Part shown: positions 1 to 64,000 of the stretch, in pieces
Numbering within the stretch: the first letter of the stretch is position 1
How the letters are laid out: every line of letters begins with the position of its first letter
Virus record (IMG/VR): IMGVR_UViG_3300021401_000004
Coordinates: 28,961 to 92,960 of that record
Direction: 5' to 3' (one strand)
Origin: a virus
Length of the DNA: 64,000 nt
Notes under the pieces: generated by a model
Told to the model about the DNA's origin: nothing
Databases searched by the model: none
What the model saw: the letters and a program-made list of their open reading frames with translations, nothing else
Translations under genes and position numbers: made by a program

Positions 1-2
1 GG

Positions 3-791
3 GTCGCACTCGGTGGAAAGCAAGTAATTATTTATGACGGCACGCCCGAAGATTTAGGGGCGAAGATGGCCGCACAGAATTCCGAGCTTATTAAGCTCAA
101 CCGCCGCCTCAATAAAGACCTTCGGCTATCGAGTTCCACGGTTGACCGGATTCCGGACAATATCTCGCGCTTTGATGAATCGAAGTACGATCTGAAGCCC
201 GAACCTTTGACCGCTGAAGAACGGATTCAGTTGGCGAGCGATATCAACGATCCCGAGAAGTTTGATAAGGCCGCCCAGCGGATTGTGCGGGCGCAGATCG
301 GCGATCCAGAGGTCCTGCGGACAAGATTGTCCCGCGTTGAACAGCGCCTTGACCGAGCAACCGTCCAAGAAGAAGCGATTGCGTTTAAGAACGCGACGCC
401 CGAATATTACCCGTGTGCGGGAAATCTCCAGACACTCGCCGCATGGATGCAGAAGAATAACCTTGATCCGGTTAAGGAAAACTTCCAGTTTGCTTTCGAG
501 CAACTGAAAGAATACATGACTCCGAAGCCCGAGCCCGTTGTACAGAAAACGGAGCCGGAACCGACCCCTCAGCCCGCGCCACAGCCTGCACCGAGGCCCG
601 TGAGTTCGGGATTGACTCGCTCGAATGGTTCCGATAGTGGGCCCGCGCCGAACATCGGGATCACCCGCGCCGAGATTGACAAGATGTCGGGTGACGAATA
701 CAAAAAGAAGCTGCTCCATGAGCCCGGATTTCGGGCGAAGGTCGAAGCTCTTGACCAAGCGGAAGTACAGCGTCGGCAGGCGAGGGCGTAG
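3..791 (+). CDS. Putative capsid scaffolding protein (5' end outside window)
   Basis: Frame is open from position 3. Helical/charged protein with a Pro-rich linker and short C-terminal helix (MSGDEYKKKL), upstream of the capsid gene. Confidence 0.55.
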   Translation, partial: VALGGKQVIIYDGTPEDLGAKMAAQNSELIKLNRRLNKDLRLSSSTVDRIPDNISRFDESKYDLKPEPLTAEERIQLASDINDPEKFDKAAQRIVRAQIGDPEVLRTRLSRVEQRLDRATVQEEAIAFKNATPEYYPCAGNLQTLAAWMQKNNLDPVKENFQFAFEQLKEYMTPKPEPVVQKTEPEPTPQPAPQPAPRPVSSGLTRSNGSDSGPAPNIGITRAEIDKMSGDEYKKKLLHEPGFRAKVEALDQAEVQRRQARA

Positions 792-1205
792 TTGATCCGG
801 AGATACGAGGATCGCGATTTCGCAGATGTCGCTTGGTTAAACCAAGTCTCTTATGCGAAGCCTTGCTCGGATGAAGAACTCCGAGAACGCCTGATGTTGA
901 ATCGGGCATGGGTCTACGAAGATAGCCCGATAGTTGTTGGAGCTTTGATAACTGACGAATATTTCGAGCGAGATTACATCTGGAGCGTCACCGTTGCCCG
1001 CAACTGGCAGAAGCGAGGAATCGCAACAGCTTTGATTGCACAAGCAGAGAAGAACTTCGGAGAACTTCATTTACACACTGAGCCTTTCTCCGAGGGTGCC
1101 CGATTGTACACGAAGCTCGGCTGGAAGCCCGTAAAAACAGAGTTTGACTACTACGGGCCCGGAGCCGATGCTGTTCTGATGGTGAAAAGAAATGTGGACG
1201 TTTAA
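792..1205 (+). CDS. GNAT (RimI-like) acetyltransferase
   Basis: Acetyl-CoA motif V..NWQKRGIATAL, plus A..LY.KLGW and YY..G.DA..M. Confidence 0.8.
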   Translation: MIRRYEDRDFADVAWLNQVSYAKPCSDEELRERLMLNRAWVYEDSPIVVGALITDEYFERDYIWSVTVARNWQKRGIATALIAQAEKNFGELHLHTEPFSEGARLYTKLGWKPVKTEFDYYGPGADAVLMVKRNVDV

Positions 1206-1590
1206 CATCAAAGCCGGGAAAGTATTCCATAACGGAGAATTCTTTTCTACGGGTTGGTCCGGGCATAATGTTCGGGGCGGAGTTCAAGGGCGCAACAATC
1301 CCGCGACTCAGGCTATTAAGGATATTGGATCATTGCCCGTGGGTAAGTATACAGCGGGCACGGCATACGATAGCCCGAAAACAGGGCCCGTGACGATCCC
1401 GTTGTCGCCCAAACCGGGAACAGAAATGTACGGGCGCGACGGCATGAAGATTCACGGTTGGCAAATCGGAACGGACCCGAATGATCCGTATAATCCGTCG
1501 TCTGACGGGTGCATTCAGCAGGGACGCCCGTATCGGGAAGCGATCAATTCGTCGCCCGATAAAGATTGGGAAGTAGTTTCGGGCGAGTAG
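1192..1590 (+). CDS. Tlde1/DUF2778-like L,D-transpeptidase-fold peptidoglycan enzyme
   Basis: GWSG..NNP..Q....G.LP.G.Y and catalytic-type IHG...S.GCI. Confidence 0.65.
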   Translation: MWTFNIKAGKVFHNGEFFSTGWSGHNVRGGVQGRNNPATQAIKDIGSLPVGKYTAGTAYDSPKTGPVTIPLSPKPGTEMYGRDGMKIHGWQIGTDPNDPYNPSSDGCIQQGRPYREAINSSPDKDWEVVSGE

Positions 1591-1673
1591 AGATCACGAT
1601 TTGTGATCTCAAGTTCATTTTCCGTATAAAACAAAGGAGGCGCACAATGACAACCTTTAAATAGGAGGTCAAA

Positions 1674-1859
1674 ATGCGTACAGAAGAACAGAAGTTCGCG
1701 ACCAAGCTCCGTAAGGCGGGGGAGCGGGCAAAACATCGCGAGAGAGTTTTCAAGAAACATCCGCCATCGGTTCGCTATGCGAAGTCGAAGTTCAAAAAAG
1801 GAACTAAGCGTCCTCGCAAGAATCGGAAGCCCGTAACTGTAAAGTTGGGCGTGCAATAA
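1674..1859 (+). CDS. Small highly basic protein
   Basis: AGGAGG ribosome-binding site; K/R-rich 61 aa. Confidence 0.6.
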   Translation: MRTEEQKFATKLRKAGERAKHRERVFKKHPPSVRYAKSKFKKGTKRPRKNRKPVTVKLGVQ

Positions 1860-2096
1860 GAACGCAGTCCTCAAGCCTACTAACAGTGCTGAAATCGAGG
1901 TCTATTAAGTCGGGCGGTAGGGCAACTTATCGCCCGCAAATTTTGAGTCGAAGGCCGGATTGCCCGAGACTCCCCAATTACGTGAGGGATTCACCTGGAG
2001 TTCTCTGACTCCAAGCCCGCAAGCCTATCGGATTATAGGTTGCCCGCGAGCGTAGTAGAGCAGCTTCGGCTGAACTTGACCTAAACAGGTGAAACT

Positions 2097-4726
2097 ATGG
2101 GCTATAGCCCGAGTTCTAATAACCAGTCAAACCTGCCTCAGTCCACGGTTCGGTACTACGACAAAAAGTTCCGTTAAATGGTTCTTGCGGAATAGGGTCG
2201 AAGCTCGTGTGCCAAGAAACAGGAGAACCTGAAGGCACAGACGCCGTTCGTCGCGTGTTCCGAACGTTTGGACCTCCCGATGAAATCTGGTAACCAGTAC
2301 AACTTGTATCAAACAGGTACCCTCATCGCGTAAGCGATGTTGAATAACGTGGCTATATCGGGGGATAACTCATTGAGTCAATCCCGAGGGAAGTCTAAGT
2401 GACCCCGTAGAGACTACACGCCGCGCCCCGGAAACGGGTGATGATATAGTCCGCACTTACGGGCGACCGTAAGAGGTTGGCAGTTATACTTGCCCGCCGC
2501 AACAAAATGGATGTATGTTCCCCTCGCGGCCAACACCAGTCAGACGACTGAAGGAACTGTTGGCGCGGGCGTGAGCGTATCTGTACTGAATACCTCGGCG
2601 ACAATCGGTGAGTTGATTTGCGGCTCACCATAAACTTGACTATATCGGTGGACATCTGCTATAATGGCAGACAATACCGAGCCAAGACTAACCGTTTTAC
2701 AAGCCTATTAAATAATCCAAAAGGATGGCTAGAATGTCAGACAAATCAAAATATTCGTACCTCGCTGGAATTATTGATGGCGAGGGCTGTTTTTGCATCG
2801 GAGCTGGACGACGCCAGAAGTGGGGCGTCATCAACTACAATCCGCAGATATTGGTTGGCAATACGGACCATAGATTGACTGCGTGGCTGAAGGAAAACTT
2901 CGGGGGCGTAACTTTTACGCAACGCCCGAATAACCCGAGATGCAAAATTCCGTCTATTTGGCGGTTGTCGAAAAAGAAGGACATGGAACTTCTTATTTTG
3001 GCAATCATGCCTTATCTGATAATCAAAAAAGAGCGTGCAATTGTCTTCCTAGAATTTCTACGGCTTCCGCCGACAATGAATCCCGAACGTCGGGAAGAGT
3101 TGTGGAAACAGTTGTCGATCTTGAATAAACGGGGAGTAGACGTAGAGACTAATACGTCAAGCAGTTCGGAAAACGAACTGAAGATAGAGTCCGAACTTAC
3201 TGGTGACAGTAAGAGTGGCCCTGTGGTGACACAGGAGACGGCGACGCCCGTAATGACTGCCTAAAAACAGCATTCCCAAAACACAGTTGACGCTGATTAC
3301 GCTAACTTCTCCAGCCTCAGTCTGGCGACCGCAATCGACAACACTGTCGAAAACGTCGCCCGAGAGATGGCCTACCGTCTCGGCGAGTCCCTGTCCGCTT
3401 TGGTTCGTGCAACTGCGGACGGCGCGAACTCCGTGGATTCTTCGGTCCTGACCAAACTGGCCGCGACCTCGACCACGAGCTTCACGACTCTCTCCTTGAC
3501 CTACATCCGAAACGCCGTGCAGTCACTTGCTGGGCGTTCGGTTCGCCCGTTTGACGAAGCTTCCAAAAACTTTGCTGGTGTGATCCATTAGGTTGCGGGC
3601 AACCGCATAAGGGTGGATATAAAATTCTCTCTGATTGACTCGAACGCTGAGATGCCAACGAGGGGCAAGTCAATATAGTTCCATAATGGAAACATATTGA
3701 CAGCCTGAACGACTAAGCGAGAGAACGTTCATGTCGCATGAACGATGCAATAGTCTGAACAGTACGGAAAATGAACGTACTGAAGTAAGCAGAAATGACT
3801 TGCTCGGGCAAATCGCCCGTAACAACTTGCCTTTTGCACTCGGCGATGTTTTGGCGGACAACTCGAACGATTCGCCAATCGATATCCTGAAGCGTACTCC
3901 GCAGGGTTACAGCCGCCTGGATGAAATCATCTCGACGGACTTGACCGAAGTCATTGAAATCCCGACTTCCGGCGTAAGCTTCTTCCAGTCAAACTTGGTG
4001 ACCACCAGCCCGAACTACAATCCGGGAACTGGCGCGGTTACGGGCTTGACTGCTCTGCGTACGTATATCTTCGGGCGCGATGGCATTTTCTCCATCAACC
4101 TCGGAGCGCAGGGTGACACCGGATACGGTGACGGTGAGTGGCGGAATATCCGTTTTTCATAATGTTTAGCGGATACAAAATTTCTTCTAATTGACTCGAA
4201 CCCTGGAATGGCAACGAGGCGCAAGTCCAGAAAACGGACAGCGTGAGAGACTAAACGAAGAAACGCCTTCGGGCGATGCAATAGTCCGGTCTTCACAGAA
4301 CAACAAATGTGAAGAGGCAAGCAGAAATGACTTGCCCGTCGAAAGACGTAACACAGACGTGCAACATCGTGCAAAACGCCGAGCCTTCGGTTGCGGACCC
4401 CAGCGGTCTAATTCCGGGGTGGACCAGCTATCGTGTTCACTTCACGACCAGCTTGGGTCCGGATACTACAATCCGTATGTCATGGTAAAGTCCTAATGCG
4501 GATTCAAAACTCAATCTTATTGACTTGAAACCTGAAATGGCAACAAGGCGGAACCCTTCGGGGACCGTGAGAGACTAAGCGATTGAGCGCCTTCGGGCGA
4601 TGCGATAGTCCGAACATACGGAAAACGAACCGTATGAGGTTGGCAGAAATGACCAATCTCAACAGCTTGTAAGTTGTTGATAACAAGGCGATTAGGGAAA
4701 TTGACGCGGCCAGCGCAATCAGCTAA
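2097..4726 (+). CDS. Major capsid protein (N4 gp56-like), 7 exons, 347 aa after splicing
   Basis: Exons 2097-2174, 2223-2309, 2511-2613, 3290-3588, 3830-4153, 4360-4476 and 4691-4726 total 1044 nt in one frame: MGYSPSS..YYDKKFR|ENLKAQTPF..LPMKSGNQYNLY|MYVPL..IGE|YADY..GVIH|PFALGD..NIR|CNIVQN..DPSGLIPGWTSY..TIR|IREIDAASAIS*. Every junction is exon-U / intron-G. Confidence 0.85.
2175..2222 (+). other. 48-nt group-I-like mini-intron lacking a catalytic core
   Basis: Begins with an in-frame TAA. The guide GTTCTT-GCGGAA pairs with 5' exon TTCCGT (U.G at the junction) and 3' exon GAGAAC. Ends in G. No P3-P8. Confidence 0.7.
2310..2510 (+). mobile_element. Group I intron 2 (201 nt, no ORF)
   Basis: P1 GTATC/GGTAC, P3 CGTGGC/GCCGCG, P7 AGAGACTA (2409) with GATATAGTCC (2443), P8 GAAA loop, P9 GCGA loop, terminal G. 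Confidence 0.88.
2614..3289 (+). mobile_element. Group I intron 3 (676 nt) with LAGLIDADG ORF
   Basis: P1 GGTGAGT/GCTCACC, AGAGACTA at 3144, GATAGAGTCC at 3183, terminal G3289. Removal restores E-Y-A-D-Y. Confidence 0.9.
2725..3264 (+). CDS. Single-motif LAGLIDADG homing endonuclease (intron-encoded)
   Basis: YLAGIIDGEGCF, FGG and PYLIIKKERA motifs. Confidence 0.9.
   Translation: MARMSDKSKYSYLAGIIDGEGCFCIGAGRRQKWGVINYNPQILVGNTDHRLTAWLKENFGGVTFTQRPNNPRCKIPSIWRLSKKKDMELLILAIMPYLIIKKERAIVFLEFLRLPPTMNPERREELWKQLSILNKRGVDVETNTSSSSENELKIESELTGDSKSGPVVTQETATPVMTA
3589..3829 (+). mobile_element. Group I intron 4 (241 nt)
   Basis: P1 ATCCAT/GTGGAT, P10 AAGG/CCTT, P3 TTCTCTC/GAGAGAA, P7 GACTA/TAGTC. 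Removal restores VIH-PF. Confidence 0.9.
4154..4359 (+). mobile_element. Group I intron 5 (206 nt)
   Basis: P1 TATCCGT/GCGGATA, P3 TTTCTTC/GAAGAAA, P7 AGAGACTA..AATAGTCC, terminal G4359. Confidence 0.9.
4477..4690 (+). mobile_element. Group I intron 6 (214 nt)
   Basis: P1 AATCCGT/GCGGATT, P10 CCTAAT/ATTAGG, P3 CTCAATC/GATTGAG, P7 AGAGACTA..GATAGTCC, terminal G4690. Confidence 0.9.
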
Positions 4727-4734
4727 CAAGCTGC

Positions 4735-4763
4735 TTGACAAACCGCTTCGGTTTTGCTATACT
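4735..4763 (+). promoter_or_regulatory. sigma70-type promoter for the downstream endonuclease
   Basis: TTGACA-17 nt-TATACT with extended -10 TG. Confidence 0.75.
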
Positions 4764-4851
4764 GATACTAGCTCCGTGAAATTCGGAGCGACAATTGGAA
4801 GGGTCGGGTGCCCAATCACTCGGCCCAACCAGTTCCCTATTGGGAGGGAAT

Positions 4852-5565
4852 GTGGACAAAGGAAATATAGTAGGTCAGAGGTACGAGCGGCTCGAAGTCC
4901 TGATGCCCGCTTGGATAAACGAAAAACAAAATCAAGTTTGGTTGTGCGTCTGCGATTGCGGGCAAATTCGGTTTATCACCACTGCCGTTTGGAATGCCCA
5001 AAGTCGCAAAAGTTGCGGGTGTTTGCGTCGGGAAGTTTCTCGCGGGCAAACAACGGCCATGAATCTGGCACGGGCGGGCCAACCGCGATCCGCCAAAGGC
5101 AAGATAGCGTCTCAAGCAGCTTGCAAGAAAATGAACGCGGTGCGGCACTCTCACGCCCGCCACGTTCTGATTAAAGTAGACCCCGAGCGTTTGGTGGGCG
5201 AATGTGATGTCTGCGGGGCCGTTCCACTCAAGATAATGAAGCACCGCGTCGGCAATCAACGCGACCAATATCTATGTTGGGTGGGTTCTTTGCGGGTTCA
5301 CAACGAATACGCGAATGCGAGAGTCCGTTATCCGAACCACGCCTTGGAAATGTTTAACAAACAGGCCAACGCCTGCGCGGTTTGCGACGGGCAGATGATT
5401 AGGGGCGATGGTTTGGCAAATGACGGTATGGTTCTAGATCACTGCCACACGACGGGCTATATACGCGGGTTTACGCATCAACGATGCAACAAAGGGCTTG
5501 CAATGTTTCTTGATCGTCCGGAAGTATTCCGCAAAGCCGCCGATTACTTGGAAAGAAATCGCTAG
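4852..5565 (+). CDS. Free-standing endonuclease VII-family homing endonuclease
   Basis: GTG start after GGAGGG. N-terminal WLCVCDCG..KSCGC module; C-terminal DHCHTTG.IRG...RCNKGL. Confidence 0.8.
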   Translation: MDKGNIVGQRYERLEVLMPAWINEKQNQVWLCVCDCGQIRFITTAVWNAQSRKSCGCLRREVSRGQTTAMNLARAGQPRSAKGKIASQAACKKMNAVRHSHARHVLIKVDPERLVGECDVCGAVPLKIMKHRVGNQRDQYLCWVGSLRVHNEYANARVRYPNHALEMFNKQANACAVCDGQMIRGDGLANDGMVLDHCHTTGYIRGFTHQRCNKGLAMFLDRPEVFRKAADYLERNR

Positions 5566-5578
5566 CCCGAGTAATTTT

Positions 5579-5740
5579 ATGAAACGCCTCCTAATCATCG
5601 CCCTGATTTTGCTCGCCTTGTTTTGTATCGGGCAACGGGCGATCATCATCGAATACGAGCACGACATCGATAAACTGCACCAGGAACTCAAGCCATCTGC
5701 GGGCGTCGAGAAACCTCCGGCCTGCTTCGACGAAGATTGA
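5579..5740 (+). CDS. Small membrane-anchored protein
   Basis: MKRLLIIALILLALF hydrophobic N-terminus. Confidence 0.5.
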   Translation: MKRLLIIALILLALFCIGQRAIIIEYEHDIDKLHQELKPSAGVEKPPACFDED

Positions 5741-5741
5741 C

Positions 5742-5770
5742 TTGACAAGGTTTCGGAAGTTTGGTAATCT
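5742..5770 (+). promoter_or_regulatory. sigma70-type promoter for the RNA cluster
   Basis: TTGACA-17 nt-TAATCT with extended -10 TG. Confidence 0.7.
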
Positions 5771-5953
5771 GTCTTTGGTCGATTATAGGAACGACAAATT
5801 ACGGGCTAGCTGACACTACCCGCGACAAATCGTTCGTCCTGTCAGGGAAAACCGGAAGTAATCATAGGAACCTTTCGGGCGACCAATTTGTTTTGTCCGT
5901 TTTCTGGACTGGTGGAGGCGGCGAACCTGCTGCCCTAAGCTTGTGCGGTGGCT

Positions 5954-6021
5954 ACGTACGTAGCTCAGACAGAGAGCACTGAGACCATAAATCTCAGGGT
6001 CGCAGGGTTAATGCCGTACGA
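5954..6021 (+). ncRNA. Degenerate tRNA-like element
   Basis: Acceptor CGTACG/CGTACG, D arm GCTC/GAGC after TA, anticodon-like stem CTGAGA/TCTCAG. T arm is reduced and there is no CCA. Confidence 0.5.
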
Positions 6022-6040
6022 GGCCCGCACAATTAAGTTT

Positions 6041-6360
6041 GCTCAGTTGAAGTGCTGTTAAGACGTGCAAGACCGGGCTTCGAAGCCCGCAGGTCCACCA
6101 GATCGCCCGTTAAGTCGGTCGGAAAACTTGACTTCGGGTTTGGCTGCCAATATTTGCAAACTGGTAATGGGCGACGTGACGGGCCTGAAATGGATTCGAT
6201 TGCGCGGACGAGATAGCATGGATGGGCACGGATGCTGTGGCCACGTTACGGACACAGAAACAACAACCGCTACGACTAAACCTCGGGCGTTTGCGGCAGC
6301 CGCTTAATAAACGGCCCGCACGGAGTCAGCCGGGAACTCTGGAAAATAATCCCGGCAACT
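6041..6360 (+). ncRNA. ssrA: Circularly permuted (two-piece) tmRNA
   Basis: Acceptor piece ends T-arm-CAGGTCCACCA at 6100. Coding piece starts GGGCCTGAAATGGATTCGA at 6181. 7-bp acceptor stem with G3.U70. Tag frame 6269-6307 reads ATTKPRAFAAAA*. Outer ends are approximate. Confidence 0.85.
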
Positions 6361-6457
6361 TTTGAATTTGCGGGTAACCCCGACCTGTTGGGTATTAGGC
6401 GGCGTACGAGGATGCAACAGGGAACTCCTCACGCAGAAGTCCTGCCCGTAATAAAAA

Positions 6458-6490
6458 CCGAGGCTCGGAGGCTAAACCTTCGGGCTTCGG
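6458..6490 (+). terminator. Strong hairpin after the RNA cluster
   Basis: CCGAGGCTCGGAGG..CCTTCGGGCTTCGG. No clear U-tract on the + strand. Confidence 0.35.
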
Positions 6491-6497
6491 GTCCAAT

Positions 6498-6710
6498 ATG
6501 AACTTTCCCAAGACAGTTCGAGTCTACGATGCTATTGCGGGTGATTTTGTGGACAAGAAAGTGCGCTACAGGGAAGAAAAACTAGCTGACGGGCTAGTCT
6601 ATCGCTCTTGGGTAGTTCCGAGCGACCAATCCGTCGAATACATACACAAGAACGGCGGAGTTTACAAACGTATTACGGCGGGCTTCAGTCTTTATACGGA
6701 AAACGTATGA
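6498..6710 (+). CDS. Hypothetical protein
   Basis: First of a translationally coupled small-ORF array. Confidence 0.55.
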   Translation: MNFPKTVRVYDAIAGDFVDKKVRYREEKLADGLVYRSWVVPSDQSVEYIHKNGGVYKRITAGFSLYTENV

Positions 6711-6850
6711 CCTACCACTCGAAATATCCGCAAACCGAAGATACCCAACAGAAGCTTATCAAATGGGGTTGGTGCGACACTCTTGTCCGCCCGCTGTATT
6801 GGAAAACCATTTACGAAGATAGGCGAGAGCGCCGTATTCTTACCACCTAG
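6707..6850 (+). CDS. Hypothetical protein
   Basis: ATGA overlap with the previous ORF. Confidence 0.45.
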   Translation: MTYHSKYPQTEDTQQKLIKWGWCDTLVRPLYWKTIYEDRRERRILTT

Positions 6851-6862
6851 TACGGAAAACGT

Positions 6863-7045
6863 ATGGAAGTTTTGATATGGTATAACTCGCCGTACGTTCC
6901 AAACGAGCCTGACGTTGTTTTTCTCTTCTCAAGCCCGCAGCTTGCCCGAAGATTCGTTAGTGATTTAGGCGATGTTCACGCGAGTTCTGTAAACAAATTT
7001 AGAGACCCGTTTAAAGCGGGAGTCGTTACGGTTGAAAACGTATGA
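6863..7045 (+). CDS. Hypothetical protein
   Basis: ORF in the array; ends VENV*, like 6498-6710. Confidence 0.5.
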   Translation: MEVLIWYNSPYVPNEPDVVFLFSSPQLARRFVSDLGDVHASSVNKFRDPFKAGVVTVENV

Positions 7046-7371
7046 CCTTCGAAGAATGGGCAGATCGGCTTGATCTTAGGGCGGGAGCCTTCGAGCAATT
7101 TCCGCCCGCAGGAATCAAAGACCCGTGGCGCTGTGACGGCCCTTGCAATCAGTTGATGTACGGGCAAGCTCGCGATAATAACTGGAACTACCCATCGCCC
7201 GAAGGCGTTCCGACAGGATATTTCTTGTCCGAAGAATACCCGCGAGTCTGCGACATCTGCTGGACATTATACAGCGTCCTGAAAGACCGAAGTTACTGGA
7301 CGACCCTGCTCGCAGAACGCAGCAAAGCTTACAAGAAATTAACCAACGGTGGCAATTATCTCTCAACGTAA
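7042..7371 (+). CDS. Hypothetical Cys-containing protein
   Basis: ATGA overlap; CDGPC and CDIC pairs. Confidence 0.55.
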   Translation: MTFEEWADRLDLRAGAFEQFPPAGIKDPWRCDGPCNQLMYGQARDNNWNYPSPEGVPTGYFLSEEYPRVCDICWTLYSVLKDRSYWTTLLAERSKAYKKLTNGGNYLST

Positions 7372-7586
7372 TGGAAATCAAGACGAATTTCTTCACGAAA
7401 GCCACCACAGCGCCCGCGCCGACAATGGCGCAGGTAATGTTCACGAATGACCCGAAGTATAGGGCGACGTATGGCGGTTGGCTGTACGAGAACTTTGACG
7501 AACTTGCCCGAGAATACAAGACTCACGGGCGATTCCTTTCCTTAGCTGAAATCCAAGACACTGATTCCCCTTTAGACCTTACATAA
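7371..7586 (+). CDS. Hypothetical protein
   Basis: TAATG overlap. Confidence 0.5.
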   Translation: MEIKTNFFTKATTAPAPTMAQVMFTNDPKYRATYGGWLYENFDELAREYKTHGRFLSLAEIQDTDSPLDLT

Positions 7587-7860
7587 GTTCAAGCTACGGG
7601 CAAAAGATGGTCCGGACGATTGGATTATCGCCATCTTAGTTCGTACGCTTGCCCGCAGAGTCATCCTCTGCACCCCGCGCTTTGTCTGCGGGCAATGAGA
7701 CAGAAAGAGTCGTCTTAGCGGGCGATTCTACGCCAATTGCGAGTTGAGGCGGCAGCCAACATACTTGCGACCTCCGAGAACTTGCCCGAGTTCATTTTCC
7801 GCACTGCGTCTATAGCGCCGTCCGGACGGAGGTAATTTTCTAGGACACTAAGGATAAATC

Positions 7861-8463
7861 ATGGGAACAGCAGGACGCGCCAAAGCTCCGTGGGAGGATT
7901 ACGGAGAGAATCTGATGGGCCACGACTCGAAAGAGATGGACGCCCTCATACGAAAGTATGCCGAGAATCGCTATGTAACCTCTAGCGCCCAGAATCAAGA
8001 AGAGTTGGCTCGGCAGAAGGAAATCAACTACGCGCTCGCGGCCCAATACCGCTTCCTTGATCCCGCCGACTACGAAGATATCCATGCCCGTATCGGGCAA
8101 GTTATGACTTACGAGCAGTTCATCGGAAAGCTCAGGGATGGCTGCAAGCTGAAATGCTTCTATCGCGAGATGGGGCATCCGCAGATGATCGCTCTTTGGG
8201 GCGTAAGAAAAGAAGGCCAGCAGGCGGACGTGATCTCGTGGTGCCAAAGGCCCGCCATGATTGAGCTAGAAGTACCCCGCTTCGATGACAAGGGCGTTCC
8301 TTCGGGATTCCGATATCGGGGTTGGAGAACTTGTCTGATGGACGCCCGCAGAAAAGGATTCCTTACCGAGGCGCAGATCAAGAAAGTTTTCGGGGAACCA
8401 ATAGGTCCCGCCGCCCGCACATATTTGAAATTCATGCAATCGCTTAGACAAAACTATGAGTAG
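7861..8463 (+). CDS. Hypothetical phage protein
   Basis: AAGGA ribosome-binding site; 200-aa ORF. Confidence 0.7.
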   Translation: MGTAGRAKAPWEDYGENLMGHDSKEMDALIRKYAENRYVTSSAQNQEELARQKEINYALAAQYRFLDPADYEDIHARIGQVMTYEQFIGKLRDGCKLKCFYREMGHPQMIALWGVRKEGQQADVISWCQRPAMIELEVPRFDDKGVPSGFRYRGWRTCLMDARRKGFLTEAQIKKVFGEPIGPAARTYLKFMQSLRQNYE

Positions 8464-8469
8464 GTTCTC

Positions 8470-8733
8470 ATGATTTACAGCACGTCAGATTCCCGCCTTG
8501 CGAGCTTCCTCCAGATTCGGGGCGTAGCCTTGCAGGGTACGGACACTCGATACCAAGGCGACGAAGATCGCGTCCATCTTTTGTTCGAAGTAGACGAAGA
8601 TAGAATTACGGGCCTCAAACGCGAGTTCTTTGAAGGCGGGCAAGTTCCTGCTCTGGAATTCGCAAATGTAATGAAATCCACGATGCACGCGATCCGCGAA
8701 GCCCGCGAACTATCCCGAGAATCCCTGCGTTAA
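8470..8733 (+). CDS. DUF5659-like small protein
   Basis: YSTSD..LASFL...G N-terminus. Confidence 0.5.
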   Translation: MIYSTSDSRLASFLQIRGVALQGTDTRYQGDEDRVHLLFEVDEDRITGLKREFFEGGQVPALEFANVMKSTMHAIREARELSRESLR

Positions 8734-8793
8734 TCCATTTTCCGTACAAGACTCTGCCCGTCACGATCCTAACACCCAACCTAAAGAGGAACT

Positions 8794-9411
8794 ATGTCTA
8801 ACGATCCGAAGCTCGTAAATGAATCTGGATTAATCAAAGCCGATGATGTGATATTGGCGTCCCCGTTGAGCGAACTAAATATCACGGAGTTAACTCGTCG
8901 GAAGTTGCTGACCGATATTTTGTCTCAAGAAGCCGAGCGAGAGGATGTTATTGAGCGTCTCGCCGATAGACGTAACAAGCGCAACACCAAGTCCCAAGAG
9001 TACGAATCTCGCGGGCGCGAGCTAGTCAAAACTGGCCGGGATCAGGCAGCGGTTCAGAACGCTTGCCAGCATAAAAAGGGCGGCAGAGGGAACATTCCGG
9101 GCGGCTTCTTGCGCGGGAACGATGTAAATTATTCGGTCATCAAGCACACCTTGCCGACTAATCAGATGTATATTCGCTGCACCCGGTGCGGCAAGACCTG
9201 GAAGCCCGTAAGTCAATTTGATTACGACATGAAATCCGCCGAAGGCAAAGCTGCATATGAAGCCGCGAAGGTTGAGTATCAGCGGGCAATTGATTTCAAT
9301 ACCGACAACATCGAATCGTCGAGCATAACTTTCCAGCACACGAGCGACGATAACAACGTAACTGCTCAGAAGTTCGTCCACGACGTAATGAAGGACGTTA
9401 CCCTTCGGTAA
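8794..9411 (+). CDS. Hypothetical protein (possible Zn-binding)
   Basis: GAGGA ribosome-binding site; C.H..H..CTRC. Confidence 0.7.
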   Translation: MSNDPKLVNESGLIKADDVILASPLSELNITELTRRKLLTDILSQEAEREDVIERLADRRNKRNTKSQEYESRGRELVKTGRDQAAVQNACQHKKGGRGNIPGGFLRGNDVNYSVIKHTLPTNQMYIRCTRCGKTWKPVSQFDYDMKSAEGKAAYEAAKVEYQRAIDFNTDNIESSSITFQHTSDDNNVTAQKFVHDVMKDVTLR

Positions 9412-9462
9412 CAAAAGATGCGAAACTCATCGCGGGCTCCGTTATAGCCGGAGCAACTTTAT

Positions 9463-9987
9463 ATGTCTAACAGCCAAATCTATCCAAGTTCGTCGTATCC
9501 AGGGTTTGGCGATCTCTTGACTACCCCAGGTTCGCCCGCGACCACGGTAACCGGGCTCCAAACGTATCCTGTTGCTAATTTCGCGCCGCAAGCGGGTGAG
9601 ATTCTGTACTTCTCGCAAGGCGAGTGGCAGCCTACTTTGTTTTCGGGCGTCCAAGGCCCGCAAGGCTCGCAAGGCCCGTTCTCAACTTTGTTTGATACTG
9701 CGGGCGATTCCGTAGTTCTCGGGCAGGGCGGGAATCAGTTCGCGATCAGCAACGCCGCTGGAAGTGCGTCGGTTAGTAATTCTTCGGGCAACGCGTACGT
9801 CACGATTAAAACTGGATTAACTATTTTAGGGGCGACCCCGACCGCGCCCGCTTCTCAGTTAGGAGTCGGGGCGACAACGGCCACAACCGCGACAAGCGGC
9901 AGCGAAACATTGCCCGCGCAGCCCGCAGGATTCTTGGTAATGAATCTCGGCGGAACCGTAATCAAGATACCGTACTACAATGCTTAA
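9463..9987 (+). CDS. Virion fibre/decoration protein with short GxQ collagen stretch
   Basis: GVQGPQGSQG; C-terminal KIPYY typical of fibre tips. Confidence 0.6.
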   Translation: MSNSQIYPSSSYPGFGDLLTTPGSPATTVTGLQTYPVANFAPQAGEILYFSQGEWQPTLFSGVQGPQGSQGPFSTLFDTAGDSVVLGQGGNQFAISNAAGSASVSNSSGNAYVTIKTGLTILGATPTAPASQLGVGATTATTATSGSETLPAQPAGFLVMNLGGTVIKIPYYNA

Positions 9988-10104
9988 AAGACTTCTAAAA
10001 CGGCTGATTCTCTGGGCGCTTGACGGCGGGCTTCCGCAGATCGTGATTGTACAGAAAACGGATAGCCCGCAAATGATCGACATTCGAGTCCCGAAAGTAA
10101 AGCG

Positions 10105-10596
10105 TTAGATTTGGTTTAGCAAAGCGAAAGGGCCGTGCAGTTCCGAGGCAGCATCATTATAAGATTTGGCAGCCTCGATTTCCGTTTTGAATCTCCCAAG
10201 TTTTCTATTGCGCTTTCCCACCCATATTTGTGCCAGCCATCTACCGGACTCCGCATCAAAAGACACGCCTTTAAATCTTGAAGTTGTTTTGCGGGTGGTT
10301 TTTCTTCTGTTTCGACAATTTTCCGACCGCGTGCATTTGCGCAGGTTACTTTTACGACAATCCAATCCGTTATGGTTTATATGGTCTACGTGGGTGTTCG
10401 AGTCTGAAACTTTAAGAATGAACCGATGCAGCCCAATCGTAGCCCGAGTTCCCTTGTTTCGCGGCCCGTGCCTCTGGGCGTAAATAACTCTGCTGTGGGG
10501 TTTGATGCACACAAACCAGTTGAATTCCACAACCCGTTCGTAGTCCTCGTCATCCACTAAAGCTTCGTAGCCACGATTTAGAGGAACTATTTTCAT
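10105..10596 (-). CDS. HNH-AP2 homing endonuclease
   Basis: VDHINHNGLDCRKSNLR plus AP2 domain (FKGVS..W.AQI..LGRF...EAAKSYN). Likely start MKIVPL at 10596. Confidence 0.88.
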   Translation of the reverse strand: MKIVPLNRGYEALVDDEDYERVVEFNWFVCIKPHSRVIYAQRHGPRNKGTRATIGLHRFILKVSDSNTHVDHINHNGLDCRKSNLRKCTRSENCRNRRKTTRKTTSRFKGVSFDAESGRWLAQIWVGKRNRKLGRFKTEIEAAKSYNDAASELHGPFALLNQI

Positions 10597-10603
10597 GTGG
10601 GAA

Positions 10604-10632
10604 ATTCTATCACATAACTTTTCAACTGTCAA
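10604..10632 (-). promoter_or_regulatory. sigma70 promoter for the HNH-AP2 gene
   Basis: TTGACA-17 nt-TAGAAT on the - strand. Confidence 0.7.
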
Positions 10633-10651
10633 GACGGAGAGGTAACTCCAA

Positions 10652-10921
10652 CTGTTCCAAAATTTCCCATTTTCGACAGGCCAAGCCACGGTCACGGGCG
10701 TTGCCAGCCTGATTGTTGGCGCGAATGCTGCCCGCTCGGGTATCGTCATCAGCAATACCGACGCCACGAATACCGTGTACTTGATCGAGAATACCTCGGG
10801 CACGACTTCCACGGGACATTACTTGCCCGCAGGAGCTAGCATTGGATTCTCGACCACGCTCGCTATTTACGGAATTACGAGCGGCCCATCAGTAGTTGTG
10901 ACTTGGTTGTCCACACAATAA
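10652..10921 (+). CDS. Small virion protein with CTG start, paralog of 16637-16903 (absent from ORF track)
   Basis: GGAGAGGT ribosome-binding site then CTG-FQNFPFSTGQ..RSGIVISNT..TTSTG..GFSTTLAI.G.T...TQ*. Confidence 0.75.
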   Translation: MFQNFPFSTGQATVTGVASLIVGANAARSGIVISNTDATNTVYLIENTSGTTSTGHYLPAGASIGFSTTLAIYGITSGPSVVVTWLSTQ

Positions 10922-10924
10922 GAC

Positions 10925-11554
10925 ATGTTCTGCGCCTATCTAGAGCAAAATACGGTCAATGGGAAGTTTTACTCAGGCAAAGGCCCGTGGAAAAAGCGCC
11001 GTGCTTCCCGAATCTGGCATGCCCATAATCCACAAGGCCATTGGCACAATTCCTTAATCTGTCGGGCATATAGAAAACACGGGTCGGATGCTTTTGCTCT
11101 ACACACAATCTGTCTATTCGATACGGAAGAAGCGGCTTTTGAACAAGAGAAGGCTTGGATTCGCGAGCTAGACCTAATGAATCCGGAAAAAGGATACAAC
11201 CTGACTCTAGGCGGGGAAGGAACTTCTGGGTATGTATACACGCCTGAGCATAGGCAAAAACTTTCGACAGCCCACAAAGGCAAGCCCGCCAAAAATCTGT
11301 ATGCTTTACATTCCCCTGAAAGCAGACGCAAGGCGGGGCTAGCAATTCGCGGAAGAAAGCAATCTCTCGAAACTGTTGCTAAAAGACGTGCCACCTTTCT
11401 AGCTAATGGCGGGAATAAGGGCCGTCCGTCCCATCTTCGAAAGACTCATTGTTTTAGGGGACATTTGTTGCCCGAAATAATTGCCGTAGGCATTCCTCGA
11501 CATTGTTTAGAATGCCGTCGTATTTATTACGCAACCAATAAGGCCTCCCGTTGA
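10925..11554 (+). CDS. GIY-YIG homing endonuclease with NUMOD3-like repeats
   Basis: CAY...N.VNGKFYSG, E..WI, GYNLT.GGEG, HRQKLS.AHKG. Confidence 0.82.
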   Translation: MFCAYLEQNTVNGKFYSGKGPWKKRRASRIWHAHNPQGHWHNSLICRAYRKHGSDAFALHTICLFDTEEAAFEQEKAWIRELDLMNPEKGYNLTLGGEGTSGYVYTPEHRQKLSTAHKGKPAKNLYALHSPESRRKAGLAIRGRKQSLETVAKRRATFLANGGNKGRPSHLRKTHCFRGHLLPEIIAVGIPRHCLECRRIYYATNKASR

Positions 11555-13047
11555 GTAACAAACAATATCCCGTTCCATTTGAGTTCTCTTCTAAGAGTGG
11601 CGGAGGCTCGCCCGGACCTCAAGGTCCCCAAGGGCCTGCGGGCACTCAAGGGTTTCAGGGTCCACAGGGCTCCGCTGGAAGCCAAGGTGCAACTGGAAGT
11701 CAGGGGCCGCAGGGAACGTCGGGATCGCAAGGTTTTCAAGGACCTCAAGGTAGCGCGGGTGCTCAAGGGCCACAAGGCAATCAAGGCACCCAAGGAGTGC
11801 AAGGTCCGCAAGGCTTCCAAGGTTTTCAAGGACCAGCATCAAGCTCTGTTCCGTGGTCGTCGCTCACGAACGCTGTTGCGAACTTAACGCTCGCAAACGG
11901 GGCCAATGCCACGACGTTCAATCAAACTGCCGCAGTAGGCTGGATTTGGGCCAATACTACCGTAGCGACCGCCGTGTCTACTAATCTTAGCCCATTGCTT
12001 GAAGTGGCTGCGAATTACTGGACTGGATCGGCTTCGGCTCAGGATTCCTGGAATCTACAATCTCAGATCGCCACGGGAACTAATGGAACTAGTGCGCTAT
12101 CTTTTAATCACCTAGGGTCAATAGGAAATAACTATGTTGCATTCCCAGTTACTGGAATTCAGTTTCCAAATACCCCGTTTGCGGTAGATTTCGGAAGCAA
12201 CGCGGCTTGGACCTTGAATTTTACCAACGCGAGCGGCGTAACCACGAACGGTGCGCTAACCTTCGCCAGCAGCACCCTGACGCTTAAAACTTCTGTTGCG
12301 AATAACTTTCTGGCGTTTAACGGAAACGTAACATCAAGCGCCACTGCTTGCGTCTCGCTCGGTAACACGACTTCTTTCGCGGCGACAGCGGCCATAACCC
12401 AAGTCGATATCCAGTTAGCCCACGACACGTTCAATCCGGGCAGCGGATCAGCTTCGTTCCAAGCAGTTCAGATTTCCCCGGCGATAAAGGGAACTTCTAA
12501 CGGGAATACGACGGCATTGGTTGTCAACCCTACGTTGACCGCCACGAATCTTACGGGCACGAATCGGATTGCGTCTTTCCAGAGCGCGGGAACTACCGCT
12601 CTTGATATCGGATACGTTGGCACGATTACAACTTACGGCGGACTGACCACGGTTCGGCGCGGAGTCCCGTCGAGTATTGCTTCCACGGACTTGACGGCTC
12701 AGACTGCCGCTATCGCCGCAACCACTTTGTTGTCCGCGCCCGCTACTGGAGCGTACCGAGTCGCGTGGTCCGCCACAATTACTACTGCTTCAGATACCTC
12801 CTCCGTGCTCGGGGGCTCGGGCGGTTTTCAAGTTATATACACGTCCCCGACAGACAGTGTTGTCAAGACCACGGTTTCGGGCAATAGCGTTACTAGCGCG
12901 GCTAACACCACGGGAACTGCTGTCGGCGACGATATCGTGATATACGCCAAAACTGGAACGAATATTCAGTTCCAATACGGGTACACGAGCGTACAAACAA
13001 CGACCGCTATGGTTTTCGAACTTCACGTTTCGCTTGAAGCCCTCTAA
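11551..13047 (+). CDS. Collagen-like (GxQ) fibre protein
   Basis: About 24 G-x-Q triplets followed by a T/S/A/N-rich beta body. Confidence 0.75.
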   Translation: MSNKQYPVPFEFSSKSGGGSPGPQGPQGPAGTQGFQGPQGSAGSQGATGSQGPQGTSGSQGFQGPQGSAGAQGPQGNQGTQGVQGPQGFQGFQGPASSSVPWSSLTNAVANLTLANGANATTFNQTAAVGWIWANTTVATAVSTNLSPLLEVAANYWTGSASAQDSWNLQSQIATGTNGTSALSFNHLGSIGNNYVAFPVTGIQFPNTPFAVDFGSNAAWTLNFTNASGVTTNGALTFASSTLTLKTSVANNFLAFNGNVTSSATACVSLGNTTSFAATAAITQVDIQLAHDTFNPGSGSASFQAVQISPAIKGTSNGNTTALVVNPTLTATNLTGTNRIASFQSAGTTALDIGYVGTITTYGGLTTVRRGVPSSIASTDLTAQTAAIAATTLLSAPATGAYRVAWSATITTASDTSSVLGGSGGFQVIYTSPTDSVVKTTVSGNSVTSAANTTGTAVGDDIVIYAKTGTNIQFQYGYTSVQTTTAMVFELHVSLEAL

Positions 13048-13055
13048 AATAACGA

Positions 13056-13871
13056 ATGACAAAAACGTATCAACTTGGCGATTATTGTTCGATGACGGTT
13101 CCTACGATGCCGTCCGATCTCGGGCCTCCTACTTCGGGCGTTCAAGATAGTCACGGAAATCTGGGAACTCCCGGCCAAGTTTTGAGTTCGATTGCGGGCG
13201 GAACGCAGTGGGTTTCCACAGCCTCCGGTTCGCAGGGCCCGCAAGGGCCGACGGGTAGTAACGGATCAACGGGCGTGCAAGGTCCGCAGGGCGCGACCGG
13301 AACCACGGGAAATTCTGGTAATACGGGAAGCCAAGGCCCACAAGGTAGTAATGGCAGTCAAGGTCCCCAAGGAACTCAAGGTTCCAGTCCGTTTTCCGGA
13401 GTTCAAGGGCCGCCCGTATACGCAATTCAAGGAACACAGTTTAGCTGCACGGCTCAAACTCCGACTTCAGTTCAAGGTTGCCAAGTTACGGGCTTGGCTG
13501 CCAACGCTACGTATAAATTCGAGATTCTTCTCGGAGTTCAGGGCGTAGGAATTCAAGGCTATCAGTTCGGGCTTCAGTGTACGCAAAGCGGAGCGTCGCA
13601 AGGCGCGGCGATTCTCGCCAAGGTCGCGGGCGGCCCGCAAGGAACTGTTGCCACAGGAACGGGCCATCAGAGTTATATGGCTACGGGCTTCGGTATCCAA
13701 GGCCCGCAAATGTGCGGCGCAGTCGGTAGCTCGTGGATGACCGCCGAGGGAATCTTCACCACCAACGCCGTTGCGGGCAGCGTGTTCGGCGTTCAGGTAA
13801 AAGGCACGCAGGCAACGATAACGCCCGCCGTGCTCGCGAATTCGTATCTCAGGCTAGAGCGGTTGGCTTAA
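13056..13871 (+). CDS. Collagen-like fibre protein
   Basis: D..G..GT.GQVLSS...G..W module, Gxy repeats, C-terminal beta domain. Confidence 0.7.
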   Translation: MTKTYQLGDYCSMTVPTMPSDLGPPTSGVQDSHGNLGTPGQVLSSIAGGTQWVSTASGSQGPQGPTGSNGSTGVQGPQGATGTTGNSGNTGSQGPQGSNGSQGPQGTQGSSPFSGVQGPPVYAIQGTQFSCTAQTPTSVQGCQVTGLAANATYKFEILLGVQGVGIQGYQFGLQCTQSGASQGAAILAKVAGGPQGTVATGTGHQSYMATGFGIQGPQMCGAVGSSWMTAEGIFTTNAVAGSVFGVQVKGTQATITPAVLANSYLRLERLA

Positions 13872-14449
13872 AGGTCTTGTAAAAAGTCTGCGGGCACCGG
13901 GCTGTGCGTTTTCCGCACAAGTTTTAGACTTTCTCTGATGTCTTTTCCGTCATCCGGAGCTTCGTTGCCGAGAACCGTCCAATTAGGTCGGGACCGACGT
14001 CCGAATATTTCAAGATAAGGGCCGGGGAAGTTTTGTTCGATTATCTCGTGAATTGTGTCGGGCTTCTGGCTGTGCTTCAAGCGGGGAGACGCAAAGATAG
14101 ACCGTTGTTTAGGGCAACGGACGGAAGGAACGTTTGGTTTTCGCCCGACCATGACAAGTTCGTGGTCCCCACGAAACCAATATCCCACTCCTAGGCCAGT
14201 ATTCTTATGCCACACGAGTTGGGACTTGTACTCGAACCCCCACGCTTTCATAAGCTCCACGGATTCCCAGACGAAAGGCCCGGTCGTCCAGCAAAATAGG
14301 TAGCCCGAAACAACGTCCCCAACGGGCAGAGTTTTGAGTTCATCAATGGGCATGAGTTTGTATTGGTCACAAACATAGCCCTGACTTTTGCCTGCCCGAA
14401 CCTCTCGGTAGGGCCAAGGCGGGTCGATAATTGCGGTTTGAAAAATCAT
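13868..14449 (-). CDS. MT-A70-family adenine methyltransferase
   Basis: IIDPPW, WGF.YK, G.GYWFRG..E, HS.KP, LEIFGR..R..W...GNE. Confidence 0.9.
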   Translation of the reverse strand: MIFQTAIIDPPWPYREVRAGKSQGYVCDQYKLMPIDELKTLPVGDVVSGYLFCWTTGPFVWESVELMKAWGFEYKSQLVWHKNTGLGVGYWFRGDHELVMVGRKPNVPSVRCPKQRSIFASPRLKHSQKPDTIHEIIEQNFPGPYLEIFGRRSRPNWTVLGNEAPDDGKDIRESLKLVRKTHSPVPADFLQDL

Positions 14450-14455
14450 CAAGTA

Positions 14456-14484
14456 ATTGTACAGAAAACGAACTAGTTTGTCAA
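14456..14484 (-). promoter_or_regulatory. sigma70 promoter containing the repeated 11-mer
   Basis: TTGACA-aactagttCGTTTTCTG-TACAAT with 17-nt spacer. ATG is 7 nt past the -10 (leaderless-like). Confidence 0.78.
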
Positions 14485-14495
14485 GACCCTAAAAC

Positions 14496-16202
14496 ATGCG
14501 ATACACGATTATTACGCCCACGATCCTTCGCCCGAGTTTATTGCGGGCGTGCGCCTCGGTTGACAGCCAAACCTATAAAGACTACGAGCACATCGTCGTT
14601 GTAGACTCTGAGATTTCAGACGACACAATCTCGAAGATCGCTCATCCGCAGAGAACGGTTGTCCGATGTGAAAAGCCCCATAATAATTGGGGGCATACTT
14701 GCACCCATCAGGCTTGGGCACTCGCCAAGGGCGACTACGTTCTCAGGTTGGACGACGATAATTTCCTAGCCGATCCAAACGTTCTCGAAGACCTGAAGGT
14801 AGTTGACAAGCCTTGGGCGATTTTCCCGATGACGCGTTTTGGCGGGCGATTCTTTAACGATCCGCCTGGAATACGGAAAACGGATTCGGGTAGCATCTTG
14901 GTCCGCCGCGATCTCGGCCCGTGGCCCGATCTGAATCAGTACGACGCGGACGGGGTGTTCGTTGAGCAACTTCTAAAGCAGCATCCGTACCAAGCGTTGG
15001 CTGACAGTCGCCCGTTAGTTATCGCACCACATTCGGCAGAAAATGTCGAAGTTACGACGGGCAATCGAGTGTCGATCTACACGCCCGTACATGACGCTTC
15101 GTACTTACCGCAGGTTTACGAATCGATTAAGCACCAGGATTTTTGGGAATGGATAATTGTATGGAACAACGGGGCGGTTCCGTTGGAGTTCAACGATCCT
15201 CGGGTAAAATCCCGCGTCTTATACAAAGCACCCGAAAAGGTAGGTACGCTAAAAGCCTACGCCTGCGAGCAAGCCGCGGGCGATATCCTTCTAGAGCTTG
15301 ACTGCGACGACCTTTTGTTGCCCGGCGCGATCTCAGAAGTTCAGAAAGCGTTCGCCGATCCAGAAATTGGATTTGTCTATTCGAACGCGATTCATACTAC
15401 GGGCGACCTTGAGAAGTTCCCGCGCTACGACGAAATCTACGGGTGGAAATTCCGCGAAGTAGAATACGCGGGCAAGATTTTAGACGAGTGCGTGAGTTTT
15501 CCGCCGACGCCCGAAGCCGTATCAAGAATCTGGTACGCGCCTGATCACCTTCGGGCATTTCGTAGAAGCGTGTATCACCAGATCGGCGGCTATGACAAGT
15601 CCATGAAGATTCTGGACGACTCGGATATTATTTGTCGGGCGTATTTGGCTACAAAGTTCAAGCACATCGACAAGCCGCTGTACGTCTACCGCGTCCACGG
15701 GAACAATTCTTGGCTGCGGTTTAACAAGGATATTCAGGAAGGCGTTTATAAAGTCTACGATCAGTACATCGAGAGACTGGCGGGCCGCTGGGCAAACCTT
15801 AACGGGCTGGCGGTAGTTGACGATCTAAATATCTTACCAATGTTGCCCGAAAGTTCTGCGGGCGTTATTCGTTCAACTTCGCTTTGTATGGCGGCTGACC
15901 CAATTCGGGTGATGAAAGAAATATCCCGAGTTCTGGCCCCCGGAGGAATGGCGTTCCTTACCGTGCCTTCGACTGATGGGCGAGGCGCTTTCCAAGACCC
16001 GAGGCATAGGTCATTCTGGAACGAAAATTCGTTTCTTTATTATACGAACAAGGGCTGGAGTAAATTTATTGAGACGCCCGTAAAATTTCAGGCGACAAGA
16101 TTGTACACGACCGAAAAAGACGAACGGCAAATCTGCTGGACAATCGCTCATCTTGTTTCGCTTAAATCGGGCTACCGCCCGCCGGGATTAATTGAAATAT
16201 GA
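14496..16202 (+). CDS. Tandem GT2 glycosyltransferase with C-terminal methyltransferase-like domain
   Basis: Two GT-A domains (IITPT..LDDDN; SIYTP..LDCDD) and a ME..RVL.PGG..DP.H.SFW tail. Confidence 0.85.
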   Translation: MRYTIITPTILRPSLLRACASVDSQTYKDYEHIVVVDSEISDDTISKIAHPQRTVVRCEKPHNNWGHTCTHQAWALAKGDYVLRLDDDNFLADPNVLEDLKVVDKPWAIFPMTRFGGRFFNDPPGIRKTDSGSILVRRDLGPWPDLNQYDADGVFVEQLLKQHPYQALADSRPLVIAPHSAENVEVTTGNRVSIYTPVHDASYLPQVYESIKHQDFWEWIIVWNNGAVPLEFNDPRVKSRVLYKAPEKVGTLKAYACEQAAGDILLELDCDDLLLPGAISEVQKAFADPEIGFVYSNAIHTTGDLEKFPRYDEIYGWKFREVEYAGKILDECVSFPPTPEAVSRIWYAPDHLRAFRRSVYHQIGGYDKSMKILDDSDIICRAYLATKFKHIDKPLYVYRVHGNNSWLRFNKDIQEGVYKVYDQYIERLAGRWANLNGLAVVDDLNILPMLPESSAGVIRSTSLCMAADPIRVMKEISRVLAPGGMAFLTVPSTDGRGAFQDPRHRSFWNENSFLYYTNKGWSKFIETPVKFQATRLYTTEKDERQICWTIAHLVSLKSGYRPPGLIEI

Positions 16203-16612
16203 GCATTACCTTGACAACGCCGTACGTAGTAAATGTAAACGGGTCGGTCGTGGAAGACGATACTATCGGGGCGTGTACAAGTTCTTCAATGGACTACCTC
16301 GCCCGCATGCTTACGTATACTTTCAAAATAGGTTCCCTTACGGGCAGCCCGTCAAACCTAAACGTCGGCCCGTACTCCCAGAATCCGCCTAGTCAAAACA
16401 TTGTTGTCAGCGTCTACGTAGGCCCGACTATTGGCACACAGACTTTCGGGCAATGGTTTTTGAATGGCGTTCTTCAGGCGACGATCATTCCTTCGGGCAC
16501 TCTGGCCCCATTCGTTACAAGTCTTTTGGCCGACAGGAACTCGGCAGAAGGTTTTGTCGCGGTGAGCGGCGGCCTTCTCCCCGGTTCGGTCGTGCCTTGG
16601 ACCCAGCTTTAA
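16199..16612 (+). CDS. Putative virion protein
   Basis: ATGA-coupled; beta-rich composition. Confidence 0.6.
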   Translation: MSITLTTPYVVNVNGSVVEDDTIGACTSSSMDYLARMLTYTFKIGSLTGSPSNLNVGPYSQNPPSQNIVVSVYVGPTIGTQTFGQWFLNGVLQATIIPSGTLAPFVTSLLADRNSAEGFVAVSGGLLPGSVVPWTQL

Positions 16613-16636
16613 TCCGTTTTCCGTACAGGAGATTTC

Positions 16637-16903
16637 ATGTTTCAAAATTATCCGTTTAATACATCGCAAGTCTCGGTCACGGCGTCGGCTACACCGATCT
16701 TGCCCGCCAACTCCAGTCGCTCTGGAGTATCAATAGTCAATACGGGCAGCACCACGGTCTATATTGGAAACAGTGCGTCCGTCACGACTTCCACGGGCTA
16801 CCCTGTTTTAGCAAGTTCGGCGGTTGGGTTCGCTACCACACTCGCTATCTTCGGAGTTACGGCATCATCTTCGTCCACCGTCGGCGTTTTGGAAACCCAA
16901 TAA
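16637..16903 (+). CDS. Small virion protein (paralog of 10652-10921)
   Basis: AGGAG ribosome-binding site; aligns end to end with the CTG-start ORF. Confidence 0.75.
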   Translation: MFQNYPFNTSQVSVTASATPILPANSSRSGVSIVNTGSTTVYIGNSASVTTSTGYPVLASSAVGFATTLAIFGVTASSSSTVGVLETQ

Positions 16904-16904
16904 C

Positions 16905-17600
16905 ATGGCGAATAAGCAATATTACGTTCCAACAAACTCTTCCTCTGGAACTGGCGGGGGCGGCGGAGTTTCGTCCATCACGGGCGACGGCTCACTCATT
17001 ACTAACAGCGGGTCAACGGGCGCGGTAACCTTGACGCTCGGAACGCTGCCCGCAACTTCCCTTCCCATTCCTACCGGGGCCGAAACAGCGGGTATAGGAT
17101 ATTTCTTTGGCGGAATATCTTCGCCTGATATATTGTCTAAGGGCGGACTGGCACTATCTACCACGGGCTGGACAGCGAACCAAGCCTACGCCTTCCTGTT
17201 CTACCAACCTTCCGTTATTTCGGTCGGCCATGTCTCGATCCTTTGCGCGACGGCCAGCGCAGCGACAGCGGCGAGCGCCGGGATTTACAGCGTTACGGGG
17301 ACCAAACTTGTTGATAGCGGAGTTTTCGCAACCACAAGCCCCGGCGTGCTTACGAACGCGATTACGCCCGTTACACTTCAAGCCGCGTTTTATTACTACG
17401 TTTTTACGACCAACTCGGCAGCGAACGGCTTTGAATACTTTGGCGGGAACAGCACCAATCTCGGTCTGATCGTTAACGCCCTTGGAAATCGGGCGGCTAA
17501 AGGCACGGCGACTACGGGCGGGGCTTTGAATACCGCTCTTGGTTCATTAACCGCATTGGCCGCTATTACTTCTTGCCCGATGGCACTGTTCGAGCCGTAA
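16905..17600 (+). CDS. Fibre-like virion protein
   Basis: MANKQYYVP..GGGG N-terminus shared with 11551; GVSSITG..STGAVTL module. Confidence 0.65.
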   Translation: MANKQYYVPTNSSSGTGGGGGVSSITGDGSLITNSGSTGAVTLTLGTLPATSLPIPTGAETAGIGYFFGGISSPDILSKGGLALSTTGWTANQAYAFLFYQPSVISVGHVSILCATASAATAASAGIYSVTGTKLVDSGVFATTSPGVLTNAITPVTLQAAFYYYVFTTNSAANGFEYFGGNSTNLGLIVNALGNRAAKGTATTGGALNTALGSLTALAAITSCPMALFEP

Positions 17601-17615
17601 CAAGGAAAATATCTT

Positions 17616-19949
17616 ATGGGTTTTGATTACACGGTTGTTGGACCGCCGACGCTACCCGCGCCATCGACGCCCGCGACTTGTTACGACAAGCAGAACGACG
17701 TTCTTTATTGCTCGACACCCGCGAATCCCACGATTCCTACTACGTGGTCGCCTATTAACGGGTACGCGGGCACGAACCCGCAAACTGGTAGTTATTCGGC
17801 GCAGATATCGGATAACGCGCATTTGCTGGTGTTCAATATTGGCGGAACGCCCGCAACTCTTAAGCTTTTGAATCCTCCGCCTAGTTCGACTTGGGCGACG
17901 TACGTACAAAATATAGGAACAGCAAGTCTTACGGTTTCTGGCAACGGTCTAGACATCAACGGCATTCCCGCATCTTTGTCGGTTTCCGGGGGATCGGGCG
18001 TTCTAATATATACGGACGGAAAGAATTACTTCGCTCTGCTTGGGGGCGGGGGAAGTGGGTCTCAAGGACCGCAGGGCCCGCAAGGTCCTCAAGGGTTCCA
18101 AGGAGCACAAGGTTCTGGTGTTCAAGGGCCTCAAGGGACTCCCGGACCACAAGGCAATCAGGGATTCCAAGGCCCGCAGGGATCGGGCGCTCAAGGGGCG
18201 CAGGGCGTCCAAGGCCCGCAAGGATTGCAAGGGTTTCAAGGCCCCGCTGGCGGCGGGAACAGCAACCTGATTCTAGCCAATACTACGCCCGCAACCTCTT
18301 CGACGCCGCAGTCGTCCCCGGTTTTGGGATTAGACGGTACATGGTTCGGGCCGTTCTTAGCCTCCGCAACGGATGGCTGGACTATTCAGGATGTTCCCAC
18401 GGTATCGACAACCATGCCCGCTGGCAAAGTTGCTACGGCGTCTGAGACGGGCGGCGTTGTTACTCTTTCGGGCACGGGTATGACCGTGTTTCCTGTATTG
18501 AGTACAGCAGGGTTTACGGGCACCAATCAGGGAAGCACGCCCGTAATTTTCGAAGGCTTTACTACGCTAACTTGGCTCAACGGTCAAGTCGTGAAGTTGA
18601 TTACTAATACGTCTTCGTCGATAACCTTTCTTGATCCTACTAGCCACGCCAATCAGGGAAGTGTCGCGGAAACTGGTGTCACGGCTTCGTCCGCACAGAG
18701 CACGCTAACATTTCAGCAACTTTCGGGCTCAGCCCCATTAGGCGTATTTCAATTATCGAACCCCACTCCGGCGACTGCGGATTCGATGATGACTTCTCCA
18801 ACCTTGCAATTCCAGACGAATCGCTGGAACGGGTCCTCGTCCGTGCCCGAAGACTGGAGTATTTATTCTAACGGCATCACTACGGGAAACGCCGCCGCGA
18901 GCCTGGTTTTCTCTTACACGGGGCAAACCACGAACACGGGCGCAGTCCTATTAGTCGGGCAGGGCAATTCGAACCAGAACACACCCAACCTTGGCTGGTA
19001 TAACAACAACAACGGAGTCCTCCAAACCGTAGGATTCATTGGCATGACGCCCGCAGACGGAACGACGTACAACACGGCGTTCAGCATGCAAACCACTTCA
19101 AACGGAAGTGCGATGGCGCTAGGCGGCGCGGCGGGTTCTACGGCAGGCGCGGATGTAGACATCGGCAGCCAGAACAATAACGTCAGAAACAATACAACTG
19201 GCCCGAACTACGGCATTGTTTTGGGTGGGGTGTATTTGGGCGGAAATCCCGGATTCGGCGGGGAAACCTTTCAGCCCGCTTCCGGCGCGTCCAAGAATTT
19301 CTGCGTCTGGGTGGGGGGGAAGTTTAATCCGACCACCGGGACTAGCACTTTCTCGGGATTGTACGTAACCCCGATTATCGCGGGCACGAGCAGCGGAAAC
19401 ACGACGGCACTAACGGTCGCCCCGCAACAAACTCTCACTAATCTTACGGGCACCAATCTAATTCAGGATTGGCAGTCGGGGGCGTCGGGAACTACGCCCG
19501 GAACCTCCGTAGCCAGCATCGACTACAACGGAAAATTCCATACATATTCTGGAATAACGACGGCGGGCAACGGTGTTCCGGCGGAAGCTAACCAGATCAT
19601 CGCCACAGGCTTGACCGCAAATTACAATGCGGGCACTGCGAAGACGATTTTTACGCCTACTGCGGCGAGTCAACTACGGATTTCGTTCACTCAGGCTATC
19701 ACGACGGCGGATGCGGTTAGTTCGACATTCCCGAGCCTCACACTTGGCTGGACGGATGCGGGCGGAATCGCCCGAACCAAAATTCTCGTTGCGACTTCGG
19801 CTACAAATACGACGGCGGTAGAAAGCGACGGAGTAACGGTTATCACCACGAACACTAGCACGGCGGTTACGGTTACTAGCGCGAGTTATGCTTCAAACAC
19901 GCCCGCGACTATGACATACGCCCTGACGATAACGACCGAGGTACTTTAA
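17616..19949 (+). CDS. Collagen-like (GxQ) fibre protein
   Basis: GxQ repeats; shares I.GTS.GNTTAL.V.P..T.TNLTGTN.I with 11551. Confidence 0.75.
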
Positions 19950-19950
19950 A

Positions 19951-20139
19951 ATGATGGATAAAATTCTCAGCAATATGAAGGATTATCATCTTCCGATCTG
20001 CCTACTCGTGTTTCTTATAGGAAGCGTGATTCATTGGTTCCATCATTTGGATGCAAGTTACGTGGGGTTTACCGCTACGGTTCTTGGGGCAATTACGGGG
20101 CACGCCTTCTCGCCAGCACAAAACAACAACGGCCAATAA
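19951..20139 (+). CDS. Small two-helix membrane protein (holin-like)
   Basis: Two hydrophobic segments. Confidence 0.45.
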   Translation: MMDKILSNMKDYHLPICLLVFLIGSVIHWFHHLDASYVGFTATVLGAITGHAFSPAQNNNGQ

Positions 20140-20157
20140 TACGGAAAACGGACAAAT

Positions 20158-20478
20158 ATGATCTTCATCGTAATCCTAATCTCGGTTGCCTTCTGCGAAG
20201 CCTGCGGAATCTACGACGCTACAATGACCGAAAAGGGCCTGAAGGCGGGCGTTGCCGTTGAGGGTTTTGATTGGCTCGTAGGCGAAAAGCCGAGTGCGGT
20301 CGCCTTGTATCTACGGGACAATCTTCTACTCGGGTTCTGCTCATTGCCCGCAATCTTGTGCGCAACCGTTTTCCATAACGTGCCTCTGGCTTACGGGGCG
20401 TGCATTTCGCCCGTACTCTATGGGATTAAACACATTCAGGGCGGTAGGCAATGGAAGAAACTTGTGGGTGGGAAATAG
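20158..20478 (+). CDS. Membrane protein
   Basis: Hydrophobic segments and a basic C-terminus. Confidence 0.55.
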   Translation: MIFIVILISVAFCEACGIYDATMTEKGLKAGVAVEGFDWLVGEKPSAVALYLRDNLLLGFCSLPAILCATVFHNVPLAYGACISPVLYGIKHIQGGRQWKKLVGGK

Positions 20479-21783
20479 ATGGCCGTTAACAACTCCAGCT
20501 ACACGCTCCAGGATGTCGCGGACATAATCTCGGCGAATGGAGATACCGCGCCCGCGTTGGCTACGGGCGGGTTCTCGCAGCAGCCCATGATCCAGATGGC
20601 CAATAAAGTTTTGGCGGCCATGCTAAACGGAGGAGCACAGGGGCAGCCGATGGGATGGAAATGGAATCGACTGCTCGTTACCCCCTTCCCCACGATTTCT
20701 TGGCAGCAGGATTATTTTATTGCTGGACTGGTAAATCTTTCGTGGCTTGAGAGCGCGTGGGGGATTTGTTTCACAAACACTTCCCAGCCGAAACCGAAGA
20801 TACCCCTCGAAGTTCATAAGGACTTGTTAGTTACGTATCAGCAGTGCGGATACCCTGGGAAAGTGTGCTGGGTCCAGGCTAGTCAAGCGCAAACCGGAAC
20901 GTGGGGTGACACGGAACTTCAAACTCCGACCGGACAAAACAACCCCGGCCCTGGAGTTTTGTATGTAAATCCGTTAACCGTACTGACCCAACCTTCGAAC
21001 GCTTCGACCGCAATCGAAGACCCGAACGGCGGGCTTTGGGCGCTTACGACTTACGGAACCTGCGGAACGTTCAACCCATTCGCGTTGAATATCACAGCGA
21101 CTTCGATTACCGGAAATGTTCTGACTGTTACTTGCCCGAATTCAGTTCAAATTGGGCAGAGCGTGTTGCTTCAGGGAACTGCTGAACCGTTCCTAAACGG
21201 GCAGTCTGTAACCGTGGCGTCCGTTATCGGAGCTAGCCCGAATCAAACAGGATTTACCGCCGCATTTGTAAATGCAAATTACAGCAACCCCGCCGACACT
21301 GGAACCGTATTCATCAATCAGACTTACCCGACTCTGACTAGCCCTAACATCGTGGCTACGACCGTCATCGACGGAACCGTTGTCTGGACCGCGATCAACC
21401 CCAACGGGCAAGCGATTCGCCTGAATCCGATTCCGCCGCAGCAAGGCCAAGTCTGGACGATCAACTGCGTGGGACAATTGCGAATTACTCAGTTCACGAC
21501 GTTGACGCAAAGCCTGGGAGTACTGCCCGACGATTACTATCAGACTTTCGTAGACGGCTGCATGTCCGAAGCATACCGAAGAAATCCAGACGCAAAAATA
21601 CGCGCCCGTTTCAAAGACGAGTGGACTATTTGGTTGAAGTCTCTGAAAGAGTCTTTCGACTTTGCGAATAAAGAAATGGACGATTTTGGTTTTTATCCTT
21701 CCGAACCGATCATGGAGACGGGCGCGGGCAGCATTTGGCTGGGGCCTGCTGCGCCGTATCCAGGATGGCCGTGGTACTACTAA
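20479..21783 (+). CDS. Putative head-tail adaptor/tail protein
   Basis: Helical N-terminus with WKWNR and helical C-terminus after LPDDY. Position in the structural block. Confidence 0.55.
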   Translation: MAVNNSSYTLQDVADIISANGDTAPALATGGFSQQPMIQMANKVLAAMLNGGAQGQPMGWKWNRLLVTPFPTISWQQDYFIAGLVNLSWLESAWGICFTNTSQPKPKIPLEVHKDLLVTYQQCGYPGKVCWVQASQAQTGTWGDTELQTPTGQNNPGPGVLYVNPLTVLTQPSNASTAIEDPNGGLWALTTYGTCGTFNPFALNITATSITGNVLTVTCPNSVQIGQSVLLQGTAEPFLNGQSVTVASVIGASPNQTGFTAAFVNANYSNPADTGTVFINQTYPTLTSPNIVATTVIDGTVVWTAINPNGQAIRLNPIPPQQGQVWTINCVGQLRITQFTTLTQSLGVLPDDYYQTFVDGCMSEAYRRNPDAKIRARFKDEWTIWLKSLKESFDFANKEMDDFGFYPSEPIMETGAGSIWLGPAAPYPGWPWYY

Positions 21784-21786
21784 AAT

Positions 21787-22686
21787 ATGGCGTCTACGAA
21801 AACAATTCTCGCGAGCATGGAGTGGGCGAAGCGTTTCTGCTTCAACCGCCATCTTTCCATCGGCGGTTTCAAGGAACCCACGATTACTTCGGCCAACACC
21901 GTCTTGCAGACAATCTTGGGAAAGCCCTTCCGCTGGCAATTTAATCGGGCGATTACGGGCTTTTTCGCCACACCCGGAACCCAAGATTATCTTCTTCTCT
22001 ACTCGTGGCCCGCGAGTCAAACATTGTCTGCGGGCGTCCAACTTATCGACAGCAACGGAAACTCGCAAGTCGTCACAGTTGCGGGCACTACGAACGCCAC
22101 GATCCCCGGATGGAATATCACCAAGGGCGGAACAACTACGGATAACGGAGTGACTTGGACGAACCAAGGCCCGATTCCGAATGCGGTTTCGAGCTTCAGT
22201 TTTGGCTGGATTGAGAATGCGAGCGTCCAAGACCCGGTGTCCAGTAAATGGGTTCAGATTTCAAACAAAGTCGATCTCGCGCTGGATGCCGCTACGAGCC
22301 GCCCGCAGAATATTGCCGCTGAACTTCCGGGCAGCCTCGGCGTTTTGTTCAGGCTTATGCCCGTGCCTGACAAGGCGTATCCCGTAGCAATTACGCTGCA
22401 ACAGGAAGCGCCAACAGTTTCTAGTTTGGCCCAGACGTGGGCACCGTTGCCCGATAGTTTTGGATACGTCTATCAACTCGGGTTTCTGAGCTTCGCTTAC
22501 GAGTTTAGCGACGATTCAAGATGGGCCCCAACCCGCCAGAAATTTATTGCGGGCTTGCTAGGCGCGGCGGAAGGTTTGACCGCCACCGAAATTGACATCT
22601 TTTTGACTAACTTCAACGCGATTTCGCTCGATCCTATCGGGCGTCAGATGGCGTTGAATCAGGGGATGCAGCATCGGCAGATTTAA
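21787..22686 (+). CDS. Putative head-tail adaptor/tail protein
   Basis: PFRWQFNR..QDY..PVPDKAY..PLPD, similar in layout to the preceding gene. Confidence 0.55.
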   Translation: MASTKTILASMEWAKRFCFNRHLSIGGFKEPTITSANTVLQTILGKPFRWQFNRAITGFFATPGTQDYLLLYSWPASQTLSAGVQLIDSNGNSQVVTVAGTTNATIPGWNITKGGTTTDNGVTWTNQGPIPNAVSSFSFGWIENASVQDPVSSKWVQISNKVDLALDAATSRPQNIAAELPGSLGVLFRLMPVPDKAYPVAITLQQEAPTVSSLAQTWAPLPDSFGYVYQLGFLSFAYEFSDDSRWAPTRQKFIAGLLGAAEGLTATEIDIFLTNFNAISLDPIGRQMALNQGMQHRQI

Positions 22687-22907
22687 TAATAATCGAGGGG
22701 GTCTTCCTCGCGAATTATTCCGCGTATTTCTAGACTTTGCATTTCGTTGAATTCTAGGCGGTGCCCGAAGTGCTTCCACAGAAATTCTTTCAGCAGAGTT
22801 TCGGGCTCTCCCGAATAGAAGCAAAACGACGAACTGCTGCGCGAACTTTGCCCGATCCAAACTGAACTTTTACATTTGTGGCAGGCTAATTCGTAGGTAT
22901 CGCTCAT
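22683..22907 (-). CDS. Antisense cassette gene, small Zn-finger-like protein
   Basis: C..C...H..H; has its own promoter. Confidence 0.6.
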   Translation of the reverse strand: MSDTYELACHKCKSSVWIGQSSRSSSSFCFYSGEPETLLKEFLWKHFGHRLEFNEMQSLEIRGIIREEDPLDYY

Positions 22908-22913
22908 TCCCAA

Positions 22914-22942
22914 ATTATACGGAAAACGGACAGGATTGTCAA
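22914..22942 (-). promoter_or_regulatory. Consensus sigma70 promoter containing the repeated 11-mer
   Basis: TTGACA-atcctgtcCGTTTTCCG-TATAAT with 17-nt spacer. ATG is 7 nt past the -10. Confidence 0.85.
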
Positions 22943-22945
22943 TAG

Positions 22946-25900
22946 ATGGCAGGAAGCCTACAATTATCGGGCGGGTCCCCTAGCAACAAGCAGCCACGCT
23001 ACGCCCCGCTGTTTCAAGGCCGCTGGGTAGTGGGCTTGGTTTCTCAGCGGTCGCCTCTGCGAAGCTCGGCCAGCGCCTACGTAGAGCGATATATTGGCGG
23101 GCAATCCGACGCTCTGATCGACGGTTCGAATTGCGAGATTACCCCCAAACTCACGCTTGCCCGAAGGCCCGGAAACTCAGTTTACAACTCGAATATTTTT
23201 ACCGCGATTGACGCTTTCTACGCCTTCCGGATGTTCGGGCCTACGAATGAAGATATCCAGGTTCTCGCGGACACGGCTACAAATGTCTACGATGTCTCGA
23301 ACAACCAGAAGATTTCAATTTTCACGAAATCTCCGGGCAGCGGGCAAACTTTCTTTCAGTCGGTCGGCAACACGCTGTTTTTCGGCGACGGAATAGACCA
23401 GAAGAAGTACGTTCAAAGTCTGTTTACCCGCACTAATAGTTCTGCGGGCCTACCGAATATCGGGGATAACGTAACGTTGTCCGCCGCATCGACTCCGTTT
23501 ATCTCGACGTACCTGATCGACACGAACGGGAATATCGAGGAATTACTGGCGACCGCCGTTACCACGGTTTCAAACGTTGCGTACGTGGAATCCACGAACA
23601 CGTTGACTTTGACCGTTGGATCGACTGCGGGCATTACAGTTGGAGACAATTACGTTGTTTGGAACTTCACGAACGCGACTTGGTTGAACGGCGTTACTTG
23701 GGAAGTTTTAACTGCGGGCGGATCGACCGTAACCGCGAAGCTCTTGAATACCCTGCACGTAGATTACGCTTCTGCGTCGGATACGGGCAACGTTACGGAT
23801 GCCCAAGGCGGGGTTCCAGTTACGGGCGGCAGCGTCCCTTCGTGGAATACTCAAGTCCCGAGTTCAGCAAATGACTTCCAAGGCGGGATTACAATTGACG
23901 GTACGGCGGTTTGGATTAATCGCGGACTCCCGATTGAAAATTGGGGGATTGCGGCGGGCACGACTTCCCCGAATGTCGTCGTCGGAACCTCGACTTCCGC
24001 GTGGAAAGCCACGACTTTCTTCTCATTGTCGGGCGCGGTTGTTGATACGCAGTTTGCTGGGCAGACAAATATCTGGCAAGTTACGGTTGCGGGGAAATCA
24101 GGATTCTCCAATCCGTTTACGAGCAACCCGGTTTCAGGCACGACTACGGTTATTGACGGTGGGGCGACTTGGAAATGTGTTGCCAGCACTTTTTCGGGCG
24201 ACTCTTCCTGGTCCGCGAGCACGACCTTCGCCGCCGACCATCTTATCGTAGCCAACGCTTCGGGCACCCCGAGTTTATTTCAACTTCAGCCCAATCCTTT
24301 TCCGGTTTATAAACTGGTTGCGGGCGTGTACGTAACCGCAAATTTCTACCCGCATAACGGTGCGTTTTCCGGGCAATGTGAACTCCGGAACCCCGTAGAC
24401 GGGACGAACAATCCCGGCGTTGCTCCATACACTCTCCAAGCGACCGCTAACGGGAGCAGCGTTTTATTCAACCCCCCGCAACAGAATAACGCCGGACATA
24501 CTTCGCCGTTGCAGTGGGCGACTTTGGACGCTGCCGGGGATATCACGGGCTTTACGACACCGTATGCCGGGGCTACGCCCGGAAATTACACGCTTTCGAC
24601 GTTCGGGACTTTAACGATCCCAACTGCCGGACAGTATTCGTTTACGATATTTCACGATGATGGAATGTTCTGGGGCATTGGGCCCTCGGGTACGAACCAG
24701 CCAACAAGAATCTCGGGGCCGACAAACTGCCCGGCACCTAACGCGACATTGACCGCGCTCCAAAGCTACCCAGTTATGGGCGCGAATAACGTCTCTGGGC
24801 AATTTCAGGATGTTTTCGTTATTAATTTCCCGGCAGCCGGAGATTACCCGTTCGAAATTGATTTCGCGAAATCGTCGAGCACGGGTCAGTTTCTTGATCT
24901 GTATTGTAACGGGCAGACTCCGATTCCGGGCACGCCCGAAACGGGGACTACGCAACCGATTTGGCCCGCTTTTTCAACCGCTTTCGCCCCTAATTACGCA
25001 ACCGTTTCGGAGATGAACAGCGCCGGAATCGGCGTCCTCGGGCCCGGATCGTTTTCGGGCGGCAGTGGACCCGGACCTCTGAGTTGGGCGAACCTCGGCC
25101 CGATCACGGATTCCGTGTGGACGGCTTCGGTGAACTACACGTTGCCAGACACGACAATTACCGACCCGAATAACAACACTGAAGGCCCGTTCCGGGCGGG
25201 TGTATCGGGAACCACGACTCCGACTTTCGCCACGGGCATCAATCAGCTTACGCTCGACAACCCGAATCTGATCTGGATCAATCTTGGTCCGGCTTCGGCC
25301 CCCGCGCCTGGAACTATTTCAGCATTCAACGGCGGATTTATATACTACGTTGCTTTGGTGAATTCCGCAACTGATACGGTTTCAAACGCATCCCCGGCAA
25401 GCGCGGTTACGGGAAACTTTATTGGGGCTGCGGGCGTTCAAGTAACTGGCGGGCTTCCGCCTATAGCAAGTATTGACCCGCAATCGGATTACGTAGCCAT
25501 TTTCCGTACAACGGACGGTCTTGCCGTTCCGTTCCTGATTCCGGGCACTACGAACGCTATCTGGACGGTTCCGCTGCCCGATTACCTCGTCAACGGGTAT
25601 TTTGACGACACTCCCGATACGGGCTTGAATAACCTGATTGAAGGCCCGATTGAAGGCGAAAACACTCCGCCAGCTTTGGGAGCCGTCAACCTCACGCTGT
25701 ATCTCCAGCGAATATTCTACAGTATCGGGAACACCGTGTTTTACACGTCGGGACCAGATGCGCCCGTGGGCAATGGATTTGAGGGAACCGCGCCCGATAA
25801 TTTCCAAGAACTTCAGTCCAGAGTAACCCGGCTAGTCCCGACAATTGTTGGGCTATTTATATTCACGGTCTCGGATATTTATCTGATCGCGAATACGGGC

Positions 25901-26716
25901 GGAACAATTCCTCAGGCGGTTACTTACGCCCAAGGTCTGGGGCTTCTGAATTACAACGCCTTGGATGTTTTCGGGTCGAGCGTCGGGTTCTTTGCTTCCG
26001 ACTCGACGTTTAATACTTTGGACATTTCCTCGGGGCCCTCGGAAACCGGATTCAATATCGGGAATCTATTGCAGGTTGCCCCGTGGGACCCGAATACCGC
26101 GTACGTTACGTGGCATTCTTCGGGCGAAGACAAAGCATGGTTCTTGTCTGACGGGACTACGGGTTGGTACAGAATCGGAGTTACCCCGTCGCCCGAGCAG
26201 GGCGTGACAGTTTCTCCGTTCGCAACTATCGTCAACGGGGCGCAAGCCGTCCAGTCAATTGAGACTTCTCCGGGCGTCCATCAGTTGCTCGTAGGCCCCG
26301 CAACTTCCGGCCCAATTCTTGCCCGAAATTTAACAGAGTTTCAGGACGGCGGAAACAACTACCCGTGGTACGCGACGGTTGGAAGCATAGTCTTGGTAAA
26401 TCCCGGACAACTCGCTGAAGTCGCGTTCATCACCACGGAAGCAAACGCTATCGGGTCTCGCCCGAGCGTAAGCGTAATCTTGGATGAAGCGTTTCCGACC
26501 TACACAGGCCCGTTTGAAAATATTCCAGAATGGGTTGAAGACCCTCCGACGCTGCCACAGTCTACCTCGATTTACGCGCAGCGTTGGTATCTGTCTCTAA
26601 TGCAGGACCCCGCTGTTTGCAGGCATATGCAGATTCGGGTTGATCTGCCTGCTGAAAATGAGAAAAATGAATTATGGAATTTCACGGTTTTCGGGGCCAT
26701 TTTACAAGAAAATTAA
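22946..26716 (+). CDS. Large tail (nozzle/stabilisation-like) protein with PA14-like insert
   Basis: 1256 aa, beta-rich, L.RRPG N-terminal motif; G.LTIPTAGQYSF.I.HDDG. Confidence 0.6.
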   Translation: MAGSLQLSGGSPSNKQPRYAPLFQGRWVVGLVSQRSPLRSSASAYVERYIGGQSDALIDGSNCEITPKLTLARRPGNSVYNSNIFTAIDAFYAFRMFGPTNEDIQVLADTATNVYDVSNNQKISIFTKSPGSGQTFFQSVGNTLFFGDGIDQKKYVQSLFTRTNSSAGLPNIGDNVTLSAASTPFISTYLIDTNGNIEELLATAVTTVSNVAYVESTNTLTLTVGSTAGITVGDNYVVWNFTNATWLNGVTWEVLTAGGSTVTAKLLNTLHVDYASASDTGNVTDAQGGVPVTGGSVPSWNTQVPSSANDFQGGITIDGTAVWINRGLPIENWGIAAGTTSPNVVVGTSTSAWKATTFFSLSGAVVDTQFAGQTNIWQVTVAGKSGFSNPFTSNPVSGTTTVIDGGATWKCVASTFSGDSSWSASTTFAADHLIVANASGTPSLFQLQPNPFPVYKLVAGVYVTANFYPHNGAFSGQCELRNPVDGTNNPGVAPYTLQATANGSSVLFNPPQQNNAGHTSPLQWATLDAAGDITGFTTPYAGATPGNYTLSTFGTLTIPTAGQYSFTIFHDDGMFWGIGPSGTNQPTRISGPTNCPAPNATLTALQSYPVMGANNVSGQFQDVFVINFPAAGDYPFEIDFAKSSSTGQFLDLYCNGQTPIPGTPETGTTQPIWPAFSTAFAPNYATVSEMNSAGIGVLGPGSFSGGSGPGPLSWANLGPITDSVWTASVNYTLPDTTITDPNNNTEGPFRAGVSGTTTPTFATGINQLTLDNPNLIWINLGPASAPAPGTISAFNGGFIYYVALVNSATDTVSNASPASAVTGNFIGAAGVQVTGGLPPIASIDPQSDYVAIFRTTDGLAVPFLIPGTTNAIWTVPLPDYLVNGYFDDTPDTGLNNLIEGPIEGENTPPALGAVNLTLYLQRIFYSIGNTVFYTSGPDAPVGNGFEGTAPDNFQELQSRVTRLVPTIVGLFIFTVSDIYLIANTGGTIPQAVTYAQGLGLLNYNALDVFGSSVGFFASDSTFNTLDISSGPSETGFNIGNLLQVAPWDPNTAYVTWHSSGEDKAWFLSDGTTGWYRIGVTPSPEQGVTVSPFATIVNGAQAVQSIETSPGVHQLLVGPATSGPILARNLTEFQDGGNNYPWYATVGSIVLVNPGQLAEVAFITTEANAIGSRPSVSVILDEAFPTYTGPFENIPEWVEDPPTLPQSTSIYAQRWYLSLMQDPAVCRHMQIRVDLPAENEKNELWNFTVFGAILQEN

Positions 26717-26728
26717 TACGGAAAACGG

Positions 26729-27418
26729 ATGCCCGATAATATCGCAAGTCATCTCAATATAAACACGCGCGGTTACGCGCCCGTAGCTTCGCCGCCCGCG
26801 ACTCAGTTGCAAGAGCAACCGTTGATCCCGACCCGAAGTCCGTTACTTAGATTCTCGGCTCCGAATATTCCAGGATCGTTTCCTTCGTTTGATACCCTTA
26901 CGGGCTACCATATGGGCGGGAAAATCCCGCAGTGGCGGATTCCCACGGTTCCGACACAGACGGGAACGACTAGTAGCTCGACAGCGGCGGCAACGACCGT
27001 TATTTCTTCAAGCAGCACGAGCACGAATAACCCGCCGAAGGCCCAGACCGCCTCGGTTACAACTTCGGTACTGTCTCCTGCGGGACAGTTTACGGGCGTA
27101 ATCTCGATGGCGAAAGCATTTATCGTCCTGTCGATTTCGGTCAATTCCGCCGCCCGAGCCCGGTTGTATTCGACGGCAGCCGCCCAGAATGTGGACAAAA
27201 GTCGTCCACAAACTCAAGGTCCGGGATTCGGCACCGAGCAAGGAATTATCGGCGACGTTGTTCTTACGAGCGCCCCGACAGTTTGGTACACGGAAAACAT
27301 GACGGGCACGAACGGGGATAGCCCGCAATCAACAGCCGCGTATTTGACCGTGGATAATCTTACGGCTTCGAGCATGGCGGTTAACGTTTCTATCGTGTAC
27401 GTGCCGCTACAGAGCTAG
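26729..27418 (+). CDS. Putative virion protein
   Basis: ORF in the structural block. Confidence 0.6.
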   Translation: MPDNIASHLNINTRGYAPVASPPATQLQEQPLIPTRSPLLRFSAPNIPGSFPSFDTLTGYHMGGKIPQWRIPTVPTQTGTTSSSTAAATTVISSSSTSTNNPPKAQTASVTTSVLSPAGQFTGVISMAKAFIVLSISVNSAARARLYSTAAAQNVDKSRPQTQGPGFGTEQGIIGDVVLTSAPTVWYTENMTGTNGDSPQSTAAYLTVDNLTASSMAVNVSIVYVPLQS

Positions 27419-27680
27419 ACAGCAAGTATTTTGCGGGCACGTTGAGTACAAAGGAAAACGGATAGACTTCCGCTTTGCTCTCAAAATCAGAAACAAATCG
27501 CTCCGCCTTGGCTGGTAGTTTTCGGGTCTCTGTGCCCAGATAAAAATACGATCCGATAACTCCTTCCATCGCTCCACGACGAACCACTCTTTTGATGGCT
27601 CGGGCGATTGGGCAATTCCACGGATCGCCGTGTTTTCCGAGTCGGATATCTCGCTGGGTTACCTGAACTGTTATTCTCAT
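27390..27680 (-). CDS. Antisense cassette gene, hypothetical protein
   Basis: GGAGGG ribosome-binding site, own promoter, CPIARAI motif. Confidence 0.65.
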   Translation of the reverse strand: MRITVQVTQRDIRLGKHGDPWNCPIARAIKRVVRRGAMEGVIGSYFYLGTETRKLPAKAERFVSDFESKAEVYPFSFVLNVPAKYLLSSSVAARTR

Positions 27681-27697
27681 ATTTCCCTCCAAACCAG

Positions 27698-27726
27698 ATA
27701 GTACAGAAAACGAACAGGAATGTCAA
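27698..27726 (-). promoter_or_regulatory. sigma70 promoter containing the repeated 11-mer
   Basis: TTGACA-ttcctgttCGTTTTCTG-TACTAT with 17-nt spacer. Confidence 0.72.
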
Positions 27727-27727
27727 G

Positions 27728-28099
27728 ATGATTCGCACGTTAAACGAAAATGATCGCCCGCAAATCGAGGCGTGGATCGCCGCCGAGCCAACCCACGCAA
27801 GTAATACATTCGATTGGTATTCCGAGGCGGGGGCAAAATCCGTTATTTTTGAAGACGCCGAAGGCGCGGTTTTAGTGGCGAAATTTACGCCGTGTTTGAA
27901 AATCGATATTGATTTCTTGCCCGAAGCGGAACCCAGACGGGTAGCCCGCGCACTATCGGAAGGACTTAGCGAGATGGAAAAACAAGCCAAGCAGCAAGGG
28001 TTCAAACAGTTTTCGTTCGATTCTGTCTCGGGCAAGTTACGGGCGTTCTGCGAAAGGCTCGGGTTTATACCGTCGCCCGAACTTCGAAAGGTCCTATAG
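27728..28099 (+). CDS. GNAT-fold-like protein preceding the ejection proteins
   Basis: MIR.L...D start and F.ERLGF end; usual podovirus position. Confidence 0.5.
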   Translation: MIRTLNENDRPQIEAWIAAEPTHASNTFDWYSEAGAKSVIFEDAEGAVLVAKFTPCLKIDIDFLPEAEPRRVARALSEGLSEMEKQAKQQGFKQFSFDSVSGKLRAFCERLGFIPSPELRKVL

Positions 28100-28102
28100 A
28101 TT

Positions 28103-28714
28103 ATGTGTGGTGCGTCGAGTAGCGAGAAAAATTTAGCGAGCGAGCAGACTCAGAACTTCCAGACCTTACAAAACGAGGCTGGACAAGTTTTCGGGCAAAG
28201 CTCGCAGATTTTCAATCAGTTGAATTCGGCTTTTTCCCCGATTTTAGCCGCAGGTCCGGGGCAACCGGGTTACACGCCCGCAGAACTTTCTAATCTCCAG
28301 TCGCAGGCGGTCACGCAAGGCGGAATCGCAACTCGAAACGCTGAACAAGCCGCGGGCGAGCGGTCTGCTGCGGCGGGCGGGGGCACGGCAGTTCTTCCGA
28401 GCGGTGCTACAATGGGTATGGACGCCAATATCGCAGCAGCCGGGGCGTCAAATACCGCAAATAATCTGGCGCAGATTAATCTTAACAACGCGGCTTTAGG
28501 CAGGCAGAATTGGACTCAGGCTGCTGGCGTGCTTGCGGGCGCTCCGAGCGTATTCGGTGAAGCCAACTCGTTTAACTCTGGTGCCACAGGTTCAGGGCAA
28601 GCGGCTTTCGGTAGCGCGAACGCTATTAACCAGCAAAATCAGGCGTGGCAAGGGCAATTGATGGGAATACTCGGAGATGCAAGCCAGCTCGGGGCGGCGG
28701 CGATAAAAGCATAA
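28103..28714 (+). CDS. Putative internal virion (ejection) protein
   Basis: MCG start; A/G/Q/N-rich helical composition. Confidence 0.6.
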   Translation: MCGASSSEKNLASEQTQNFQTLQNEAGQVFGQSSQIFNQLNSAFSPILAAGPGQPGYTPAELSNLQSQAVTQGGIATRNAEQAAGERSAAAGGGTAVLPSGATMGMDANIAAAGASNTANNLAQINLNNAALGRQNWTQAAGVLAGAPSVFGEANSFNSGATGSGQAAFGSANAINQQNQAWQGQLMGILGDASQLGAAAIKA

Positions 28715-28717
28715 TCT

Positions 28718-30910
28718 ATGGCAGACGATCAAGTTCAACCGACAACTTCGGATAGCACGGAAACTCAGGTTACTCCTGCGGAAGTTCAGTCTTCTACGGG
28801 CGACCAGCCCAGTCCGCAAAACGGGCAAGCACCGCCCGATACTAGCAACTTACCTGTTAGCGGGCAAACCCCTATTCAGCCTCCGCAACCCGCCGATCCT
28901 CGGGATTCTCATCCCGCCGTTCAGCAGGCGGGGATCATGCGTCGCATAGGAGAAACGATTGCGGGCGGCCCGAGAATCAAAACGACGATTGACCCAAACA
29001 CGGGCGTAGTCACCCGTGAAAAACAGCCGCTCGACACAAAGGACATTCTTGTCGGCGCTTTGGCTAACATCCTCGGTGGCTTCGGGCAAGTTGCGAGCAA
29101 CGCCTCCGCCCGCCAAGCCGGACGGTCGCCCGCGCCCATTCAGCCTTTACCGACTCAAGTCGCGCAGCAGAAACAGGCCCAGCAGTCGCAAGCTGATTTC
29201 GAGCAAGAGCAGCAGACCAAAATCCAGAAGGCAAAAGTCCTTCAGGCGAACATGGAAGCCATGCGCTCGGCCTACGCTGCGGGCAAAGAAGATGACGAAG
29301 CCAAAGACTCGATTGTCTCGAATCACTCGGATGATCTGGAGAATTGGAAGAACTCGGGCGCAGTTGAAGCCTCGAATATTCCGTCAAACGAATTGATGCA
29401 GAAGGGGTTTGACAAGACTAAGTACGTCGCTATCCCCGACGGAAAAGTTCCAGTATTCGGGCCTAACGGTCAACGGGCGACCGACAATAACGGCGTTCCG
29501 CTGTCTCAGCTTACGTATTCGGTTGTGGACGGCACGACTCAAACGCCCCTAACGCAAGCAAAGTACAACCAGTTGGCGAAATACGGACTGATGTCGGCGA
29601 AGCAGGGGTTTAATTTGCCCGAAGGCGCGACGATTACCTCGGCATCGCTCGCCTTGATGAACCACAAACTGGACCTGATCCAACAGACGCAGCGGGAACT
29701 TGACGATGTTCACGATCAAGTAGGTGGGGATAAAGTCGATCTCGCGGAGCAGATCAAGAAGAACCCGCAAGTATTGTCCGCGATTGAGAAGTTCCATAAT
29801 GATGCTGCGAGCGCCGATCCGAACGATCAGATAAAGTCGATCCAGAAGAATCACCCACAGGCTGCGGGCATCATGTCGGAGTTGTTCGGGCAAGAGAATC
29901 TTGAGAAATTGTCGAATCAAAAAGCTGCTGATCTCGCGAAAGCGAAGGAAAAAGGGGTAACGGAAGGCCGCCTTGAAGCTGAAGGTGACAAGATGGATGA
30001 CAACAAAGCCGCCAGCATCTTGTCCGATCCCAAGTCTACGCCCCAAGATAAGCAGCGGGCGCAGGATTTCCTGAAAATAAAGGCCAATACCAAGTTTACG
30101 GATAAAGAACAGGAAATCAACGCTCAACGGGCGATTGAGGACAAAGATTTATCCACGGCGGCTAAAAACATTGTTTCGGGCAATCTCGCGCAAATCCGCG
30201 ATTTAGTCTCCTTCCGGGGGGATCAGAAAACCCGTGTCTATAACATGATCGCGGACGAGGCGAAGGCTCAAGGGAAAGACCCGAAGGATTATTCGCCCGC
30301 GAAACTCGAAGCTAAAACTAAAGTTCTTAACGACTTCAGCGACGGGAAAGCCGCTGACAGTATCGTGTCGTTCAACACGTTCCTCGGGCACGCGAATGAC
30401 GCTTTGTCTGCTACGGGCGCGATGCGCGGGCAGACGGGCAGCCCGCTTATCAACCGTCCTCTGAATTGGATCAGAAAGAACGCCGCCAACGACACGAACT
30501 TCCAAGCGTTCCAAACCGCTCTCGTTCCTGTACGGAAAGAGTACATGAGTTTCCTGAACAACAATCGGGCGGAGCACGAAGGCGATATCAAGGTAATGGA
30601 AACCGTGCTAAACGACGATTCTACGCCCGCCCAGATCGAATCAGCCTTAAAGAAACTCGGAGAAAGCGGCGATATCCGCCTTGCCGAGCTTGGCCGGAAA
30701 TACTCGAACACGATGGGCGACGAATATCCAAGTCTTCTGGCTCCCGAAAGCAAACAAGCTTTGCAGAGGATGGGCGTTCAGAGCAGAACTGTTACGAGCA
30801 CGAAGGACAAGCCCGTTACGCCCCCGAAGCCCGCACAAAACTTCGCGGCAACTAGCTCGGATGGAAAATGGGGTTACGACGGCAAGCAATGGGTAGCGAC
30901 GGGCAAATAA
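28718..30910 (+). CDS. Putative internal virion (ejection) protein
   Basis: 730 aa, helical, Q/K/D-rich. Confidence 0.6.
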   Translation: MADDQVQPTTSDSTETQVTPAEVQSSTGDQPSPQNGQAPPDTSNLPVSGQTPIQPPQPADPRDSHPAVQQAGIMRRIGETIAGGPRIKTTIDPNTGVVTREKQPLDTKDILVGALANILGGFGQVASNASARQAGRSPAPIQPLPTQVAQQKQAQQSQADFEQEQQTKIQKAKVLQANMEAMRSAYAAGKEDDEAKDSIVSNHSDDLENWKNSGAVEASNIPSNELMQKGFDKTKYVAIPDGKVPVFGPNGQRATDNNGVPLSQLTYSVVDGTTQTPLTQAKYNQLAKYGLMSAKQGFNLPEGATITSASLALMNHKLDLIQQTQRELDDVHDQVGGDKVDLAEQIKKNPQVLSAIEKFHNDAASADPNDQIKSIQKNHPQAAGIMSELFGQENLEKLSNQKAADLAKAKEKGVTEGRLEAEGDKMDDNKAASILSDPKSTPQDKQRAQDFLKIKANTKFTDKEQEINAQRAIEDKDLSTAAKNIVSGNLAQIRDLVSFRGDQKTRVYNMIADEAKAQGKDPKDYSPAKLEAKTKVLNDFSDGKAADSIVSFNTFLGHANDALSATGAMRGQTGSPLINRPLNWIRKNAANDTNFQAFQTALVPVRKEYMSFLNNNRAEHEGDIKVMETVLNDDSTPAQIESALKKLGESGDIRLAELGRKYSNTMGDEYPSLLAPESKQALQRMGVQSRTVTSTKDKPVTPPKPAQNFAATSSDGKWGYDGKQWVATGK

Positions 30911-30913
30911 AAT

Positions 30914-32974
30914 ATGGCTGACGATAACAATCAGATTCCAGCACCGCCTAGTGGAACTACAGTCCAAGCGCAGCCACAGGCTCAACCTGCGGGCGGGCAA
31001 ATTCCTCCGCCCCCCTCGGGCGATATCGTTATGGTGCAGCCCGCTAGTACGGAAAGCGGACAGCCCGAAGAGTCTACGCTCGGCAAGATCGGCGATGTTG
31101 CGGGCGATGTTTCGTCGGGCTTCGGAAACGCCCTGATGGATACGGTTCACGGAATCGGAACCCTGCTCAATAAGGTTCCGGGCGTTGGGGAAACGCTCGC
31201 CCCTACTGAAGGATTGGCCGCCGAGAAAAAAGGCATACAAAGCCCGGAAGGAACCGCCCAATGGGTAGGATACGGCGGGGAGAATCTCGCGGAATTCATG
31301 CTCGGCGACGAGGCCCTGAAAGGCTTGTCGATGGCCGACAAGTTCAAACAGATTTCGGGCGCGATGGGTCTTCTTGAGAAAAGCCCGAGATTGATGCGGG
31401 CGATTCAGATGGGTGCTGACGTAGGAAAAGCTACGGGCGAACTTGGCGAGGAAGCCAAAGCTCTGATCCAAAAGAATCCGTTACTTGCCCGATTAGTCGG
31501 GGCGGGAATGGACGCGCTCCGCCAAGGCGCGGTTGCGGGCGCTCAGGAGACAGCGAAAACTGGTAGTCCGGAAAAAGGATTGAAGGCGGGCGTTGAGCAG
31601 GGCGCGACTTCGGGCGTGCTTGGAGCGGCCTTTGGGACGCTCGGAAGAGTAGCGGAAAAAGCAGGCGAGGCGGGGAAAGCGGTTCAGGAAGCGTCGGAAG
31701 CGGGGAAGAATGCTCCAAGTGCTTTGGATATCGGGCAGAAGGTTGCCGATCAGATTAACGACGCCGAAACCAAGATGCACGGCGACTTTGAGTCCGGAAT
31801 CCAGAAGCTCAAGGGAGATTTGGGTGACCAAAAAGTCCCGTATCAAGGTAGCCCGTTACAGAAAGCCGCGAAAGCGACCCTCGAAGGAATTACCGACAAG
31901 CAAATTGTTCCAGGGAAAACGGAAGCTACTGGCGTCTTAGATGAATTCGGGCAACCGATCACGAAACAAGGCGCAGATACAACCGTTCGAACTACCAAGG
32001 GCGCGTTGCCCGAATTCGGAAGTCTTGCGGGCGGATCGCCCGAAAGCAAGAATATTCTAACAGCTTTGGCTGATCCCAAGAAAACGGGCGACCTTACAAT
32101 TGACGAGCTTATCCAGCGACGCCAGCAACTCGGGGAAAAGATTGGAGTGCTGACGAAAGGCGGAACTAGCTCGGCGGATCGGGCCGACGTTCAAGTTTAC
32201 CAGAAACTACGCGACGGAATCGACGACACAATCGCGAATCTTGCGAAGAAGTCTGGGAAGCCCGAGGCCGCGCAGGATTATGATGCTTTGCGCTCGGCGT
32301 ACAAAGACAAAGTAAAGTTATTCCAGAGTCCAGCGATGCAGGCTATGTCTGCGCCAGGAGTTGCGAGCGACGTGAAACTTGATAACGCCGCAAAGTATTT
32401 ACTCCAAGGCGGGAACAAGCTTGACAAGATCAACACGTTGACCGAGACAATCGGGGAGCCCGCCGTAAAGGACTTGGGAAAAGGAATCCTCCAGAGCAAG
32501 TTAGCCGAAGCTAGCGCGGGCGGGCAAATTAACCCCGCGAAGTTCGTCAAGAACTTTAAGCAGATTGACCAGCTCCCGCCGGAAGTGAAGGAGAAATTGT
32601 TTGATTCGGGCGACGCTCAGAAGGGTTTGGATAAGCTTTCGGGCGACTTGAAAACAGCAGCAAACTATCAGAAGCTTATTCGAGCGGGAATCGTACTCAA
32701 TCCGGTTAGCGGAATGGGGCTATTGCTAGGGTCGCTTGCAAGCGGGGATGCGGAAGGTGCCCGCGAACTTCTCGATAAAATCGCCAACCGCCCCGGAATG
32801 TGGTCCGCTTTCCGTACAGCGGGAAAGATTGGGGCGACTCTAGAAGCATCGTCCGCAGCCCGCAGAGTTGGAACGGCGGCCAAAGGCGCTCTTGGAAACG
32901 TCCTTCAGGGGGCAACCGAACCACTGTCGCAGCCCGAAGATCAGGATCAACAAGTCGTTTACACGAACCAATAA
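30914..32974 (+). CDS. Putative internal virion (ejection) protein
   Basis: 686 aa, A/G/K-rich helical, PPP.G N-terminal motifs. Confidence 0.6.
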   Translation: MADDNNQIPAPPSGTTVQAQPQAQPAGGQIPPPPSGDIVMVQPASTESGQPEESTLGKIGDVAGDVSSGFGNALMDTVHGIGTLLNKVPGVGETLAPTEGLAAEKKGIQSPEGTAQWVGYGGENLAEFMLGDEALKGLSMADKFKQISGAMGLLEKSPRLMRAIQMGADVGKATGELGEEAKALIQKNPLLARLVGAGMDALRQGAVAGAQETAKTGSPEKGLKAGVEQGATSGVLGAAFGTLGRVAEKAGEAGKAVQEASEAGKNAPSALDIGQKVADQINDAETKMHGDFESGIQKLKGDLGDQKVPYQGSPLQKAAKATLEGITDKQIVPGKTEATGVLDEFGQPITKQGADTTVRTTKGALPEFGSLAGGSPESKNILTALADPKKTGDLTIDELIQRRQQLGEKIGVLTKGGTSSADRADVQVYQKLRDGIDDTIANLAKKSGKPEAAQDYDALRSAYKDKVKLFQSPAMQAMSAPGVASDVKLDNAAKYLLQGGNKLDKINTLTETIGEPAVKDLGKGILQSKLAEASAGGQINPAKFVKNFKQIDQLPPEVKEKLFDSGDAQKGLDKLSGDLKTAANYQKLIRAGIVLNPVSGMGLLLGSLASGDAEGARELLDKIANRPGMWSAFRTAGKIGATLEASSAARRVGTAAKGALGNVLQGATEPLSQPEDQDQQVVYTNQ

Positions 32975-32995
32975 TTGCTAACTGTAGGTATACAA

Positions 32996-33142
32996 ATGCC
33001 CTTCAAATCAGTCGCGCAGCAGAAATATCTTTACTCACACCCGACAATTCTCGGGCGAAAAGCACTGAAAGAGTGGAGCGAAAAGACCAACTTCAAAGCT
33101 CTGCCCGAAAAGAAATCCCCAAAGAAATCAGGTAAAAAGTAA
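32996..33142 (+). CDS. Small basic protein (MPFKS.AQ type), absent from ORF track
   Basis: MPFKSVAQQKYLYSHP..EWSEKT.FK.LPEK; TAATG-coupled to the next ORF. Confidence 0.65.
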   Translation: MPFKSVAQQKYLYSHPTILGRKALKEWSEKTNFKALPEKKSPKKSGKK

Positions 33143-33378
33143 TGTCGATGAATCCCCAAACTATTCCTACTCCCCTTCAATGCAAGAACTGCGGTGGATC
33201 GTTCTCGGACGGCAAATGCCAGTCCTGCGGAAGCCGTGTAGCCATCGCCCGAAGTCAATTTGAAACTGACCAGCATCTTCGGTCAAGATTAGACGGCGGG
33301 GCTTACTTCGTGCATTTCGGGAAGCTCGAAGAACCAGGACGCCCGGAACCAGAGCTTCATACGGATGAGGAAGAGTAG
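33142..33378 (+). CDS. Small Zn-ribbon protein
   Basis: CKNCG..CQSCG. Confidence 0.5.
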   Translation: MSMNPQTIPTPLQCKNCGGSFSDGKCQSCGSRVAIARSQFETDQHLRSRLDGGAYFVHFGKLEEPGRPEPELHTDEEE

Positions 33379-34140
33379 GCTAAAGGCCCGCTAGATAGTC
33401 TGCGGGCGATTCGTTCGGACAGGATATTCCATGCAGTTGCAGCCACGAGTGGAATTTGTCCGTTTCCAATGGCGTGGATGCGGTCCATGTAGTTGGCCAC
33501 CCCATTGCCGCCTCTGCAAAGTTGGGGTCGGTATATATCGGGTCGGTCTCTGAAGTCCTCAATCCCTCGGACATTTTGGCACCACGGTATTGCGGGCTTC
33601 CACGGAATCGAACTTTTGAGGAGCCCTTGTATTCGCTGGCTCCGAGGGTTGGCAGCGAGAATCCATATTCGTTCTCTTTTTATGCCAAGCTCCGCAGGCT
33701 TTGCCTGAAAGCACTCCCCATTCCGCATCATACCCCATTTGGGCAATATCCCGCAAAACTCTGGATAACCCGCGTTTGGTAAGCAGTGGGCTATTTTCAA
33801 TCCATACAAGGGGAGCTTCACATTCTCGGGCGATTCTAGGGAAATGCGACCATAGGCCGCTTCGTTCTCCATCCAGACCGAGACCCGTTCCTGCGGCGGC
33901 AACGTCTTGGCAAGGAAAGCCGCCCGAAACCACGTCAACAATTCCTCGCCACGGGTGTCCGTTGAAGGTACAAACATCGTCCCAAATGGGAAACGGAAGA
34001 AGGATGCCGTCATTCTGCCGTTGCATGAGGATTCGGGCGCAGTAGGGGTTGATTTCCACGGCACACACGGCTCTCCATCCGAGCAGTTTGCTCGCGAGAA
34101 TTCCTCCACCAGCGCCCGCGAAAAGTGCCAACTCATTCAT
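33357..34140 (-). pseudogene. C5-cytosine methyltransferase with nested alternative-frame subunit; +1 frameshift at 33677-33681
   Basis: LFAGAGG, GGFPCQD and ENS lie in one frame; RERIWI and motif X (IGNGQ) in another. Removing one base of the A5 run restores both frames. Confidence 0.8.
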
Positions 34141-34156
34141 AGTTCCTCAGATTGAA

Positions 34157-34185
34157 ATTATACGGAAAACGGAGTAGAAAGTCAA
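34157..34185 (-). promoter_or_regulatory. sigma70 promoter containing the repeated 11-mer
   Basis: TTGACT-ttctactcCGTTTTCCG-TATAAT with 17-nt spacer. Confidence 0.8.
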
Positions 34186-34449
34186 ATGGCTGACGAAGGA
34201 CAAGGTGCTCCCGCAGATTTTGGCGGGCGAGTTCTACCTAACCCAACGGGGATAAAGCCGACTTCGAGCGAAGACGATGCCCGTAAATCCGACACGCCCG
34301 TGGGGGCAAAGTTCAGCGTCCAAAACGCTCCCGCAGATCAGGACAAGGCGAACGGGATTAGCCCGCACCCTCTGCATTTATACGCGGCTAAGCGCGGCGC
34401 TCCCGTCCGAAAACTCGGGGCGTCGCCCGTAGACCCTAAACAACACTAG
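34186..34449 (+). CDS. Hypothetical protein
   Basis: GGAG ribosome-binding site; ORF. Confidence 0.55.
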   Translation: MADEGQGAPADFGGRVLPNPTGIKPTSSEDDARKSDTPVGAKFSVQNAPADQDKANGISPHPLHLYAAKRGAPVRKLGASPVDPKQH

Positions 34450-34466
34450 TACGGAAAAAGGATTCT

Positions 34467-34877
34467 ATGGCAAGCACGAACTCCGAACTCTATATCAAAG
34501 CCCAACTTATAGAATGCGCTTGGAAATACGGGCAACATTATGGCGGGACACCCGCTATGTTGAACATTCTCCACACGTTGAAGAACAGAGAGAAAGCGGG
34601 CTTCGGAACCTATCTTCACGTTCTTGACACGGTTGACAAATGGCACGCCGCGCCTCCGAAGACAACGCAGCACCCCGACGCCTGGGATCGACGGTTTCTT
34701 TCGCTGTACAACGATATTGACGGGATTTGCGACGACACCCGAAAAGATTCAAGCAACGGTGCTTTGTATTGGGGCGACCTAGCTGACGTTCAATCCGAGT
34801 GGTGGTTAACCCACGTCGCCCGAAATCCCGAACGGGTAAGATGCGCCGACATGGGAAGTTTAACATTTTTTAAATAA
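34467..34877 (+). CDS. Possible cell-wall hydrolase (SleB/Hydrolase_2-like)
   Basis: I..T..NR...G and D.S.GALYW; C-terminal G..TFF. Confidence 0.45.
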   Translation: MASTNSELYIKAQLIECAWKYGQHYGGTPAMLNILHTLKNREKAGFGTYLHVLDTVDKWHAAPPKTTQHPDAWDRRFLSLYNDIDGICDDTRKDSSNGALYWGDLADVQSEWWLTHVARNPERVRCADMGSLTFFK

Positions 34878-34887
34878 GGATAAACCG

Positions 34888-35265
34888 ATGAGCGTTTCAA
34901 CAGTTCCTATTTCCACGCCCGCTAGCTCGTATATCTTTACCGATACGGCGATGGGCAACACCGCCGACGACATCAAGGCATCCAGCGCCCTTGTTTATTG
35001 GGTTCAGGTGACTAATTCCACGGTTTCCGCTATATATGTGAAGCTGGCGAACGCAACCTCGGCGACGGTCGGAACCACTAACCCGGACGTTTGCCTGATG
35101 GTTCCGGGGAGCAGTGAGCAGACCTTTTACTTCGTGAATTCAGGGGCATCGACTCCCGGATTAACTTTTGGAACGGGCTTGGTCGCTTGGTGCGTAACAG
35201 GCTCGGCTGTCGGCTCTACGACTTCTCCGGCAACTAGTTGCGCGGTCAGTATCAATTACGTCTAG
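34888..35265 (+). CDS. Putative virion protein
   Basis: Beta-rich S/T/A composition. Confidence 0.6.
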   Translation: MSVSTVPISTPASSYIFTDTAMGNTADDIKASSALVYWVQVTNSTVSAIYVKLANATSATVGTTNPDVCLMVPGSSEQTFYFVNSGASTPGLTFGTGLVAWCVTGSAVGSTTSPATSCAVSINYV

Positions 35266-35273
35266 AGGACTAA

Positions 35274-36272
35274 ATGGCGACAGTTCAGATATATGGCGGT
35301 GGCTTCACACTCGCAGACGGGCAACCGATTGCGTTTTCCTCGGGCGTTCCGAATCCGTACGGGACTATAACTTTCCGTCTTTCTCAAGACGCTACCGTTC
35401 TCAACACCAATCAGATTTGCCCGCCTACTGTTTCTTTCGCTCTCAATAATTTAGGCAGCATTCCACAATCCGCGAACGCCCAACTCTGGCCGAATACCGC
35501 CCTTGTCCCTTCGGGCACGTTCTACTACATGGCCGTCTATGACGGTACGGGTGCTTTGGTTTTCGGCCCGACCAACGTCGTGATTATGGGCCCCGGCCCG
35601 ATCAATCTTGCGACGCTAACGCCCGCAAGTTCTAGCGTTAGTTATCCTGGAGCGGTCCTTCTGAACCCTTCGGGCGACCAGACGATTCAGGATTTCAGCC
35701 TCTTGCCTGCGGCGGGCAACACGACTCAGAGCCTCGGGTTTCAGGGCGCAGAATGGGACGCCTCGCTACTTAACGTCGGTATTTACGGGAAACTTACCGA
35801 TGGCCTTGGGTTTCAGGGAACTTCGGGCGAAGTTTTGACATCTACGGGAGTTGGGGTTCAATGGGGGCCGCCTGGAGCAGGGCCACAAGGCCCGCAAGGA
35901 GTTCAAGGGCCCAGAGGGTTTCAGGGGTTTCAAGGCCCGCAAGGGTCAACAAATACAACGCAGATTTCGGGCGTAACCGTAAGCGGAACTCCGGCTGCCG
36001 GACAAGTATTAACCGCGACTTCTTCATCCGCCGCTGATTGGCAGACGGGCTTAATAATTCCGCCGACTAACGGGCTTCGGTTTGAATACGGTACGGCCAC
36101 GGGAAGCACTACTGTGAACTTCAGTCCCGCATTCAGTGGAACCCCGAACGTGTTGTTAAGCACAGGCCCCGGTACGGGGACGACTCAGTTGAACACCACG
36201 TCGGCTTCAAGTTTCACTACGGTAAGTTCTGATGGATCGCCGTTTACTTGGTTTGCGATAGGGCCCGCGTAG
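35274..36272 (+). CDS. Tail fibre protein with GxQ stretch
   Basis: GT.GEVLTSTG.GV.W, GxQ repeats, C-terminal V.F..AF...P.V..W.AIG tip domain. Confidence 0.7.
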   Translation: MATVQIYGGGFTLADGQPIAFSSGVPNPYGTITFRLSQDATVLNTNQICPPTVSFALNNLGSIPQSANAQLWPNTALVPSGTFYYMAVYDGTGALVFGPTNVVIMGPGPINLATLTPASSSVSYPGAVLLNPSGDQTIQDFSLLPAAGNTTQSLGFQGAEWDASLLNVGIYGKLTDGLGFQGTSGEVLTSTGVGVQWGPPGAGPQGPQGVQGPRGFQGFQGPQGSTNTTQISGVTVSGTPAAGQVLTATSSSAADWQTGLIIPPTNGLRFEYGTATGSTTVNFSPAFSGTPNVLLSTGPGTGTTQLNTTSASSFTTVSSDGSPFTWFAIGPA

Positions 36273-36306
36273 TACGGAAAACGTATAAATCGCCCGAAAG
36301 GAAAAT

Positions 36307-36528
36307 ATGGAAATCGAGCATCACGAGAGACGGGAATACAATCTACAGATGGCGTCTGATATCGGGCAAATTAAGGGTATGCTCGAAAGTCTTGCGGGCG
36401 AGCACGGGCGCGTCACAATGCTCGAAGACGCCCAGAAGACCGCCGACACCCGATTCTGGATTCAGAGCGCCGTGATCGTCCCCCTAGTCGGGGCGTTCCA
36501 TGTTGTCGCCAAGAAGATCGGGCTTTAG
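36307..36528 (+). CDS. Small coiled-coil plus TM protein (holin/lysis-like)
   Basis: RV..LE coil then a hydrophobic tail; last + strand gene. Confidence 0.5.
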   Translation: MEIEHHERREYNLQMASDIGQIKGMLESLAGEHGRVTMLEDAQKTADTRFWIQSAVIVPLVGAFHVVAKKIGL

Positions 36529-36776
36529 TTCGTTTTCTGTATTTTCTTACGAGCTTTCTTCGTCTTCGCTACCGCTTCTAAAGCCGCCAATCGTTCGGAC
36601 AATTCCTGAATGAAAGAATCTTTCTTGGGATCAAAGCAGTCCTTGGCCCCGAGTTTCTTGTCGATCTCCGCGAGCCTTCGGATAATGTCTGACATATCTT
36701 GTACTACGGGATACGGCCATTTTTGAATCGGGCCCCATTGCTGGGAACTGTCAATCATAGCACTAACTACGCACAT
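36525..36776 (-). CDS. Hypothetical protein
   Basis: AGGAA ribosome-binding site; last gene of the - strand block. Confidence 0.6.
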   Translation of the reverse strand: MCVVSAMIDSSQQWGPIQKWPYPVVQDMSDIIRRLAEIDKKLGAKDCFDPKKDSFIQELSERLAALEAVAKTKKARKKIQKTN

Positions 36777-36784
36777 ATTTCCTC

Positions 36785-37210
36785 CTATTTAGCTCCTCGG
36801 GCAATTGGAGCGCCTTCGGATTCAAGTTCCAGTTGCAAAATTGCGAGCGCCCGCCAAGCCATCTTCGCCGAGTGGCGATGCCCGTCAACATCCAAAGTTC
36901 CGCGCTCCAGGAAATGGCGAATCAGAGTATCCGCTTGATCTCCGGATTTTCCTCGCGACCAGTGAAGTTCTTGACCAGGGTTGTGCTGCTCATTGCCCGC
37001 ATAAGAGACGGCGGCGACAGCGGCTAGGGCTGCCGGGAAGTAATCTAGGACGCCCGTACCAATCGGAATTTTCTTTCTTTCAGTAGCGGATTCGGGCAGG
37101 ATTGATTTCTTTTCGCCCGTAACCAGAAACTGCGTCGGCTTATCTTCAACGTAAGCTACAGGCGTCGCCCGCAGAGAATCGGGCTCCCGCCCTTCAGACT
37201 TACTAATCAT
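36785..37210 (-). CDS. dATP/dGTP diphosphohydrolase-like (DUF5664)
   Basis: ERK..P...G.LDYFP.AL..VA..S..GN.QHNPG..LHW.R.KS..LIRH..H..AWRALA.LQ. Confidence 0.75.
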   Translation of the reverse strand: MISKSEGREPDSLRATPVAYVEDKPTQFLVTGEKKSILPESATERKKIPIGTGVLDYFPAALAAVAAVSYAGNEQHNPGQELHWSRGKSGDQADTLIRHFLERGTLDVDGHRHSAKMAWRALAILQLELESEGAPIARGAK

Positions 37211-37218
37211 TACGTCTC

Positions 37219-37623
37219 CTAGACAATAATAGCTTTGGTTAAGGTTGCCTTGAGTTCTTCCCAAGTGTTGAACTGGTTGAACTCGGGCAGCCAATGAAAT
37301 AGGTTCTCCCGAGGCCCGCAGATCAGCAGGGACTTTCCGAGTGCGTGAGCAAAACCCGCCTCGTGCATTCGCCCGCCGCGATGAAACGGAACCAGAGGGT
37401 CTTGGGTGAACAATATGATAGCGTCCGCTGAAAGGATTTCATTCAAGTCTTTTCGGGCATGGGTGCGGAGGTATTCGTCCGAAACCTCGTGCAGTTTAGC
37501 ATTGCCCGAAATATCCTCGTAAGGCCAAGTCGATGTTACAAATATGCCGAGATTCTCAAGCTCTTGAGACTTCTCGGCAATTTCGTTTTTACGGGAAAAG
37601 CCTGCTGCTAGGTAGACTTTCAT
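37219..37623 (-). CDS. Nucleoside 2-deoxyribosyltransferase-like protein
   Basis: MKVYLA..DL..I..AD..GG...E.G.A.ALGK. Confidence 0.7.
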   Translation of the reverse strand: MKVYLAAGFSRKNEIAEKSQELENLGIFVTSTWPYEDISGNAKLHEVSDEYLRTHARKDLNEILSADAIILFTQDPLVPFHRGGRMHEAGFAHALGKSLLICGPRENLFHWLPEFNQFNTWEELKATLTKAIIV

Positions 37624-38009
37624 CCGACAACCTTTCGCCCGTGAGTCAAAGTTACTAAACGGTTTTCTCCGGGCAAGAATTCCTGCCAAGTTTTTGCCCA
37701 CGGACCTCGGAAGGAAATAGCCCAAGCATTGCTCGTCGGCAAGACTTTGTGCATCGTGTCTCGCGACGTATACTTGAGCTGCCCTGCTTTCCAAATCCGT
37801 TTTTTGTACCCGCCTCCCGTCTTAGCCAATTCTTCTACCTGCCCGCTTAACCAGAAGGTCAAGGCATTGAAGGCATGGCTGTGGAAAGCTTCCCGAGTTC
37901 CGCCGAAGTGCAGCAGGACGACTGAAAACAAAGATTTGATTTCAACCAGAAAGTACCCGATTACGGGCGACTCTGGTCCGCCGTCTCGCATTTTCTTGAA
38001 CAGTTTCAT
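37620..38009 (-). CDS. Cupin-like hypothetical protein
   Basis: FHSHAF....G...E and a distal H.V. Confidence 0.5.
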   Translation of the reverse strand: MKLFKKMRDGGPESPVIGYFLVEIKSLFSVVLLHFGGTREAFHSHAFNALTFWLSGQVEELAKTGGGYKKRIWKAGQLKYTSRDTMHKVLPTSNAWAISFRGPWAKTWQEFLPGENRLVTLTHGRKVVG

Positions 38010-38329
38010 CGATTGTCTCCGTCGCCCCTGAGTTTACCGCGCTCGCGCCTAGAAATCAATTTATCAATATTCGCCTGAATGACTTTCGAAGGTTCAAGCC
38101 CGAACTGCTTGCAAATCCGAGCCCAATAGTAAATCGAATCCCCGAGTTCCTTCTTGAGTTCTTCCAAGTTAATATGGTCGTCGCGAATCAGCTTCTTGAG
38201 ATGTTCCACGACTTCGCCCGCTTCTCCGGCAAGCCCTAGGCCCATGATTGCGATTGATTCTTTTTCCGGGCGATTATTGCCTGAAAACCAAAAGCCTTCT
38301 GTCCATTTTCCGTACTCGTCAATCGTCAT
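38006..38329 (-). CDS. MazG-like nucleotide pyrophosphohydrolase
   Basis: GLAGEAGEV..KK..RD..ELGD..N..KL.SR..RG...G.GDNR. Confidence 0.88.
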   Translation of the reverse strand: MTIDEYGKWTEGFWFSGNNRPEKESIAIMGLGLAGEAGEVVEHLKKLIRDDHINLEELKKELGDSIYYWARICKQFGLEPSKVIQANIDKLISRRERGKLRGDGDNR

Positions 38330-38559
38330 TCTATTATCCTCGGAAGCCCGTAACGAACTTCCTTTTCTCGGGCGATTGCCAAATCCTTTATCCGTACAGC
38401 CCGCCCGTCCCTAAGCTTCTTCATTCCTCGATCTAACGCCTGTTTGACCGCCCGTTTCGAGCAACCGATTTCACTCGCTATTTCCTCAATTGACTTCTCG
38501 TGGCGCTGCGTCCACACCGTCTTCCTCCGTCTCCCAGAATCTCGTTGCCATAGTTGCAA
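38326..38559 (-). CDS. sigma70 region-4-like HTH protein (start uncertain)
   Basis: SIEEIA.EIGCS...V.Q...R.MKKLR. Confidence 0.55.
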   Translation of the reverse strand: MQLWQRDSGRRRKTVWTQRHEKSIEEIASEIGCSKRAVKQALDRGMKKLRDGRAVRIKDLAIAREKEVRYGLPRIIE

Positions 38560-38780
38560 GTGCCATAAGTCTAGCAGGGTATCCGTCGCGTGTCAACGTC
38601 TGCTCGAAAGTTTCTTCGGGCAATGGTCTGTACGGCTTCGGGAATCCCCAGCGCCAACCCTCTGGAGGATCGTAGTATTTCATAATATCCTACCCGTAAG
38701 CACGTAAACGATATCAATCAAATGCCAGACGCCCGAGCCTAGCCCGATATGAAGCATTTTTACTTCTACGTATCGGGCTT

Positions 38781-39764
38781 TTAGTCTTTTGAACATAGCT
38801 TTTCGAGCAACTTGGTTTTGAACCCGCCCGCGTAATCCGAATCATCGCGAAACGCCTGAACCACGGCATCCCTACCCTGAAACTTCCTACCGCCCTCGGT
38901 GACGAACCACGCGCCACTCTTAGAAATCACTCCGTTTTCCGTACAGAGATCAACCAAATCGCCTTCTTTGCTGAATCCTCGGTCAAACAATAGATCGACC
39001 TCGCAGTAGTTCGCGGGCGCTGCGATCTTGTTCTTCACGACCTTGATCTTGGTTCGGGCACCGATAACTTGCTCGCCGTCCTTCAGGTTGCCCGTACGAG
39101 AAACTTCGAGTCTCAAACTTGCGTAGAACTTGAGTCCTTTACCTCCCGTCGTAACAGTTGGCGTCCCGTAGAAAACCCCGATCCGGTCGCGCAACTGATT
39201 TACGAAGCACAGACAAGTATTCGTCTTCGATACGCTGCCCGTAAGTTTCCTAAGAGCCTGATTCATCATTCGGGCTTGGAGGGCCATAGAAGCGTCGCCC
39301 ATCTGCCCTTCTAGCTCGGCTTTCGGAACCAAAGCAGCAACGCTATCGACTCCGACGATGCCAACTTCACCCGACCGGACAAGCTCGTCGGCAATCTCCA
39401 GTCCTTCTTCCCCACAACTTGGCTGCGAGATATAAAGATTGTCTACGTCAACTCCAAGTCTTCGGGCGTGGTCGCGGTCGAAGGCGTGTTCGGCGTCGAT
39501 CAAAGCACAATTTTCGCCGAGCTTCTGGGCTTCAGCCATTGTGGACAACAAGATCGTGCTCTTGCCCGTCGCCTCTTGCCCGTACAATTCTACGATTCGG
39601 CCCCGTGGGAATCCGCCTAAGGGATTCGGGCGAATCGCCCGATCAAGACTCAGGATGCCCGTAGAAATAACCTCGGCAGGAATATGCTCAGTATCTCCGA
39701 CTCGCATCAAGGCGTCTTTTCCGAAAAGCTTCTCGATTTTTGTGCGGGCAATTCTGAGGGTCAT
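38781..39764 (-). CDS. recA: RecA recombinase
   Basis: G.PRGRIVELYG....GKST, IDAEHA, VDSVAALVPKAELEG, QAR.M.QALRKL, GG..LKFYAS.RL, KNK. Confidence 0.97.
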   Translation of the reverse strand: MTLRIARTKIEKLFGKDALMRVGDTEHIPAEVISTGILSLDRAIRPNPLGGFPRGRIVELYGQEATGKSTILLSTMAEAQKLGENCALIDAEHAFDRDHARRLGVDVDNLYISQPSCGEEGLEIADELVRSGEVGIVGVDSVAALVPKAELEGQMGDASMALQARMMNQALRKLTGSVSKTNTCLCFVNQLRDRIGVFYGTPTVTTGGKGLKFYASLRLEVSRTGNLKDGEQVIGARTKIKVVKNKIAAPANYCEVDLLFDRGFSKEGDLVDLCTENGVISKSGAWFVTEGGRKFQGRDAVVQAFRDDSDYAGGFKTKLLEKLCSKD

Positions 39765-39767
39765 AGG

Positions 39768-40871
39768 CTACCAGCGGCGATACTTGTCGAGCTTCTCGTA
39801 AAATTTCTTGTCATAGAACGGAATGAACTCAACCTGGAAGCGATTGATCTCGCCCGTGTCTGCTTGGTGGAAGCGGATAATAGTGCCTCCGACGTGAGCC
39901 TGCAACTTCAATTTCCGCATAAACGGGCTTTGATCTTGCGTGCAGCCCGTCTGGACCGTGTGGACTTCGCGAGGATATCCGTGGCTGAGTTTGTGGTAGT
40001 GCCCGACAAGTTGAATGTGCGGTTTCTCCCCGCCTTGGTAGCTTTCGACGAGCTTTTGTTCGGTGTAGCTCGTGGCGTACGCCGAACCCCCGCCCGGATG
40101 AGAAACGCGCATCCACGCTTCGCCCTTCGGGGCTTTGAACTTTACGTCGGCTTCTACGTGCCCGATCCAGACTAAATCCTTTCGGCCAACGTCTTCCGCT
40201 GCGGATTCCAGAAGGCGGCCAATGTTGACGCCCTCGCGGTTGATATACCACCCCTCGTGGTCGTCACCCGTGATGAACTTCGTGGTGATCCCGTCCCTGC
40301 GGGGATAAAACTCTGCATTGTATTCAACCTGCCTGCCCATCCCGCTCGGACCCACGAGATCGAACTTGTTGAAACGGGCTTCGCCCTCGATCATGTTGCC
40401 CGTGTGATACACGGTGTCAATCCCCTCGGCCTCGTAAATATCGTACAAGGCTTCCGCCACATCCAGACGGGCGTACTTGGAATACAAATGAGTGTCGCCC
40501 ATTGCCCCGAACTTATACCACTTCCCCGTCGTCGTAAAATCTGAAGCGTCTACGACAATCTTCCCTCCGGGTTCCAAGGCGTTCTCGATACTAACTTGAT
40601 CTTGAAGCAAGCTGACGTTGTGTCCGGCATCCGCCAATCGAGCAACCGCTGCCTTGATTTCTTTGGGAGCAACCCCGAGCTTGTCGGCAGCGTCGGCGAC
40701 GGTCACTTTCTTGCCGAGCAGCATCTTCTTTACCCGCTCATCCATCTTCACGGGCACGGCTGCTTGGGCTAAATTAGGGTTTGACCCTTGGCAGCCGCAC
40801 GTCTTCTGATCCGCCCGAAACTTCTTGGTCTCCAAGCACGCCGGACACTTCCGTTCAATTGGTTTGGACAT
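39768..40871 (-). CDS. Calcineurin-like metallophosphoesterase with N-terminal HTH
   Basis: GDTH, HTGN..EG, GDDHE, HPGGG, GHYH. Confidence 0.8.
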   Translation of the reverse strand: MSKPIERKCPACLETKKFRADQKTCGCQGSNPNLAQAAVPVKMDERVKKMLLGKKVTVADAADKLGVAPKEIKAAVARLADAGHNVSLLQDQVSIENALEPGGKIVVDASDFTTTGKWYKFGAMGDTHLYSKYARLDVAEALYDIYEAEGIDTVYHTGNMIEGEARFNKFDLVGPSGMGRQVEYNAEFYPRRDGITTKFITGDDHEGWYINREGVNIGRLLESAAEDVGRKDLVWIGHVEADVKFKAPKGEAWMRVSHPGGGSAYATSYTEQKLVESYQGGEKPHIQLVGHYHKLSHGYPREVHTVQTGCTQDQSPFMRKLKLQAHVGGTIIRFHQADTGEINRFQVEFIPFYDKKFYEKLDKYRRW

Positions 40872-40881
40872 GATTCCCTTT

Positions 40882-41577
40882 CTAGAAGTAATGACCCGTA
40901 GCTAACCCGCCGATAAATCCGACGGCCACCCCCGCCTTAAAATATTTCCAGCGAGACTTTCGGGCGACCGCGACTTGCGCCTGACACGCTTTGCTCGCGT
41001 CCGTTAACTGGATGGTGAGGCCCGCAATTTCAGTATTCTGCCCGTTAACAACCCCGCCGAGGCTGGCGATTTGTTTATCTTTGTCCAACGACAATGTAGT
41101 TTCATCCACAAGTTGTTGTTTGATTGCGGGCAACGATTCCAGGTTTGAAACCGTCGCCCGCGCCGCCTCGGGGGAAGCTTGAAGTCCGTTTTCCGTACTT
41201 GAGATTCCTGAAGTTCCGATTAAGAATTCCCAACGGGACGCCAGTTCGGGCAACGAAAGGGCTGCGTCCTGTTTTTGTCGGGCAGCAAGCGTTTGTGAAA
41301 GCTGGAACATTTCGGCGGTCAGCTTCTTGTTATCCGCAGAGACTTGCCCGAGAAGAATTTGGTACTGTTGCTGTGCCTGCCGGTTTTGAACCGCTAGCTT
41401 GTCGGTCTGTTCTTTCTGGGTCTGTAAAGTTTGTTCGGCGGATTTCTCTCGGGCGACCGCCGCATCGTAATCTTTGTTCAGGGCCTTGTTACCGAGCAGG
41501 GCAACGGGAACAACTATAATCAAAGCGATTGCAAGAAATTCGTGAGCTTTGAACCACTTAAGATAGTTATCGAGCAC
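40882..41577 (-). CDS. Membrane-anchored coiled-coil protein (spanin-like)
   Basis: N- and C-terminal hydrophobic segments around a coiled coil. Confidence 0.5.
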   Translation of the reverse strand: MLDNYLKWFKAHEFLAIALIIVVPVALLGNKALNKDYDAAVAREKSAEQTLQTQKEQTDKLAVQNRQAQQQYQILLGQVSADNKKLTAEMFQLSQTLAARQKQDAALSLPELASRWEFLIGTSGISSTENGLQASPEAARATVSNLESLPAIKQQLVDETTLSLDKDKQIASLGGVVNGQNTEIAGLTIQLTDASKACQAQVAVARKSRWKYFKAGVAVGFIGGLATGHYF

Positions 41578-41992
41578 GCTTTTTCCTCTTCGTCTTGATT
41601 GCGGGCAATGGTCCGTTTTCCGAACCGTAGATCATAACTTTCTTGTTCTTGGCCAGTTTCAGAATTCCGAACCGTCTGCCGATTACAAGCGTTGCGGGCG
41701 GCACTTCGAAATAAGTAGCCAACTGCCGAAGAATGTGCGGAGTCAACTCCTTGAAAGCGTTTTCAATGGCCCCCAGCGCCTTGTTGATTCTCCAGTCAAG
41801 CACCCCGCGAACGAGCCCCGTGTCGTGGTTGTGATCCAGACCCCGCCGAGTCGTGCCCAAAAGTAAATCGTATTCCGGGCGCTCCGCCTGAAATCCCTCA
41901 ATCGCCCGGTACTCTTCGAGACTTGTCCGAAAGAACTTCTTTAATCGGGCGTCCTTAGCCGCGTCTCGTTTTTGATCTTCAATCTTGGGCAT
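41567..41992 (-). CDS. Endonuclease VII-like protein
   Basis: LDHNHDTGLVRGVL...IN.ALG.IE; the Zn-binding Cys are absent. Confidence 0.7.
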   Translation of the reverse strand: MPKIEDQKRDAAKDARLKKFFRTSLEEYRAIEGFQAERPEYDLLLGTTRRGLDHNHDTGLVRGVLDWRINKALGAIENAFKELTPHILRQLATYFEVPPATLVIGRRFGILKLAKNKKVMIYGSENGPLPAIKTKRKKRAR

Positions 41993-41996
41993 GATA

Positions 41997-42308
41997 TCAC
42001 TTTTCGGGCGTCAGTGTCAAGTCCGTTTTCTGTACGGGCTTCCAGTCTCCAAACGCCCGATAATGATCTTTTTCCGCTTGTTTCAGATATTTCTCGGCTA
42101 GTTTCAAAGAAGAGAACAAGCGAACGTTAGGTAATTCGTTCCAATAATCTCTAACATCCGCCCAATACTCCCGCCCGCTCCAAAAAGTCGTCTTACGCTC
42201 CTGAATCTTGAATTCATGCCCGTTAGTTAAAATCCGAAACGGAGACTCTTGTTTTGCGTAAAACTTGCAACAATCCCCGCCGTTACAGCCCGGAATAGTC
42301 CAATTCAT
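41997..42308 (-). CDS. Hypothetical protein
   Basis: Coupled ORF. Confidence 0.55.
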   Translation of the reverse strand: MNWTIPGCNGGDCCKFYAKQESPFRILTNGHEFKIQERKTTFWSGREYWADVRDYWNELPNVRLFSSLKLAEKYLKQAEKDHYRAFGDWKPVQKTDLTLTPEK

Positions 42309-42622
42309 TTCTTCCCCGTAGGCAAATTAATAGAAATCCGCAGTTGCCGAAGAACCGAGTCCAGCATGTCGTGCCGATTCGACAGATTGTCGTACTTGCC
42401 CGCAATCCTATCGTACTTGTCCTCGGCGGCCAATAGCGAAGAATTCAGTTTTTCATTTCGGGCTTCTAGACCCGCAATCTGTTCCTTGAGTTCGTTTGTT
42501 ATCTGAACTCCTCGGCGGAAGGCGTCTTGGAGGATCGATAGTTCGGATTCTTTTCGGTCTCGGGATTTATCCAGACTAAGGTTGGCCGCCCGTAAATCCC
42601 GGATGGTTTTCTGATAAAACAT
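42305..42622 (-). CDS. Coiled-coil hypothetical protein
   Basis: GAGGA ribosome-binding site; heptad pattern. Confidence 0.6.
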   Translation of the reverse strand: MFYQKTIRDLRAANLSLDKSRDRKESELSILQDAFRRGVQITNELKEQIAGLEARNEKLNSSLLAAEDKYDRIAGKYDNLSNRHDMLDSVLRQLRISINLPTGKK

Positions 42623-42630
42623 CTTTCCTC

Positions 42631-42939
42631 CTAATTCAACTTATCTGGGGCTTTCATAACGGATTCTATGATCGCCCCTAGCTGCTGGATATTTTCGTCG
42701 GTCATTACTGCGACTGCGGGCCTCTGTAAGACGTTTGCGAGCGTCAGTTTCATGTATTGGCTTTCGGTTTCGGCGACGCCCGCTCGTTTCTCGGCGTCCA
42801 AGGCCGATTGCATGAGTTCTTCTCGGGCAACTTCTAGATACCCGATTGTTTCCCGAAGCCCGCGAATACGGAAAACGTACAGGACGCCCGTGAGAACCCA
42901 GCCGACAGCAAGGAACGCGACTAGCAAGGCAATAGCCAT
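42631..42939 (-). CDS. Membrane-anchored hypothetical protein
   Basis: MAIALLVAFLAVGW TM segment, TGATG-coupled. Confidence 0.55.
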   Translation of the reverse strand: MAIALLVAFLAVGWVLTGVLYVFRIRGLRETIGYLEVAREELMQSALDAEKRAGVAETESQYMKLTLANVLQRPAVAVMTDENIQQLGAIIESVMKAPDKLN

Positions 42940-43397
42940 CAGAAATTTCCTGGCGCAACCTGAAATACTCGCAATCCTCGGGCGCGATACATATCCACGA
43001 CTTGCTGACGGTCTTCGAAGATTCCAGCAATCGGAACCGCGTTCGGGCCAAGACACTCGTCCCTATCCAGCAATATTTGATCAAGCAGTTCAGACTTGAC
43101 GATACTGTCTTCCCGATGGTCGCCTTCTTTTCGCATGTATAAACCTTCGTGAAATATGGCAAACCTACTAAGCCATTTTTCTGTCTGCTCGCGAATCTCA
43201 GCCGAGCGCCCAGTTGACAGTAAAATAGAAGCGCCCGCTCGGTTGAGATTATGCAAAGTCGCGACAACCTCGGGAATAGGAAGATCATTCGAGCAAGCCG
43301 CGTAGAACCCCGTCCAATCCTTCTTCTCGCCCGCGATAAAGTGCAGCCGATGTGACAAGTCCGCCAGCGTTCCGTCAATGTCAAAGATGTAGATCAA
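42939..43397 (-). CDS. HAD-family phosphatase (PNKP phosphatase-like)
   Basis: FDIDGTLAD, STGR, LYMR..GD.R.D..VK, FEDR..VV.M.R..G....QV. Confidence 0.85.
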   Translation of the reverse strand: MIYIFDIDGTLADLSHRLHFIAGEKKDWTGFYAACSNDLPIPEVVATLHNLNRAGASILLSTGRSAEIREQTEKWLSRFAIFHEGLYMRKEGDHREDSIVKSELLDQILLDRDECLGPNAVPIAGIFEDRQQVVDMYRARGLRVFQVAPGNF

Positions 43398-43398
43398 G

Positions 43399-43584
43399 TT
43401 ATCCTTTCGATGCGGGCGAACTCCACGAGCCTTGCCCGCGAATAAATCTTCCTGGAACTTCGGGCACCCGTTCAAGTTCTTCCCCGCATGTCCGGCAGAA
43501 CTGATTTTTAATTGCTTCTGTTACGGCCTGCCGACGCTCGAACCCGACATTACAGCAATCGCAACGATAGCAGTAGATTGGCAC
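43399..43584 (-). CDS. FmdB-like zinc ribbon protein
   Basis: MPIY.YRC..C...FE..C..CG..L.RV. Confidence 0.75.
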   Translation of the reverse strand: MPIYCYRCDCCNVGFERRQAVTEAIKNQFCRTCGEELERVPEVPGRFIRGQGSWSSPASKG

Positions 43585-43587
43585 GGG

Positions 43588-44136
43588 CTATTCTCCTGCT
43601 CCGTCTGCTTGCCCGATAACTGTTGGTTCGGGCGTGTCGGGTTTCAAACTCGCAATTTGTTCGTTCGTAGCGTAGAAACCCATCGTTGGCGGCGAGACTT
43701 CAGGCCACTTAACTGCCGCCACGAAAGACCCGTCTGATAGTTGGCTAGTCTGTTCCACCGCGGTAATCCCCTCCGAATCCGTTTTCTGTACGGGTGTCTC
43801 ATATTCGTTTGGAGGCAAATTAACGCCCGCAGAACTCGGAGCAATGTACTGGTAGCTGAGAAAATCCCGAACACAACTCGGGCTACAGAAATTCGGCGGC
43901 ATTGGTGTATACTGCGGGCTGGTTTCGGGCAAGATTAACGAAAGCCATTGTCGGCCTTCTGCGGGCATCGGTTGCCCGTCAATCAGCGAAACTTCCTGCG
44001 GCAATTCTTGCCCGTGTCGGGAAGCGCATCGCTGGCTGTTGCACTCGATGATAACCGTCTTCTGGATCAGGTCGCCTTCGGTTAGCAGGATATTCTGGCC
44101 GTCTTTTAGCTTTACTAAAACTTCGACTCTTGGCAT
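43588..44136 (-). CDS. Hypothetical protein
   Basis: ORF with FCS..C. Confidence 0.55.
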   Translation of the reverse strand: MPRVEVLVKLKDGQNILLTEGDLIQKTVIIECNSQRCASRHGQELPQEVSLIDGQPMPAEGRQWLSLILPETSPQYTPMPPNFCSPSCVRDFLSYQYIAPSSAGVNLPPNEYETPVQKTDSEGITAVEQTSQLSDGSFVAAVKWPEVSPPTMGFYATNEQIASLKPDTPEPTVIGQADGAGE

Positions 44137-44377
44137 TATTCTTCCTCGGGCGATTCTTTTTCCGTATCGTCGCCATCTTCAATACGACGACGGGTTTCCA
44201 AGGCGGCGAAATAGCATTTTTGAAGATCGGAAAAGTCCATTACGTATCCCGCTGAATCATCGTGCCCGAAACAAACCCCGTCAGTAATATACCCGCATTC
44301 GCTCGGGCCGGGTTCAAACCACATCATATCTTGATCCGAATAGCCCGCAATTTCAAATTTGAATCTTGGATAAGCCA

Positions 44378-44755
44378 TTATTCCAACTCCTTCGTCCATT
44401 GAGGTTTTCGATCCCCGTGAGCTTTCGGGCTATTGAAGTGGCAATCATAGCAGATTCCCACAGAGTTTGTCAAGCTGACTTCGCCGCCGTTGCCTTTCGG
44501 GATTACTTCGTGCATATTCATCCTGCGCCAAAGCGGGCCCGTTTCTGTAATCCGTTTTCCGCACCACTCGCACTTGCCCGAGCACCGCTTCCAGATGCTC
44601 GCACGAATAGCCCCAATTGCATCCTTCTTCGGGCAAGTTTCTAGGGTTCGGGCTTCCATCGCCCGAGACCAATCAGGGCCATGAGTCGAGCGAAACACAC
44701 GGATTATTTTGCCCGCGTCATTTCTTTCAACCCAGCAAGTGTTTCGGGCGTTCAC
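44378..44755 (-). CDS. HNH endonuclease-like protein
   Basis: CEWCG..HE.IP...GG....N....C..CH. Confidence 0.7.
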   Translation of the reverse strand: MNARNTCWVERNDAGKIIRVFRSTHGPDWSRAMEARTLETCPKKDAIGAIRASIWKRCSGKCEWCGKRITETGPLWRRMNMHEVIPKGNGGEVSLTNSVGICYDCHFNSPKAHGDRKPQWTKELE

Positions 44756-44958
44756 TTCTTAGTCTTTGCTTGTCGCAGGCGAACCGTGCGGACCAATTCT
44801 AGTTTACGCTCCTCGATCAGCTTGTAAGTGCCGACATTGACGGGTTCCTTCTCTTCGGAGCCGCTTACAGCGTCTTCGGGCGATAGGTTTGCAGAGTACC
44901 AGCCCCCTTCTTGATCCGGGTGTTCGTTGGTAACAAAAATTTCTTTTGGTAGTGACAT
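44752..44958 (-). CDS. Hypothetical protein
   Basis: AAGGAG ribosome-binding site. Confidence 0.6.
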   Translation of the reverse strand: MSLPKEIFVTNEHPDQEGGWYSANLSPEDAVSGSEEKEPVNVGTYKLIEERKLELVRTVRLRQAKTKK

Positions 44959-44970
44959 ATTTTCTCCTTT

Positions 44971-45615
44971 TTACGCTCCCCAACTTGATAGACATTCGGC
45001 AGCCATAGCTTGCGCTACGAGCTTACGTTCCAACCATTCCGAACAGTTTTCGGGCAACTCGATCTGGTTTTTGGCCGCCTGGATCGCCCGGTCGAACTCG
45101 GCTTTCTCTTCAGGCGTCACGTAAAACCCACTTAAGAACTCGAACCACTTTCCAGATTCGGGCTTCTCATGCAGCGTCTCGGCAATGCTTGCCCGAAATT
45201 CTTCGACTCCGACTTCTGCACTTTCAGCGGCGGCTAACAACTTAAAGGGCGGTTTCTTACCCGTATTCTTCACCAGCGTCGCGAGTGGCTGCGCTTTCGA
45301 AATTCCGATTTCTACGAGCTTTTCTGCGGGCATGTGCGGAAGGAGGTATCGGGCGACCGACTTGCACGAGTACAAAACTGTACGACCTTTTCCGAACTTG
45401 GATTCGCAGTCCTTGATATACTGATCCGAGGATTTCGCCCGTAAAGTCCAAGCCCGCGTATCGTCAATAGCCGTCAGAGCAATCCCTATCTCCACGTAGT
45501 TCCGATGAAGTTTTTCTTGCCCGAGACGAGTTTCATCAAGCAAGGCGTCTACTTTGTCTAGGAGTAGCTCCTGCTTCTTTCGGGCTTCGGGCGACACGGG
45601 TTCAATTTCTTGCAT
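44971..45615 (-). CDS. Hypothetical protein
   Basis: Helical 214-aa ORF. Confidence 0.6.
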   Translation of the reverse strand: MQEIEPVSPEARKKQELLLDKVDALLDETRLGQEKLHRNYVEIGIALTAIDDTRAWTLRAKSSDQYIKDCESKFGKGRTVLYSCKSVARYLLPHMPAEKLVEIGISKAQPLATLVKNTGKKPPFKLLAAAESAEVGVEEFRASIAETLHEKPESGKWFEFLSGFYVTPEEKAEFDRAIQAAKNQIELPENCSEWLERKLVAQAMAAECLSSWGA

Positions 45616-45799
45616 CTGCCATCCTTCGTACCGTTTCGTGGTCGGGCACCGTTTTACCGTCAACCTTGATCCACATATACCCGCGAGGGTCGCTCAAGTC
45701 AAGCATGGTTCCATCCTCGTATCCCCACCAGCTAGAGAAGTAGTTACTATACTGCCCGATAACGGCTTTGATTTCTTCGGGCATTATCCGTTTTACGTA

Positions 45800-45997
45800 C
45801 TAATCAAAGAAAATCTTGGCGATCAGCGCGAACAGCGTGCTAAACAGAAACGGGAGGACAAGAATTTTAAGGAAGTGATCCAAAATTCCCGTATCGCCCG
45901 AAATTATCAAATTGCTCAAGGCTACTATGCAAATGAACAATCCGCCCAACAAAGAAGACCAGAACCATTTATCAATACAATTTTTCATCGCCCGCAA
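45800..45997 (-). CDS. Small membrane protein with own promoter
   Basis: Two TM segments; GGAGG ribosome-binding site; TTGACA-18-TAGGAT upstream. Confidence 0.5.
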   Translation of the reverse strand: MRAMKNCIDKWFWSSLLGGLFICIVALSNLIISGDTGILDHFLKILVLPFLFSTLFALIAKIFFD

Positions 45998-46223
45998 TCC
46001 TCCTACATCCTACCATGCTTTAAGATTCTGTGTCAAGCCCTTGGTTTGCGGGCGACCCAGCAACTCTGGCAATACCCATCTTGGTCGTTGCACGGAGTTC
46101 CGGTATGACTATCCGTTTTCCGTATAATCTGATCAATAAGATTTAGCTCGTGACGGGATGCCTCATCATCGGCTTCATTCAAAAGCCCGAGCCTGTTTCT
46201 GATATACTCTTGAATTCTTTCGA

Positions 46224-47453
46224 TCATTGTTGATCTCCAAATAACTGCGGTTCGTTTAATCGGGCGATTTCCACGAAGGAGGCAATCTCGCCCAAAAATA
46301 GTAAATCAACTTCGGCGTCGCCCGGACCTTTATCTCTGACCTTTACGAGCCGCAGCTTTGTCTGCGGGCTATAATCGTTCTTCCGGTCGTCGGAGTTCGT
46401 CAGCATGTCTCGATGAATCGTAAATACGGCGTCCGAATCGTCTCCAAACGCTACGCTACCACGAACGTCAGTAACATGCAACTGCTTGCCTTTGGCCGTG
46501 GATTCGGCTTTCTTCGGGGCTCCGAGGACGAAGAATTTTAGCCCGTAAAGAACGGCCATAGATTTAACGCGCTGCATCGCGTTTTCCATCGCCTTAACTT
46601 GATCTTGCTCGTTACGGACAAGGTAATGGATATTGTCGAGTACCGCGACTGTTGGGGATAAACGACGGATAGCGGCTTCCATCAAATCAAGCACGGGCGT
46701 GATCGTAGTCAATGCCGCGTTTCGCCCGACATAGTATTTAGCCCCAGCGAGGGCGTGGGCCGCTGATTTCATGTCATCGGGAGTGAGTTCAAGACGATGC
46801 TTTCGCAGAACGTGGGCGGTAACAATTCGGGAAATTTGCTCGATGGTTAGTTCGGCTTGATAATTGAGCACGACTTCCCCGTGTTTGCGGGCGGCTTCCA
46901 GCGTCTCCTGAAGTACGAATGTTGTCTTACCTTGCCCAGTAGAAGTCGCGACTACTCCGATTACTGATCCGGGCGACAGGATCGCCATTCGGTCCACGCT
47001 CGGAATCGAGAAGCGAAAGCGGTTTGGATCGTCCTTAACGTTTTCTTCCGTGCTGTTCATCAGGGATTCTTGCAAGCTGTAAATCCCCGCCATCGGGCGA
47101 ACTTTGGCTTCTTGGGCAAGGGCTTCGATCTTTGTACGGAAAACGGATTCTGATCGCCCGCAAGTTTCTAGAAAGAACTGATTCGCGTCTTTCACGCCTT
47201 CGGGCCATTGAAGCAAGTACGTTCGCTCTTTCATCTCAGCCCAAAGTTTGTTCATTGCCTTCTTGCCCGCATCGTCGTTATCGCCCGCAAGGATTACGGA
47301 TTCGGCTTGAAGTAGGCGATCTTTGTCTTCTGGGGTACATTGGTATTGGGCATTTGGAAGGCTGACAGACTTGAATCCGGCTTGTTCAAATGTCAAGCAG
47401 TCTATTTCACCCTCCACCAGGAACACGGGCTCAAGGAAGTCTATGTTCAACAC
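46224..47453 (-). CDS. Primase-helicase C-terminal part (TOPRIM plus DnaB-like helicase)
   Basis: [19 protein letters not shown]; Walker A TGQGKTT, LDN.H, RGS, KVR. Confidence 0.88.
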
Positions 47454-48049
47454 GATGCCCCACCTTCTAAACCCCGCCGACGCATTTCAGCGATTACTTC
47501 CGCGTCAGAAAAATCAGATATCTTTTTTATCCGCGTGTTCCCGCTTTGTTCGCGGTATGTGGCCCACCGACAATTTTCTGGAGAATACGGGCCGTCGTTG
47601 TCAATCCGTTCCAAGCTATATTTATTGCTCGGGCGTCGGCCCATATCCGAAATGAAATTGATAAACCCCTGCGGAGCCGCGATCCAACGATCACAAACAG
47701 TAATCCCTCGCCCGCCGTAGCTAGAATATTTTCTGTCCTTGGGGTTGAGACATCTTTGCTTCATCTGGCCCCAAATTCTGTATTCAGAAGCAACTTTGCC
47801 GCCGCCGCGACCCGAATAGCCGTGTCTAAAAGATGTTTTTCTTAATTGTTCCCTTTGAAAGCATCGGCAACTCACTACCCTTCCCGAAACTAACGGGCTC
47901 CCCATTACCGTGGTTTCATTACCGCAATCGCATTTGCAGACCCAAAGAATCAAACGGTGCCCTGCGGGAGATACATAATCCTCGGGGGCTCTGGCGACCA
48001 CCCGCAATCTGCCGAATTTCTGTCCGACTAAATTTTTAATTGTGCCCAT
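47447..48049 (-). CDS. HNH-type homing endonuclease inserted in the primase
   Basis: [53 protein letters not shown]. Confidence 0.9.
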
Positions 48050-48050
48050 A

Positions 48051-48728
48051 TTAGCTTTCCAAATTAAACAGAGCCGTGTTCATGCCGGGTTGCCGCGAAA
48101 ACGCTTTGCGAACTATGCTTCGATACTTTATGCCCGTGACCAGGGGCTTGGAAGGAACATCGTCGCTTCGAACGAACGTCGGAAACGCCAACCAACCTCG
48201 GCCAGCAACATCTGCATTTGATTCTCCGGCGAGTTTACCAACATCCTGGCGAAATCCGATTCGTAGGCGTTGAGCCGTTTCCATAGAGATTCCTCGGGAT
48301 CGCAAAAAGGATTGGGCTTCGGGCGAGTTCTTGAGCGCGTTTTCCAAACGCCCGTATTCTTCGAGGCTGTACGTTTTCCGGACTTTCGATTCTTCTTGCC
48401 CGATAGGTTTAAAGACTTGAGAGACTTTTTCTGCATTTTGACTCCATTCCGAGCAATAGTTGCGGACAATTCCTACGGACGCCCGAAAGTCACAATTATC
48501 AGTTTGCTGGAGCAATTTGAAAATATCGCCGCTGGCCCCGCATGAAAGGCATTTGTAGATATACGTGTTTTCGTGCAACCAGATGTCGAAGTTAGTCGCA
48601 TGCTTGTCCGAATGAAATGGACACGGGCCTCGCCATCTCCGCCCGTCCTGCTTCAGAGACAGCTTCGCCCGATACAGATCAAGTATCTTGGGATGCTGCT
48701 TGAGTTCCTGCAAAGAGGATTCGGGCAT
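48051..48728 (-). CDS. Primase N-terminal part (CHC2 zinc finger)
   Basis: CPFH.D..C.SCG..GD; FL.SRGI; FP..KYR..LFN. Confidence 0.85.
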
Positions 48729-48949
48729 CAGTATTTGGGGTCTTTCCTGAGTTGCCCGAAGGCATCCCAATCAAAATCACTAAAGCTGTTTTGCTCACTA
48801 ACCGAATCTAGTTTAGCGAGCACTTGCCCGTTATCTATCGTGAATTCCCTCGACCACCCGTACCAAGCGTACGAGCCTTCGGGATGCGGATTCAACTTCT
48901 TCCACAATTCCTCGGCTTGCTTGAGTTCTTGTAGGCTAGTTTCGGGCAT
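48728..48949 (-). CDS. Hypothetical protein sharing its N-terminus with the primase
   Basis: MPETSLQELKQ versus [11 protein letters not shown]; coupled on both sides. Confidence 0.6.
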   Translation of the reverse strand: MPETSLQELKQAEELWKKLNPHPEGSYAWYGWSREFTIDNGQVLAKLDSVSEQNSFSDFDWDAFGQLRKDPKY

Positions 48950-49743
48950 TAGTACGCATCTCGGATTTTCTTCTCGTCAATCTTCTTGATTTCTAACTCG
49001 GTCTCAATGTTGAAAGCGATCTTGAGGGCTTTGGCGTGGAGATTTTCTAGTTGCTCCTGAATACGGGTGCCCATACCGTTTAGAACTTGGTGGACGGCAG
49101 TTCCGATCTTTTCGGGCGATTCCCAGCTACGGCCAAGGCTCACGCCGCTGGCTCGCTCGAAGGCGTGTACTTTCTTCTGGAGTTCTTTGAGTTCTTGAGC
49201 CTCGTAATTGTGTGCCCTGTGGTATTCGTCGGCCTCGTGTTTGCCCGCAATACGTCCGCGTTTGTAAGATGCCTCTTCTCCAACTTGGTTCTGAATCTGG
49301 CGAAGCACGGCGGCCAAGAAATTTCTATCGGGTTGTGGTTCGGGCTCTGCTAGTTTGGCCTCTGTCTTTATGCGGAGGGAATCTCCGGGAGCTTTGGGCA
49401 CGATGAGCCCCCAGCCTTTCGGCAATTCACCTTCTTGAACAATGTTTTCGTCCCCGACAGCCAAATACCAGCGGTCGCAGTATTGCGCGATTGCTTCTGC
49501 CTTTTCGGGCATTGAAAGCTCCTTCAGCCAATCGCTACGGCGAACCTTGACTTCTATACCGATAATTTCTAGCCCGCGAGACGGCCATAATGACATCACT
49601 AAAGCATCGCAATGCCGCCGACACCCGAAGCCCGTAGAATTTCCAACTTCGGTAAGCAGAGCATAGGCATCCGGTGGATACTTTTCCCGAAGTAATTGAA
49701 TCATTTCGGCAGCCGTAGAAACTATTGGCCGATCTTTCTTCAT
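48949..49743 (-). CDS. PD-(D/E)xK nuclease-fold (MmcB-like) protein
   Basis: EV...TG..R..DA....WPSRG....EVKV.RSDW..EL..P.K, ELP.GWGL. Confidence 0.7.
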   Translation of the reverse strand: MKKDRPIVSTAAEMIQLLREKYPPDAYALLTEVGNSTGFGCRRHCDALVMSLWPSRGLEIIGIEVKVRRSDWLKELSMPEKAEAIAQYCDRWYLAVGDENIVQEGELPKGWGLIVPKAPGDSLRIKTEAKLAEPEPQPDRNFLAAVLRQIQNQVGEEASYKRGRIAGKHEADEYHRAHNYEAQELKELQKKVHAFERASGVSLGRSWESPEKIGTAVHQVLNGMGTRIQEQLENLHAKALKIAFNIETELEIKKIDEKKIRDAY

Positions 49744-50166
49744 CGCCCGCGCCTCCAAAGATACAGAATACCCAAAGTATTTACGGGCGTCAATACCACG
49801 ACCGCCCACATCATCCAAAGTTCAGGGTGGGTAAAGTGACCGTGGTAGATCATGCTTTATGCTCTAGAGTTCGGGCTTCCGTGAATTCAATGATTTCCCG
49901 CAGGCAGTTGCCGTCGAAGTCGCAGTCGGCAACTGTACGGAAAACGTACTTCCTCCAAGCTCCGCGCCACATGATTGCTCCGAGAATGCCGCCCGAAGCC
50001 TTGGATTTCACGATCCAGATGCTAGTCTTGCCGCTCGCGGTCTTACATTCGAATTCGAAATCCAGAAATTGATCCATAAACCTCGTTTCCTTTCGATTTA
50101 AGCGTTTCGGCCATCCTACCGCTCGCCCCTCGCCCGAACCTTCGTGCACGGGCGAGGAAAGCGGGT

Positions 50167-50787
50167 TTAAAGGGTATCCTCGATGAGATTCTGCTCCGCA
50201 ACTTCGGCTTCCAGCAACTTTCGGGCTTCCTCGGCGGCCTTAGCGACTTCGTTTTCCGTACTGACCCGAATAAGCTCCTCGGTCTTTCGGGCGTCCGATG
50301 CCCGCTTCGCCCGAACAAACAAAAGTTGCTCGGCAGCCTCGGTAAACGTCTTGGCCGCCTGACGGACAAGGAAATCGTCGCCCGAAATGTTCCCCCAGAA
50401 CTCGGAGAAGGCGGATTTGATGTCTGCGGGCGAGTGGGTAGCCATAAGTCGCCCGATAGCTGCTTGCTGATCTCGATTGAACAGAACTTGGTTGTCTGAT
50501 ATAGCGGCTAAGTCGTTAAGCAAAGAAAACAGATCGCCTTTGGGCTTGAGTTGGATAATGCCCGTACACAACCCTGGGGCAATCTTCAGGAATTCGGTTA
50601 ACGGACCTTTCTTGAACAGATCGCCTTTACGGGTATCCGCCCATTCGTCAAAAGCCTCTTGGAGCTTCCGCTCGCCAAAGACCTCGGATAGTTGCATAAC
50701 CTGCTTCCAGACATCCCATTGTTCGGGCTCTGGATTGGTGCCAAGAACCAGCAGGCAAGTCTTATGAATTTTCTTCTTGATTGACAT
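50167..50787 (-). CDS. Hypothetical replication-region protein
   Basis: GGAG ribosome-binding site; helical ORF. Confidence 0.6.
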   Translation of the reverse strand: MSIKKKIHKTCLLVLGTNPEPEQWDVWKQVMQLSEVFGERKLQEAFDEWADTRKGDLFKKGPLTEFLKIAPGLCTGIIQLKPKGDLFSLLNDLAAISDNQVLFNRDQQAAIGRLMATHSPADIKSAFSEFWGNISGDDFLVRQAAKTFTEAAEQLLFVRAKRASDARKTEELIRVSTENEVAKAAEEARKLLEAEVAEQNLIEDTL

Positions 50788-51286
50788 TCAGTTCTCCGAG
50801 GCAGGAAAAAGGGTTTTCTTCCCTTACCTCTACTTCACTTACTTCACTTACTTTACTTACTTTACTTACTTTACTTACTTGCTTTACTTGCTTTACTTCC
50901 TTGGTAAGCTGGCGCTTAGCTTTTGCTAAGCCACCGCTACGCCCCCGCTCAGCTAATGCTTCGCGTTTGTCTAGCAAACGCTGCCAATCCCTCATCACCC
51001 GCCCATGAGCCAGCATTTCTTTCCCGTCCACAATTTCCGTGTAGAAGCGAGCAACTACTTTATTTTTGTTGGACATCCAGAAATCTTTGGTATCACAGTC
51101 TGCGAGCATCCAGAGAATATCGTCGTCTTTGGGGAGGTACGGGCGAGTGCTATGAAAGAAAGCAGCCTGCAAGAGCGTGCGATACAGGAATTTCTCCGAC
51201 TGATTCATTTTCCGGACAAACAGATCGGACTGGAATTCTTCTTCGTTCCATGGTTGATAGAAAGCCTTATCTTGCCCGTTAAGCAT
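50762..51286 (-). CDS. Putative replication initiator-like protein (DUF1376/YdaU-like)
   Basis: F..D.....M...E...Y..LL..LP.DD..L..A, GR.GG..K, then a low-complexity repeat. Confidence 0.55.
   Translation of the reverse strand: MLNGQDKAFYQPWNEEEFQSDLFVRKMNQSEKFLYRTLLQAAFFHSTRPYLPKDDDILWMLADCDTKDFWMSNKNKVVARFYTEIVDGKEMLAHGRVMRDWQRLLDKREALAERGRSGGLAKAKRQLTKEVKQVKQVSKVSKVSKVSEVSEVEVREENPFSCLGELNVNQEENS
50831..50902. repeat. 8 x 9-bp tandem repeat (TACTTnnnT), AT-rich
   Basis: tacttcact x2, tactttact x3, tacttgctt x2, tacttcctt. Confidence 0.9.
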
Positions 51287-51869
51287 TGACCGTTCCAATC
51301 TTAGCATGTCTGAGCATGTAATCTGCGATCAGAAGGATGTCAGACAAAGTGGCGTCGTTCTTTATTCGGTTGGCTTTTTCTGATATAACCGCGATGTTAT
51401 CGGGCGTGTAGCCTTTGGAGGAATCAATGCGATCCAAAGACGGGGAATTAGCACAGCGAATTTTTATCCCGTGTCTTAACTCGATTCCAAGAACGGGACA
51501 ATATTTGGGTATCACGATATCCTGGTGCGCGAGAGTGCAAACCCATCCCTTTTTCTTCGCCCGCTTGCGGGCCTGAATCAGCATTTGTCCAACACGGTTA
51601 ATTTTTCTCCACTGATTGTTTAATTGTCTAAACTTCGGTTTATTGTTGGAAAAATAACTCTTGTTGTATTCCTCGATACTCGCCTTATTTTCTGGTTTAC
51701 TTCTCCATCTTTTCCCCCGTCTTTGCCTGCCGACCTTGGCTTGTTCTGGATGGCTGCTATCATATTCTCGGTTGTAGCAGGTTTTACACAACCCGTTGCT
51801 ATAATGTTTCTTTTCGGGATGACATTGGGGAGGTTTGCCTCTAAAGGGCCGCAAGGAAATCTTGTTCAT
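51279..51869 (-). CDS. HNH-type homing endonuclease
   Basis: AR.RAKK, IP..CPVLG, SPSLDRID..KGY...N..VIS..AN.IK. Confidence 0.82.
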   Translation of the reverse strand: MNKISLRPFRGKPPQCHPEKKHYSNGLCKTCYNREYDSSHPEQAKVGRQRRGKRWRSKPENKASIEEYNKSYFSNNKPKFRQLNNQWRKINRVGQMLIQARKRAKKKGWVCTLAHQDIVIPKYCPVLGIELRHGIKIRCANSPSLDRIDSSKGYTPDNIAVISEKANRIKNDATLSDILLIADYMLRHAKIGTVNA

Positions 51870-52689
51870 CTGTTTTCTCCCTCTTCGGAACTCTACGCAA
51901 GTGTTTCAATCTATCGTACAACTTGAAGCAACACGAGAAGGTTTCTCGATCCAAATCAAAAGTTTCGGGTCCATATTTTCTATCTTCAAAGGACCCATCA
52001 GTCTTATCCAGCCGCAAGGCCCAGCGGGTTGCGGGCAATTCTCCGAACTCCTCGGCGTGCATCATGGCGTACGCGGTCATTTGCAGAGCGACTTCGGGGT
52101 AGATGAATTTCGTGGACTTGTAGTCGAGCACCGACAATTGCCCGTCAATATGCCCGATGAAATCCGGTCGCCCGCAAATCTTGAGAATCCGGCTGTATTG
52201 GGCTTCCTCGACTCGTAGGGGTTTGACTTCGTGCTTGGAGAACCAACCTAAAGCAGCGTGGATGCAATTAACCACTTTCGGATCGTCTGCGGGTAAGGTG
52301 AGGCTGTTGATATACTGGCCGCCGTTCAGTTCTTGCCGAGATTTCCACCATGTAGCGAGAAGATCATGTACGTTCGTCCCAATATCCGCCGCTTCCTGCC
52401 GGGTCCGGTCGTGGGCGGTTCGGGCTTGCTCGACAATCTTGAAAACATCCTGTACGGAAAACGAATCGCCCGATATCAACAGCTTCAGGTTGTCTTCAAC
52501 GTAGTTGCAAGCGCACTTTACGCCCCATTCTACGAGTGCGGGCTTCGCCAAGACGTTCAAAATAGTCGTCACGGAAGGGCAATGTTCGGGCTTGCTGCCC
52601 GAATCCGACACCTTATACCGATGTGATTTCTCCGCAAACGTGAGAACAACTTCTCCGTTGTACAACTTGAATTCCTGTTTATCGGGCAC
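51841..52689 (-). CDS. PD-(D/E)xK (Cas4-like) exonuclease
   Basis: PSVTTIL..L.KP.L..W, GT.VH, G..D...DYKS, Q..AY. Confidence 0.8.
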   Translation of the reverse strand: MPDKQEFKLYNGEVVLTFAEKSHRYKVSDSGSKPEHCPSVTTILNVLAKPALVEWGVKCACNYVEDNLKLLISGDSFSVQDVFKIVEQARTAHDRTRQEAADIGTNVHDLLATWWKSRQELNGGQYINSLTLPADDPKVVNCIHAALGWFSKHEVKPLRVEEAQYSRILKICGRPDFIGHIDGQLSVLDYKSTKFIYPEVALQMTAYAMMHAEEFGELPATRWALRLDKTDGSFEDRKYGPETFDLDRETFSCCFKLYDRLKHLRRVPKREKTDEQDFLAAL

Positions 52690-52703
52690 GCCTACACTTC
52701 TTT

Positions 52704-53168
52704 CTAAATGATTGCAGTTTGTGACTCTCGCTCTCGTCTGCGGGCGTCCGCTTGGAAGTGATGGGGCTTGCACAGCCAAACGACTTCGAGGGGTTTTGAA
52801 TAGTCCTCGTGATGGGCTTGAGACTTTTCATTGCCGCAAATTTCGCACGGAAGGCGGGACAATTTTCCCCATCTGATGGCATTATTTAAAATAGTCTTTG
52901 CCACCCACCTGTCTGGATGTTGTTTCTTGTATTCTGCTTGAGCGCGGACCCTTAGCGCGATCCTATGCGGAAGTTTTTCCCGCTCTCTATCATATTTCCG
53001 AACTTCTTCTAGTTTCGATTCACGGTGAATAATTGAGTCTTTCTTACTGCACTCCTTGCAGTTTCCTCGCAGACCGTCAGTCGTTTGCGGGTGGGCGTAG
53101 AAATCCGCCCGCGTCTTGGTAATCCCGCATTTGAAGCAAGTCTTGGGATCAGAAGGGCACGGAGTCAA
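52704..53168 (-). CDS. HNH-like Zn-finger protein
   Basis: CFKC..K....FY..CKEC; PCE.CG...AHH.DYSKPL.V.WLC..HH. Confidence 0.75.
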   Translation of the reverse strand: MTPCPSDPKTCFKCGITKTRADFYAHPQTTDGLRGNCKECSKKDSIIHRESKLEEVRKYDREREKLPHRIALRVRAQAEYKKQHPDRWVAKTILNNAIRWGKLSRLPCEICGNEKSQAHHEDYSKPLEVVWLCKPHHFQADARRRERESQTAII

Positions 53169-53523
53169 TATCTACCTCTTGCTGCGCTTGCGGGCGATTC
53201 GCGGGCTTCGAGTCCGTTTTCCGTACTTCGAAAGCATTCGCCACGACTTCGGTAACCGTGACCTCGACGCCTGTTTTGTTAGTGTACTTTCGGGTCGTCA
53301 GACGCCCGTAGACCGTAAGTTTCGATCCCTTGCGAAGCTGGTTGCCCGCAGTCTCCGCGAGCGGGCCCCAGGCAACTACGTTAAACCAGAAGGGGTCTTT
53401 CTTATTCTCCCCGAACCCGTTATCGACCGCGATTGAAAAGTTAGCGACAGACTTGCCCGTAGTCGTGCTCTTGAGCTCGACATCACGGCCAAGCGTTCCG
53501 TCCAAAACAACGAGGTTAATCAT
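53149..53523 (-). CDS. ssb: Single-stranded DNA-binding protein
   Basis: N.V.L.G.LGRD.EL, NFSIAV, W..VVAWG..AE, L.KGS...V.GRL, acidic DSVPF tail. Confidence 0.93.
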   Translation of the reverse strand: MINLVVLDGTLGRDVELKSTTTGKSVANFSIAVDNGFGENKKDPFWFNVVAWGPLAETAGNQLRKGSKLTVYGRLTTRKYTNKTGVEVTVTEVVANAFEVRKTDSKPANRPQAQQEVDIDSVPF

Positions 53524-53868
53524 TTCTTCTCCTATTTCCAAGCCTGATTAAAAGTTATCGTGCAAGCTAGCCCGCAGACAATCATCGCGAGCAAGCTCGG
53601 AAGACTGGCGGTAAACGCGAATAAAAGCAAGTGCGCTAGCCCGACAAGACACGCTGCTAGCCAGAGTAGTTTGTAGTAGATCATCTAAACCTCGTAATAA
53701 CTGTCTCGGGCGACGATTTCTTCGTTCGTGAATCCTGCCCGTTTTAAAGCCTCGACTTCACTATCGCTTGAGGAATTTTCGGTTCTTACCGTCTGGTAAA
53801 TCAATTCCATAAGTAGAAGCTCTACGGGCGTCCGTTTTGACTTTGTCATATCTCCTCCGTTTTCCGTA

Positions 53869-54166
53869 CTAGATTCTTTGTTCTGCCGCGAACTTGTATT
53901 CGGGCAACCGAATCATACCAGCCCTGAACGCCCGAATCAAGCGGTACTCGTCGAGCGATAAATCCTTCTTGTCCCGATTACACCCGAGGCAGGAAGTTAC
54001 GATCTTGGTTCCTCCCTGCGACTGCGGAACGATATGATCTTTGGTCTTGATATCGGGCGGCGGGATCGACTTTGGATTGATACTTCCACGACCAAACCGC
54101 TCGCCCGCAATAGAAGCAGAACGAATCCGGATGCCCGAGTAGCCCGCCATTTGCGAGGACGACCAT
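53869..54166 (-). pseudogene. Frameshifted HNH endonuclease
   Basis: CFYCG is in one frame; TKDHIVP.S.GG..C..CN..K is in another. Confidence 0.6.
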
Positions 54167-55194
54167 TATTTTCCTCCGAGCAACTCCTTCAGCTTTCCTT
54201 CTGATTCCGCGGCTTCTAATCGGGCGACCAACTCGTTCATTTTCTGAACTGGAATGTCGTTCGTTATCTGAACGCCCGATTCCTTCAATAAATACTCTCG
54301 GATGCCCGTAAATCCTTTGTCCTTCAGTTTGATTAACCGCGCCATGAAAGCTTTTCGCTCGTCGTCAGTAGCGAGCCTCGCGGGGTTCTCACCTACCATT
54401 GACTTTCCAGGATTGACGGGCGGTTCAGGGTCGCCCGGAAAGATAACATCGGCGTCAGTAATAGGATTTTCGGGCGTTATGGTGTTGGAAACAGCCTTGA
54501 CATCTTGTGGAGGAGTGTATCCCACATTTTCAAGGCCGGGAAAGACTTCGTTGGTCTGTTTCGTAGCGTTGACGCCCGCAAGTCCAGCCCAAGGCTTGCC
54601 CGCATCAGGAACAGATTCTTTCTTCTTACGGGCTACGGGCTTCTGAAGCTCGGGCAACTTGCCAACGGTTACGGGCGCTACTGGCAGATTAGGGACGTTG
54701 ACACCTTGTCCAGCAGTAACGGGCGAATCCGTTTTCCGGACAAAGTTATCTCCCTGTTTCTCGAACTTCTGGCTGGCGGCATTCCCGTCGTCGTCCTCAG
54801 CGGCTACACCAACGATTGCTTGGTAAGCGTAACGACGGGCGTACGTAATCGCGCTACCTGTTCCTTGGGCGTCGAATTTGGCAATGGGAAGTTCAAGTTC
54901 GTCTTTGATCCACTCGCCCGAGGCGTGCGAAAGCAAAGTCGTGAGCAGGATATGGCCGTTATAAATCTTTCCGGGCGATTGAATGACGGCAAGTCCTTGG
55001 TCGGACAAAGCGTCAGCCGTAGCTTCGATTACGCCCGCAAGATCGGCATACTTAGATTTGAAGAAAGGGTTGTTGGCGTCCTTCAGAACGGGCTTGAACT
55101 GTTTGTGGGCGTTAGCGAGGGCTTTGGTTAGCTCGCCAATTGTGGGGGATTTCTCGAAGCCCGAAATTACGGGCAGATTTTCATTGCCTGACAT
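54166..55194 (-). CDS. ERF-family ssDNA annealing protein
   Basis: K...NP.FKSKYADL, H.SGEWI, Q..GSAITYARRY.....VG...EDDDGN. Confidence 0.9.
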   Translation of the reverse strand: MSGNENLPVISGFEKSPTIGELTKALANAHKQFKPVLKDANNPFFKSKYADLAGVIEATADALSDQGLAVIQSPGKIYNGHILLTTLLSHASGEWIKDELELPIAKFDAQGTGSAITYARRYAYQAIVGVAAEDDDGNAASQKFEKQGDNFVRKTDSPVTAGQGVNVPNLPVAPVTVGKLPELQKPVARKKKESVPDAGKPWAGLAGVNATKQTNEVFPGLENVGYTPPQDVKAVSNTITPENPITDADVIFPGDPEPPVNPGKSMVGENPARLATDDERKAFMARLIKLKDKGFTGIREYLLKESGVQITNDIPVQKMNELVARLEAAESEGKLKELLGGK

Positions 55195-55457
55195 TACTTT
55201 TTCCTTTCGAGTTTCGCGGGCAGAACTACGTAGGAGTTCCTTGTCCAGCTTGGGGTTTCTGTGCGGGCAAAGCGGCCCGAGCCATTAACAAAAGTGTAGT
55301 TCGTCGTAGCGGTAATTGCAGCTTCCGCCGATTTCCTTGTACGGAAAACGGACACTGGGTCTTCCCGACTAGCTTCCCAAAGAATAGGAAACTTATCGCC
55401 CGCATTCTTGCTGAAGTTCAAAACCCTGCGCGAAGTCTGATCGTAGACGATGAACAT
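55194..55457 (-). CDS. Hypothetical protein
   Basis: AGGAG ribosome-binding site; TAATG-coupled to the ERF gene. Confidence 0.6.
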   Translation of the reverse strand: MFIVYDQTSRRVLNFSKNAGDKFPILWEASREDPVSVFRTRKSAEAAITATTNYTFVNGSGRFARTETPSWTRNSYVVLPAKLERKK

Positions 55458-55549
55458 CGAAACTCCTATAAGTGGACGAACGGACGATCAACGGCTAGCA
55501 AGCCCGACGCCCGAAAACAGTCTAGCAAACTTTCGGGCAAGATGTCAAG

Positions 55550-55912
55550 CTATTCTTCCCACTCTATGTGGGTAGTTGCTATGTATTCCTCTTTCCAGTG
55601 GGGTTCGGCATCCAACGCCCGTAAAGCTTCTTCCTTCGTGGCGTGTATGCTTCTCCCTAGCCTTGGAACGTACCGATACACATTCACCCAACCCTCTTTC
55701 TTCTCAGAGGCCATGAAGAGGTCGTACTTGTTAGGGGTGCCGTTGTTCCAGTATTGACCGTTCTCACTGAAGCTAACTACTTCTTTTTCAACCACGGCGT
55801 GGATTCCTTGATATCGGGCGTCAGGAAATACGTGTAAACCGATTGCGGGTTTTCCCTCTCGGGTAACCACGGGCTTGCCCGCCAAAGCTTCCTGCAAATT
55901 AAAAGGTCTCAT
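55550..55912 (-). CDS. Conserved-looking phage hypothetical protein
   Basis: M.PF.L..ALAGKPVVTR.G..DLFM...EGWVNVY. Confidence 0.7.
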   Translation of the reverse strand: MRPFNLQEALAGKPVVTREGKPAIGLHVFPDARYQGIHAVVEKEVVSFSENGQYWNNGTPNKYDLFMASEKKEGWVNVYRYVPRLGRSIHATKEEALRALDAEPHWKEEYIATTHIEWEE

Positions 55913-56143
55913 GTTTTCTCCTAGACGATCTCCACTTCCACAACTTCTACGGGTTCTCCCGTTCTATCCATTTCATCGCCTGCCAGTTCCTTAGCATAAT
56001 CCAAAGCTTCCTCAGCCGTGTTAACGTCTTCTCGCTCAAAAGAAAAAGTCACCTGAAATCGCGCCATGTTTTCTCCTTGTATCGGGCGACCCGAAAGAGG
56101 CCGTCAATCAGGCCGCCCGTGTTCCAACAGTTCATTAACCGTA

Positions 56144-56902
56144 TCACGAGTCCTTGCGGGCGTCAAGAGAATTCTGGTATGTCACGAGACGGGCAATCCA
56201 GGCATAGAATTCATCTTGAGTCAGTGTTCGTTTGGCGTAATTACATTGCTTGCAGCACGGTACTACGTTGTTTTCCTTGTATCCTTCGCTGTTCCTAACG
56301 CGGTCTAATCCGTTGTATGTAAATCGGTCGCCCGTCTCAAGACGGCGAACTTGTCTCGGTTCTACCCCGCAGTAATGGCAATTCCCTTTTACTAGGGCGA
56401 AGAATACTTCCTTGGTCAGGGTGAATTCGTATCCGCGCTTCTTAGAAGTTCCCTTGTACTGTTTGTATAAATTATTCCGGGCAGCCAAACCCTCGGGCAG
56501 GCGATTGGCCGTGCAGCCACATCCTGTTGACGTGCCGTTCCGCAGGGTGGGCGCTATTACGTTTCTTTCCGTGCCGCATTTGCAGCGGCAGAGGTATTGG
56601 ACGAGAGCACCCTTGTTTTCCGATTGGCGGATTACGAACCAATCGCCATAGTGCTTGCCTGTCTCGTTCTTATGGAGTTTGCCTTTACGTTGACAATTGC
56701 AACTTGTAGATCGCCCGTCAACGAGACTAGTAGCCAAGACAGACCGCTTTGTTCCACAATCGCAAAGACAGAGAAACCTAGTTGCCCCGTTCGTGCCGTT
56801 TTCGGCGCGTTCTAGGACAATCCATTTTCCGAATCTTTGACTTGTTAAATCCCTGAATGCGAGTTGCGGATGGCTTTTTAGGGGATATTTCAGTGCTTTC
56901 AA
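56144..56902 (-). CDS. HNH-type homing endonuclease
   Basis: Two C.C.CG..S.SC modules, C.YCG, NGLDR....GY...NVVPCC..CN.AK. Confidence 0.85.
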   Translation of the reverse strand: MKALKYPLKSHPQLAFRDLTSQRFGKWIVLERAENGTNGATRFLCLCDCGTKRSVLATSLVDGRSTSCNCQRKGKLHKNETGKHYGDWFVIRQSENKGALVQYLCRCKCGTERNVIAPTLRNGTSTGCGCTANRLPEGLAARNNLYKQYKGTSKKRGYEFTLTKEVFFALVKGNCHYCGVEPRQVRRLETGDRFTYNGLDRVRNSEGYKENNVVPCCKQCNYAKRTLTQDEFYAWIARLVTYQNSLDARKDS

Positions 56903-58848
56903 TGCGCTTCCTTCCAGTTTGAACCTATGCCCGCGTTGACTAGAGTCGGGACTTGGAGAGGAATAGATTGTACCATAAACTGTTTAACCTTGTCAAGTGC
57001 CCTTTTACCCGCCTCCCCCGAATCGACCGAACCGTCTAATTCGTCATGGACGGTTAGCGTTAGAGTGATATTGCCTTCTTTGAGCAAACCCGATTCCCAA
57101 ATGTCCACCATAGCCTTCTTGGTAATATCGGCATTCGAACCCTGGAGGACGCGATTCAGGGCTTTATGCGTACCCGCCCGCGACAGTTTGATTCCTTTGT
57201 AATATCGTTCGGCTTCTTCCAAGGGCATCGCCCCTGCATACGGAATATTTGCGGGCAAGTCTTTTGTGAAACGCGGCTCATACAGATTGAATCGGCATCG
57301 TCGTCCGAGGATGGTCTTGACGTAACCTTGCCTCTCGGCTTGCTGGGAGGCTTTGTTGTAAATCTCCTTGATGAACGGTGCTCGGGCGTGGTAGGTTTCC
57401 ATGATGTCCAGCGCTTCCTGCTTGGGCGATCCGTCTTCATTTGCTAGCCCCAAGGAAGCTGCTAGCTTGGGGGCCCCCATGCCGTAGCATAGCCCGAAGT
57501 TCAAATTCTTGGCGGGCTTGCGGTCGAGCCCCGTCAGATCGGCAACCATCTGATGGAAATCGATGTCCGGCTTCTCAATATACGTTTTCTGTACGCCTTC
57601 TGCGCCCTTGCATTTGGATAATAAAGCGTAGTGGACGAGGAGACGGTACTCCATTTGGCTGTAGTCCGCACTATACCAATCCATCAGGAACTCGGGAACG
57701 AATAGCCCGCGTATTTCTGCTCCTAGCTCGGTTCTGATGGGAATATTCTGTAGACTTGGATCGGATGTTGAGAAACGCCCACTGACAGTCCCGCGCACGC
57801 CTTCCTCGTCCGCCCGTCGTAGGGGATGAATTTGTGTGTGAATCCTGCCATTGAGATGTCCGTTCAGAATGTACGCTTCTACGAATGTCCCACGAATCTT
57901 TTCAAACTCGCGGGCTTCATTCAAGAGGGCTGCGAACGGGTGTTTTACTTTTTTCAGCCAGTCGTTCTTGAATGACGGGTTCCCTTTCTCAGTCAATGGG
58001 TACTTGATACCCAAAACCTGAAATGCTCGGGCGAGGTCTTTGGGCGAACTAGGATTGACTTGAAACCCGAATGTGTTTGCCATTTGCTGGCAAGCATCTT
58101 GATACTTGGTTTTAAGTTCTCGCTCCAATTGCACGGCCTTATCTAGGTCTACATCTACGCCCCGCTCACGCATGTAGTTCAGGAGCGGCGTCAAACGGCA
58201 TTCCAGATCAAATAGGGCGGTCAGTTCGTCGGCTTCCAAAGCAGGAATCTGCTTCTCATACGTCCGGAGGGCCAAATCTACGTCCACCAGAGCATAAGGT
58301 GAAGCGTGCCCCGGATGAACTTCGGAGAAATGTTCCTTGACGTTCTCTCCATACTTCTCAATCAATACATCCGAAGTCTTGCCTTCGCTCAGATACTTTT
58401 GAGCAATGGCTTCTAGTCTGTAGCTGATTGCGTATTCATCAAGGAGTGCTTCTGCCCATTGAACGTCCCGCCATTTGGCCGAGTCAGCCGTGATGCCCGC
58501 TTTGAGCAAGAAGAAAGCGTCAAACAGATTGGAGTTGGCTCCCACGATTTCGCCCGTGTAGCCATGCAACTGGTCTTTCAGCCAGCGCAGGACTACGGCT
58601 TCGTCACAGTTTGGACCCCCTTTATGACGTGTCGGATAGTATTCCTGAAAGCCATCATCGGTCTTAACGGTCACGCCGACAATGTAACCTCCACGCAGCG
58701 GATCAAGCCCTTGGGTTTCAAGGTCAAGGCTAATCCGTTTTGCGGATTTAATGGGGGGAAATTTGGTAGGAGCCCGATAGCCCGCAACAGATAAGCGGGG
58801 GAGGGCCCAGAGTTCGCTTTCGGGCAGCAATGATAGTTGCTCAGCCAT
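56899..58848 (-). CDS. polA: Family A DNA polymerase (3'-5' exonuclease plus polymerase)
   Basis: DLET, SGRFS...P.LQNIP, ADYSQME.R, R..AK.LNFG..YG, QGS.AD..K, VHDE. Start taken at MAEQLS. Confidence 0.95.
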   Translation of the reverse strand: MAEQLSLLPESELWALPRLSVAGYRAPTKFPPIKSAKRISLDLETQGLDPLRGGYIVGVTVKTDDGFQEYYPTRHKGGPNCDEAVVLRWLKDQLHGYTGEIVGANSNLFDAFFLLKAGITADSAKWRDVQWAEALLDEYAISYRLEAIAQKYLSEGKTSDVLIEKYGENVKEHFSEVHPGHASPYALVDVDLALRTYEKQIPALEADELTALFDLECRLTPLLNYMRERGVDVDLDKAVQLERELKTKYQDACQQMANTFGFQVNPSSPKDLARAFQVLGIKYPLTEKGNPSFKNDWLKKVKHPFAALLNEAREFEKIRGTFVEAYILNGHLNGRIHTQIHPLRRADEEGVRGTVSGRFSTSDPSLQNIPIRTELGAEIRGLFVPEFLMDWYSADYSQMEYRLLVHYALLSKCKGAEGVQKTYIEKPDIDFHQMVADLTGLDRKPAKNLNFGLCYGMGAPKLAASLGLANEDGSPKQEALDIMETYHARAPFIKEIYNKASQQAERQGYVKTILGRRCRFNLYEPRFTKDLPANIPYAGAMPLEEAERYYKGIKLSRAGTHKALNRVLQGSNADITKKAMVDIWESGLLKEGNITLTLTVHDELDGSVDSGEAGKRALDKVKQFMVQSIPLQVPTLVNAGIGSNWKEAH

Positions 58849-59199
58849 TACTTGCCCGAGCAAGAACGAAGGGGGCACTTGAAATACGAATCCTCGCCCG
58901 TACCCGAATCCCGAGGGACGCTGACAAGGTTGAAATCGTGCTGGGAGCAAACCGCCGCCGAGATAACGACGATCATAGGTTCGGGCGTTACTTCCACAGT
59001 GTCGCTCATTGACTTTCCTCTTTCGTATATAATTCACATTCACTTGCGGGCAAAACTTTCTTCCTCTTGCCCTTGATCGGTTGGGCGATTTCCGCCGTCA
59101 GGCTGACGAGGACGCCCGTACGCTTCCCTTGGTTCTTAGGATCGTAGTAGAACACGGTTTCCCCGATGTTTTCGTGCGTGATGGGTTTGCCCGACATAA

Positions 59200-59517
59200 T
59201 TACCGTTTCTTTCGGGCAACTTTCTTCACGGGCTTCGTTTTCCGGACGCCCGCAGCCTTGAGAATCTTGGCGAACGTTGCGGGCGAGAACGTGCGGCAGC
59301 CGATAGCAAATATATCGGGACTGTAGTTGATCTTTATGCAATTTCCTTGCGGGCAAATCTTGCAATGGAGTTGAACTTCGTTGAGTCCCGCTTGCGCCGC
59401 AAGCCTCAGTTCCGATAGAAGAACCCAAGTGGAGTAGGGATCAATCATGCCCGCGACTTCTCGCAAGCGAGTCGTGCTCAGATTCAACTTTTCTCCGTTC
59501 ACATCTTTGATAATCAT
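59200..59517 (-). CDS. Hypothetical protein with basic tail
   Basis: GGAGGGAG ribosome-binding site before MIIKD. Confidence 0.5.
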   Translation of the reverse strand: MIIKDVNGEKLNLSTTRLREVAGMIDPYSTWVLLSELRLAAQAGLNEVQLHCKICPQGNCIKINYSPDIFAIGCRTFSPATFAKILKAAGVRKTKPVKKVARKKR

Positions 59518-59776
59518 GTTTACACTCCCTCCAAGAAATCCGCCGCTGTTTGATTTACGGGCAGCCGATCTGCGACGCAAAGATCGCCCGTACCTTGATA
59601 CGTTTTCCGTACTACGAAGACTTCGAACCGCCGAGCTTCTACTTTTCTGTGCCGCCCGCAAAGAACCAACCGAACTTCAAACGACTGCCCGCGAACAATA
59701 GAATCCCTGCCGCTACGCCCGCAAGGAATCTTGGCGAGTAACTTCCTGTTTTTCACGAAGGCTTGACACGGGTGCT

Positions 59777-60088
59777 TCATTTCATTTGACGGGCGTCGAA
59801 CTCTGGAAACACTATTTCGGCTTCGCAAGTCTGCATCTTGCCGTCCTGAAAGTATTTTACCCAGATATCGCCCGCTTCCTCGCCTTCACCTTTCAGAATA
59901 AACAACTTCTTGGGGTGTTTCTTGGAGAACGCCCGCATGTCCTGCTCGTGTTCGTACCATTTGCAGGCGTCGTCAAATGGGTCCCCTTCACCACCGTACA
60001 AGGTTTTATACTGATCCTCGATGACTTCAGTTTCAATTACGTTGTCCTTGGGAGAAAATTCCAACTCAAATCGTGTGTAATAACCCAT
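59777..60088 (-). CDS. Hypothetical phage protein
   Basis: AGGAGG ribosome-binding site; MGYYT.F..KWY.H..DM..FS...P..LF.L.GEGEE. Confidence 0.7.
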   Translation of the reverse strand: MGYYTRFELEFSPKDNVIETEVIEDQYKTLYGGEGDPFDDACKWYEHEQDMRAFSKKHPKKLFILKGEGEEAGDIWVKYFQDGKMQTCEAEIVFPEFDARQMK

Positions 60089-61116
60089 CAGTCTCCTCCT
60101 GCGGTCGCCCGCAATACGTTTTCCGTACACAAAGCTTGCCCGATAATCTCAGCGTACTTCTTGTGATCTTCGGGCGATGAGTGCGTATACCTCGCCCCGA
60201 TTCCTTGTCTCGCGTGGCCCATTCGTTCGTCTTGGAGGTATTCGGGCACCCCGAGACTCTGCATCAGGGACTTGTTCATGTGCCGAAGTGCGTGCAAGCC
60301 GATACCTTCACCAAGTACGGGTTTCAGCCGTCTCACAACATCGCCGTTGTTCCAGACTTTACCCTTGTTGGAAAATAATAAATTCTCGTCAGGTCTTGTC
60401 GTGTCGGGTCCTGTCCAGTCGCGTCTTGTCAGGTCCAGTTGCGTCAAGTAAAACCCAAGATTGCGGGCGAGGCCCCGGCTAATGTGAATCGCCCGCAAAG
60501 CATTCGTTGTCTTTGGGGTTTGCAAGACGCCCCGAAACGCCGAGCGCCGAATGTGGACGATCTGATTAGCCAGATCAATATCGTCGCGCATTAAACTGAC
60601 CATCTCCCCGCCACGGCAACCGAGTTCGGCGCATAGCTGCAACATCATCCCGAATTGTCCGTCCACCTTCCGTACTAACTCGCGAACCTCCTCGGTGGAC
60701 AAGTGACGGGCTTCGGTTTTCTGCGCCCTCGGCAGGCTTAGGAATTCAAACGGGTTTTCCTTGACGTACTTCCAAGCGCGGGCCTTCCGCCAAACCATCC
60801 GCATTACTCCGAGCAAGTTTCGGAGAGTTTTGGGAGAGCCTAGGAAGCCCGTAACGTATTGTTGAATCCGCTCGGTATCGATCTTATTCAGCGGCAGTTG
60901 CCCGAAAGTCTGATTCAACGCTTCGATGTTCGATGTAATACTGCTCTGCGATGCGGGTTTGAAGTTAGGAACGATATCGGCCAAGTATTGGTCCGTAACG
61001 GTCTTGAACTTGACGTATTCCTTCGGGCGTTGGCTGCTCGCAAATATCCCGTCTTCGCGCATCTCAACCCAAACTTGGATCGTATTACCGTCGAAAGTGA
61101 GGGTTCCGCGTTTCAT
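60088..61116 (-). CDS. Tyrosine recombinase/integrase
   Basis: G.R.GE, PKT....R, HALRH, MGH, YTH catalytic set. Confidence 0.9.
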   Translation of the reverse strand: MKRGTLTFDGNTIQVWVEMREDGIFASSQRPKEYVKFKTVTDQYLADIVPNFKPASQSSITSNIEALNQTFGQLPLNKIDTERIQQYVTGFLGSPKTLRNLLGVMRMVWRKARAWKYVKENPFEFLSLPRAQKTEARHLSTEEVRELVRKVDGQFGMMLQLCAELGCRGGEMVSLMRDDIDLANQIVHIRRSAFRGVLQTPKTTNALRAIHISRGLARNLGFYLTQLDLTRRDWTGPDTTRPDENLLFSNKGKVWNNGDVVRRLKPVLGEGIGLHALRHMNKSLMQSLGVPEYLQDERMGHARQGIGARYTHSSPEDHKKYAEIIGQALCTENVLRATAGGD

Positions 61117-61436
61117 CAGAACAACCCTTCCAAGACTTCGTTAATTGCCCAGACGCCCGCTAAGACTACTAGCCCGAAAACTACGAGAGCGCCTATTCCT
61201 AGAACTAGAGTTTGAGCTATGATTTCCATTCGGGCCTCCTATTTGTCGGTCGGCAACGGGTTGCTGGTGCGGTTCCCGTGCCGTTTGGTGTATCCGTTTC
61301 GGGCGGCCATTGATCGCGGGCAAGTTTCGTTTCGCCCGAGTTTTGGCAAACAACTCTGAACGCCAAGCTGAGTCAGAATCGTAGTCGGTTGCCCGACATC
61401 AACTTTCGGTCTGCGGTCGTGTTTCATAGCTCCTCC

Positions 61437-61466
61437 AATATACGGAAAACGGACTGTTAATGTCAA
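61437..61466 (-). promoter_or_regulatory. sigma70 promoter containing the repeated 11-mer, upstream of the integrase region
   Basis: TTGACA-18 nt ending CGTTTTCCG-TATATT, then GGAGGA and ATG at 61427. Confidence 0.6.
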
Positions 61467-61478
61467 GATAAATCTGCG

Positions 61479-61766
61479 CTATTTGCGGGCAACTTTGCGA
61501 AAGACTTCGGTCGCCCGTAACAACTTGCGGGAGTATCCGATGAGGTTGTTTCCTCGACACCAGAGATCAAATACCTCTTCTAAAGAGGCGCTTTCAACCC
61601 ATTCCCGTGTTCGCTGGAACTCGCCACGTCCGTCCCGCGTTGCTTCTTCCTGATCTGGATAAATCTCCGACCACAAAAGCTCGTCAGCGTGCCCAGATCG
61701 TATTAGTTTCTTGAGGCGGGGCCCGACCGTGAGCACGGTCCCGTACTTCTCAGATTTCTTTAGCAT
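61479..61766 (-). CDS. Hypothetical protein
   Basis: GGAGG ribosome-binding site. Confidence 0.55.
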   Translation of the reverse strand: MLKKSEKYGTVLTVGPRLKKLIRSGHADELLWSEIYPDQEEATRDGRGEFQRTREWVESASLEEVFDLWCRGNNLIGYSRKLLRATEVFRKVARK

Positions 61767-62328
61767 TGTCTTCCTCCAATCTATAAATTTCGTACGTCAC
61801 GCTGCCCGCCTGCACAACGTCTCTAACCTGTCGTTCTCGGGCGTTCATCTGACTCTCGCCCGTCTTGACTTCCAACAACACGATTCTATCAAGTTTGCCC
61901 GCATCAAGTCCAGAGAAAATTACATAATCCACGGGCTGCCCGATAAAATGGCAGTCTTTCGGGCTATACGGGAATCCAACCATGTGCGGCGCAAGTTGCT
62001 CGGCAACGAGTCCGCGATTCACGGCTTTGGATTGCTTGATGGCGTCCTCGCGTTCGGTTTTCGTATACTTGACTTTCCATTTATCAAACTCAAGTTGCGC
62101 CTGTTCAAGAGCTTGCCTACGGGCGACTTGCCCGAACTCCGTACGGAAAACGGATAACTGCGATTCCAACGAATCCATTGCCTGCTTCTGCGCGGCAGCC
62201 CGAAAGCTTTCAAGAGATTGCTGAAACGCCTCCAACTCTTGGGCTTTCGCGGCAGCTTGCTTTTTCGCCCGTAAGAGTCCCAACAGAAGCCCGAAGGCTA
62301 ACACCCCGAGAATCGCTGCTAGAATCAT
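61750..62328 (-). CDS. Holliday junction resolvase-like protein with N-terminal TM
   Basis: R.DAI..S.AV..G...EQLAP, F.G.P.DY..F.GL, EVKTG. Confidence 0.8.
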   Translation of the reverse strand: MILAAILGVLAFGLLLGLLRAKKQAAAKAQELEAFQQSLESFRAAAQKQAMDSLESQLSVFRTEFGQVARRQALEQAQLEFDKWKVKYTKTEREDAIKQSKAVNRGLVAEQLAPHMVGFPYSPKDCHFIGQPVDYVIFSGLDAGKLDRIVLLEVKTGESQMNARERQVRDVVQAGSVTYEIYRLEEDNAKEI

Positions 62329-62362
62329 TTTCGAATTCGCTCGGTATAAACCACCTAAAGTT

Positions 62363-62818
62363 TTACTTCCCGAAAACCAAATCGTGTATTTTCATCGCGT
62401 TACAAGTTTCAATCGGGCGTCCGCTTTCCAAACAAAGCAGGCACCGAAGCAAACGCCCGTTGTATCGCCCGTGAATCCCACAATGGTTTACCGGGCCTTC
62501 GGGCAAGTACCGCTCGGGATTGCCCGAGAACCTTCCAGCATCTTCGGGCGTCCAGCCGTGAGCCTTGACCAGATGCGCGAAGGTATTCTTGCCCGTGAAA
62601 TGACAAATCGGGCACATTGGCGGGCCAGAAACGCTCTCCCGAATCTTCACGGGCTTCGACGCCCGAAATCTACTCAAAGGCTCGCCATACTCCCTAAGCT
62701 TGCGGTACAGCGTCGTTCGCCCGATACCTAGCTCACGGGCTGCCCGTTGACAATCCCGTGTTTCCAGGCATGCCGCTAGGATTGCTTCCCGTTCTATGGT
62801 TGCAAGTGGGCGAATCAT
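62363..62818 (-). CDS. Fis-type HTH protein with Zn-finger-like segments
   Basis: AARELGIGRTTLYRKL..YG; CPIC..H...H. Confidence 0.75.
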   Translation of the reverse strand: MIRPLATIEREAILAACLETRDCQRAARELGIGRTTLYRKLREYGEPLSRFRASKPVKIRESVSGPPMCPICHFTGKNTFAHLVKAHGWTPEDAGRFSGNPERYLPEGPVNHCGIHGRYNGRLLRCLLCLESGRPIETCNAMKIHDLVFGK

Positions 62819-63168
62819 TCCTTTTCACTCCGTTCCCAAGCGTTATGCTGGGCGTCATCTTGTATCTGCCCGCATCGATCCTGCCAGCATGACGGGCAGC
62901 GGGCCGAGCCTTTACCGGGCGTAGTAGGTTGCCCGCAATCAATACAGAAAGTGGATTCGGGCGATACCCTTCCTTCCCGCGCTATAACGTCTATAGCCTT
63001 GCGGGTGTCTGACTCTTCCCAATCATCTAGCGTCCGTTGTATGCTCCCTTTCCATACGTTTTCCGTACCGTGCAAGTCTTGACGCCCGACGCCTGGACAC
63101 AAGAGCATCGGTCGCCCGTTATAGGTATGTGCGGCATGAGGCTCTAGGCACGAACAAGGTTTGGACAT
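62815..63168 (-). CDS. Cys-rich hypothetical protein
   Basis: GGAGGAG ribosome-binding site; CIDCG..RCPSC. Confidence 0.55.
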   Translation of the reverse strand: MSKPCSCLEPHAAHTYNGRPMLLCPGVGRQDLHGTENVWKGSIQRTLDDWEESDTRKAIDVIAREGRVSPESTFCIDCGQPTTPGKGSARCPSCWQDRCGQIQDDAQHNAWERSEKE

Positions 63169-63553
63169 TTCTCCTCCGTTTTCCGTATTTTCTTGACAAC
63201 GTAGCCCGAACGTGCCATGATGCTACACGAAAGGGGAATTACTTATGGTTACTTTCATTCTCAAACTTGCGGGTGTCTGGTTCTTGGCTTCCATCGTCTT
63301 CGCTTTGTTCTTCGGGCGGCTCTGCGCTATGAGCGATTGCCCGAAGCCCGATAAACGCTAAACCTTCGGGCTAAACCAAGATTGTCCTCCATGAATATCG
63401 TAACGGACAACGGTCTTGTCGTACTCGTCCGCAAGCTTCTGAGCGGTCTCGTTCGCTTGCTTTATGTCTGAAAAATAGTAGCGTGTCCGCTCATCTTTCG
63501 GATGACAAACATAGAATTCCCGCATACTTCCTCCTATCGCCCGTGTCTACGGG

Positions 63554-64000
63554 TTACTCAAATTTGATACCCTTTTCCTTGAACAAGCGAAGCATTAAGT
63601 TGATCGGTTTGCGGAATTTTCCTTTTCCCCAGAGTTCTTTCCTCTCCTGAAAGTTGCAAGCCCGTTGAACATTGACTCCTTCATACGGGCAAGGGCCGCC
63701 CGCTGCCCACTTGTCAAAGGCATTTTGATTCGGATGGCATGAGGCATCATACATCATTAAATCGGCGCACAATTCCGCTGATACGCTCCCCCATGAAGCC
63801 ATAAGAACCATTGTAGGTGCGGGTAGTTGTGCTTTGGTCAAGTCCGCCGACCGCAAGTCCGCCGACCACAAGTCCGCCGACCGCAAGTCCGCCGACCGCA
63901 AGTTCGCCGACCACAAGTCCGCCGACCGCAAGTTCGCCGACTGCAAGTCCGCCGACTGCAAGTTCGCCGACTGCAAGTCCGCCGACTGCAAGACCGCCGC
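63554..64000 (-). CDS. Pentapeptide-repeat protein (5' end outside window)
   Basis: A(D/N)LxS repeats encoded by a 15-bp tandem repeat at ~63838-64000. Confidence 0.88.
   Translation of the reverse strand, partial: AAVLQSADLQSANLQSADLQSANLRSADLWSANLRSADLRSADLWSADLRSADLTKAQLPAPTMVLMASWGSVSAELCADLMMYDASCHPNQNAFDKWAAGGPCPYEGVNVQRACNFQERKELWGKGKFRKPINLMLRLFKEKGIKFE

Follow-up and report, generated by a model that had tools for sequence, protein, structure and literature searches.

The DNA analysed here, a window of 64,000 nucleotides corresponding to bases 28961-92960 of the 92,960-bp virus record of a soil phage, carries a capsid/intron locus, two orphan DNA methyltransferase genes, a tyrosine integrase gene and genes for a DNA polymerase, a helicase and an SSB protein; recombination genes are plentiful in the genome and include ERF, RecA and resolvase functions. 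Distributed among these genes on both strands is a short repeated word (Table 1). Its exact form, TACGGAAAACG, occurs 27 times in the window against a mean of 0.05 in dinucleotide shuffles, and the variant TACAGAAAACG occurs 8 times against a mean of 0.04, with no shuffle reaching either count. The first-pass annotation had reported 26 and 7 copies, respectively, with a chance expectation well below one. Its coordinates are all correct and its view of the excess holds, but both counts were too low: the variant at 57583 was overlooked, and at least one of the copies at 14872, 46114, 50250, 52453, 53858, 55340, 60117, 62142 and 63057 is missing from the 26. The whole record contains 36 exact copies (~0.1 expected) and 42 copies with one mismatch (~3.6 expected from 30 third-order Markov simulations), or about 78 in all; the comparison with a Markov background that had been suggested also yields a strong excess.

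Table 1. Motif copies, motif-bearing promoters and selected genes, by position in the window
Feature	Position	Strand	Context
TACAGAAAACG copy	541..551	+	within CDS, sense
TACGGAAAATG, one mismatch	1616..1626	-	full flanks, intergenic
TTCGGAAAACG, one mismatch	3165..3175	+	full flanks
TACGGAAAATG, one mismatch	3763..3773	+	full flanks
Motif copy	4617..4627	+	non-coding stretch, capsid/intron locus
Motif copy	6695..6705	+	3' end of CDS 6498-6710; next ATG (6707) at offset 12
Junction copy	6851..6861	+	adjoins stop TAG; ATG 6863 at offset 12
One-mismatch copy	8736..8746	-	full flanks, junction
TACAG copy	10050..10060	+	doubtful 42-aa ORF or intergenic
TGCGGAAAACG, one mismatch	13907..13917	-	full flanks
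Promoter TTGACA-N17-TACAAT	14456..14484	-	fixed register; drives gene 13868-14449, leaderless geometry
TACAG copy	14460..14470	+	spacer, gives TA of -10, MT-A70 methyltransferase promoter (minus strand); 25 nt upstream of ATG 14496
Motif copy	14872..14882	+	within CDS, sense
Inverted copy	16615..16625	-	exactly between stop of 16199-16612 and SD/ATG of 16637
Junction copy	20140..20150	+	adjoins stop TAA; ATG 20158
Promoter TTGACA-N17-TATAAT	22914..22942	-	fixed register; 0 mismatches; conserved in G001
Motif copy	22918..22928	+	spacer/-10 of this minus-strand promoter; 17 nt upstream of ATG 22946 (1256-aa gene)
Junction copy	26717..26727	+	adjoins stop TAA; ATG 26729 at offset 12
Promoter TTGACA-N17-TACTAT	27698..27726	-	fixed register
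TACAG copy	27702..27712	+	spacer/-10 of minus-strand promoter, 96-aa gene 27390-27680; 15 nt upstream of ATG 27728
TACGGAAAGCG, one mismatch	31048..31058	+	full flanks
TACGGAAAGCG, one mismatch	32806..32816	-	full flanks
Promoter TTGACT-N17-TATAAT	34157..34185	-	fixed register
Motif copy	34161..34171	+	spacer/-10 of minus-strand promoter, C5 cytosine methyltransferase gene; 14 nt upstream of ATG 34186
TACGGAAAAAG, one mismatch	34450..34460	+	adjoins stop TAG; ATG 34467
Junction copy	36273..36283	+	adjoins stop TAG; ATG 36307
TACAG copy	36531..36541	-	3' end of CDS 36525-36776, sense
TACGGAAAATG, one mismatch	38304..38314	-	in MazG-like gene
Motif copy	38933..38943	-	within recA-like gene, sense
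Motif copy	41187..41197	-	within CDS, sense
One-mismatch copy	41614..41624	-	full flanks
TACAG copy	42024..42034	-	CDS 3' end, 3 bp upstream of TTGACA hexamer
Motif copy	42867..42877	+	within CDS, antisense, full flanks
TACAG copy	43780..43790	-	within CDS, sense
One-mismatch copy	44156..44166	-	full flanks
One-mismatch copy	44553..44563	-	full flanks, intergenic
One-mismatch copy	45789..45799	-	adjoins stop TAG; then GATA, ATG at offset 15
Intergenic copy	46114..46124	-	
Motif copy	47135..47145	+	within helicase CDS, antisense
One-mismatch copy	48372..48382	-	full flanks
Motif copy	49936..49946	+	within CDS, antisense
Motif copy	50250..50260	-	within CDS, sense
Motif copy	52453..52463	+	within PD-(D/E)XK nuclease CDS, antisense
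Motif copy	53215..53225	-	within SSB CDS, sense
Junction copy	53858..53868	-	adjoins stop TAG; then GGAGGAG, ATG 53849
One-mismatch copy	54730..54740	-	full flanks
Motif copy	55340..55350	+	within CDS, antisense
TACAG copy	57583..57593	-	within DNA polymerase CDS, sense
One-mismatch copy	59236..59246	-	full flanks
Intergenic copy	59601..59611	-	immediately 3' of TAG
Tyrosine integrase gene	60088..61116	-	downstream of motif-bearing promoter 61437-61466
Motif copy	60117..60127	-	integrase CDS 3' end, sense; next start 28 nt on
Promoter TTGACA-N18-TATATT	61437..61466	-	fixed register; conserved in G001
Motif copy	61441..61451	+	spacer/-10 of minus-strand promoter upstream of 62-aa ORF and integrase gene
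Motif copy	62142..62152	+	within Holliday-junction-resolvase-like CDS, antisense
Candidate binder, 151 aa	62363..62818	-	Fis-type HTH (residues 5-45), then CPICH..HLVKAH (CX2C-X12-HX4H), second Cys/His cluster
Zinc-ribbon protein, 117 aa	62815..63168	-	CxxC..CxxC; first gene of pair; 97% identical in G001, absent from Tunturi_3
Motif copy	63057..63067	-	within zinc-ribbon protein gene, sense
Motif copy	63177..63187	-	8 nt upstream of ATG of gene pair 62815-63168 / 62363-62818; 5 bp from -35 of divergent plus-strand promoter 63193-63221 (38-aa membrane peptide)

The conserved site is asymmetric and extends beyond the 11-mer to about 15 bp, R-TAC-R-GAAAA-Y-G-D-A-Y. All 45 strict copies have a purine at position -1 and 44 have A at +12, intragenic and antisense copies included, and both flanks are kept in 51 of the 56 window copies with at most one mismatch. 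Because copies occur in several reading phases and on both strands, the constraint acts on DNA rather than on an encoded peptide. Between G000 and the mosaic relative G001, which holds 55 copies, about 2% of the core columns differ, versus 9-10% of the flanks. More distant fragments also keep the motif, and even those alignable over only 30-45% of their length (67-80% identity) carry exact copies, mostly in the DNA that does not align. The motif was not found in Tunturiibacter phage Tunturi_3, whose portal is 52% identical, or in a clade of about 40% GC. It is a genome-wide, asymmetric, lineage-specific site under purifying selection.

There is a slim chance that the motif instead serves a recruited host protein, such as a global regulator or nucleoid protein, or is a host-type signal (uptake or Chi-like), given that the phage binder discussed below is a candidate and that the 11-mer is in mild excess in Planctomycetaceae MAG G004 (13 copies versus ~2.6 expected) and in Acidobacteriota genome G035 (11 versus 0 for the control). 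The copies in these two genomes, however, lack the flanking D-A-Y and purine, and hence are not the same site. Equal abundance in the host, which the first-pass annotation had named as evidence against a phage system, finds no counterpart in 401 Acidobacteriota genomes, a set that may not include the host: each holds 0-4 copies, about as many as of a reversed-word control. Likewise, the 14-mer gave scattered single matches across 185,579 species genomes, with no dense genome among the matches listed, and about 0.6 Mb of soil metagenome loci contained no exact copy.

Of 23 promoters that match TTGACA-N16-18-TATAAT with two or fewer mismatches, six have the motif in the spacer. In five of these, strong promoters that all lie within the window, the register is identical: the reverse-complemented motif fills the spacer as CGTTTTCYG and then supplies the TA with which the -10 box begins. 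Outside the window, at genome position 2502, the first leftward promoter makes up the sixth case, and here the spacer motif is in direct orientation. The same design recurs in G001, once with different cargo. This spacer/-10 register bears out the earlier proposal that copies occupy operator positions in promoters, which are of the sigma70 type.

The proposed placement at gene junctions is likewise confirmed, since 21 of the 45 strict copies are not fully within a coding sequence, compared to 17% expected (p = 2.6e-6). About half of the copies mark junctions, many of them with the order stop codon, motif, 1-25 nt and start codon, and for roughly one in three strict copies a co-oriented start codon follows 1-31 nt downstream, versus for about 5% of random positions. 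This proximity to starts and the recurring arrangement of stop codon, motif and ATG would suit an element that acts on mRNA, whether a start-associated element likened to the SAS of cluster K mycobacteriophages, a translational-regulator site or a re-initiation aid between packed genes. Also favorable are fragment L052, in which three copies are followed by GATAATG, and the GGA of the motif, which falls 6 nt before ATGs at offset 12. We nevertheless consider a function in mRNA distinctly improbable. The majority of copies are far from start codons, 20% are antisense and still have full flanks, and the copy at 61441 precedes the point at which its promoter starts transcription and is in the non-transcribed orientation. 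Moreover, the register shared by five promoters is a property of the DNA, and the motif lacks an AGGAG core and stands at variable distances from start codons.

Another function to weigh at these junctions is that of a recombination or mosaic-boundary sequence, which would mainly offer short homology for cassette exchange by ERF, RecA and resolvase activities, as might be expected of a genome with so many recombination genes. Among 98 homology breakpoints between G000 and G001, 11 fall within 20 bp of a motif, versus 3.3 for random positions, and several coincide with it exactly. Yet gene starts, sampled at random in equal number, are close to even more breakpoints (mean 19.4), and so the association arises because the motif sits at gene boundaries. 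Since neither the fixed promoter register nor the intragenic copies would be explained, we regard this function as very remote.

Start codons are concentrated at motif offsets 12, 15 and 19, and this pattern, together with the nearly invariant +12 A, argues against an operator and is also compatible with a role in transcription start or translation start. Specifically, the motif could be a phage-specific single-element promoter to which an unrecognised phage factor redirects host RNA polymerase, for which T4 gp55 with TATAAATA and phiEco32 gp36 are models. Transcription would start at the +12 A, and where such a promoter overlaps a sigma70 promoter on the opposite strand, use of one would preclude use of the other. 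With TACGGA as a -10-like hexamer, +12 would lie 7 nt past the hexamer. In G000 and G001 together, five start codons at exactly offset 12 would give leaderless mRNAs, eleven more are at offsets 15 and 19, and most intragenic sense copies (15 of 16) are in the 3' half of their gene, ahead of the gene that follows. Even so, such a promoter seems rather unlikely to us. No phage RNA polymerase, sigma factor or DxDGD motif is present among the proteins scanned, and the base at +11, which on this view would occupy -1, is usually G, contrary to the usual rule of a pyrimidine at -1 and a purine at +1. Eight intact copies are antisense within genes, 17 sense copies reside in the early/replication arm, which has sigma70 promoters of its own, and the copy in the promoter at genome position 2502 lacks the +12 A. 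Finally, late-promoter systems are usually common to a whole phage family, but no equivalent repeated word was found in Tunturi_3 despite its homologous structural genes.

Of the 35 window copies of TACGGAAAACG and TACAGAAAACG, 27 lie on the strand that is coding in their arm (left arm, 13 of 14; right arm, 14 of 21), and thus the bias claimed earlier, about 25 of 33, is real. The exact word has a sense to antisense ratio of 27:9, and the strict set one of 36:9 (80% sense). However, the word is purine-rich, and a strand-aware Markov model already predicts 2.5-3.4 to 1, so the bias is what strand composition alone would produce and is uninformative on orientation-dependent action.

Two genes had been put forward as encoding HTH proteins that might bind the motif. 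The product of the gene at 38326 can be set aside, as it is a MazG-like pyrophosphatase and no HTH protein. In contrast, the 151-aa protein encoded at 62363-62818 is a plausible binder, and the best candidate, judging from its Fis-type HTH followed by a CX2C-X12-HX4H pattern. It has few homologues, and its predicted fold is confident only for the HTH (pLDDT of 83-93 over residues 1-50, with much of the remainder <50). Motif sites 8 nt upstream of its operon and inside the operon create an autoregulation-like layout. The gene pair is absent from Tunturi_3 and 95-97% identical in G001, where the integrase is only 60% identical. An asymmetric site of about 15 bp suits a monomer that reads DNA with two different modules, and this protein, with its HTH and Cys2-His2 pattern, would be the candidate monomer.

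We favor, at about an even chance of being correct, the hypothesis that the motif copies are operators and stoperator-like sites of a putative phage DNA-binding protein. A sequence-specific protein that this phage lineage encodes would recognise the extended motif and, when bound at the spacer/-10 site, would exclude host RNA polymerase. Such operators would govern the promoters of the two orphan DNA methyltransferase genes, the 96-aa gene, the integrase operon and the leftward arm. The other ~70 sites, at junctions and inside genes in both arms, would load the same protein genome-wide, such that transcription is damped or blocked. From the genome-wide silencing system first envisaged, the selected, asymmetric and genome-wide site stands as observed, and we infer protein binding, the identity of the binder and repression upon binding. 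If this hypothesis is correct, one phage regulator controls transcription across the whole genome. The integrase gene suggests that the phage may be capable of lysogeny; no prophage copy was found.

In cluster A mycobacteriophages, sets of operator and stoperator sites damp or block transcription. The first-pass annotation drew this analogy; any homology to the cluster A repressor is unsupported. An orientation bias is a hallmark of stoperators, whereas strand composition by itself predicts a bias at least as strong as the one seen here. More than half of the sites in this phage lie inside genes, a larger share than that described for L5. Like the stoperators of mycobacteriophages, however, the motif comprises many asymmetric sites spread across a genome, in this case that of an unrelated phage.

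The repeated word reported in the first-pass annotation is real, and the counts given there were too low. We found 27 exact TACGGAAAACG and 8 TACAGAAAACG copies in the window, where dinucleotide shuffles yield 0.05 and 0.04, and 36 exact copies in the whole 92,960-bp IMG/VR record, which is complete according to CheckV and of which the window covers positions 28961-92960. The excess is likewise evident against a Markov background, with 42 one-mismatch copies in the whole record compared with about 3.6 in third-order simulations; the most frequent such variants are TACGGAAAATG (n=12) and TACAGAAAACG (n=9). An unbiased k-mer ranking of the genome places the motif word and its sub-words among the most over-represented, equalled only by a poly-G run and a coding tandem repeat. 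A plus-strand stretch of 77 G residues could be an artefact of assembly or sequencing, and a 15-bp tandem repeat encodes a pentapeptide-repeat protein.

The site is longer than the 11-mer core. With the T of the core as position 0, all 45 strict copies in the genome carry a purine at -1 and 44 carry A at +12, whereas +11 may be G, A or T and +13 is mostly T or C (motif-bearing sequence, GTACGGAAAACGGAT). Both flanks are kept in 51 of the 56 window copies with at most one mismatch. Beyond 15 bp the flanks are unrelated, and thus the motif is a bare 15-bp site rather than part of a longer repeat.

We consider it unlikely that this is a word of host genomes, as no enrichment was found in the genomes searched, which is an indirect comparison. 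Each of 401 Acidobacteriota genomes has 0-4 copies, level with a reversed-word control (the tally takes in the unpublished G034 and G059, with 2 copies each, and no conclusion depends on these two), and a scan of species genomes gave scattered single matches and no dense matches among those listed. A mild 11-mer excess exists in two outliers, a Planctomycetaceae MAG (G004) and an Acidobacteriota genome (G035), whose copies lack the flanking bases; in the latter, DNA matching a 20 kb phage query (window 20000-39900) was not found. In the Planctomycetaceae MAG CAYWGR01, a 19-bp unit with the exact 14-mer TACGGAAAACGGAT is tandemly duplicated just downstream of a gene. Because other copies in that genome are without flanks, this 14-mer probably reflects chance plus local duplication.

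The genome is organized in two arms, as is that of the nearest cultured relative, Tunturiibacter phage Tunturi_3, which infects Acidobacteriota and has a portal protein 52% identical to the one encoded here. Rfam matches indicate a tmRNA of the permuted type as well as a group I intron. Megablast with 12 kb of the window gave no match among cultured phages. A 14-mer scan of viral contigs recovered several fragments and a 91,482-bp mosaic relative, IMGVR_UViG_3300050821_004371 (hereafter G001), with 55 copies of TACRGAAAAYG.

Coordinates of the genomic features discussed (window positions unless stated otherwise)
Feature	Position	Strand	Description
Rightward arm	genome ~2.5 kb to 65.5 kb		Sugar-pathway genes, terminase, SU10-type portal, GIY-YIG endonuclease, structural genes
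Leftward arm	genome 2.5 kb across the record's ends to 65.5 kb		Tyrosine integrase, MazG-like and dNTP-hydrolase genes, family A DNA polymerase, primase and helicase, nucleases, SSB, ERF, RecA
Motif-bearing promoter	14484	minus	MT-A70 methyltransferase gene
Motif-bearing promoter	22942	minus	Perfect consensus
Motif-bearing promoter	27726	minus	96-aa gene
Motif-bearing promoter	34185	minus	C5 cytosine methyltransferase gene
Motif-bearing promoter	61466	minus	62-aa ORF and integrase
Motif-bearing promoter	genome 2502		First of leftward arm; motif in spacer, direct orientation
Orphan methyltransferase gene	13868-14449	minus	MT-A70 type
Orphan methyltransferase gene	33559-34140	minus	C5 cytosine type
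Motif copy	63177		Separated by 5 bp from the -35 box of the divergent promoter of a 38-aa membrane peptide, and by 8 nt from the downstream gene pair 62815-63168 / 62363-62818
Candidate binder	62363-62818	minus	HTH_8, E = 4.8e-11
Group I intron match	2300-2473	plus	51.4 bits; within capsid-gene region, where Tunturi_3-like capsid segments appear as separate short ORFs
Permuted (two-piece) tmRNA	6040-6307	plus	Rfam 65.8 bits vs gathering score 47; no ARAGORN call
Nucleotide-metabolism genes	36785-38329	minus	Adjoining dATP/dGTP diphosphohydrolase-like N-terminal domain, weak nucleoside deoxyribosyltransferase-like match and MazG-like pyrophosphatase
Family A DNA polymerase gene	56899-58878	minus	No tblastn match in G001
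15-bp tandem repeat	63839-63999 and on past record end		~11 window copies
Pentapeptide-repeat protein	63554-63991		Encoded by the 15-bp tandem repeat
77-G run (L246)	genome 5587-5663	plus	Beyond the window
GCCCG/CGGGC examples	36285-36300, 42850-42900		
Duplicated 19-bp unit (L245)	CAYWGR01 contig 15, 5006-5038		Planctomycetaceae MAG

G001 aligns to this genome mosaically, covering about 63% of it at identities of roughly 65-98%, and at the aligned sites about 2% of cells in the motif core columns differ, versus 9-10% in the 15 bases on each side; the single free column is position 9 (C, T or A). In three more distant fragments (L052, L068 and L028) the alignable part makes up just 30-45% of the length, at 67-80% identity, yet identically flanked exact copies are still present, mostly within DNA that does not align. 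Tunturi_3, by contrast, has one near-copy of the motif and no other highly repeated words, and no equivalent repeated motif was found in a clade of about 40% GC (six loci, portal 55% identical). Conservation of the core in relatives, together with its absence from Tunturi_3 and the ~40% GC clade, indicates from sequence comparison a site that is under selection and confined to one young lineage.

The mosaic alignment also bears on a possible role of the motif at recombination boundaries, given that G001 homology often stops at a copy and that such breakpoints are enriched relative to random positions. However, breakpoints are more numerous still near gene starts, as judged from a random sample of the same size. 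We therefore discarded the notion of a specific recombination hot spot, and we consider a recombination-boundary role very improbable.

The family A DNA polymerase gene has no tblastn match in G001 while its neighbouring genes are common to both, and the replication module of one phage appears to differ from that of the other. The pentamer GCCCG/CGGGC is by far the top over-represented 5-mer, with 1,118 occurrences in 93 kb (about 1 per 83 bp, 5x the composition-based expectation) spread over every reading phase and both strands; G001 has the same excess and Tunturi_3 does not. Modification or methylation of the DNA could be connected with this excess, as could another binding protein. Sets of dATP/dGTP-hydrolase and MazG-like genes, such as the one found here, go with non-canonical DNA bases in some phages, and no PurZ-like gene was recognised.

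Copies of the motif are concentrated at gene junctions. Twenty-one of the 45 strict copies (47%) are not fully within a called gene, as against 17% of positions (p = 2.6e-6), and a frequent arrangement is a stop codon, the motif, 1-25 nt and then a start codon. Among the 36 sense copies, about 15 are no more than 31 nt from a start codon, and the distances from motif start to ATG cluster at 12, 15 and 19 in both this phage and G001. An element acting on the mRNA near start codons would account for about one-third of the copies, but it would explain neither the inverted copies nor the fixed register in promoters described below, and we judge it decidedly unlikely. The remaining 24 strict copies are fully intragenic, and 9 of the 45 are antisense. 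Since the intragenic copies occur in two sense phases and several antisense phases, no encoded peptide accounts for the motif.

The first-pass annotation also took the preferred orientation of the copies as a sign of function. Indeed, 36 of the 45 strict copies read along their arm. However, coding strands are A- and G-rich here and the motif word is purine-rich, so that a strand-aware Markov model already predicts sense and antisense copies at 2.5-3.4 to 1, and sub-words outside the motif are biased alike, mostly 2-3 to 1. Because strand composition predicts the same bias, orientation carries no weight as evidence and we set this argument aside.

The most telling positions are in promoters. 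A scan for TTGACA-N16-18-TATAAT with at most two mismatches matched 23 strong sigma70-type promoters, six of which contain the motif within the spacer, whereas about 0.3 strict copies would be expected by chance in promoter windows, as estimated from the fraction of the genome covered. In five of these six the register is identical: the -35 box, 8-9 nt, CGTTTTCYG, and then the TA that opens the -10 box. These five copies point against the transcripts of their own promoters, whereas the junction copies are co-oriented with transcription. G001 retains three of these promoters, one with a degraded copy, and has one further promoter of the same design before a different gene. The register is a feature at the level of DNA. 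A protein bound to the spacer and -10 region would be expected to exclude RNA polymerase, which is a classical operator position. Both orphan methyltransferase genes, counter-oriented within the structural arm, reside behind the same promoter-plus-motif cassette, and neither is present in G001.

The motif might instead be a phage-specific promoter with transcription starting at its position +12, which would be compatible with the invariant A at that position and with the ATGs at offset 12. No RNA polymerase or sigma factor was recognised in Pfam and PHROGs scans of all but a few structural-arm proteins, and a pattern search of the proteins for DxDGD gave no match. Given that no cognate factor was found among the proteins scanned, that eight intact copies are antisense and many lie in the early arm, that the base at -1 relative to the presumed start is mostly G, and that Tunturi_3 has no equivalent, we regard such a promoter as unlikely.

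For an operator- or stoperator-like role, two candidate binders had been proposed from the sequence. The protein at 38326 was rejected as an HTH binder because it is a MazG-like pyrophosphatase, whereas the other, the only regulator-like protein among those scanned, is plausible. Pfam gives HTH_8 as its sole domain, and its HTH is followed by CPICH..HLVKAH (CX2C-X12-HX4H), the first Cys/His element, which is kept in its few homologues, and then by a second Cys/His cluster. The HTH alone is confident in an AlphaFold model, the C2H2 match is sub-threshold (E = 0.034), and a match to TALE repeats is spurious. A Ros/MucR-like zinc finger was discarded in the absence of a Pfam ROS_MUCR or PDB match, and a PDB sequence search returned only NtrC/Fis HTH chains, with no detectable similarity to cluster A repressors. 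In G001 the candidate is 95% identical and its zinc-ribbon neighbour 97%, compared with 60% for the integrase, and both the candidate and this neighbour are absent from Tunturi_3. A metagenome search for the binder family together with the motif used a back-translated pattern that matched generic NtrC-type HTH, and the 80 loci returned (0.6 Mb) were unrelated and held no exact copies. A small protein that combines two dissimilar DNA-reading modules would fit an asymmetric 15-bp site.

We tentatively propose, as a possibility to which we give less than an even chance, that this soil podovirus lineage, probably of Acidobacteriota, has independently evolved genome-wide silencing of the operator/stoperator type, in which a small monomeric HTH plus zinc-finger protein reads the 15-bp site. 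The system would include a portable promoter-operator cassette (TTGACA, 8 nt, CGTTTTCCG, TATAAT) that drives counter-oriented cargo genes, such as the orphan DNA methyltransferases. To our knowledge, cluster A mycobacteriophages are the sole phages whose genome-wide asymmetric repressor sites have been resolved by experiment, and we know of no explanation for the look-alike repeats of T1-like and cluster K phages. A second, unrelated case would show whether phages in general resort to whole-genome roadblock control; in this one, the operator register in sigma70-type promoters is clear and the candidate binders are few. The case would also supply a compact new DNA-recognition pair, a protein and its 15-bp site, along with a way into how phages of a poorly studied soil phylum regulate their genes. 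The repeated cassette before methyltransferase genes is amenable to direct reporter testing.

Among known systems, T4 late promoters (TATAAATA with gp55/gp33) and MotA boxes are short single elements present in tens of copies just upstream of genes, some of them within the preceding gene, as with this motif. In contrast to T4, neither a cognate sigma factor nor an activator was found in this phage, many of the copies are antisense or in the early arm, and the nearest cultured relative lacks the element. The start-associated sequences (SAS) of cluster K mycobacteriophages are asymmetric, lineage-specific 13-bp repeats of unproven function whose word is missing from host genomes (PMC3203893). 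As with our motif, many lie closely upstream of start codons and some overlap the preceding stop codon. However, SAS carry the Shine-Dalgarno core AGGAG where this motif contains just GGA (GGAGGAG occurs as a separate element after the copies at 53858 and 63177), they sit at a distance of 3-7 bp from almost all of their associated start codons whereas about one-third of our copies are start-associated, and they occupy one arm and are almost never intragenic or inverted, while five copies here are in promoter spacers. T1-like phages (Citrobacter phage Stevie, T1) have 16-20 asymmetric 22-bp repeats of unknown function, mainly intergenic and oriented with transcription (PMC4319613). These are longer, fewer and unrelated in sequence, the phages are lytic, and PMC4319613 describes no promoter-embedded copies such as this phage has. 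The SAS and the T1-like repeats are looser parallels than cluster A.

The closest known system is formed by the operator/stoperator sites of cluster A mycobacteriophages, bound by L5 gp71 and the TipsytheTRex repressor (PMC9283540). Both have tens of copies of one asymmetric, lineage-specific site (13-15 bp) in both arms of a two-arm genome, some in promoters and others in short intergenic gaps beside stop or start codons, and both have an integrase. Like the cluster A repressor (PMC9283540), our candidate combines an N-terminal HTH with a second putative DNA-reading module, although the two are analogous, not homologous: PDB and Pfam searches show the HTH alone, placing the candidate outside the gp71/TipsytheTRex family (HTH plus Stoperator domain). 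The two systems also differ in that the site sequence is unrelated, this phage is podovirus-like with an SU10-type portal and 93 kb of DNA, its host is probably different (the nearest cultured relative infects Acidobacteriota), more than half of its sites are intragenic where those of cluster A are mainly intergenic, and no tie to orientation exists beyond composition. The L5 operator overlaps the -35 region, whereas in the five promoters here the site lies in the spacer and -10 region. A tyrosine integrase would be in keeping with a temperate cycle; no prophage copy was found. The likeness to cluster A first suggested for this genome extends to the many asymmetric sites, their operator and junction positions and the integrase, but not to binder homology or an orientation tie. 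By analogy, the motif appears to work most like a stoperator system, outside the cluster A family, with putative binding, repression and lysogeny.

Follow-up and report, generated by a model that had tools for sequence, protein, structure and literature searches.

Architecture of the capsid gene

We analyzed a window of 64,000 nt (positions 28,961–92,960 of IMG/VR record IMGVR_UViG_3300021401_000004) from a soil phage of ~93 kb; the record is 92,960 bp long and its completeness rating is 100%. The capsid ORF starts at ATG 2097. Direct reading of the sequence confirmed the frame break that had been described at the outset: a TAA at 2175–2177 interrupts the frame, which is picked up at GAG 2223. 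The 48 nt in between follow the exon hexamer TTCCGT (2169–2174), contain another in-frame stop, TAG, at 2193 and end in ...AAACAG. Further downstream, five full-length group I introns, numbered 2 to 6, divide the gene (Table 1). In-silico removal of the 48-nt insert and the five full introns gave a 1044-nt ORF, whose 347-aa product has the length of the L006 capsid protein and is 96.3% identical to it. The expected junction of exons 1 and 2 is AAGTTCCGT joined to GAGAACCTG, which encodes KKFR followed by ENLK.

Intron 2 scored above the Rfam gathering score, is preceded by an exon U and has G as its last base. The same 201-nt intron was found 87 nt 3' of the insert in two other contigs, L001 and L003. 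No group I core, free-standing or other, was detected in the genome outside the capsid gene, and the 48-nt insert itself had no hit in Rfam at a threshold as loose as E ≤ 10.

Table 1. Coordinates of the capsid gene features within the window
Feature	Position	Strand	Description
Capsid exon 1	2097..2174	+	26 codons, MGYSPSSNNQSNLPQSTVRYYDKKFR; N-terminus matches Tunturi_3 and L006 capsid proteins
Exon 1, last 7 nt	2168-2174	+	5' strand of mini-intron P1
Mini-intron (putative)	2175..2222	+	48 nt, core-less; begins UAA, terminal G2222, preceded by exon U
P10 guide GGUUCUU	2180..2186	+	7 bp with 3' exon GAGAACC 2223-2229
P1 guide GCGGAAU	2187..2193	+	7 bp with exon GUUCCGU 2168-2174
Candidate tail strand UGUGCC	2208..2213	+	pairs with 3' exon GGCACA 2234-2239; in minimum-energy fold
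Capsid exon 2	2223..2309	+	87 nt, ENLK...NQYNLY; tether joining mini-intron to intron 2
Intron 2	2310..2510	+	201 nt, ORF-less, complete group I core; Rfam RF00028 51.4 bits
Capsid exon 3	2511..2613	+	
Intron 3	2614..3289	+	676 nt, group I; Rfam 33.6 bits
LAGLIDADG ORF in intron 3	2725-3264	+	Pfam PF00961, 23.8 bits
Capsid exon 4	3290..3588	+	
Intron 4	3589..3829	+	241 nt, type B, without ORF; Rfam 20.9 bits
Capsid exon 5	3830..4153	+	
Intron 5	4154..4359	+	206 nt, type B; Rfam 15.6 bits
Capsid exon 6	4360..4476	+	
Intron 6	4477..4690	+	214 nt, type B; resembles introns 4 and 5 in sequence
Capsid exon 7	4691..4726	+	IREIDAASAIS and stop; C-terminus matches Tunturi_3 and L006

An insert with the splice sites of a group I intron

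The sequence-only reading had proposed that the insert has the substrate anatomy of a group I intron (P1 with U·G, adjacent P10, terminal G) and lacks the core. This anatomy stood: P1 and P10 pairings as good as those observed arose in 0/2000 shuffles of the insert. The U2174·G2187 wobble of P1 lies exactly at the 5' splice junction, and the P1 and P10 strands form one contiguous guide inside the insert. In the minimum-energy fold, which consists of two hairpins, the splice sites lie in or beside stems, and the P1 hairpin spans 2168–2193. A candidate helix between the tail and the 3' exon would close the hairpin around the 3' splice site; 426/2000 shuffles also reached it, and L003 has not kept this pairing. 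A P3–P8 core with a P7 guanosine site is absent from the insert, where only ~29 nt remain 3' of the guide, and a search for a P7-like element found no hairpin conserved between the tail of the present insert and that of the L003 insert. Lacking a P3–P9 core, the insert would be without a guanosine site and unable to splice itself; the smallest self-splicing group I introns are ~200 nt long. At most, one 10-nt stretch is a remnant resembling P4-J4/5-P5 of type-B introns, and the mid part of the insert is closer to type-B core sequence than to intron 2.

Ordinary phage group I introns share with the insert the P1 with U·G at the 5' splice site, the adjacent P10 and the terminal G, and they likewise occur in essential phage genes, several per gene, with neighbours able to interact. 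They differ in that the insert has 48 nt and no P3–P9 core. For phage Twort, exon skipping by the group I ribozymes of adjacent introns has been described (cited in PMC3073962). Cluster J mycobacteriophages have full-size introns only (PMC3706429).

The empty site was present in homologues, as had been anticipated. Uninterrupted homologues (n = 29) read YDK(K/R)FRENLK across the site, with F and R invariant, and when the DNA was aligned to L006, the excess was exactly 48 nt and fell between positions 78 and 79 of the reference. The cultured Tunturiibacter phage Tunturi_3 is among these homologues, its ...KKFRENLK... being continuous; this intron-less relative is in culture, as is its host, Tunturiibacter psychrotolerans X5P2, and the paper on the Tunturi phages does not mention introns. 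L001 has the identical 48 nt, and L003 has a diverged version of 51 nt at this site, indicating that the insert is not an assembly artefact. A full-length intron at this exact site, the other state that had been envisaged for homologues, was not found among them. A pattern scan of IMG/VR for site 78, aimed at further versions of the insert or a full intron in its place, gave only the L001 and L003 contigs, and a metagenome scan for this site gave mostly uninterrupted genes.

Comparison of the window and L003 exons gave a dS of ~0.9 and a dN/dS of 0.03, indicating strong purifying selection and a capsid gene that is functional with the insert present. The two inserts themselves are alike only in the guide, and their tails are almost unrelated. 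No second intact capsid gene was found across the whole 92,960-bp record. Since this is the sole capsid gene of a complete genome and is under such selection, there is strong support from the sequence for the view, already taken in the sequence-only reading, that the insert must be removed for capsid synthesis.

Mini-inserts in related phages

Relatives of the phage carry similar mini-inserts in their capsid genes (n = 27 with the present one, 32–98 nt, ~10 sites). We scored 18 distinct ones in detail (33–98 nt); all 18 had the exon U, the terminal G and a contiguous P1 and P10 guide, and in all 18 the guide matched its own exon context. Covariation of P1 and P10 among mini-inserts, which had been suggested as a check, was found in sister families (sites 161 and 940) and not at site 78 itself, where the insert is known in two sequence variants only. 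At site 940, P1 position −2 was C-G, A-U or U-A and position −5 was C-G or U-A, while P10 position +5 was A-U, U-A or G-C; all of the guide variants at this site follow synonymous exon changes. In the site 161 family 176/176 cells were paired, and a third helix, between the mini-intron tail and the 3' exon, contained two doubly compensated pairs, a result matched by 0/500 shuffles. Judged from these comparisons, selection maintains the mini-introns and the pairings within them. We found no published description of such phage mini-introns in the literature.

The mini-inserts also share a neighbour. A full group I intron lay 20–107 nt 3' of the mini-insert in 27/27 cases, whereas an equally close upstream one was present in only 5/27; among full introns, only 3/68 had such a downstream neighbour (Fisher p ~1e-20 for the downstream contrast, with relatedness among sequences ignored). 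Mini-intron, exon and full intron travel jointly as a cassette, so linkage through co-mobility could add to the downstream-neighbour rule; co-mobility alone would leave unexplained why the neighbour is always downstream. The question arose whether one uninterrupted 2.2-kb contig (L018), 99.9–100% identical to the flanks of the mini-bearing contig L017, could represent spliced mRNA. Three clustered mismatches in the exon between the introns suggest that it is instead an intron-less DNA allele.

Candidate sources of the catalyst

We lean toward the view that the 48-nt insert derives from a group I intron, is no longer autonomous and is spliced in cis by the core of the next intron. The borrowed ribozyme of the sequence-only reading gained support from the 27/27 downstream association; that reading had left the helper as any of introns 2–6, of which intron 2, the first one downstream, is the most likely. 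The mini-intron would have kept only the substrate parts (the P1 hairpin with U·G, the adjoining P10 guide and the terminal G) and lost the P3–P9 core. Its excision from the capsid pre-mRNA would follow the usual two-step group I pathway, and intron 2, which lies 87 nt downstream, would provide the active site; exon 2 is all that separates the mini-intron from the helper core. In the first step, a guanosine held in P7 of intron 2 would attack the 5' splice site of the mini-intron. In the second, the terminal G of the mini-intron would occupy the same P7 pocket, exon 2 would be positioned by P10, and ligation of the exons would follow. Intron 2 would then splice itself out.

A GGGUC/GACCC tether linking mini-intron and intron 2 seemed to covary, which is accounted for by the P6 of intron 2 itself, and no pairing that would tether the two was found. 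A P3 strand swap between core remnants of the mini-intron and the helper failed on the mismatch between the remnant type (A or B) and the type of the downstream intron. The bases shared before the terminal G by mini-intron and helper were uninformative because the tails are A/U-rich.

To our knowledge, no natural case has been demonstrated in which a group I core processes a separate, complete substrate intron with its own P1, P10 and terminal G. Euglena plastid group III introns, which are degenerate group II introns, resemble the proposed arrangement in that catalytic RNA is partly or wholly missing and is supplied from elsewhere, and differ in belonging to another intron class (group II/III). 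The same likeness holds for trans-spliced group I introns in organelles, which are split and use helper RNAs (PMC3873408); there, however, the pieces reassemble one core, whereas the phage mini-intron would borrow the core of a second, complete intron. The chemistry is feasible in bacteria: an engineered spliceozyme made from the Tetrahymena ribozyme excises a 100-nt intron from mRNA in E. coli (Amini and Muller 2015, PMC4509937). As in the proposed reaction, a group I core there removes an internal segment without a core of its own; unlike it, spliceozymes are artificial, act in trans and carry the guides on the ribozyme rather than on the removed segment.

A helper acting in trans is unlikely, though it has points in its favor. 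An excised full intron RNA (any of introns 2–6) would dock the preformed P1 hairpin of the mini-intron, and position in the transcript would be irrelevant. The same transcript holds five full introns, and excised group I introns would be abundant late in infection. The UCCGU/GCGGA of the mini-intron P1 also occurs in the P1 of intron 5 (AUCCGU/GCGGAU) and of intron 6 (AAUCCGU/GCGGAUU), and the mid part of the mini-intron is like a type-B core and not like intron 2. Such a helper does not, however, predict the consistent presence of a full intron at most 107 nt downstream or the asymmetry between upstream and downstream, and the kinetics of the Tetrahymena ribozyme, in which the P1 duplex docks weakly in trans, also count against it.

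We regard it as very unlikely that the mini-intron is a minimal self-splicing element that builds its own active site with flanking exon RNA, in the manner claimed for the 56–81 nt group I-like introns of fungal rDNA. The fungal precedent invoked in the sequence-only reading is real: small 'degenerate' group I introns occur in the nuclear SSU rDNA of Phialophora (PaSSU, 67 nt), Porpidia and Arthonia, and Harris and Rogers (2011) described a 67-nt intron with P1, P7, P10 and a 3'-exon helix that was spliced in vitro, a reaction that requires ~300 nt of flanking RNA (PMC3160393). Like the phage mini-introns, these introns are tens of nt long and have P1, P10 and a helix between intron and 3' exon ('PM'; in the phage mini-introns established, by covariation, only at site 161); they are thought to be deletion products of large introns and to need flanking RNA. 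In contrast to the phage mini-introns, which lie in protein-coding sequence at ~10 sites, they are found in rRNA, at essentially one site and in one clade. They are also said to keep P7 and to self-splice, and PaSSU ends in U whereas the phage mini-introns end in G. Although the shared P1 and P10 and the covarying helix at site 161 fit self-splicing, the ~29 nt left after the guide, class members as short as 32–34 nt, the lack of a conserved P7-like guanosine pocket and the almost unrelated tails in the window and L003 argue against it, and the obligatory full intron downstream, which sets the phage mini-introns apart from the fungal ones, would stay unexplained.

Removal by proteins or by other RNA processing, for example by an endonuclease and an RNA ligase that recognize the two-hairpin fold, also seems highly improbable. 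The minimum-energy fold, with splice sites in or beside stems, would suit such enzymes. The 5' U·G, the terminal G and the covarying P10, however, are what group I chemistry needs, and a protein route gives no reason for them to be kept at 10 sites.

Two further explanations leave the insert in the mRNA, and both are contradicted by the sequences, as is recourse to a second capsid gene. There is scant chance that the mini-intron is a dead deletion relic that is never removed, with the capsid gene broken or its protein starting downstream; the short stretches resembling core remnants fit an origin by deletion, but the complete genome has no other capsid gene, exon 1 is conserved with a dN/dS of 0.03 across the lineages that share the mini-intron, the mini-intron is present in three contigs, guides covary in sister families, and a downstream start cannot rescue the genes with mini-introns near their 3' end (sites 898–940). 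Hardly credible is a ribosomal hop across the insert of the kind known from T4 gene 60. The 50-nt coding gap bypassed there resembles the 48-nt insert: both contain a stop, interrupt a phage gene over ~50 nt and begin with a hairpin. The UAA directly follows the last sense codon, which lies within a hairpin, but the hairpin that encloses UAA 2175 in the bypass test is the one already explained by P1, no matching landing codon restores ...FREN... (CGU to CGA at 2199 adds 7 residues; AAG to AAG replaces the invariant FR), an in-frame matched codon exists in only 3/18 mini-introns, and the insert, lacking matched take-off and landing codons, instead obeys the group I splice-site rules, with P10, terminal G, exon U and their covariation left unexplained by hopping.

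Taking the class as a whole, the balance tips toward natural two-part group I splicing in soil phages of the Tunturi_3 group, in which each satellite intron would be spliced in cis by the next full intron downstream and would be mobile as one cassette with the micro-exon and that helper. Possession of a ribozyme of its own is what defines a group I intron. If splicing by the downstream intron is correct, a group I core can act on a separate substrate in nature, and the mini-introns would represent a step from the self-splicing intron toward a shared, spliceosome-like catalyst, a step so far only engineered. Among group I introns they would correspond to the Euglena group III introns, with one natural core serving several introns. 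The inserts of 32–98 nt interrupt capsid ORFs in many soil-phage genomes and are invisible to gene callers and to Rfam, and as a result major structural genes of these phages are mis-annotated.

The interrupted capsid gene

The record containing the window is 92,960 bp long and 100% complete (CheckV), and the nearest relative of this phage in culture is the podovirus Tunturi_3 (97.6 kb), a Tunturiibacter phage with an acidobacterial host. The major head gene of the window starts with ATG at 2097; in-frame reading yields MGYSPSSNNQSNLPQSTVRYYDKKFR and then TAA at 2175, a second in-frame stop lies at 2193, and the frame picks up at 2223 as ENLKAQTPFVACSERLDLP.... No second capsid gene was found in the record's genome. 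The sequence-only reading had placed a 48-nt break at 2175–2222, and this proved exact to the base. Alignment to L006, the closest uninterrupted capsid gene, left exactly 48 surplus nt between reference nt 78 and 79, and excision of 2175–2222 with the five full introns restored an ORF of 1044 nt encoding 347 aa, equal in length to the L006 protein and 96.3% identical to it. The empty site that reading had asked for exists: the head protein of Tunturi_3 is continuous across it (...FYDKKFRENLKAQTPFVACSERLDLP...), 29 uninterrupted IMG/VR homologues are also unbroken with F and R invariant, and 65 more uninterrupted metagenome loci span it.

The same 48 nt, identical, occurred in contig L001, in a capsid gene without two of the window's introns, and the related contig L003 carried a diverged 51-nt insert at this site (site 78, numbered by the preceding nt of the uninterrupted frame). 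The guides of the window and L003 inserts agree, their tails hardly at all. Capsid exons of these two phages differ with dS ~0.9 and dN/dS 0.03. The gene, the sole capsid gene, has thus been held under strong purifying selection with the insert present, and the insert must therefore be neutralised. We concluded that the insert is neither an artefact nor the sign of a dead gene.

We refer to this and similar core-less inserts as minis. The window mini is preceded by exon U2174 and ends in G2222. Its P1 and P10 strands abut to form a single contiguous internal guide that was matched by 0 of 2000 insert shuffles. Some 29 nt are left 3' of the guide, and an Rfam search of this remainder gave no match even at E<=10, though introns 2–5 were detected. 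The minimum-energy fold has two hairpins, P1 and a stem enclosing the 3' splice site (z = −1.8, modest).

Features of the window and of related minis
Feature	Position	Strand	Description
Capsid leader	1860-2096	+	~235 nt, non-coding
Mini P1	2168-2174 with 2187-2193		GUUCCGU with GCGGAAU; U.G wobble at junction
Mini P10	2223-2229 with 2180-2186		GAGAACC with GGUUCUU
Mini tail/3' exon	2208-2213 with 2234-2239		predicted pairing, without statistical support
Exon ends before mini, introns 5 and 6	2169-2174, 4149-4153, 4472-4476		all end UCCGU; all guides contain GCGGA
Intron 2	2310-2510		full group I, complete core, 51.4 bits (Rfam)
Intron 3	2614-3289		full group I (Rfam), LAGLIDADG ORF inside
LAGLIDADG endonuclease ORF	2725-3264	+	PF00961, 23.8 bits; ends ~25 nt before 3' splice site
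Intron 4	3589-3829		full group I (Rfam)
Intron 5	4154-4359		full group I (Rfam)
Intron 6	4477-4690		full intron
256-aa ORF	4795-5565	+	~70 nt past capsid stop; Endonuclease VII/HNH-type domain, PF02945, E 9.5e-13
tmRNA gene, circularly permuted (two-piece)	6040-6307	+	RF04321, 65.8 bits (gathering score 47); no call by ARAGORN
Site 940 hairpin/ORF examples	L048:6362-6448, L016:910-1005, L069:764-882, L021:6362-6484, L141:2238-2356		

The leader has no match in Rfam and is 74–89% identical in relatives, among them some with uninterrupted capsid genes. The 256-aa ORF is a candidate free-standing homing endonuclease beside the intron-rich capsid gene.

A class of inserts and the pairings of its members

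The window mini belongs to a class. Inserts in the capsid genes of relatives were bimodal in length (full introns 181–1042 nt, minis 32–98 nt), and the survey counted 27 minis at ~10 sites; of 36 interrupted gene architectures, 22 had at least one. Detailed scoring covered 18 distinct minis, each of which had an exon U before it and a terminal G, together with a G-initiated P1 guide of 6–8 bp and a P10 guide of 4–8 bp directly 5' of that guide. Each guide fits its own exon context, and shuffles succeeded only 0–31 times in 2000 per mini. Mini sites 66, 92 and 161 are occupied by full-length introns in other phages.

Covariation of P1 and P10, which the sequence-only reading had proposed seeking, was seen at site 940 among eight variants, all minis. 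The P1 pair at position −2 takes three forms (C-G, A-U, U-A) and that at −5 two (C-G, U-A), and the P10 pair at position +5 again takes three (A-U, U-A, G-C). All follow synonymous substitutions in codons for Pro, Gly and Thr. The eight variants at site 161 (minis of L021, L023, L047, L164, L175, L178, L183 and L186) had standard pairs in 176 of 176 pair cells. They also had a covarying third helix of 6 bp between the mini tail and nt 9–14 of the 3' exon, with two positions altered on both strands (C-G/U-A/A-U; A-U/G-C). Its covariation score was reached by 0 of 500 shuffles, and slid controls were only 16–53% paired. Together with P10, this helix pairs every one of the initial 14 nt of the 3' exon, using two distinct stretches of the mini, and it is like the 'PM' pairing of fungal mini-introns. 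In the window mini the corresponding pairing (2208–2213 with 2234–2239) is predicted, without statistical support.

In site 940 minis of 62–98 nt, a conserved GC-rich hairpin is also a 7-codon ORF, ATG GCN GCN GTN GCN GGN CGN stop (MAAVAGR / MSATAGC), whose variants differ almost exclusively at third codon positions. This ORF shares the frame of the capsid exon upstream of it, so that unspliced mRNA would give the capsid a different C-terminal tail.

Neighbouring introns and the probable catalyst

No group I core could be detected in the genome outside the capsid gene. A full-length group I intron was found 20–107 nt downstream of the mini in 27 of 27 cases and equally near upstream in only five of 27, whereas only three of 68 full introns had another equally near downstream (Fisher p ~1e-20 with kinship ignored; ~10 sites are independent). 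The neighbour of the window mini is intron 2, at 87 nt. This pair, a mini at site 78 and a 201-nt intron at site 165, recurs in L001 and L003, and the 201-nt intron did not occur without the site-78 mini in the survey. The full intron downstream of a mini can be of either sequence type, which fits the recognition of P1 by group I ribozymes through backbone contacts and the wobble pair.

The sequence-only reading had the mini spliced by a core borrowed from introns 2–6. The neighbour association favours such borrowing and narrows it: we infer that the mini is spliced, with intron 2, acting in cis, as its most likely helper. A mechanism in cis predicts the downstream bias, as an intron upstream would have excised itself and be gone before the mini was transcribed, and a downstream core would fold beside a mini already formed. 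It is possible that a helper acts in trans. Autonomous splicing, as claimed for fungal introns of 56–81 nt (PMC3160393), is unlikely, because minis have no conserved tail, the shortest measure 32–34 nt, and the obligatory neighbouring full intron would be left unexplained. Removal by a protein route is likewise unlikely, as it would have no need for the U.G, P10 or terminal G. Ribosome hopping was rejected: no landing codon restores FR|EN at the window mini, a matched codon of any kind is present in only three of 18 minis, and none of the group I features that minis show is accounted for by hopping. Selection on the capsid gene and on the guides contradicts the idea of a dead relic.

Precedents, origin and mobility

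The literature searched yielded no account of phage group I introns that lack a core. The nearest precedents are fungal rDNA mini-introns (PMC3160393), engineered spliceozymes (PMC4509937), exon skipping in phage Twort as cited in PMC3073962, and trans-spliced organellar group I introns (PMC3873408). Because UCCGU and GCGGA are common to the mini and introns 5 and 6, their P1 helices are nearly interchangeable, which could lead to cross-use or exon skipping.

The middle of the window mini (GUCGAAGCUCG) and GGAAGCUGAA of the L003 mini are similar to the 5' strand of P4-J4/5-P5 in type-B introns, the type of introns 4, 5 and 6; the L003 piece has an exact 10-mer in common with several of them (E ~0.8 each). 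Site 940 minis keep a piece, similar to CUAUAUCUGG, of a kind typical for type-A introns. These resemblances loosely fit an origin of minis from full introns by deletion of P4/P5 through P9.

In some pairs of near-identical phages, one member has the block of mini, micro-exon and full intron and the other lacks it entirely. In L017 and L018 the flanks are 99.9–100% identical, L018 is without the mini and two introns, and the exon separating the introns has three mismatches. In the L052 group and L065 the backbone is 98–99% identical, and the 52 nt of exon that separate mini from intron only 77%; L019 and L115 show a pattern like that of the other pairs. We read this all-or-none difference, with a divergent exon between the elements, as the mark that co-conversion leaves when a cassette is transferred. 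Such movement leaves the direction of the linkage between mini and full intron unexplained and may contribute to the linkage itself; mini, micro-exon and full intron appear to move among these phages as one cassette.

What the first reader, a model, noticed from the sequence alone, without database searches (positions are those of the whole stretch)
2097..4726. Major capsid gene split into seven exons
Seen: six insertions, each bounded by exon-U and intron-G with a P1 helix, whose removal gives one 347-aa frame with capsid-like motifs (YYDKK, LP.KSG, EY.DY, IHP, DP....GW.SY). About 60% of the locus is intron and the last exon is 11 codons. Known: phage group I introns are mostly single and often in DNA-metabolism genes. 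Inference: this density in the most highly expressed virion gene is unusual, and gene callers will miss the capsid.
Basis: partly seen in the sequence, partly recalled or inferred. Interest (0 to 1): 0.8.

Follow-up and report, generated by a model that had tools for sequence, protein, structure and literature searches.

The report
Capsid gene: five introns, one mini-intron
The only major capsid gene of this soil phage is cut into seven pieces by five ordinary self-splicing (group I) introns and a 48-base mini-intron. The mini-intron keeps a group I intron's splice-site guides but has no catalytic core, so it probably borrows a neighbouring intron's ribozyme.

Summary
Removing six inserts from 2097-4726 gives a 347-aa protein colinear at all six junctions with the intron-free major head protein of Tunturiibacter phage Tunturi_3.

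Five inserts (I2-I6; 201, 676, 241, 206 and 214 nt) are real group I introns. A covariance model built only from other contigs hits the 64-kb window five times, all at these inserts. I3 carries a LAGLIDADG endonuclease gene.

The sixth insert (I1, 2175-2222, 48 nt, with in-frame TAA and TAG) cannot be an autonomous group I intron because it has no P3-P9 core. It keeps a contiguous guide forming P10 and P1 with the U.G pair, and it ends in G.

Twelve distinct mini-introns of 36-51 nt lie at six sites in related capsid genes from many metagenomes. Their P1 and P10 show compensatory changes. Each is followed, 15-88 nt downstream, by a full intron. None of 75 intron-free relatives has one.

Most likely I1 is excised by group I chemistry using a borrowed core, with I2 (87 nt downstream) the prime candidate. 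No RNA data could be obtained, so this is inferred.

Multi-intron capsid genes are already published for crAss-like phages. This scan has already noted core-less mini-introns on other DNA, in at least 11 genomes. I found no publication describing them.

The parts
2097..2174 (+). Exon 1 (26 codons, MGYSP...YYDKKFR)
   Evidence: tblastn with Tunturi_3 gp6 residues 1-26; spliced frame
2175..2222 (+). I1: 48-nt core-less mini-intron. It starts with in-frame TAA and also holds TAG. The guide GGUUCUU+GCGGAA forms P10 with GAGAACC and P1 with UUCCGU (U.G at the 5' splice site). It ends in G.
   Evidence: Exact 16-codon gap against Tunturi_3 gp6. No Rfam or R1 hit. P1+P10 reached by 4 of 20000 shuffles. 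Identical copy in sister genome G001; diverged homologs of 51 and 46 nt at the same site in L183 and L163.
2223..2309 (+). Exon 2 (29 codons, ENLKAQ...QYNLY)
2310..2510 (+). I2: group I intron, 201 nt, no ORF. It is the nearest complete ribozyme to I1 (87 nt downstream).
   Evidence: Rfam RF00028 51.4 bits, above the gathering score of 50; R1 40.7 bits, E 1e-8
2511..2613 (+). Exon 3 (ends inside the Tyr codon: U|AC)
2614..3289 (+). I3: group I intron, 676 nt, carrying a homing endonuclease ORF
   Evidence: RF00028 33.6 bits, E 5e-6, on the 3' half; R1 16.5 bits; P1 of 7 bp, and P3 CUUGAC/GUCAAG spanning the ORF, read from the sequence
2725..3264 (+). LAGLIDADG homing endonuclease ORF (179 aa, motif YLAGIIDGEG). 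It starts in a loop and runs through the 3' half of the I3 core.
   Evidence: Pfam LAGLIDADG_1 23.8 bits against a cut-off of 23.1; phrog_5046 E 4e-17
3290..3588 (+). Exon 4
3589..3829 (+). I4: group I intron, 241 nt
   Evidence: R1 164.2 bits, E 6e-40; RF00028 20.9 bits; absent, exactly at these ends, from sister genome G001
3830..4153 (+). Exon 5
4154..4359 (+). I5: group I intron, 206 nt
   Evidence: R1 163.7 bits; RF00028 15.6 bits; absent from G001
4360..4476 (+). Exon 6
4477..4690 (+). I6: group I intron, 214 nt; P1 of 7 bp and P10 of 6 bp (AUUAGG/CCUAAU)
   Evidence: R1 173.6 bits, E 3e-42; no Rfam hit; absent from G001
4691..4726 (+). Exon 7 (IREIDAASAIS plus stop)
   Evidence: 11 of 11 identical to the C-terminus of Tunturi_3 gp6

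Best explanation
This is the single major capsid gene of a Tunturi_3-like podophage of Acidobacteriota, a 93-kb IMG/VR genome.

Shown: the gene is interrupted six times, and exact removal of the inserts restores a 347-aa capsid protein. Five inserts (I2-I6) have the sequence and covarying structure of compact group I introns. I3 also encodes a LAGLIDADG homing endonuclease.

Inferred from what is known of the family: these five excise themselves from the pre-mRNA by the usual two guanosine-initiated transesterifications. Each has an in-frame stop within eight codons of its 5' splice site, which would keep ribosomes out of the folding ribozyme.

The sixth insert, I1, is a non-autonomous relic of such an intron. 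It retains only the substrate side: P1 with the U.G pair, an adjacent P10 guide and a terminal G. It has no core.

Inferred: I1 is removed by the same chemistry when its pre-formed P1/P10 helix and terminal G dock into the catalytic core of a complete intron on the same transcript. I2, 87 nt downstream, is the most likely helper. Related phages carry the same kind of mini-intron at five other sites in this gene, always just upstream of a complete intron.
For: Colinearity: Tunturi_3 gp6 aligns in seven pieces with no residue lost or gained at any junction.

Natural intron-minus alleles: G001 lacks I4, I5 and I6 precisely. 75 of 80 IMG/VR relatives have no intron.

Group I identity: RF00028 hits I2 above the gathering score and I3, I4 and I5 below it. 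Model R1, built from 15 introns of other contigs, gives exactly five hits in 64 kb, all here. RNAalifold on 23 family members finds compensatory changes in 32 of 35 pairs.

The gene is functional: window and G001 differ at 70 coding positions, with 59 synonymous codons and 0 replacements. This holds only if I1 and G001's own 43-nt mini-intron are removed.

I1 as a substrate-only intron: a 7+7 bp P1+P10 guide is reached by 4 of 20000 shuffles.

The class: twelve distinct mini-introns lie at six sites. At site e, the four P1 variants CUGGUU/GACCAG, CCGGCU/GGCCGG, CUGGCU/GGCCAG and CCGGUU/GACCGG track two synonymous exon positions exactly. P10 also changes on both sides at sites a and e.

Dependence on a helper: every mini-intron has a full intron 15-88 nt downstream, and L190 has no other intron. 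No intron-free relative has a mini-intron. No group I core lies elsewhere in G000 or G001.

Plausibility: engineered group I ribozymes do excise internal segments in trans (PMC2532722, PMC4509937).
Against: Splicing of any of the six inserts, and above all of I1, is inferred.

No natural group I core is known to accept a foreign P1/P10 helix in vivo.

For I1 itself I found no significant pairing that would tether it to exon 2 or to I2. The tail-to-exon duplex has z -0.7. Tails do not pair better with their own partner intron than with others (permutation p 0.12).

I2's own P1 is only 4 bp.

Site-b mini-introns sit upstream of two unrelated partner introns (I2-type in L183, a LAGLIDADG intron in L163). 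The helper is therefore not specified by sequence.
Confidence: 0.6

Rival explanations
1. I1 is a minimal but autonomous group I intron that splices without any other intron's core, perhaps stabilised by pairing with the 3' exon. This has been claimed for the 56-81-nt introns of fungal SSU rDNA.
For: PMC3160393 reports 63-75-nt fungal introns with P1, P7, P10 and an intron-to-3'-exon helix, and cites in vitro splicing of the 67-nt PaSSU. Several phage mini-introns also pair with the downstream exon.
Against: I1 has about 30 nt outside its guide. I saw no P7-like helix or guanosine pocket, though I did no dedicated search for one. The strict company of a full intron 15-88 nt downstream, and the absence of mini-introns from 75 intron-free genes, would be unexplained.
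Confidence: 0.08
2. I1 stays in the mRNA and the ribosome hops over it, as in the translational bypass of T4 gene 60. Take-off would be at CGU, which lies in the 5' arm of a hairpin and is followed at once by UAA.
For: The gap is 48 nt (50 nt in gene 60). A stop codon directly follows codon 26, and the P1 hairpin holds the take-off codon.
Against: There is no matching landing codon before GAG: the codon there is CAG. The in-frame CGA inside I1 would add seven residues that no homolog has. Bypass does not explain the P10 complementarity or its covariation. Related mini-introns of 37, 40, 43 and 46 nt split codons. At site e, hopping from GGU to the next GGN would drop the nearly invariant Trp.
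Confidence: 0.05
3. I1 is cut out and the exons are rejoined by proteins (an RNA endonuclease plus a ligase of host or phage) that recognise the hairpin, not by a ribozyme.
For: Nothing direct. It would not require a core to accept a foreign helix.
Against: The conserved features are exactly those that group I chemistry needs: U.G at the 5' site, a terminal G, and P10 next to P1. Mini-introns share sites and guide sequences with full introns, for example after GAU|AAG in L168 versus L025. The link with a downstream full intron would be a coincidence.
Confidence: 0.1
4. I1 is dead: a core deletion that inactivated this capsid allele, or an assembly error.
For: The record is a metagenome assembly, and the window and G001 are identical from 2054 to 3312. 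Those two are therefore not independent witnesses for I1.
Against: Diverged homologs of 51 and 46 nt lie at the same site in other metagenomes with P1 and P10 kept. The same 37-nt and 48-nt site-e mini-introns recur in four and three different metagenomes. Coding differences from G001 are 59 synonymous and 0 replacement. It is the only capsid gene match found in the window.
Confidence: 0.03

Closest known systems
Self-splicing group I introns of phages (T4 td, nrdB, sunY; Staphylococcus phage Twort orf142 with three introns; crAss-like Delta/Zeta phages, one with three group I introns in its capsid gene, PMC10136315)
   Same: I2-I6 have U at the 5' splice site paired with G, a terminal G, a P3-P9 core with a conserved P7, early in-frame stops, one endonuclease ORF, and precise intron-minus alleles in relatives. 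The host gene is a highly expressed core gene.
   Different: This gene holds five complete introns plus a mini-intron, against a published maximum of three that I could find. The exons are short (36-324 nt). All group I cores found in the genome lie in this one gene.
Small 'degenerate' group I introns of fungal nuclear SSU rDNA (Phialophora PaSSU, Porpidia, Arthonia; 56-81 nt; PMC3160393)
   Same: Tiny inserts that keep P1 and P10 and lack most of the core. A helix between the intron and the 3' exon is proposed there, and is seen here in relatives' mini-introns at sites c, e and f.
   Different: The phage elements are smaller (36-51 nt) and lie in a protein-coding gene of a virus. No P7 was noticed in them. 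They always sit just upstream of a complete intron. The fungal ones are reported to splice alone.
Engineered trans-excision-splicing ribozymes and 'spliceozymes' (PMC2532722, PMC4509937)
   Same: A group I core removes an internal segment of another RNA and joins the flanks. This shows that the chemistry does not need the core to be part of the excised segment.
   Different: Those are laboratory constructs in which the ribozyme carries the guides. Here the guides are in the excised segment and the helper would have to accept a ready-made P1/P10 helix.
Group III and other degenerate group II introns of Euglena plastids (from my own knowledge, not checked here)
   Same: Very short descendants of self-splicing introns, thought to depend on catalytic parts supplied by other introns.
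   Different: A different intron class, chemistry and host.
T4 gene 60 translational bypass (from my own knowledge)
   Same: A gap of about 50 nt with a stop right after the last decoded codon, and a hairpin at that codon.
   Different: There are no matched take-off and landing codons. Guide complementarity to both flanks is unexplained by bypass.

Membership tests
Group I intron (Rfam RF00028), inserts I2-I6 | 5' exon ends in U paired with G of an internal guide (P1); the intron ends in G | tested here: met
   Read from the sequence at all five junctions. P1 is 6-7 bp, except I2 with 4 bp.
Group I intron (Rfam RF00028), inserts I2-I6 | Conserved catalytic core (P3-P8 with P7) recognised by a covariance model | tested here: met
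   RF00028: I2 51.4 bits (gathering score 50), I3 33.6, I4 20.9, I5 15.6, I6 none. Model R1, built from other contigs: 173.6, 164.2, 163.7, 40.7 and 16.5 bits. 32 of 35 pairs covary. By Rfam's own threshold only I2 is a member.
Group I intron (Rfam RF00028), inserts I2-I6 | Removal restores a reading frame colinear with intron-free homologs | tested here: met
Group I intron (Rfam RF00028), inserts I2-I6 | Self-splicing with guanosine | not testable with these tools
Group I intron, insert I1 | P1 with U.G, P10, terminal G | tested here: met
   UUCCGU/GCGGAA and GAGAACC/GGUUCUU; 4 of 20000 shuffles reach this
Group I intron, insert I1 | Catalytic core P3-P9 with a guanosine-binding P7 | tested here: not met
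   Only 48 nt; no hit with RF00028 at E up to 10 or with R1
N4-gp56 family major capsid protein (TIGR04387) / HK97 fold | Score above the curated cut-off; HK97-like fold | tested here: inconclusive
   The intron-free homolog L004 scores 43.4 bits, E 2.6e-11, against a cut-off of 60. phrog_1357 'major head protein' gives E 1.2e-16. A profile search against PDB gives weak hits to capsid chains (E 0.002-0.06). The AlphaFold model was unusable (pLDDT 31.7). The spliced window protein itself could not be submitted.
LAGLIDADG homing endonuclease (ORF in I3) | Pfam LAGLIDADG_1 above the gathering score; LAGLIDADG motif | tested here: met
   23.8 bits against 23.1; motif YLAGIIDGEG. Endonuclease activity was not tested.
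Programmed translational bypass (T4 gene 60 type), insert I1 | Identical take-off and landing codons flanking the gap | tested here: not met
   Take-off would be CGU; the codon before GAG is CAG
Small degenerate group I introns of fungal rDNA (PaSSU type), insert I1 | P1, P7, P10 plus a helix between the intron and the 3' exon | tested here: inconclusive
   P1 and P10 are present. No P7 was noticed, without a dedicated search. The I1-to-exon-2 duplex is no better than shuffles (z -0.7), while relatives' mini-introns at sites c, e and f do show such a helix (p 0.04 or less).

The most novel reading that the evidence does not exclude
I1 and its eleven relatives are natural non-autonomous group I introns. 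They are substrate-only elements (P1, P10, terminal G) that persist in an essential gene because a complete intron a few dozen bases downstream lends them its catalytic core. They would stand to self-splicing introns as MITEs stand to transposons, and they would be a natural example of one ribozyme splicing two introns.
Probability: 0.55. Interest if true: 0.9.

Novelty: new variant of a known kind. Interest (0 to 1): 0.8.

Why it matters
Gene callers will not find the capsid gene of this phage or of many of its relatives. Capsid-based classification and host-linking of soil viromes will therefore miss them.

Biologically, the locus is an extreme case of intron crowding in a gene that must be expressed at very high levels.

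The mini-introns matter most. If they are removed with a borrowed core, they show that a group I ribozyme in nature can act on a splice-site helix that is not its own. That would be a step from self-splicing toward a shared, spliceosome-like catalyst. It can be tested directly with a short in vitro transcript.

Tried and rejected

2. Fold of the capsid protein: AlphaFold on a 24-sequence alignment of intron-free homologs gave pLDDT 31.7, so no fold search was run.

3. Per-exon Pfam and PHROG searches were nearly empty. Homology needed the full-length relative.

4. Metagenome scan with an exon-anchored pattern for site-b inserts: 120 or more hits, almost all chance. The one real hit was the source contig of G001.

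5. Guide-pattern scan for site b in viral contigs: 15 hits, of which only L183 and G001 were real.

6. De novo scan of G000 and G001 for further P1+P10 signatures: beyond the capsid mini-introns, the hits were no more than shuffles give.

7. Base pairing between mini-intron tails and their partner introns: no cognate signal (p 0.12).

8. A tether between I1 and exon 2: not better than shuffles. The helix UGUGCC/GGCACA in the minimum-energy fold is unsupported.

9. Stop-codon read-through or recoding: rejected, because TAA ends both the capsid gene and the I3 ORF.

10. Literature searches for core-less or helper-dependent group I introns in phages found nothing.
Full report
**Where the window lies.** The window is bases 28961-92960 of a 92,960-bp IMG/VR virus record that CheckV rates as complete. 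Its closest cultured relative is Tunturiibacter phage Tunturi_3. That is a 97.6-kb podophage of an Arctic tundra acidobacterium (PMC11924767). The paper on it does not mention introns. In Tunturi_3 the gene order is terminase, portal, two unnamed genes, acetyltransferase, then the major head protein gp6 (343 aa, uninterrupted).

**Check of the observation.** I ran tblastn of gp6 against the window. It gave seven colinear pieces on the + strand between 2097 and 4726 and nothing comparable elsewhere. After one correction of a single base at the exon 4 end, the exons are:
- 2097-2174
- 2223-2309
- 2511-2613
- 3290-3588
- 3830-4153
- 4360-4476
- 4691-4726

Joined, they give 1044 nt, or 347 aa. The product aligns with gp6 end to end with a single 4-residue indel, and no residue is lost or gained at any junction. 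All six inserts follow a U and end in G. Introns make up 60.3% of the locus, and the last exon has 11 codons.

**Five inserts are group I introns.**
- Rfam RF00028 scores I2 above its gathering score (51.4 against 50). It scores I3, I4 and I5 below it (33.6, 20.9 and 15.6 bits) and misses I6.
- For a test that does not lean on the window, I collected homologous introns from other IMG/VR contigs and aligned 15 of them (A3). I built covariance model R1 from that alignment.
- R1 finds exactly five matches in the 64-kb window: I6 173.6 bits, I4 164.2, I5 163.7, I2 40.7 and the 3' half of I3 16.5.
- On a 23-member alignment, RNAalifold recovers P3, P6, P8, P9 and P9.1. Compensatory changes occur in 32 of 35 pairs.
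- The P7 strands (GACU and AGUC) are invariant.
- I3 carries a 179-aa LAGLIDADG ORF. The ORF starts in a loop and runs through the 3' half of the core.
- A family HMM finds no further copy anywhere in the genome or in its sister genome.

**Natural intron-minus alleles.** A sister genome, G001 (91,482 bp, with terminal repeats), is about 94% identical. It lacks I4, I5 and I6 exactly at my coordinates. Of the 80 best IMG/VR relatives, 75 have no intron. Five have one intron with an endonuclease VII-type ORF after the Asp22 codon.

**The first insert is different.** I1 (2175-2222) is 48 nt long and in frame, and it holds TAA and TAG. It must be removed to join ...KKFR to ENLK.... It is far too short for a ribozyme core and matches neither model. 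Yet it contains one contiguous guide. GCGGAA pairs with the exon end UUCCGU, with the U.G pair at the splice site (P1). The adjoining GGUUCUU pairs with the first bases of exon 2, GAGAACC (P10). Only 4 of 20000 shuffles of the insert reach this.

**The same kind of element recurs.**
- G001 has the identical I1, and also a 43-nt insert after the Ala304 codon with its own 7-8-bp P1 and 6-bp P10.
- Spliced alignment of other relatives gave twelve distinct mini-introns of 36-51 nt at six sites, from at least ten metagenomes.
- Site b, the I1 site, also holds diverged versions of 51 nt (L183) and 46 nt (L163).
- Sites a and c hold a full-length intron in other genomes.

**The helices are under selection.** At site e, four variants carry P1 as CUGGUU/GACCAG, CCGGCU/GGCCGG, CUGGCU/GGCCAG and CCGGUU/GACCGG. 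Every combination of two synonymous exon positions is matched in the guide. P10 changes on both sides at site e (GGACAAG/UUGUCU against GGACGAG/UCGUCU). It does the same at site a (AAGAAAUU/AAUUUCUU against AAGAAGUU/AACUUCUU).

**The gene is alive.** The window and G001 differ at 70 coding positions in 59 codons, all synonymous. The two spliced proteins are identical, although each uses a different set of introns.

**Where the mini-introns sit.** Each of the twelve is followed by a short exon of 15-88 nt and then a complete group I intron. In L190 that downstream intron is the only other one in the gene. None of the 75 intron-free genes carries a mini-intron.

In six of the twelve (sites c, e and f), the tail of the mini-intron pairs with the end of the intervening exon, ending 6-12 nt before the partner's 5' splice site. 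This pairing is better than shuffles (p 0.04 or less), and there are compensatory changes among the site-e variants.

For I1 itself this tether is not supported (z -0.7). Tails do not pair preferentially with their own partner intron.

**Mechanism.** I conclude that I2-I6 self-splice in the ordinary way. I1 is a non-autonomous descendant of a group I intron. It is most likely excised by the same chemistry in a core that it does not encode, and I2 is the nearest candidate. The first part rests on family membership. The second part is inference from anatomy, covariation and co-occurrence.

The rivals are autonomous minimal splicing, ribosomal bypass, protein-mediated excision, and a dead allele. 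They are weighed in their own section. Bypass fails on the absent landing codon and on the unexplained P10.

**Comparison with what is known.**
- Several group I introns in one phage capsid gene are published: three in a crAss-like Zeta phage (PMC10136315).
- Tiny degenerate group I introns with P1, P7, P10 and a 3'-exon helix are described in fungal rDNA and are said to splice alone (PMC3160393).
- Engineered group I ribozymes excise segments in trans (PMC2532722, PMC4509937).
- I found no paper on core-less introns in phages, or on introns that depend on a neighbour's core.
- Earlier notes of this scan describe the same class in at least 11 other genomes, and on this genome. I re-derived the points I use.

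**Limits.** No RNA data were available. The fold prediction failed. The window and G001 are identical from 2054 to 3312, so they count as one witness for I1. The independent support comes from L183, L163 and the other sites.

Noticed in passing
window 6040-6307 (+): Rfam tmRNA_permuted (RF04321) scores 65.8 bits against a gathering score of 47. This is a two-piece, circularly permuted tmRNA gene in a phage genome. It is about 99% conserved in sister genome G001.
   Followed up: no
whole genome; in the window e.g. 3763, 4617, 6695, 6851: The motif TAC(G/A)GAAAA(C/T)G occurs 57 times on both strands of the 93-kb genome. Two copies lie in the P9 hairpin loops of I4 and I6, and similar loops occur in related introns. 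It may be a promoter or a protein-binding site that the introns share. This is unexplained.
   Followed up: partly
window 4795-5565 (+), promoter-like site 4735-4763: A free-standing endonuclease VII/HNH-type gene lies directly after the capsid gene (Pfam Endonuclease_7, 48 bits). It is preceded by TTGACA-17 nt-TATACT. Tunturi_3 has no gene there. Relatives carry similar ORFs inside the intron at the Asp22 site. It is a possible helper for intron homing.
   Followed up: partly
window 2054-3312 versus G001: This tract, from just upstream of exon 1 to 23 nt past I3, is 100% identical between the two genomes. Exons 4 and 5 are only about 94% identical. Eight differences cluster at 3313-3324. The pattern looks like a recent gene-conversion tract ending next to the LAGLIDADG intron.
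   Followed up: partly
L163:4726-5784 (+): In this relative, a 46-nt mini-intron at the I1 site is followed by a 15-nt micro-exon (GAGAACCUGAAGGCU). A 998-nt intron with a double-motif LAGLIDADG ORF comes next. The micro-exon is almost wholly paired to the two guides.
   Followed up: partly
window 1192-1590 (+): A 132-aa ORF with a Tlde1 domain (PF10908, 30.9 bits against a cut-off of 30.1) lies between the acetyltransferase and the capsid gene. Tunturi_3 has only a 222-nt spacer in that gap.
   Followed up: no
About a third of the fetched loci hold it in or beside a homolog of this capsid protein, including distant ones at about 36% identity.
   Followed up: partly

Follow-up and report, generated by a model that had tools for sequence, protein, structure and literature searches.

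Organization of the permuted tmRNA locus

The window, by which the whole stretch of 64,000 nucleotides analysed here is meant, corresponds to bases 28,961-92,960 of a 92,960-bp IMG/VR virus record rated 100% complete by CheckV. The DNA runs that contain the stretch are soil metagenomes. On the (+) strand, from 6040 to about 6375, the parts of a tmRNA (ssrA) lie in circularly permuted order, with the acceptor piece ahead of the coding piece. The features of the region are listed below.

5941 to 6031, (+): tRNA-like fold, given as context and lying outside the conserved tmRNA block (fold z -3.26)
6040 to 6100, (+): acceptor piece (RF04321 alignment, MFE fold, pair counts)
6040-6045, 6052-6059 and 6064-6070, (+): 3' strands of P2 in the acceptor piece
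6074-6089, (+): T arm, with a 5-bp stem CGGGC/GCCCG and the 6-nt loop UUCGAA
6090-6096, (+): 3' strand of the acceptor stem, CAGGTCC, then discriminator A6097 and encoded CCA at 6098-6100
6101 to 6180, (+): intervening segment of 80 nt with no ORF inside (MFE folds)
6181 to 6228, (+): 5' end of the coding piece (sequence, RF04321, fold, pair counts)
6181-6187, (+): 5' strand of the acceptor stem, GGGCCUG, with G3 at 6183
6188-6199, (+): D-loop analogue AAAUGGAUUCGA
6200-6206, 6212-6219 and 6223-6228, (+): 5' strands of P2 in the coding piece
6235 to 6257, (+): hairpin CUGUGGCC-ACGUUAC-GGACACAG, where pseudoknot 1 is expected (folds)
6269 to 6310, (+): tag reading frame, with resume codon GCU, peptide ATTKPRAFAAAA (6269-6304) and tandem stops TAA TAA
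6311 to 6375, (+): 3' domain of the coding piece (fold z -2.68)

The features named in the original prediction were recovered at their coordinates, namely CAGGTCC-ACCA ending at 6100, GGGCCTG from 6181, the G3.U70 pair, helix 2, the self-closing spacer and the tag. The acceptor stem is formed by pairing of 6181-6187 with 6090-6096 over 7 bp and includes G6183.U6094, which is the G3.U70 pair. P2 is built across the two pieces by 6064-6070/6200-6206, 6052-6059/6212-6219 and 6040-6045/6223-6228, a total of 21 bp. The spacer is closed by a 10-bp helix of 6103-6112 with 6165-6174, and by analogy with known two-piece tmRNAs the 80-nt segment 6101-6180 is presumably removed in maturation. An unconstrained MFE fold of 6040-6375 gave the acceptor stem with G3.U70, the T arm, the three P2 segments and the self-closing spacer.

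In the coding piece, the 7-bp hairpin at 6235-6257 ends 11 nt upstream of the resume codon; a search by eye near this hairpin found no second stem of a pseudoknot 1. The tag frame opens with a GCN resume codon in place of a start codon and closes with GCC GCU (Ala-Ala) followed by the stop. The tag ends in AAAA, not in the usual LAA, and is unlike the AND...LAA tags called by ARAGORN in several other phage contigs. The 3' domain carries a hairpin (6329-6335/6350-6356) followed by the U-rich AACUUUUGAAUUU, which together look like a terminator; at this place the related genome L008 has a different hairpin and U-rich tail. A promoter and terminator scan of 5400-6800 gave no match, and the hairpin was missed by this simple scan because its loop is 14 nt long. 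A terminal helix between 6023-6039 and 6357-6375, present in the window MFE fold, was dropped because it is absent in L008 and lies partly past the likely terminator.

Detection of the gene by family models

The Rfam family RF04321 (tmRNA_permuted) matched the window at 6040-6307 (+) with 65.8 bits against a gathering score of 47. The match covers model positions 1-213 of 213, has an E value of 1.9e-10 for the whole 64-kb window, and its alignment ends at the tag stop. The checks proposed originally turned out differently. ARAGORN called no tRNA or tmRNA in the window, nor a tmRNA in L008. The alpha, beta and cyano subtype models of Rfam (RF01849, RF01850 and RF01851) all scored below threshold on the window gene. 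The best of them, beta_tmRNA, reached 39.7 bits against 84 and covered the tRNA-like domain only, with a further 13-bit fragment; the alpha and cyano matches were lower-scoring overlaps of the beta match. A BLAST search with the gene in 50,697 phage records stayed empty at E 1e-5 and also at E 10. The gene is thus missed by ARAGORN and by the three older subtype models and is detected by the merged RF04321 alone.

The T loop of the window gene, UUCGAA, has 6 nt and is closed by a C-G pair, where the canonical loop has 7 nt and is closed by G53-C61. ARAGORN calls L015 and many other permuted genes with the same 6-nt loop, so the loop is not the cause of its miss in the window. Loops of 6 nt (UUCGAA or UUCGAU), closed by U-A or C-G, occur in 10 of the 14 viral permuted tmRNAs described below, some of which pass the beta model, and are therefore no bar to membership of RF04321. 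All 30 metagenome matches also share the 6-nt loop, the search pattern having selected for it. Judged on this one stem sequence in bacteria, a short T loop may be characteristic of tmRNAs carried by phages.

Relatives of the gene and selection on its helices and tag

A degenerate pattern for the permuted tRNA-like domain retrieved 14 IMG/VR contigs, and all 14 match RF04321. Among them, the window's own family consists of L008 and L015. L015 covers 7.4 kb of a more distantly related phage. The genome of L008 (G001) is 91,482 bp long, bears direct terminal repeats, has a completeness rating of 100% and carries the same gene. With the window record also rated complete, this bears out that the gene is phage-encoded, as was originally proposed. 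A metagenome scan added two more: L021, identical to L008 in this region, and L042, remotely related and with a similar tag.

Covariation was scored on an alignment of the window, L008, L015 and L042, four distinct sequences of which two are nearly identical. In this alignment 93.2% of cells are paired, compared with 31-39% when the partners are slid, and 18 of 50 pairs have changed on both sides; none of 500 shuffles was as good. Four pairs of P2a are doubly changed between the window and L015. In the acceptor stem, all four sequences keep G6183.U6094, and pairs 4 and 5 covary in L042. The closing helix of the spacer is retained in L015 through changes on both sides, in a spacer of 63 nt that is 17 nt shorter and has a different interior. 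The hairpin at 6235-6257 is unchanged in L008 and L015; the columns aligned to it in L042 keep their pairs with three double changes and form part of a plausible H-type pseudoknot. Together with the RF04321 score, the covariation upholds the original call of a circularly permuted tmRNA.

The tag is ATTKPRAFAAAA in the window, AKPLAMAAAA in L008 and L015, and VTAPKARAFAAAA in L042. Among the relatives, Ala and Lys codons of the tags differ synonymously, and the terminal Ala codons do so throughout. These patterns of change in the aligned sequences show selection acting on the helices and on the tag as a peptide. Judged from its sequence, the gene is a real and evidently selected divergent phage two-piece tmRNA.

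Conservation of the tag bears on the possibility that the RNA is a decoy, which would titrate host SmpB or AlaRS or block host trans-translation and would tag no protein. Such a role was proposed for mycobacteriophage DS6A, whose RNA, consisting of the tRNA-like domain only, is a tmRNA inhibitor (PMC4131195; PMC11915505), and the non-canonical 6-nt T loop, the short mRNA-like domain and the lack of an evident pseudoknot 1 would all fit it. The window gene, however, retains an entire tag frame, from a GCN resume codon to tandem stops, and its tag peptide has been kept through synonymous changes. Since a pure decoy has no need of a tag, this reading is disfavoured and we consider it very unlikely.

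Between the window and L008, the segment 6030-6260 is 98.7% identical and the sequence on either side, tag cassette included, has been replaced; other blocks of the two genomes are 85-98% identical. This arrangement suggests that the mRNA-like part may have been exchanged as a module between phages. Over 6261-6440 the tag cassette and 3' domain are swapped relative to L008, whose tag sequence is that of the far more distant L015. In L051, a more distant relative, the 6 kb ahead of the homologue of ORF 7861-8463 showed an intact tRNA-Thr and an intact tRNA-Asn and no tmRNA. The tmRNA is thus an accessory of one sub-lineage.

Contiguity of the permuted order and searches in other data

Contigs of three DNA runs (X1, X3 and X4) from three studies, X1 being probably the source, carry acceptor piece, spacer and coding piece in this order in one contiguous stretch, as do the further contigs L008/L021 and L015. 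On these contigs the permuted order is no assembly artefact, and the rearrangement that the original prediction had named as its possible undoing did not appear. That the region is a rearranged assembly, or that an 80-aa ORF at 6065-6307 was mistaken for an RNA gene, is hardly conceivable. The window does come from a metagenome assembly and an ORF of 80 codons does overlap the region, but contigs of the three runs, of which one is probably the source, and three more contigs all show the same order. Moreover, the spacers are 80, 63 and 22 nt long, with differences that are not multiples of 3, and the changes in the helices are compensatory. A protein frame does not fit such changes in length and pairing.

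A soil metatranscriptome from another study (X2) contained contigs 100% identical to 5762-5946 and 6400-6563. As both flanks are matched, the phage or its RNA was present in the X2 sample. No X2 contig covers 6040-6375, and contigs of this kind cannot show absence, ends or strand.

The exact T arm, GGGC-UUCGAA-GCCC with TCCACCA, was found in none of 185,579 species genomes. A relaxed T-arm pattern recovered three one-piece tmRNAs with UUCGAU loops in these genomes, one each in a Patescibacteria genome, a Staphylococcaceae MAG and an unclassified bacterial MAG, which indicates that the scan works. The exact T arm with TCCACCA was present in 30 metagenome contigs, one-piece tmRNAs among them.

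Phage genome and surroundings of the gene

The genes of the window are of phage type and include a family-A DNA polymerase, a primase/helicase and collagen-like tail fibres, together with an HNH/endonuclease VII gene and a LAGLIDADG ORF adjoining a group I intron. The best match of the PolA protein is just 42% identical, and its matches are spread over phages of cyanobacteria and of alpha-, beta- and gammaproteobacteria. The phage also encodes a full RecA of bacterial type (349 bits), an ERF single-strand annealing protein and a tyrosine-integrase-like protein, at the following positions.

38781 to 39764, (-): RecA gene
54166 to 55194, (-): ERF gene
60088 to 61116, (-): tyrosine-integrase-like gene

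The phage RecA could be used for inference of the host or of a donor. No match to the tail sheath family was found in the phage, and none to SmpB. Rfam and ARAGORN found no tRNA genes in it, so the tmRNA is its sole tRNA-like gene. Without SmpB or tRNA genes of its own, the phage needs host factors, and host SmpB is assumed here.

The tyrosine-integrase-like gene raises the possibility that the tmRNA gene is an inert relic, either a captured ssrA copy or the remnant of a temperate-phage attachment site, with no role in infection; tmRNA genes are reported to be frequent integration sites (PMC4383910). The integrase gene, however, lies 54 kb away from the tmRNA gene, which is entire and no fragment. 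Few parts of the DNA shared by the window and L008 are as well conserved as the tmRNA core, compensatory and synonymous changes are seen, and the exact T arm is absent from all the species genomes scanned. A relic is therefore highly improbable.

The group I intron was located by Rfam at 2300-2473 (51.4 bits against a cut-off of 50) within the region 2097-4726, and the LAGLIDADG ORF lies downstream of it at 2725-3264. The same intron is carried by the relative L021. Among 34 other tmRNA-bearing loci scanned, this close relative alone has a group I intron nearby, and with 1 of 34 a general association of tmRNA genes with introns was rejected. The region also contains repeats at 3615-4653, in three units of about 330-550 bp that have the 3'-end motif of the intron in common (ACCGTAAGAGGTTGGCAG at 2466 and 4629).

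Directly upstream of the tmRNA, the fold at 5941-6031 is enclosed in a 9-bp closing stem and ends 8 nt before the acceptor piece. It has a D-arm-like GTAGCTCAG...GAGCAC, an anticodon-like arm with the loop CCAUAAA and a stunted T arm. Neither Rfam at E<=10 nor ARAGORN called a tRNA at 5941-6031, and L008 has at this place an unrelated sequence with a different structure. The fold may be a decayed tRNA gene. Further upstream, the window (5908-5935) and L015 (7084-7111) have in common a run of 28 nt, ACTGGTGGAGGCGGCGAACCTGCTGCCC, with 100% identity and a 7-bp hairpin within it; L015 is otherwise roughly 70% identical. Directly before this run stands a copy of the genome-wide motif TACGGAAAACG in L015 and a degenerate reverse copy, TCCGTTTTCTGGAC, in the window. 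Two readings are conceivable for the run: an element ahead of the tmRNA that acts in regulation or processing, or the terminal part of a small ORF.

Proposed mechanism of trans-translation

It is highly probable that an uncultivated soil phage of about 93 kb carries, at 6040 to about 6375 (+), a two-piece tmRNA (ssrA) gene that is functional. Anatomy, conservation, selection and location in a phage are taken from the comparisons above; for processing, charging, tagging and benefit to the phage we infer the following course, with the workings of two-piece tmRNA in Caulobacter and other bacteria as the model. A single precursor would be transcribed, and its halves would pair by the acceptor stem and the three-part P2 to form the tRNA-like domain. 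Host RNase P would cut 5' of G6181, and the spacer would be trimmed back to the encoded CCA at 6100. Two pieces held together by base pairing would be left, the acceptor piece (about 6040-6100) and the coding piece (6181 to about 6360-6375).

The RNA would then be charged by host AlaRS through G3.U70 and A73, and host SmpB and EF-Tu would bring it to ribosomes stalled at broken mRNA ends. Translation would resume at GCU 6269, append (A)ATTKPRAFAAAA and end at the tandem TAA, and the tagged protein would end in AATTKPRAFAAAA. In infection, the gene would supply extra capacity for ribosome rescue. The benefit could lie in general rescue late in infection, in relief from host nucleases that cut mRNA, or in rescue of ribosomes on splicing intermediates from the adjacent upstream capsid gene, which is rich in introns. 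The last option, which takes up the link to cleaved capsid pre-mRNA made in the original prediction, comes from adjacency within one phage lineage only and is put forward with much reserve.

Relation to known two-piece and one-piece tmRNAs

Two-piece tmRNAs of bacteria are reportedly found in Alphaproteobacteria, in Caulobacter through work by Keiler, Shapiro and Williams in 2000, and are said to occur also in some Betaproteobacteria and some Cyanobacteria, as described by Sharkady and Williams in 2004. The window gene resembles these forms in having the acceptor piece first, the junction by acceptor stem and P2, G3.U70, the encoded CCA and, as predicted here, excision of the spacer. It differs from them in its 6-nt T loop, its short mRNA-like domain, the lack of a recognisable pseudoknot 1 and its location in a phage.

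Two-piece tmRNAs of phages are already in the literature, and the window gene adds a divergent example. Buchholz et al. 2022 described them in Methylophilales phage Melnitz and in pelagimyophages and counted, among 133 unique tmRNAs in a phage database of 2021, 53 that were two-piece, 50 of which came from aquatic samples (PMC9004378); Stenotrophomonas phage Marzo (MZ326868.1) also has an annotated permuted tmRNA. The premise of the original prediction that phage tmRNAs are mainly one-piece is thus outdated. The model RF04321 dates from 2025, when the three subtype models were merged into it (PMC11915505), and the Marzo gene scores 119 bits with it and 94.6 against 84 with the beta model.

The window gene shares with those of Melnitz, Marzo and other Menderavirus phages the permuted order and a complete tRNA-like domain and tag frame, and with that of Marzo the match to RF04321. 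Several differences are seen. Phages of the Melnitz/Marzo type are large (141-160 kb), whereas the window phage has 93 kb, comes from soil and lacks a tail sheath match. The tmRNA of Marzo lies inside a tRNA cluster and passes the beta model, whereas the window phage is without any tRNA gene and its tmRNA fails all subtype models. The tag of Marzo starts VAAND, and several other phage tags start AND; the tag of the window is different. The window gene thereby extends phage two-piece tmRNAs from large phages with tRNA clusters, mostly from aquatic samples, to a mid-sized soil phage. It leaves the understanding of trans-translation unchanged. Its 6-nt T loop and the tags ending …AFAAAA and …AMAAAA are variants with which the tolerance of host AlaRS, of SmpB and of tag-specific proteases could be probed.

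The permuted form had also been read as a possible clue to the host, which is weak. Melnitz has a host outside the Alphaproteobacteria, yet its tmRNA groups with alphaproteobacterial forms (PMC9004378), which makes the form of the gene unreliable as a guide to the host, and the window gene fits no subtype model.

One-piece tmRNAs are carried by mycobacteriophages of the Bxz1 group and by Bacillus phage G (PMC4131195). Like these, the window gene is predicted to be a ribosome-rescue RNA borne by a phage. The one-piece forms of phages, as well as those of the contigs L030/L033 and L041, differ from it in their standard order, longer mRNA-like domain and unrelated tags. The T arm of the window is nevertheless shared by L030 and L041, and its acceptor stem and D-loop analogue also by L030.

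This likeness bears on the alternative, raised in the original prediction, that the lineage goes back to a one-piece tmRNA of a phage, circularly permuted on a separate occasion, and not to the two-piece forms of alpha- or betaproteobacteria or cyanobacteria. The 5'-terminal 19 nt and the 3'-terminal 30 nt of the tRNA-like domain of the window recur without a mismatch in L030 and L033, and with them the unusual acceptor GGGCCUG and the T arm CGGGC-UUCGAA-GCCCG; L041 shares with the window a 24-nt run, CAAGACCGGGCUUCGAAGCCCGCA. In a tree of the tRNA-like domain and P2 (115 columns), the window family joins L030 and L041 with support 82/90. The failure of the three subtype models (alpha, beta and cyano) on the gene points the same way. 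However, a single clade of all permuted forms was not rejected by the AU test (p 0.118), and the tree program warned of long-branch joins. L030 and L041 were found with a pattern that fixed the T arm, so that part of their likeness is a selection effect, and no similarity to the window is evident outside the tRNA-like domain. Exchange of tRNA-like domains between phage tmRNAs, or convergence, would give the same picture. In view of the AU test and the long-branch warning, a separate permutation is only hinted at, and we regard it as unlikely.

A more specific form of this alternative is that the window, L008 and L015 represent a fourth, phage-restricted two-piece lineage, with its own permutation from a one-piece phage tmRNA like those of L030 and L041, kept just downstream of the multi-intron capsid gene to rescue ribosomes from its broken splicing intermediates. 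The ancestor would then have had the 6-nt T loop and the GGGCCUG acceptor, and the capsid message would be a very abundant late mRNA. This combined proposal is distinctly unlikely.

The one-piece tmRNAs of L030 (675-1060) and L033 (622-1007) lie on low-GC contigs (38%) of 69.6 and 103.7 kb. Their tag is unusually long, with 29 residues: AKNNSTFADIFTFGKPVGMKSVAPVFALA.
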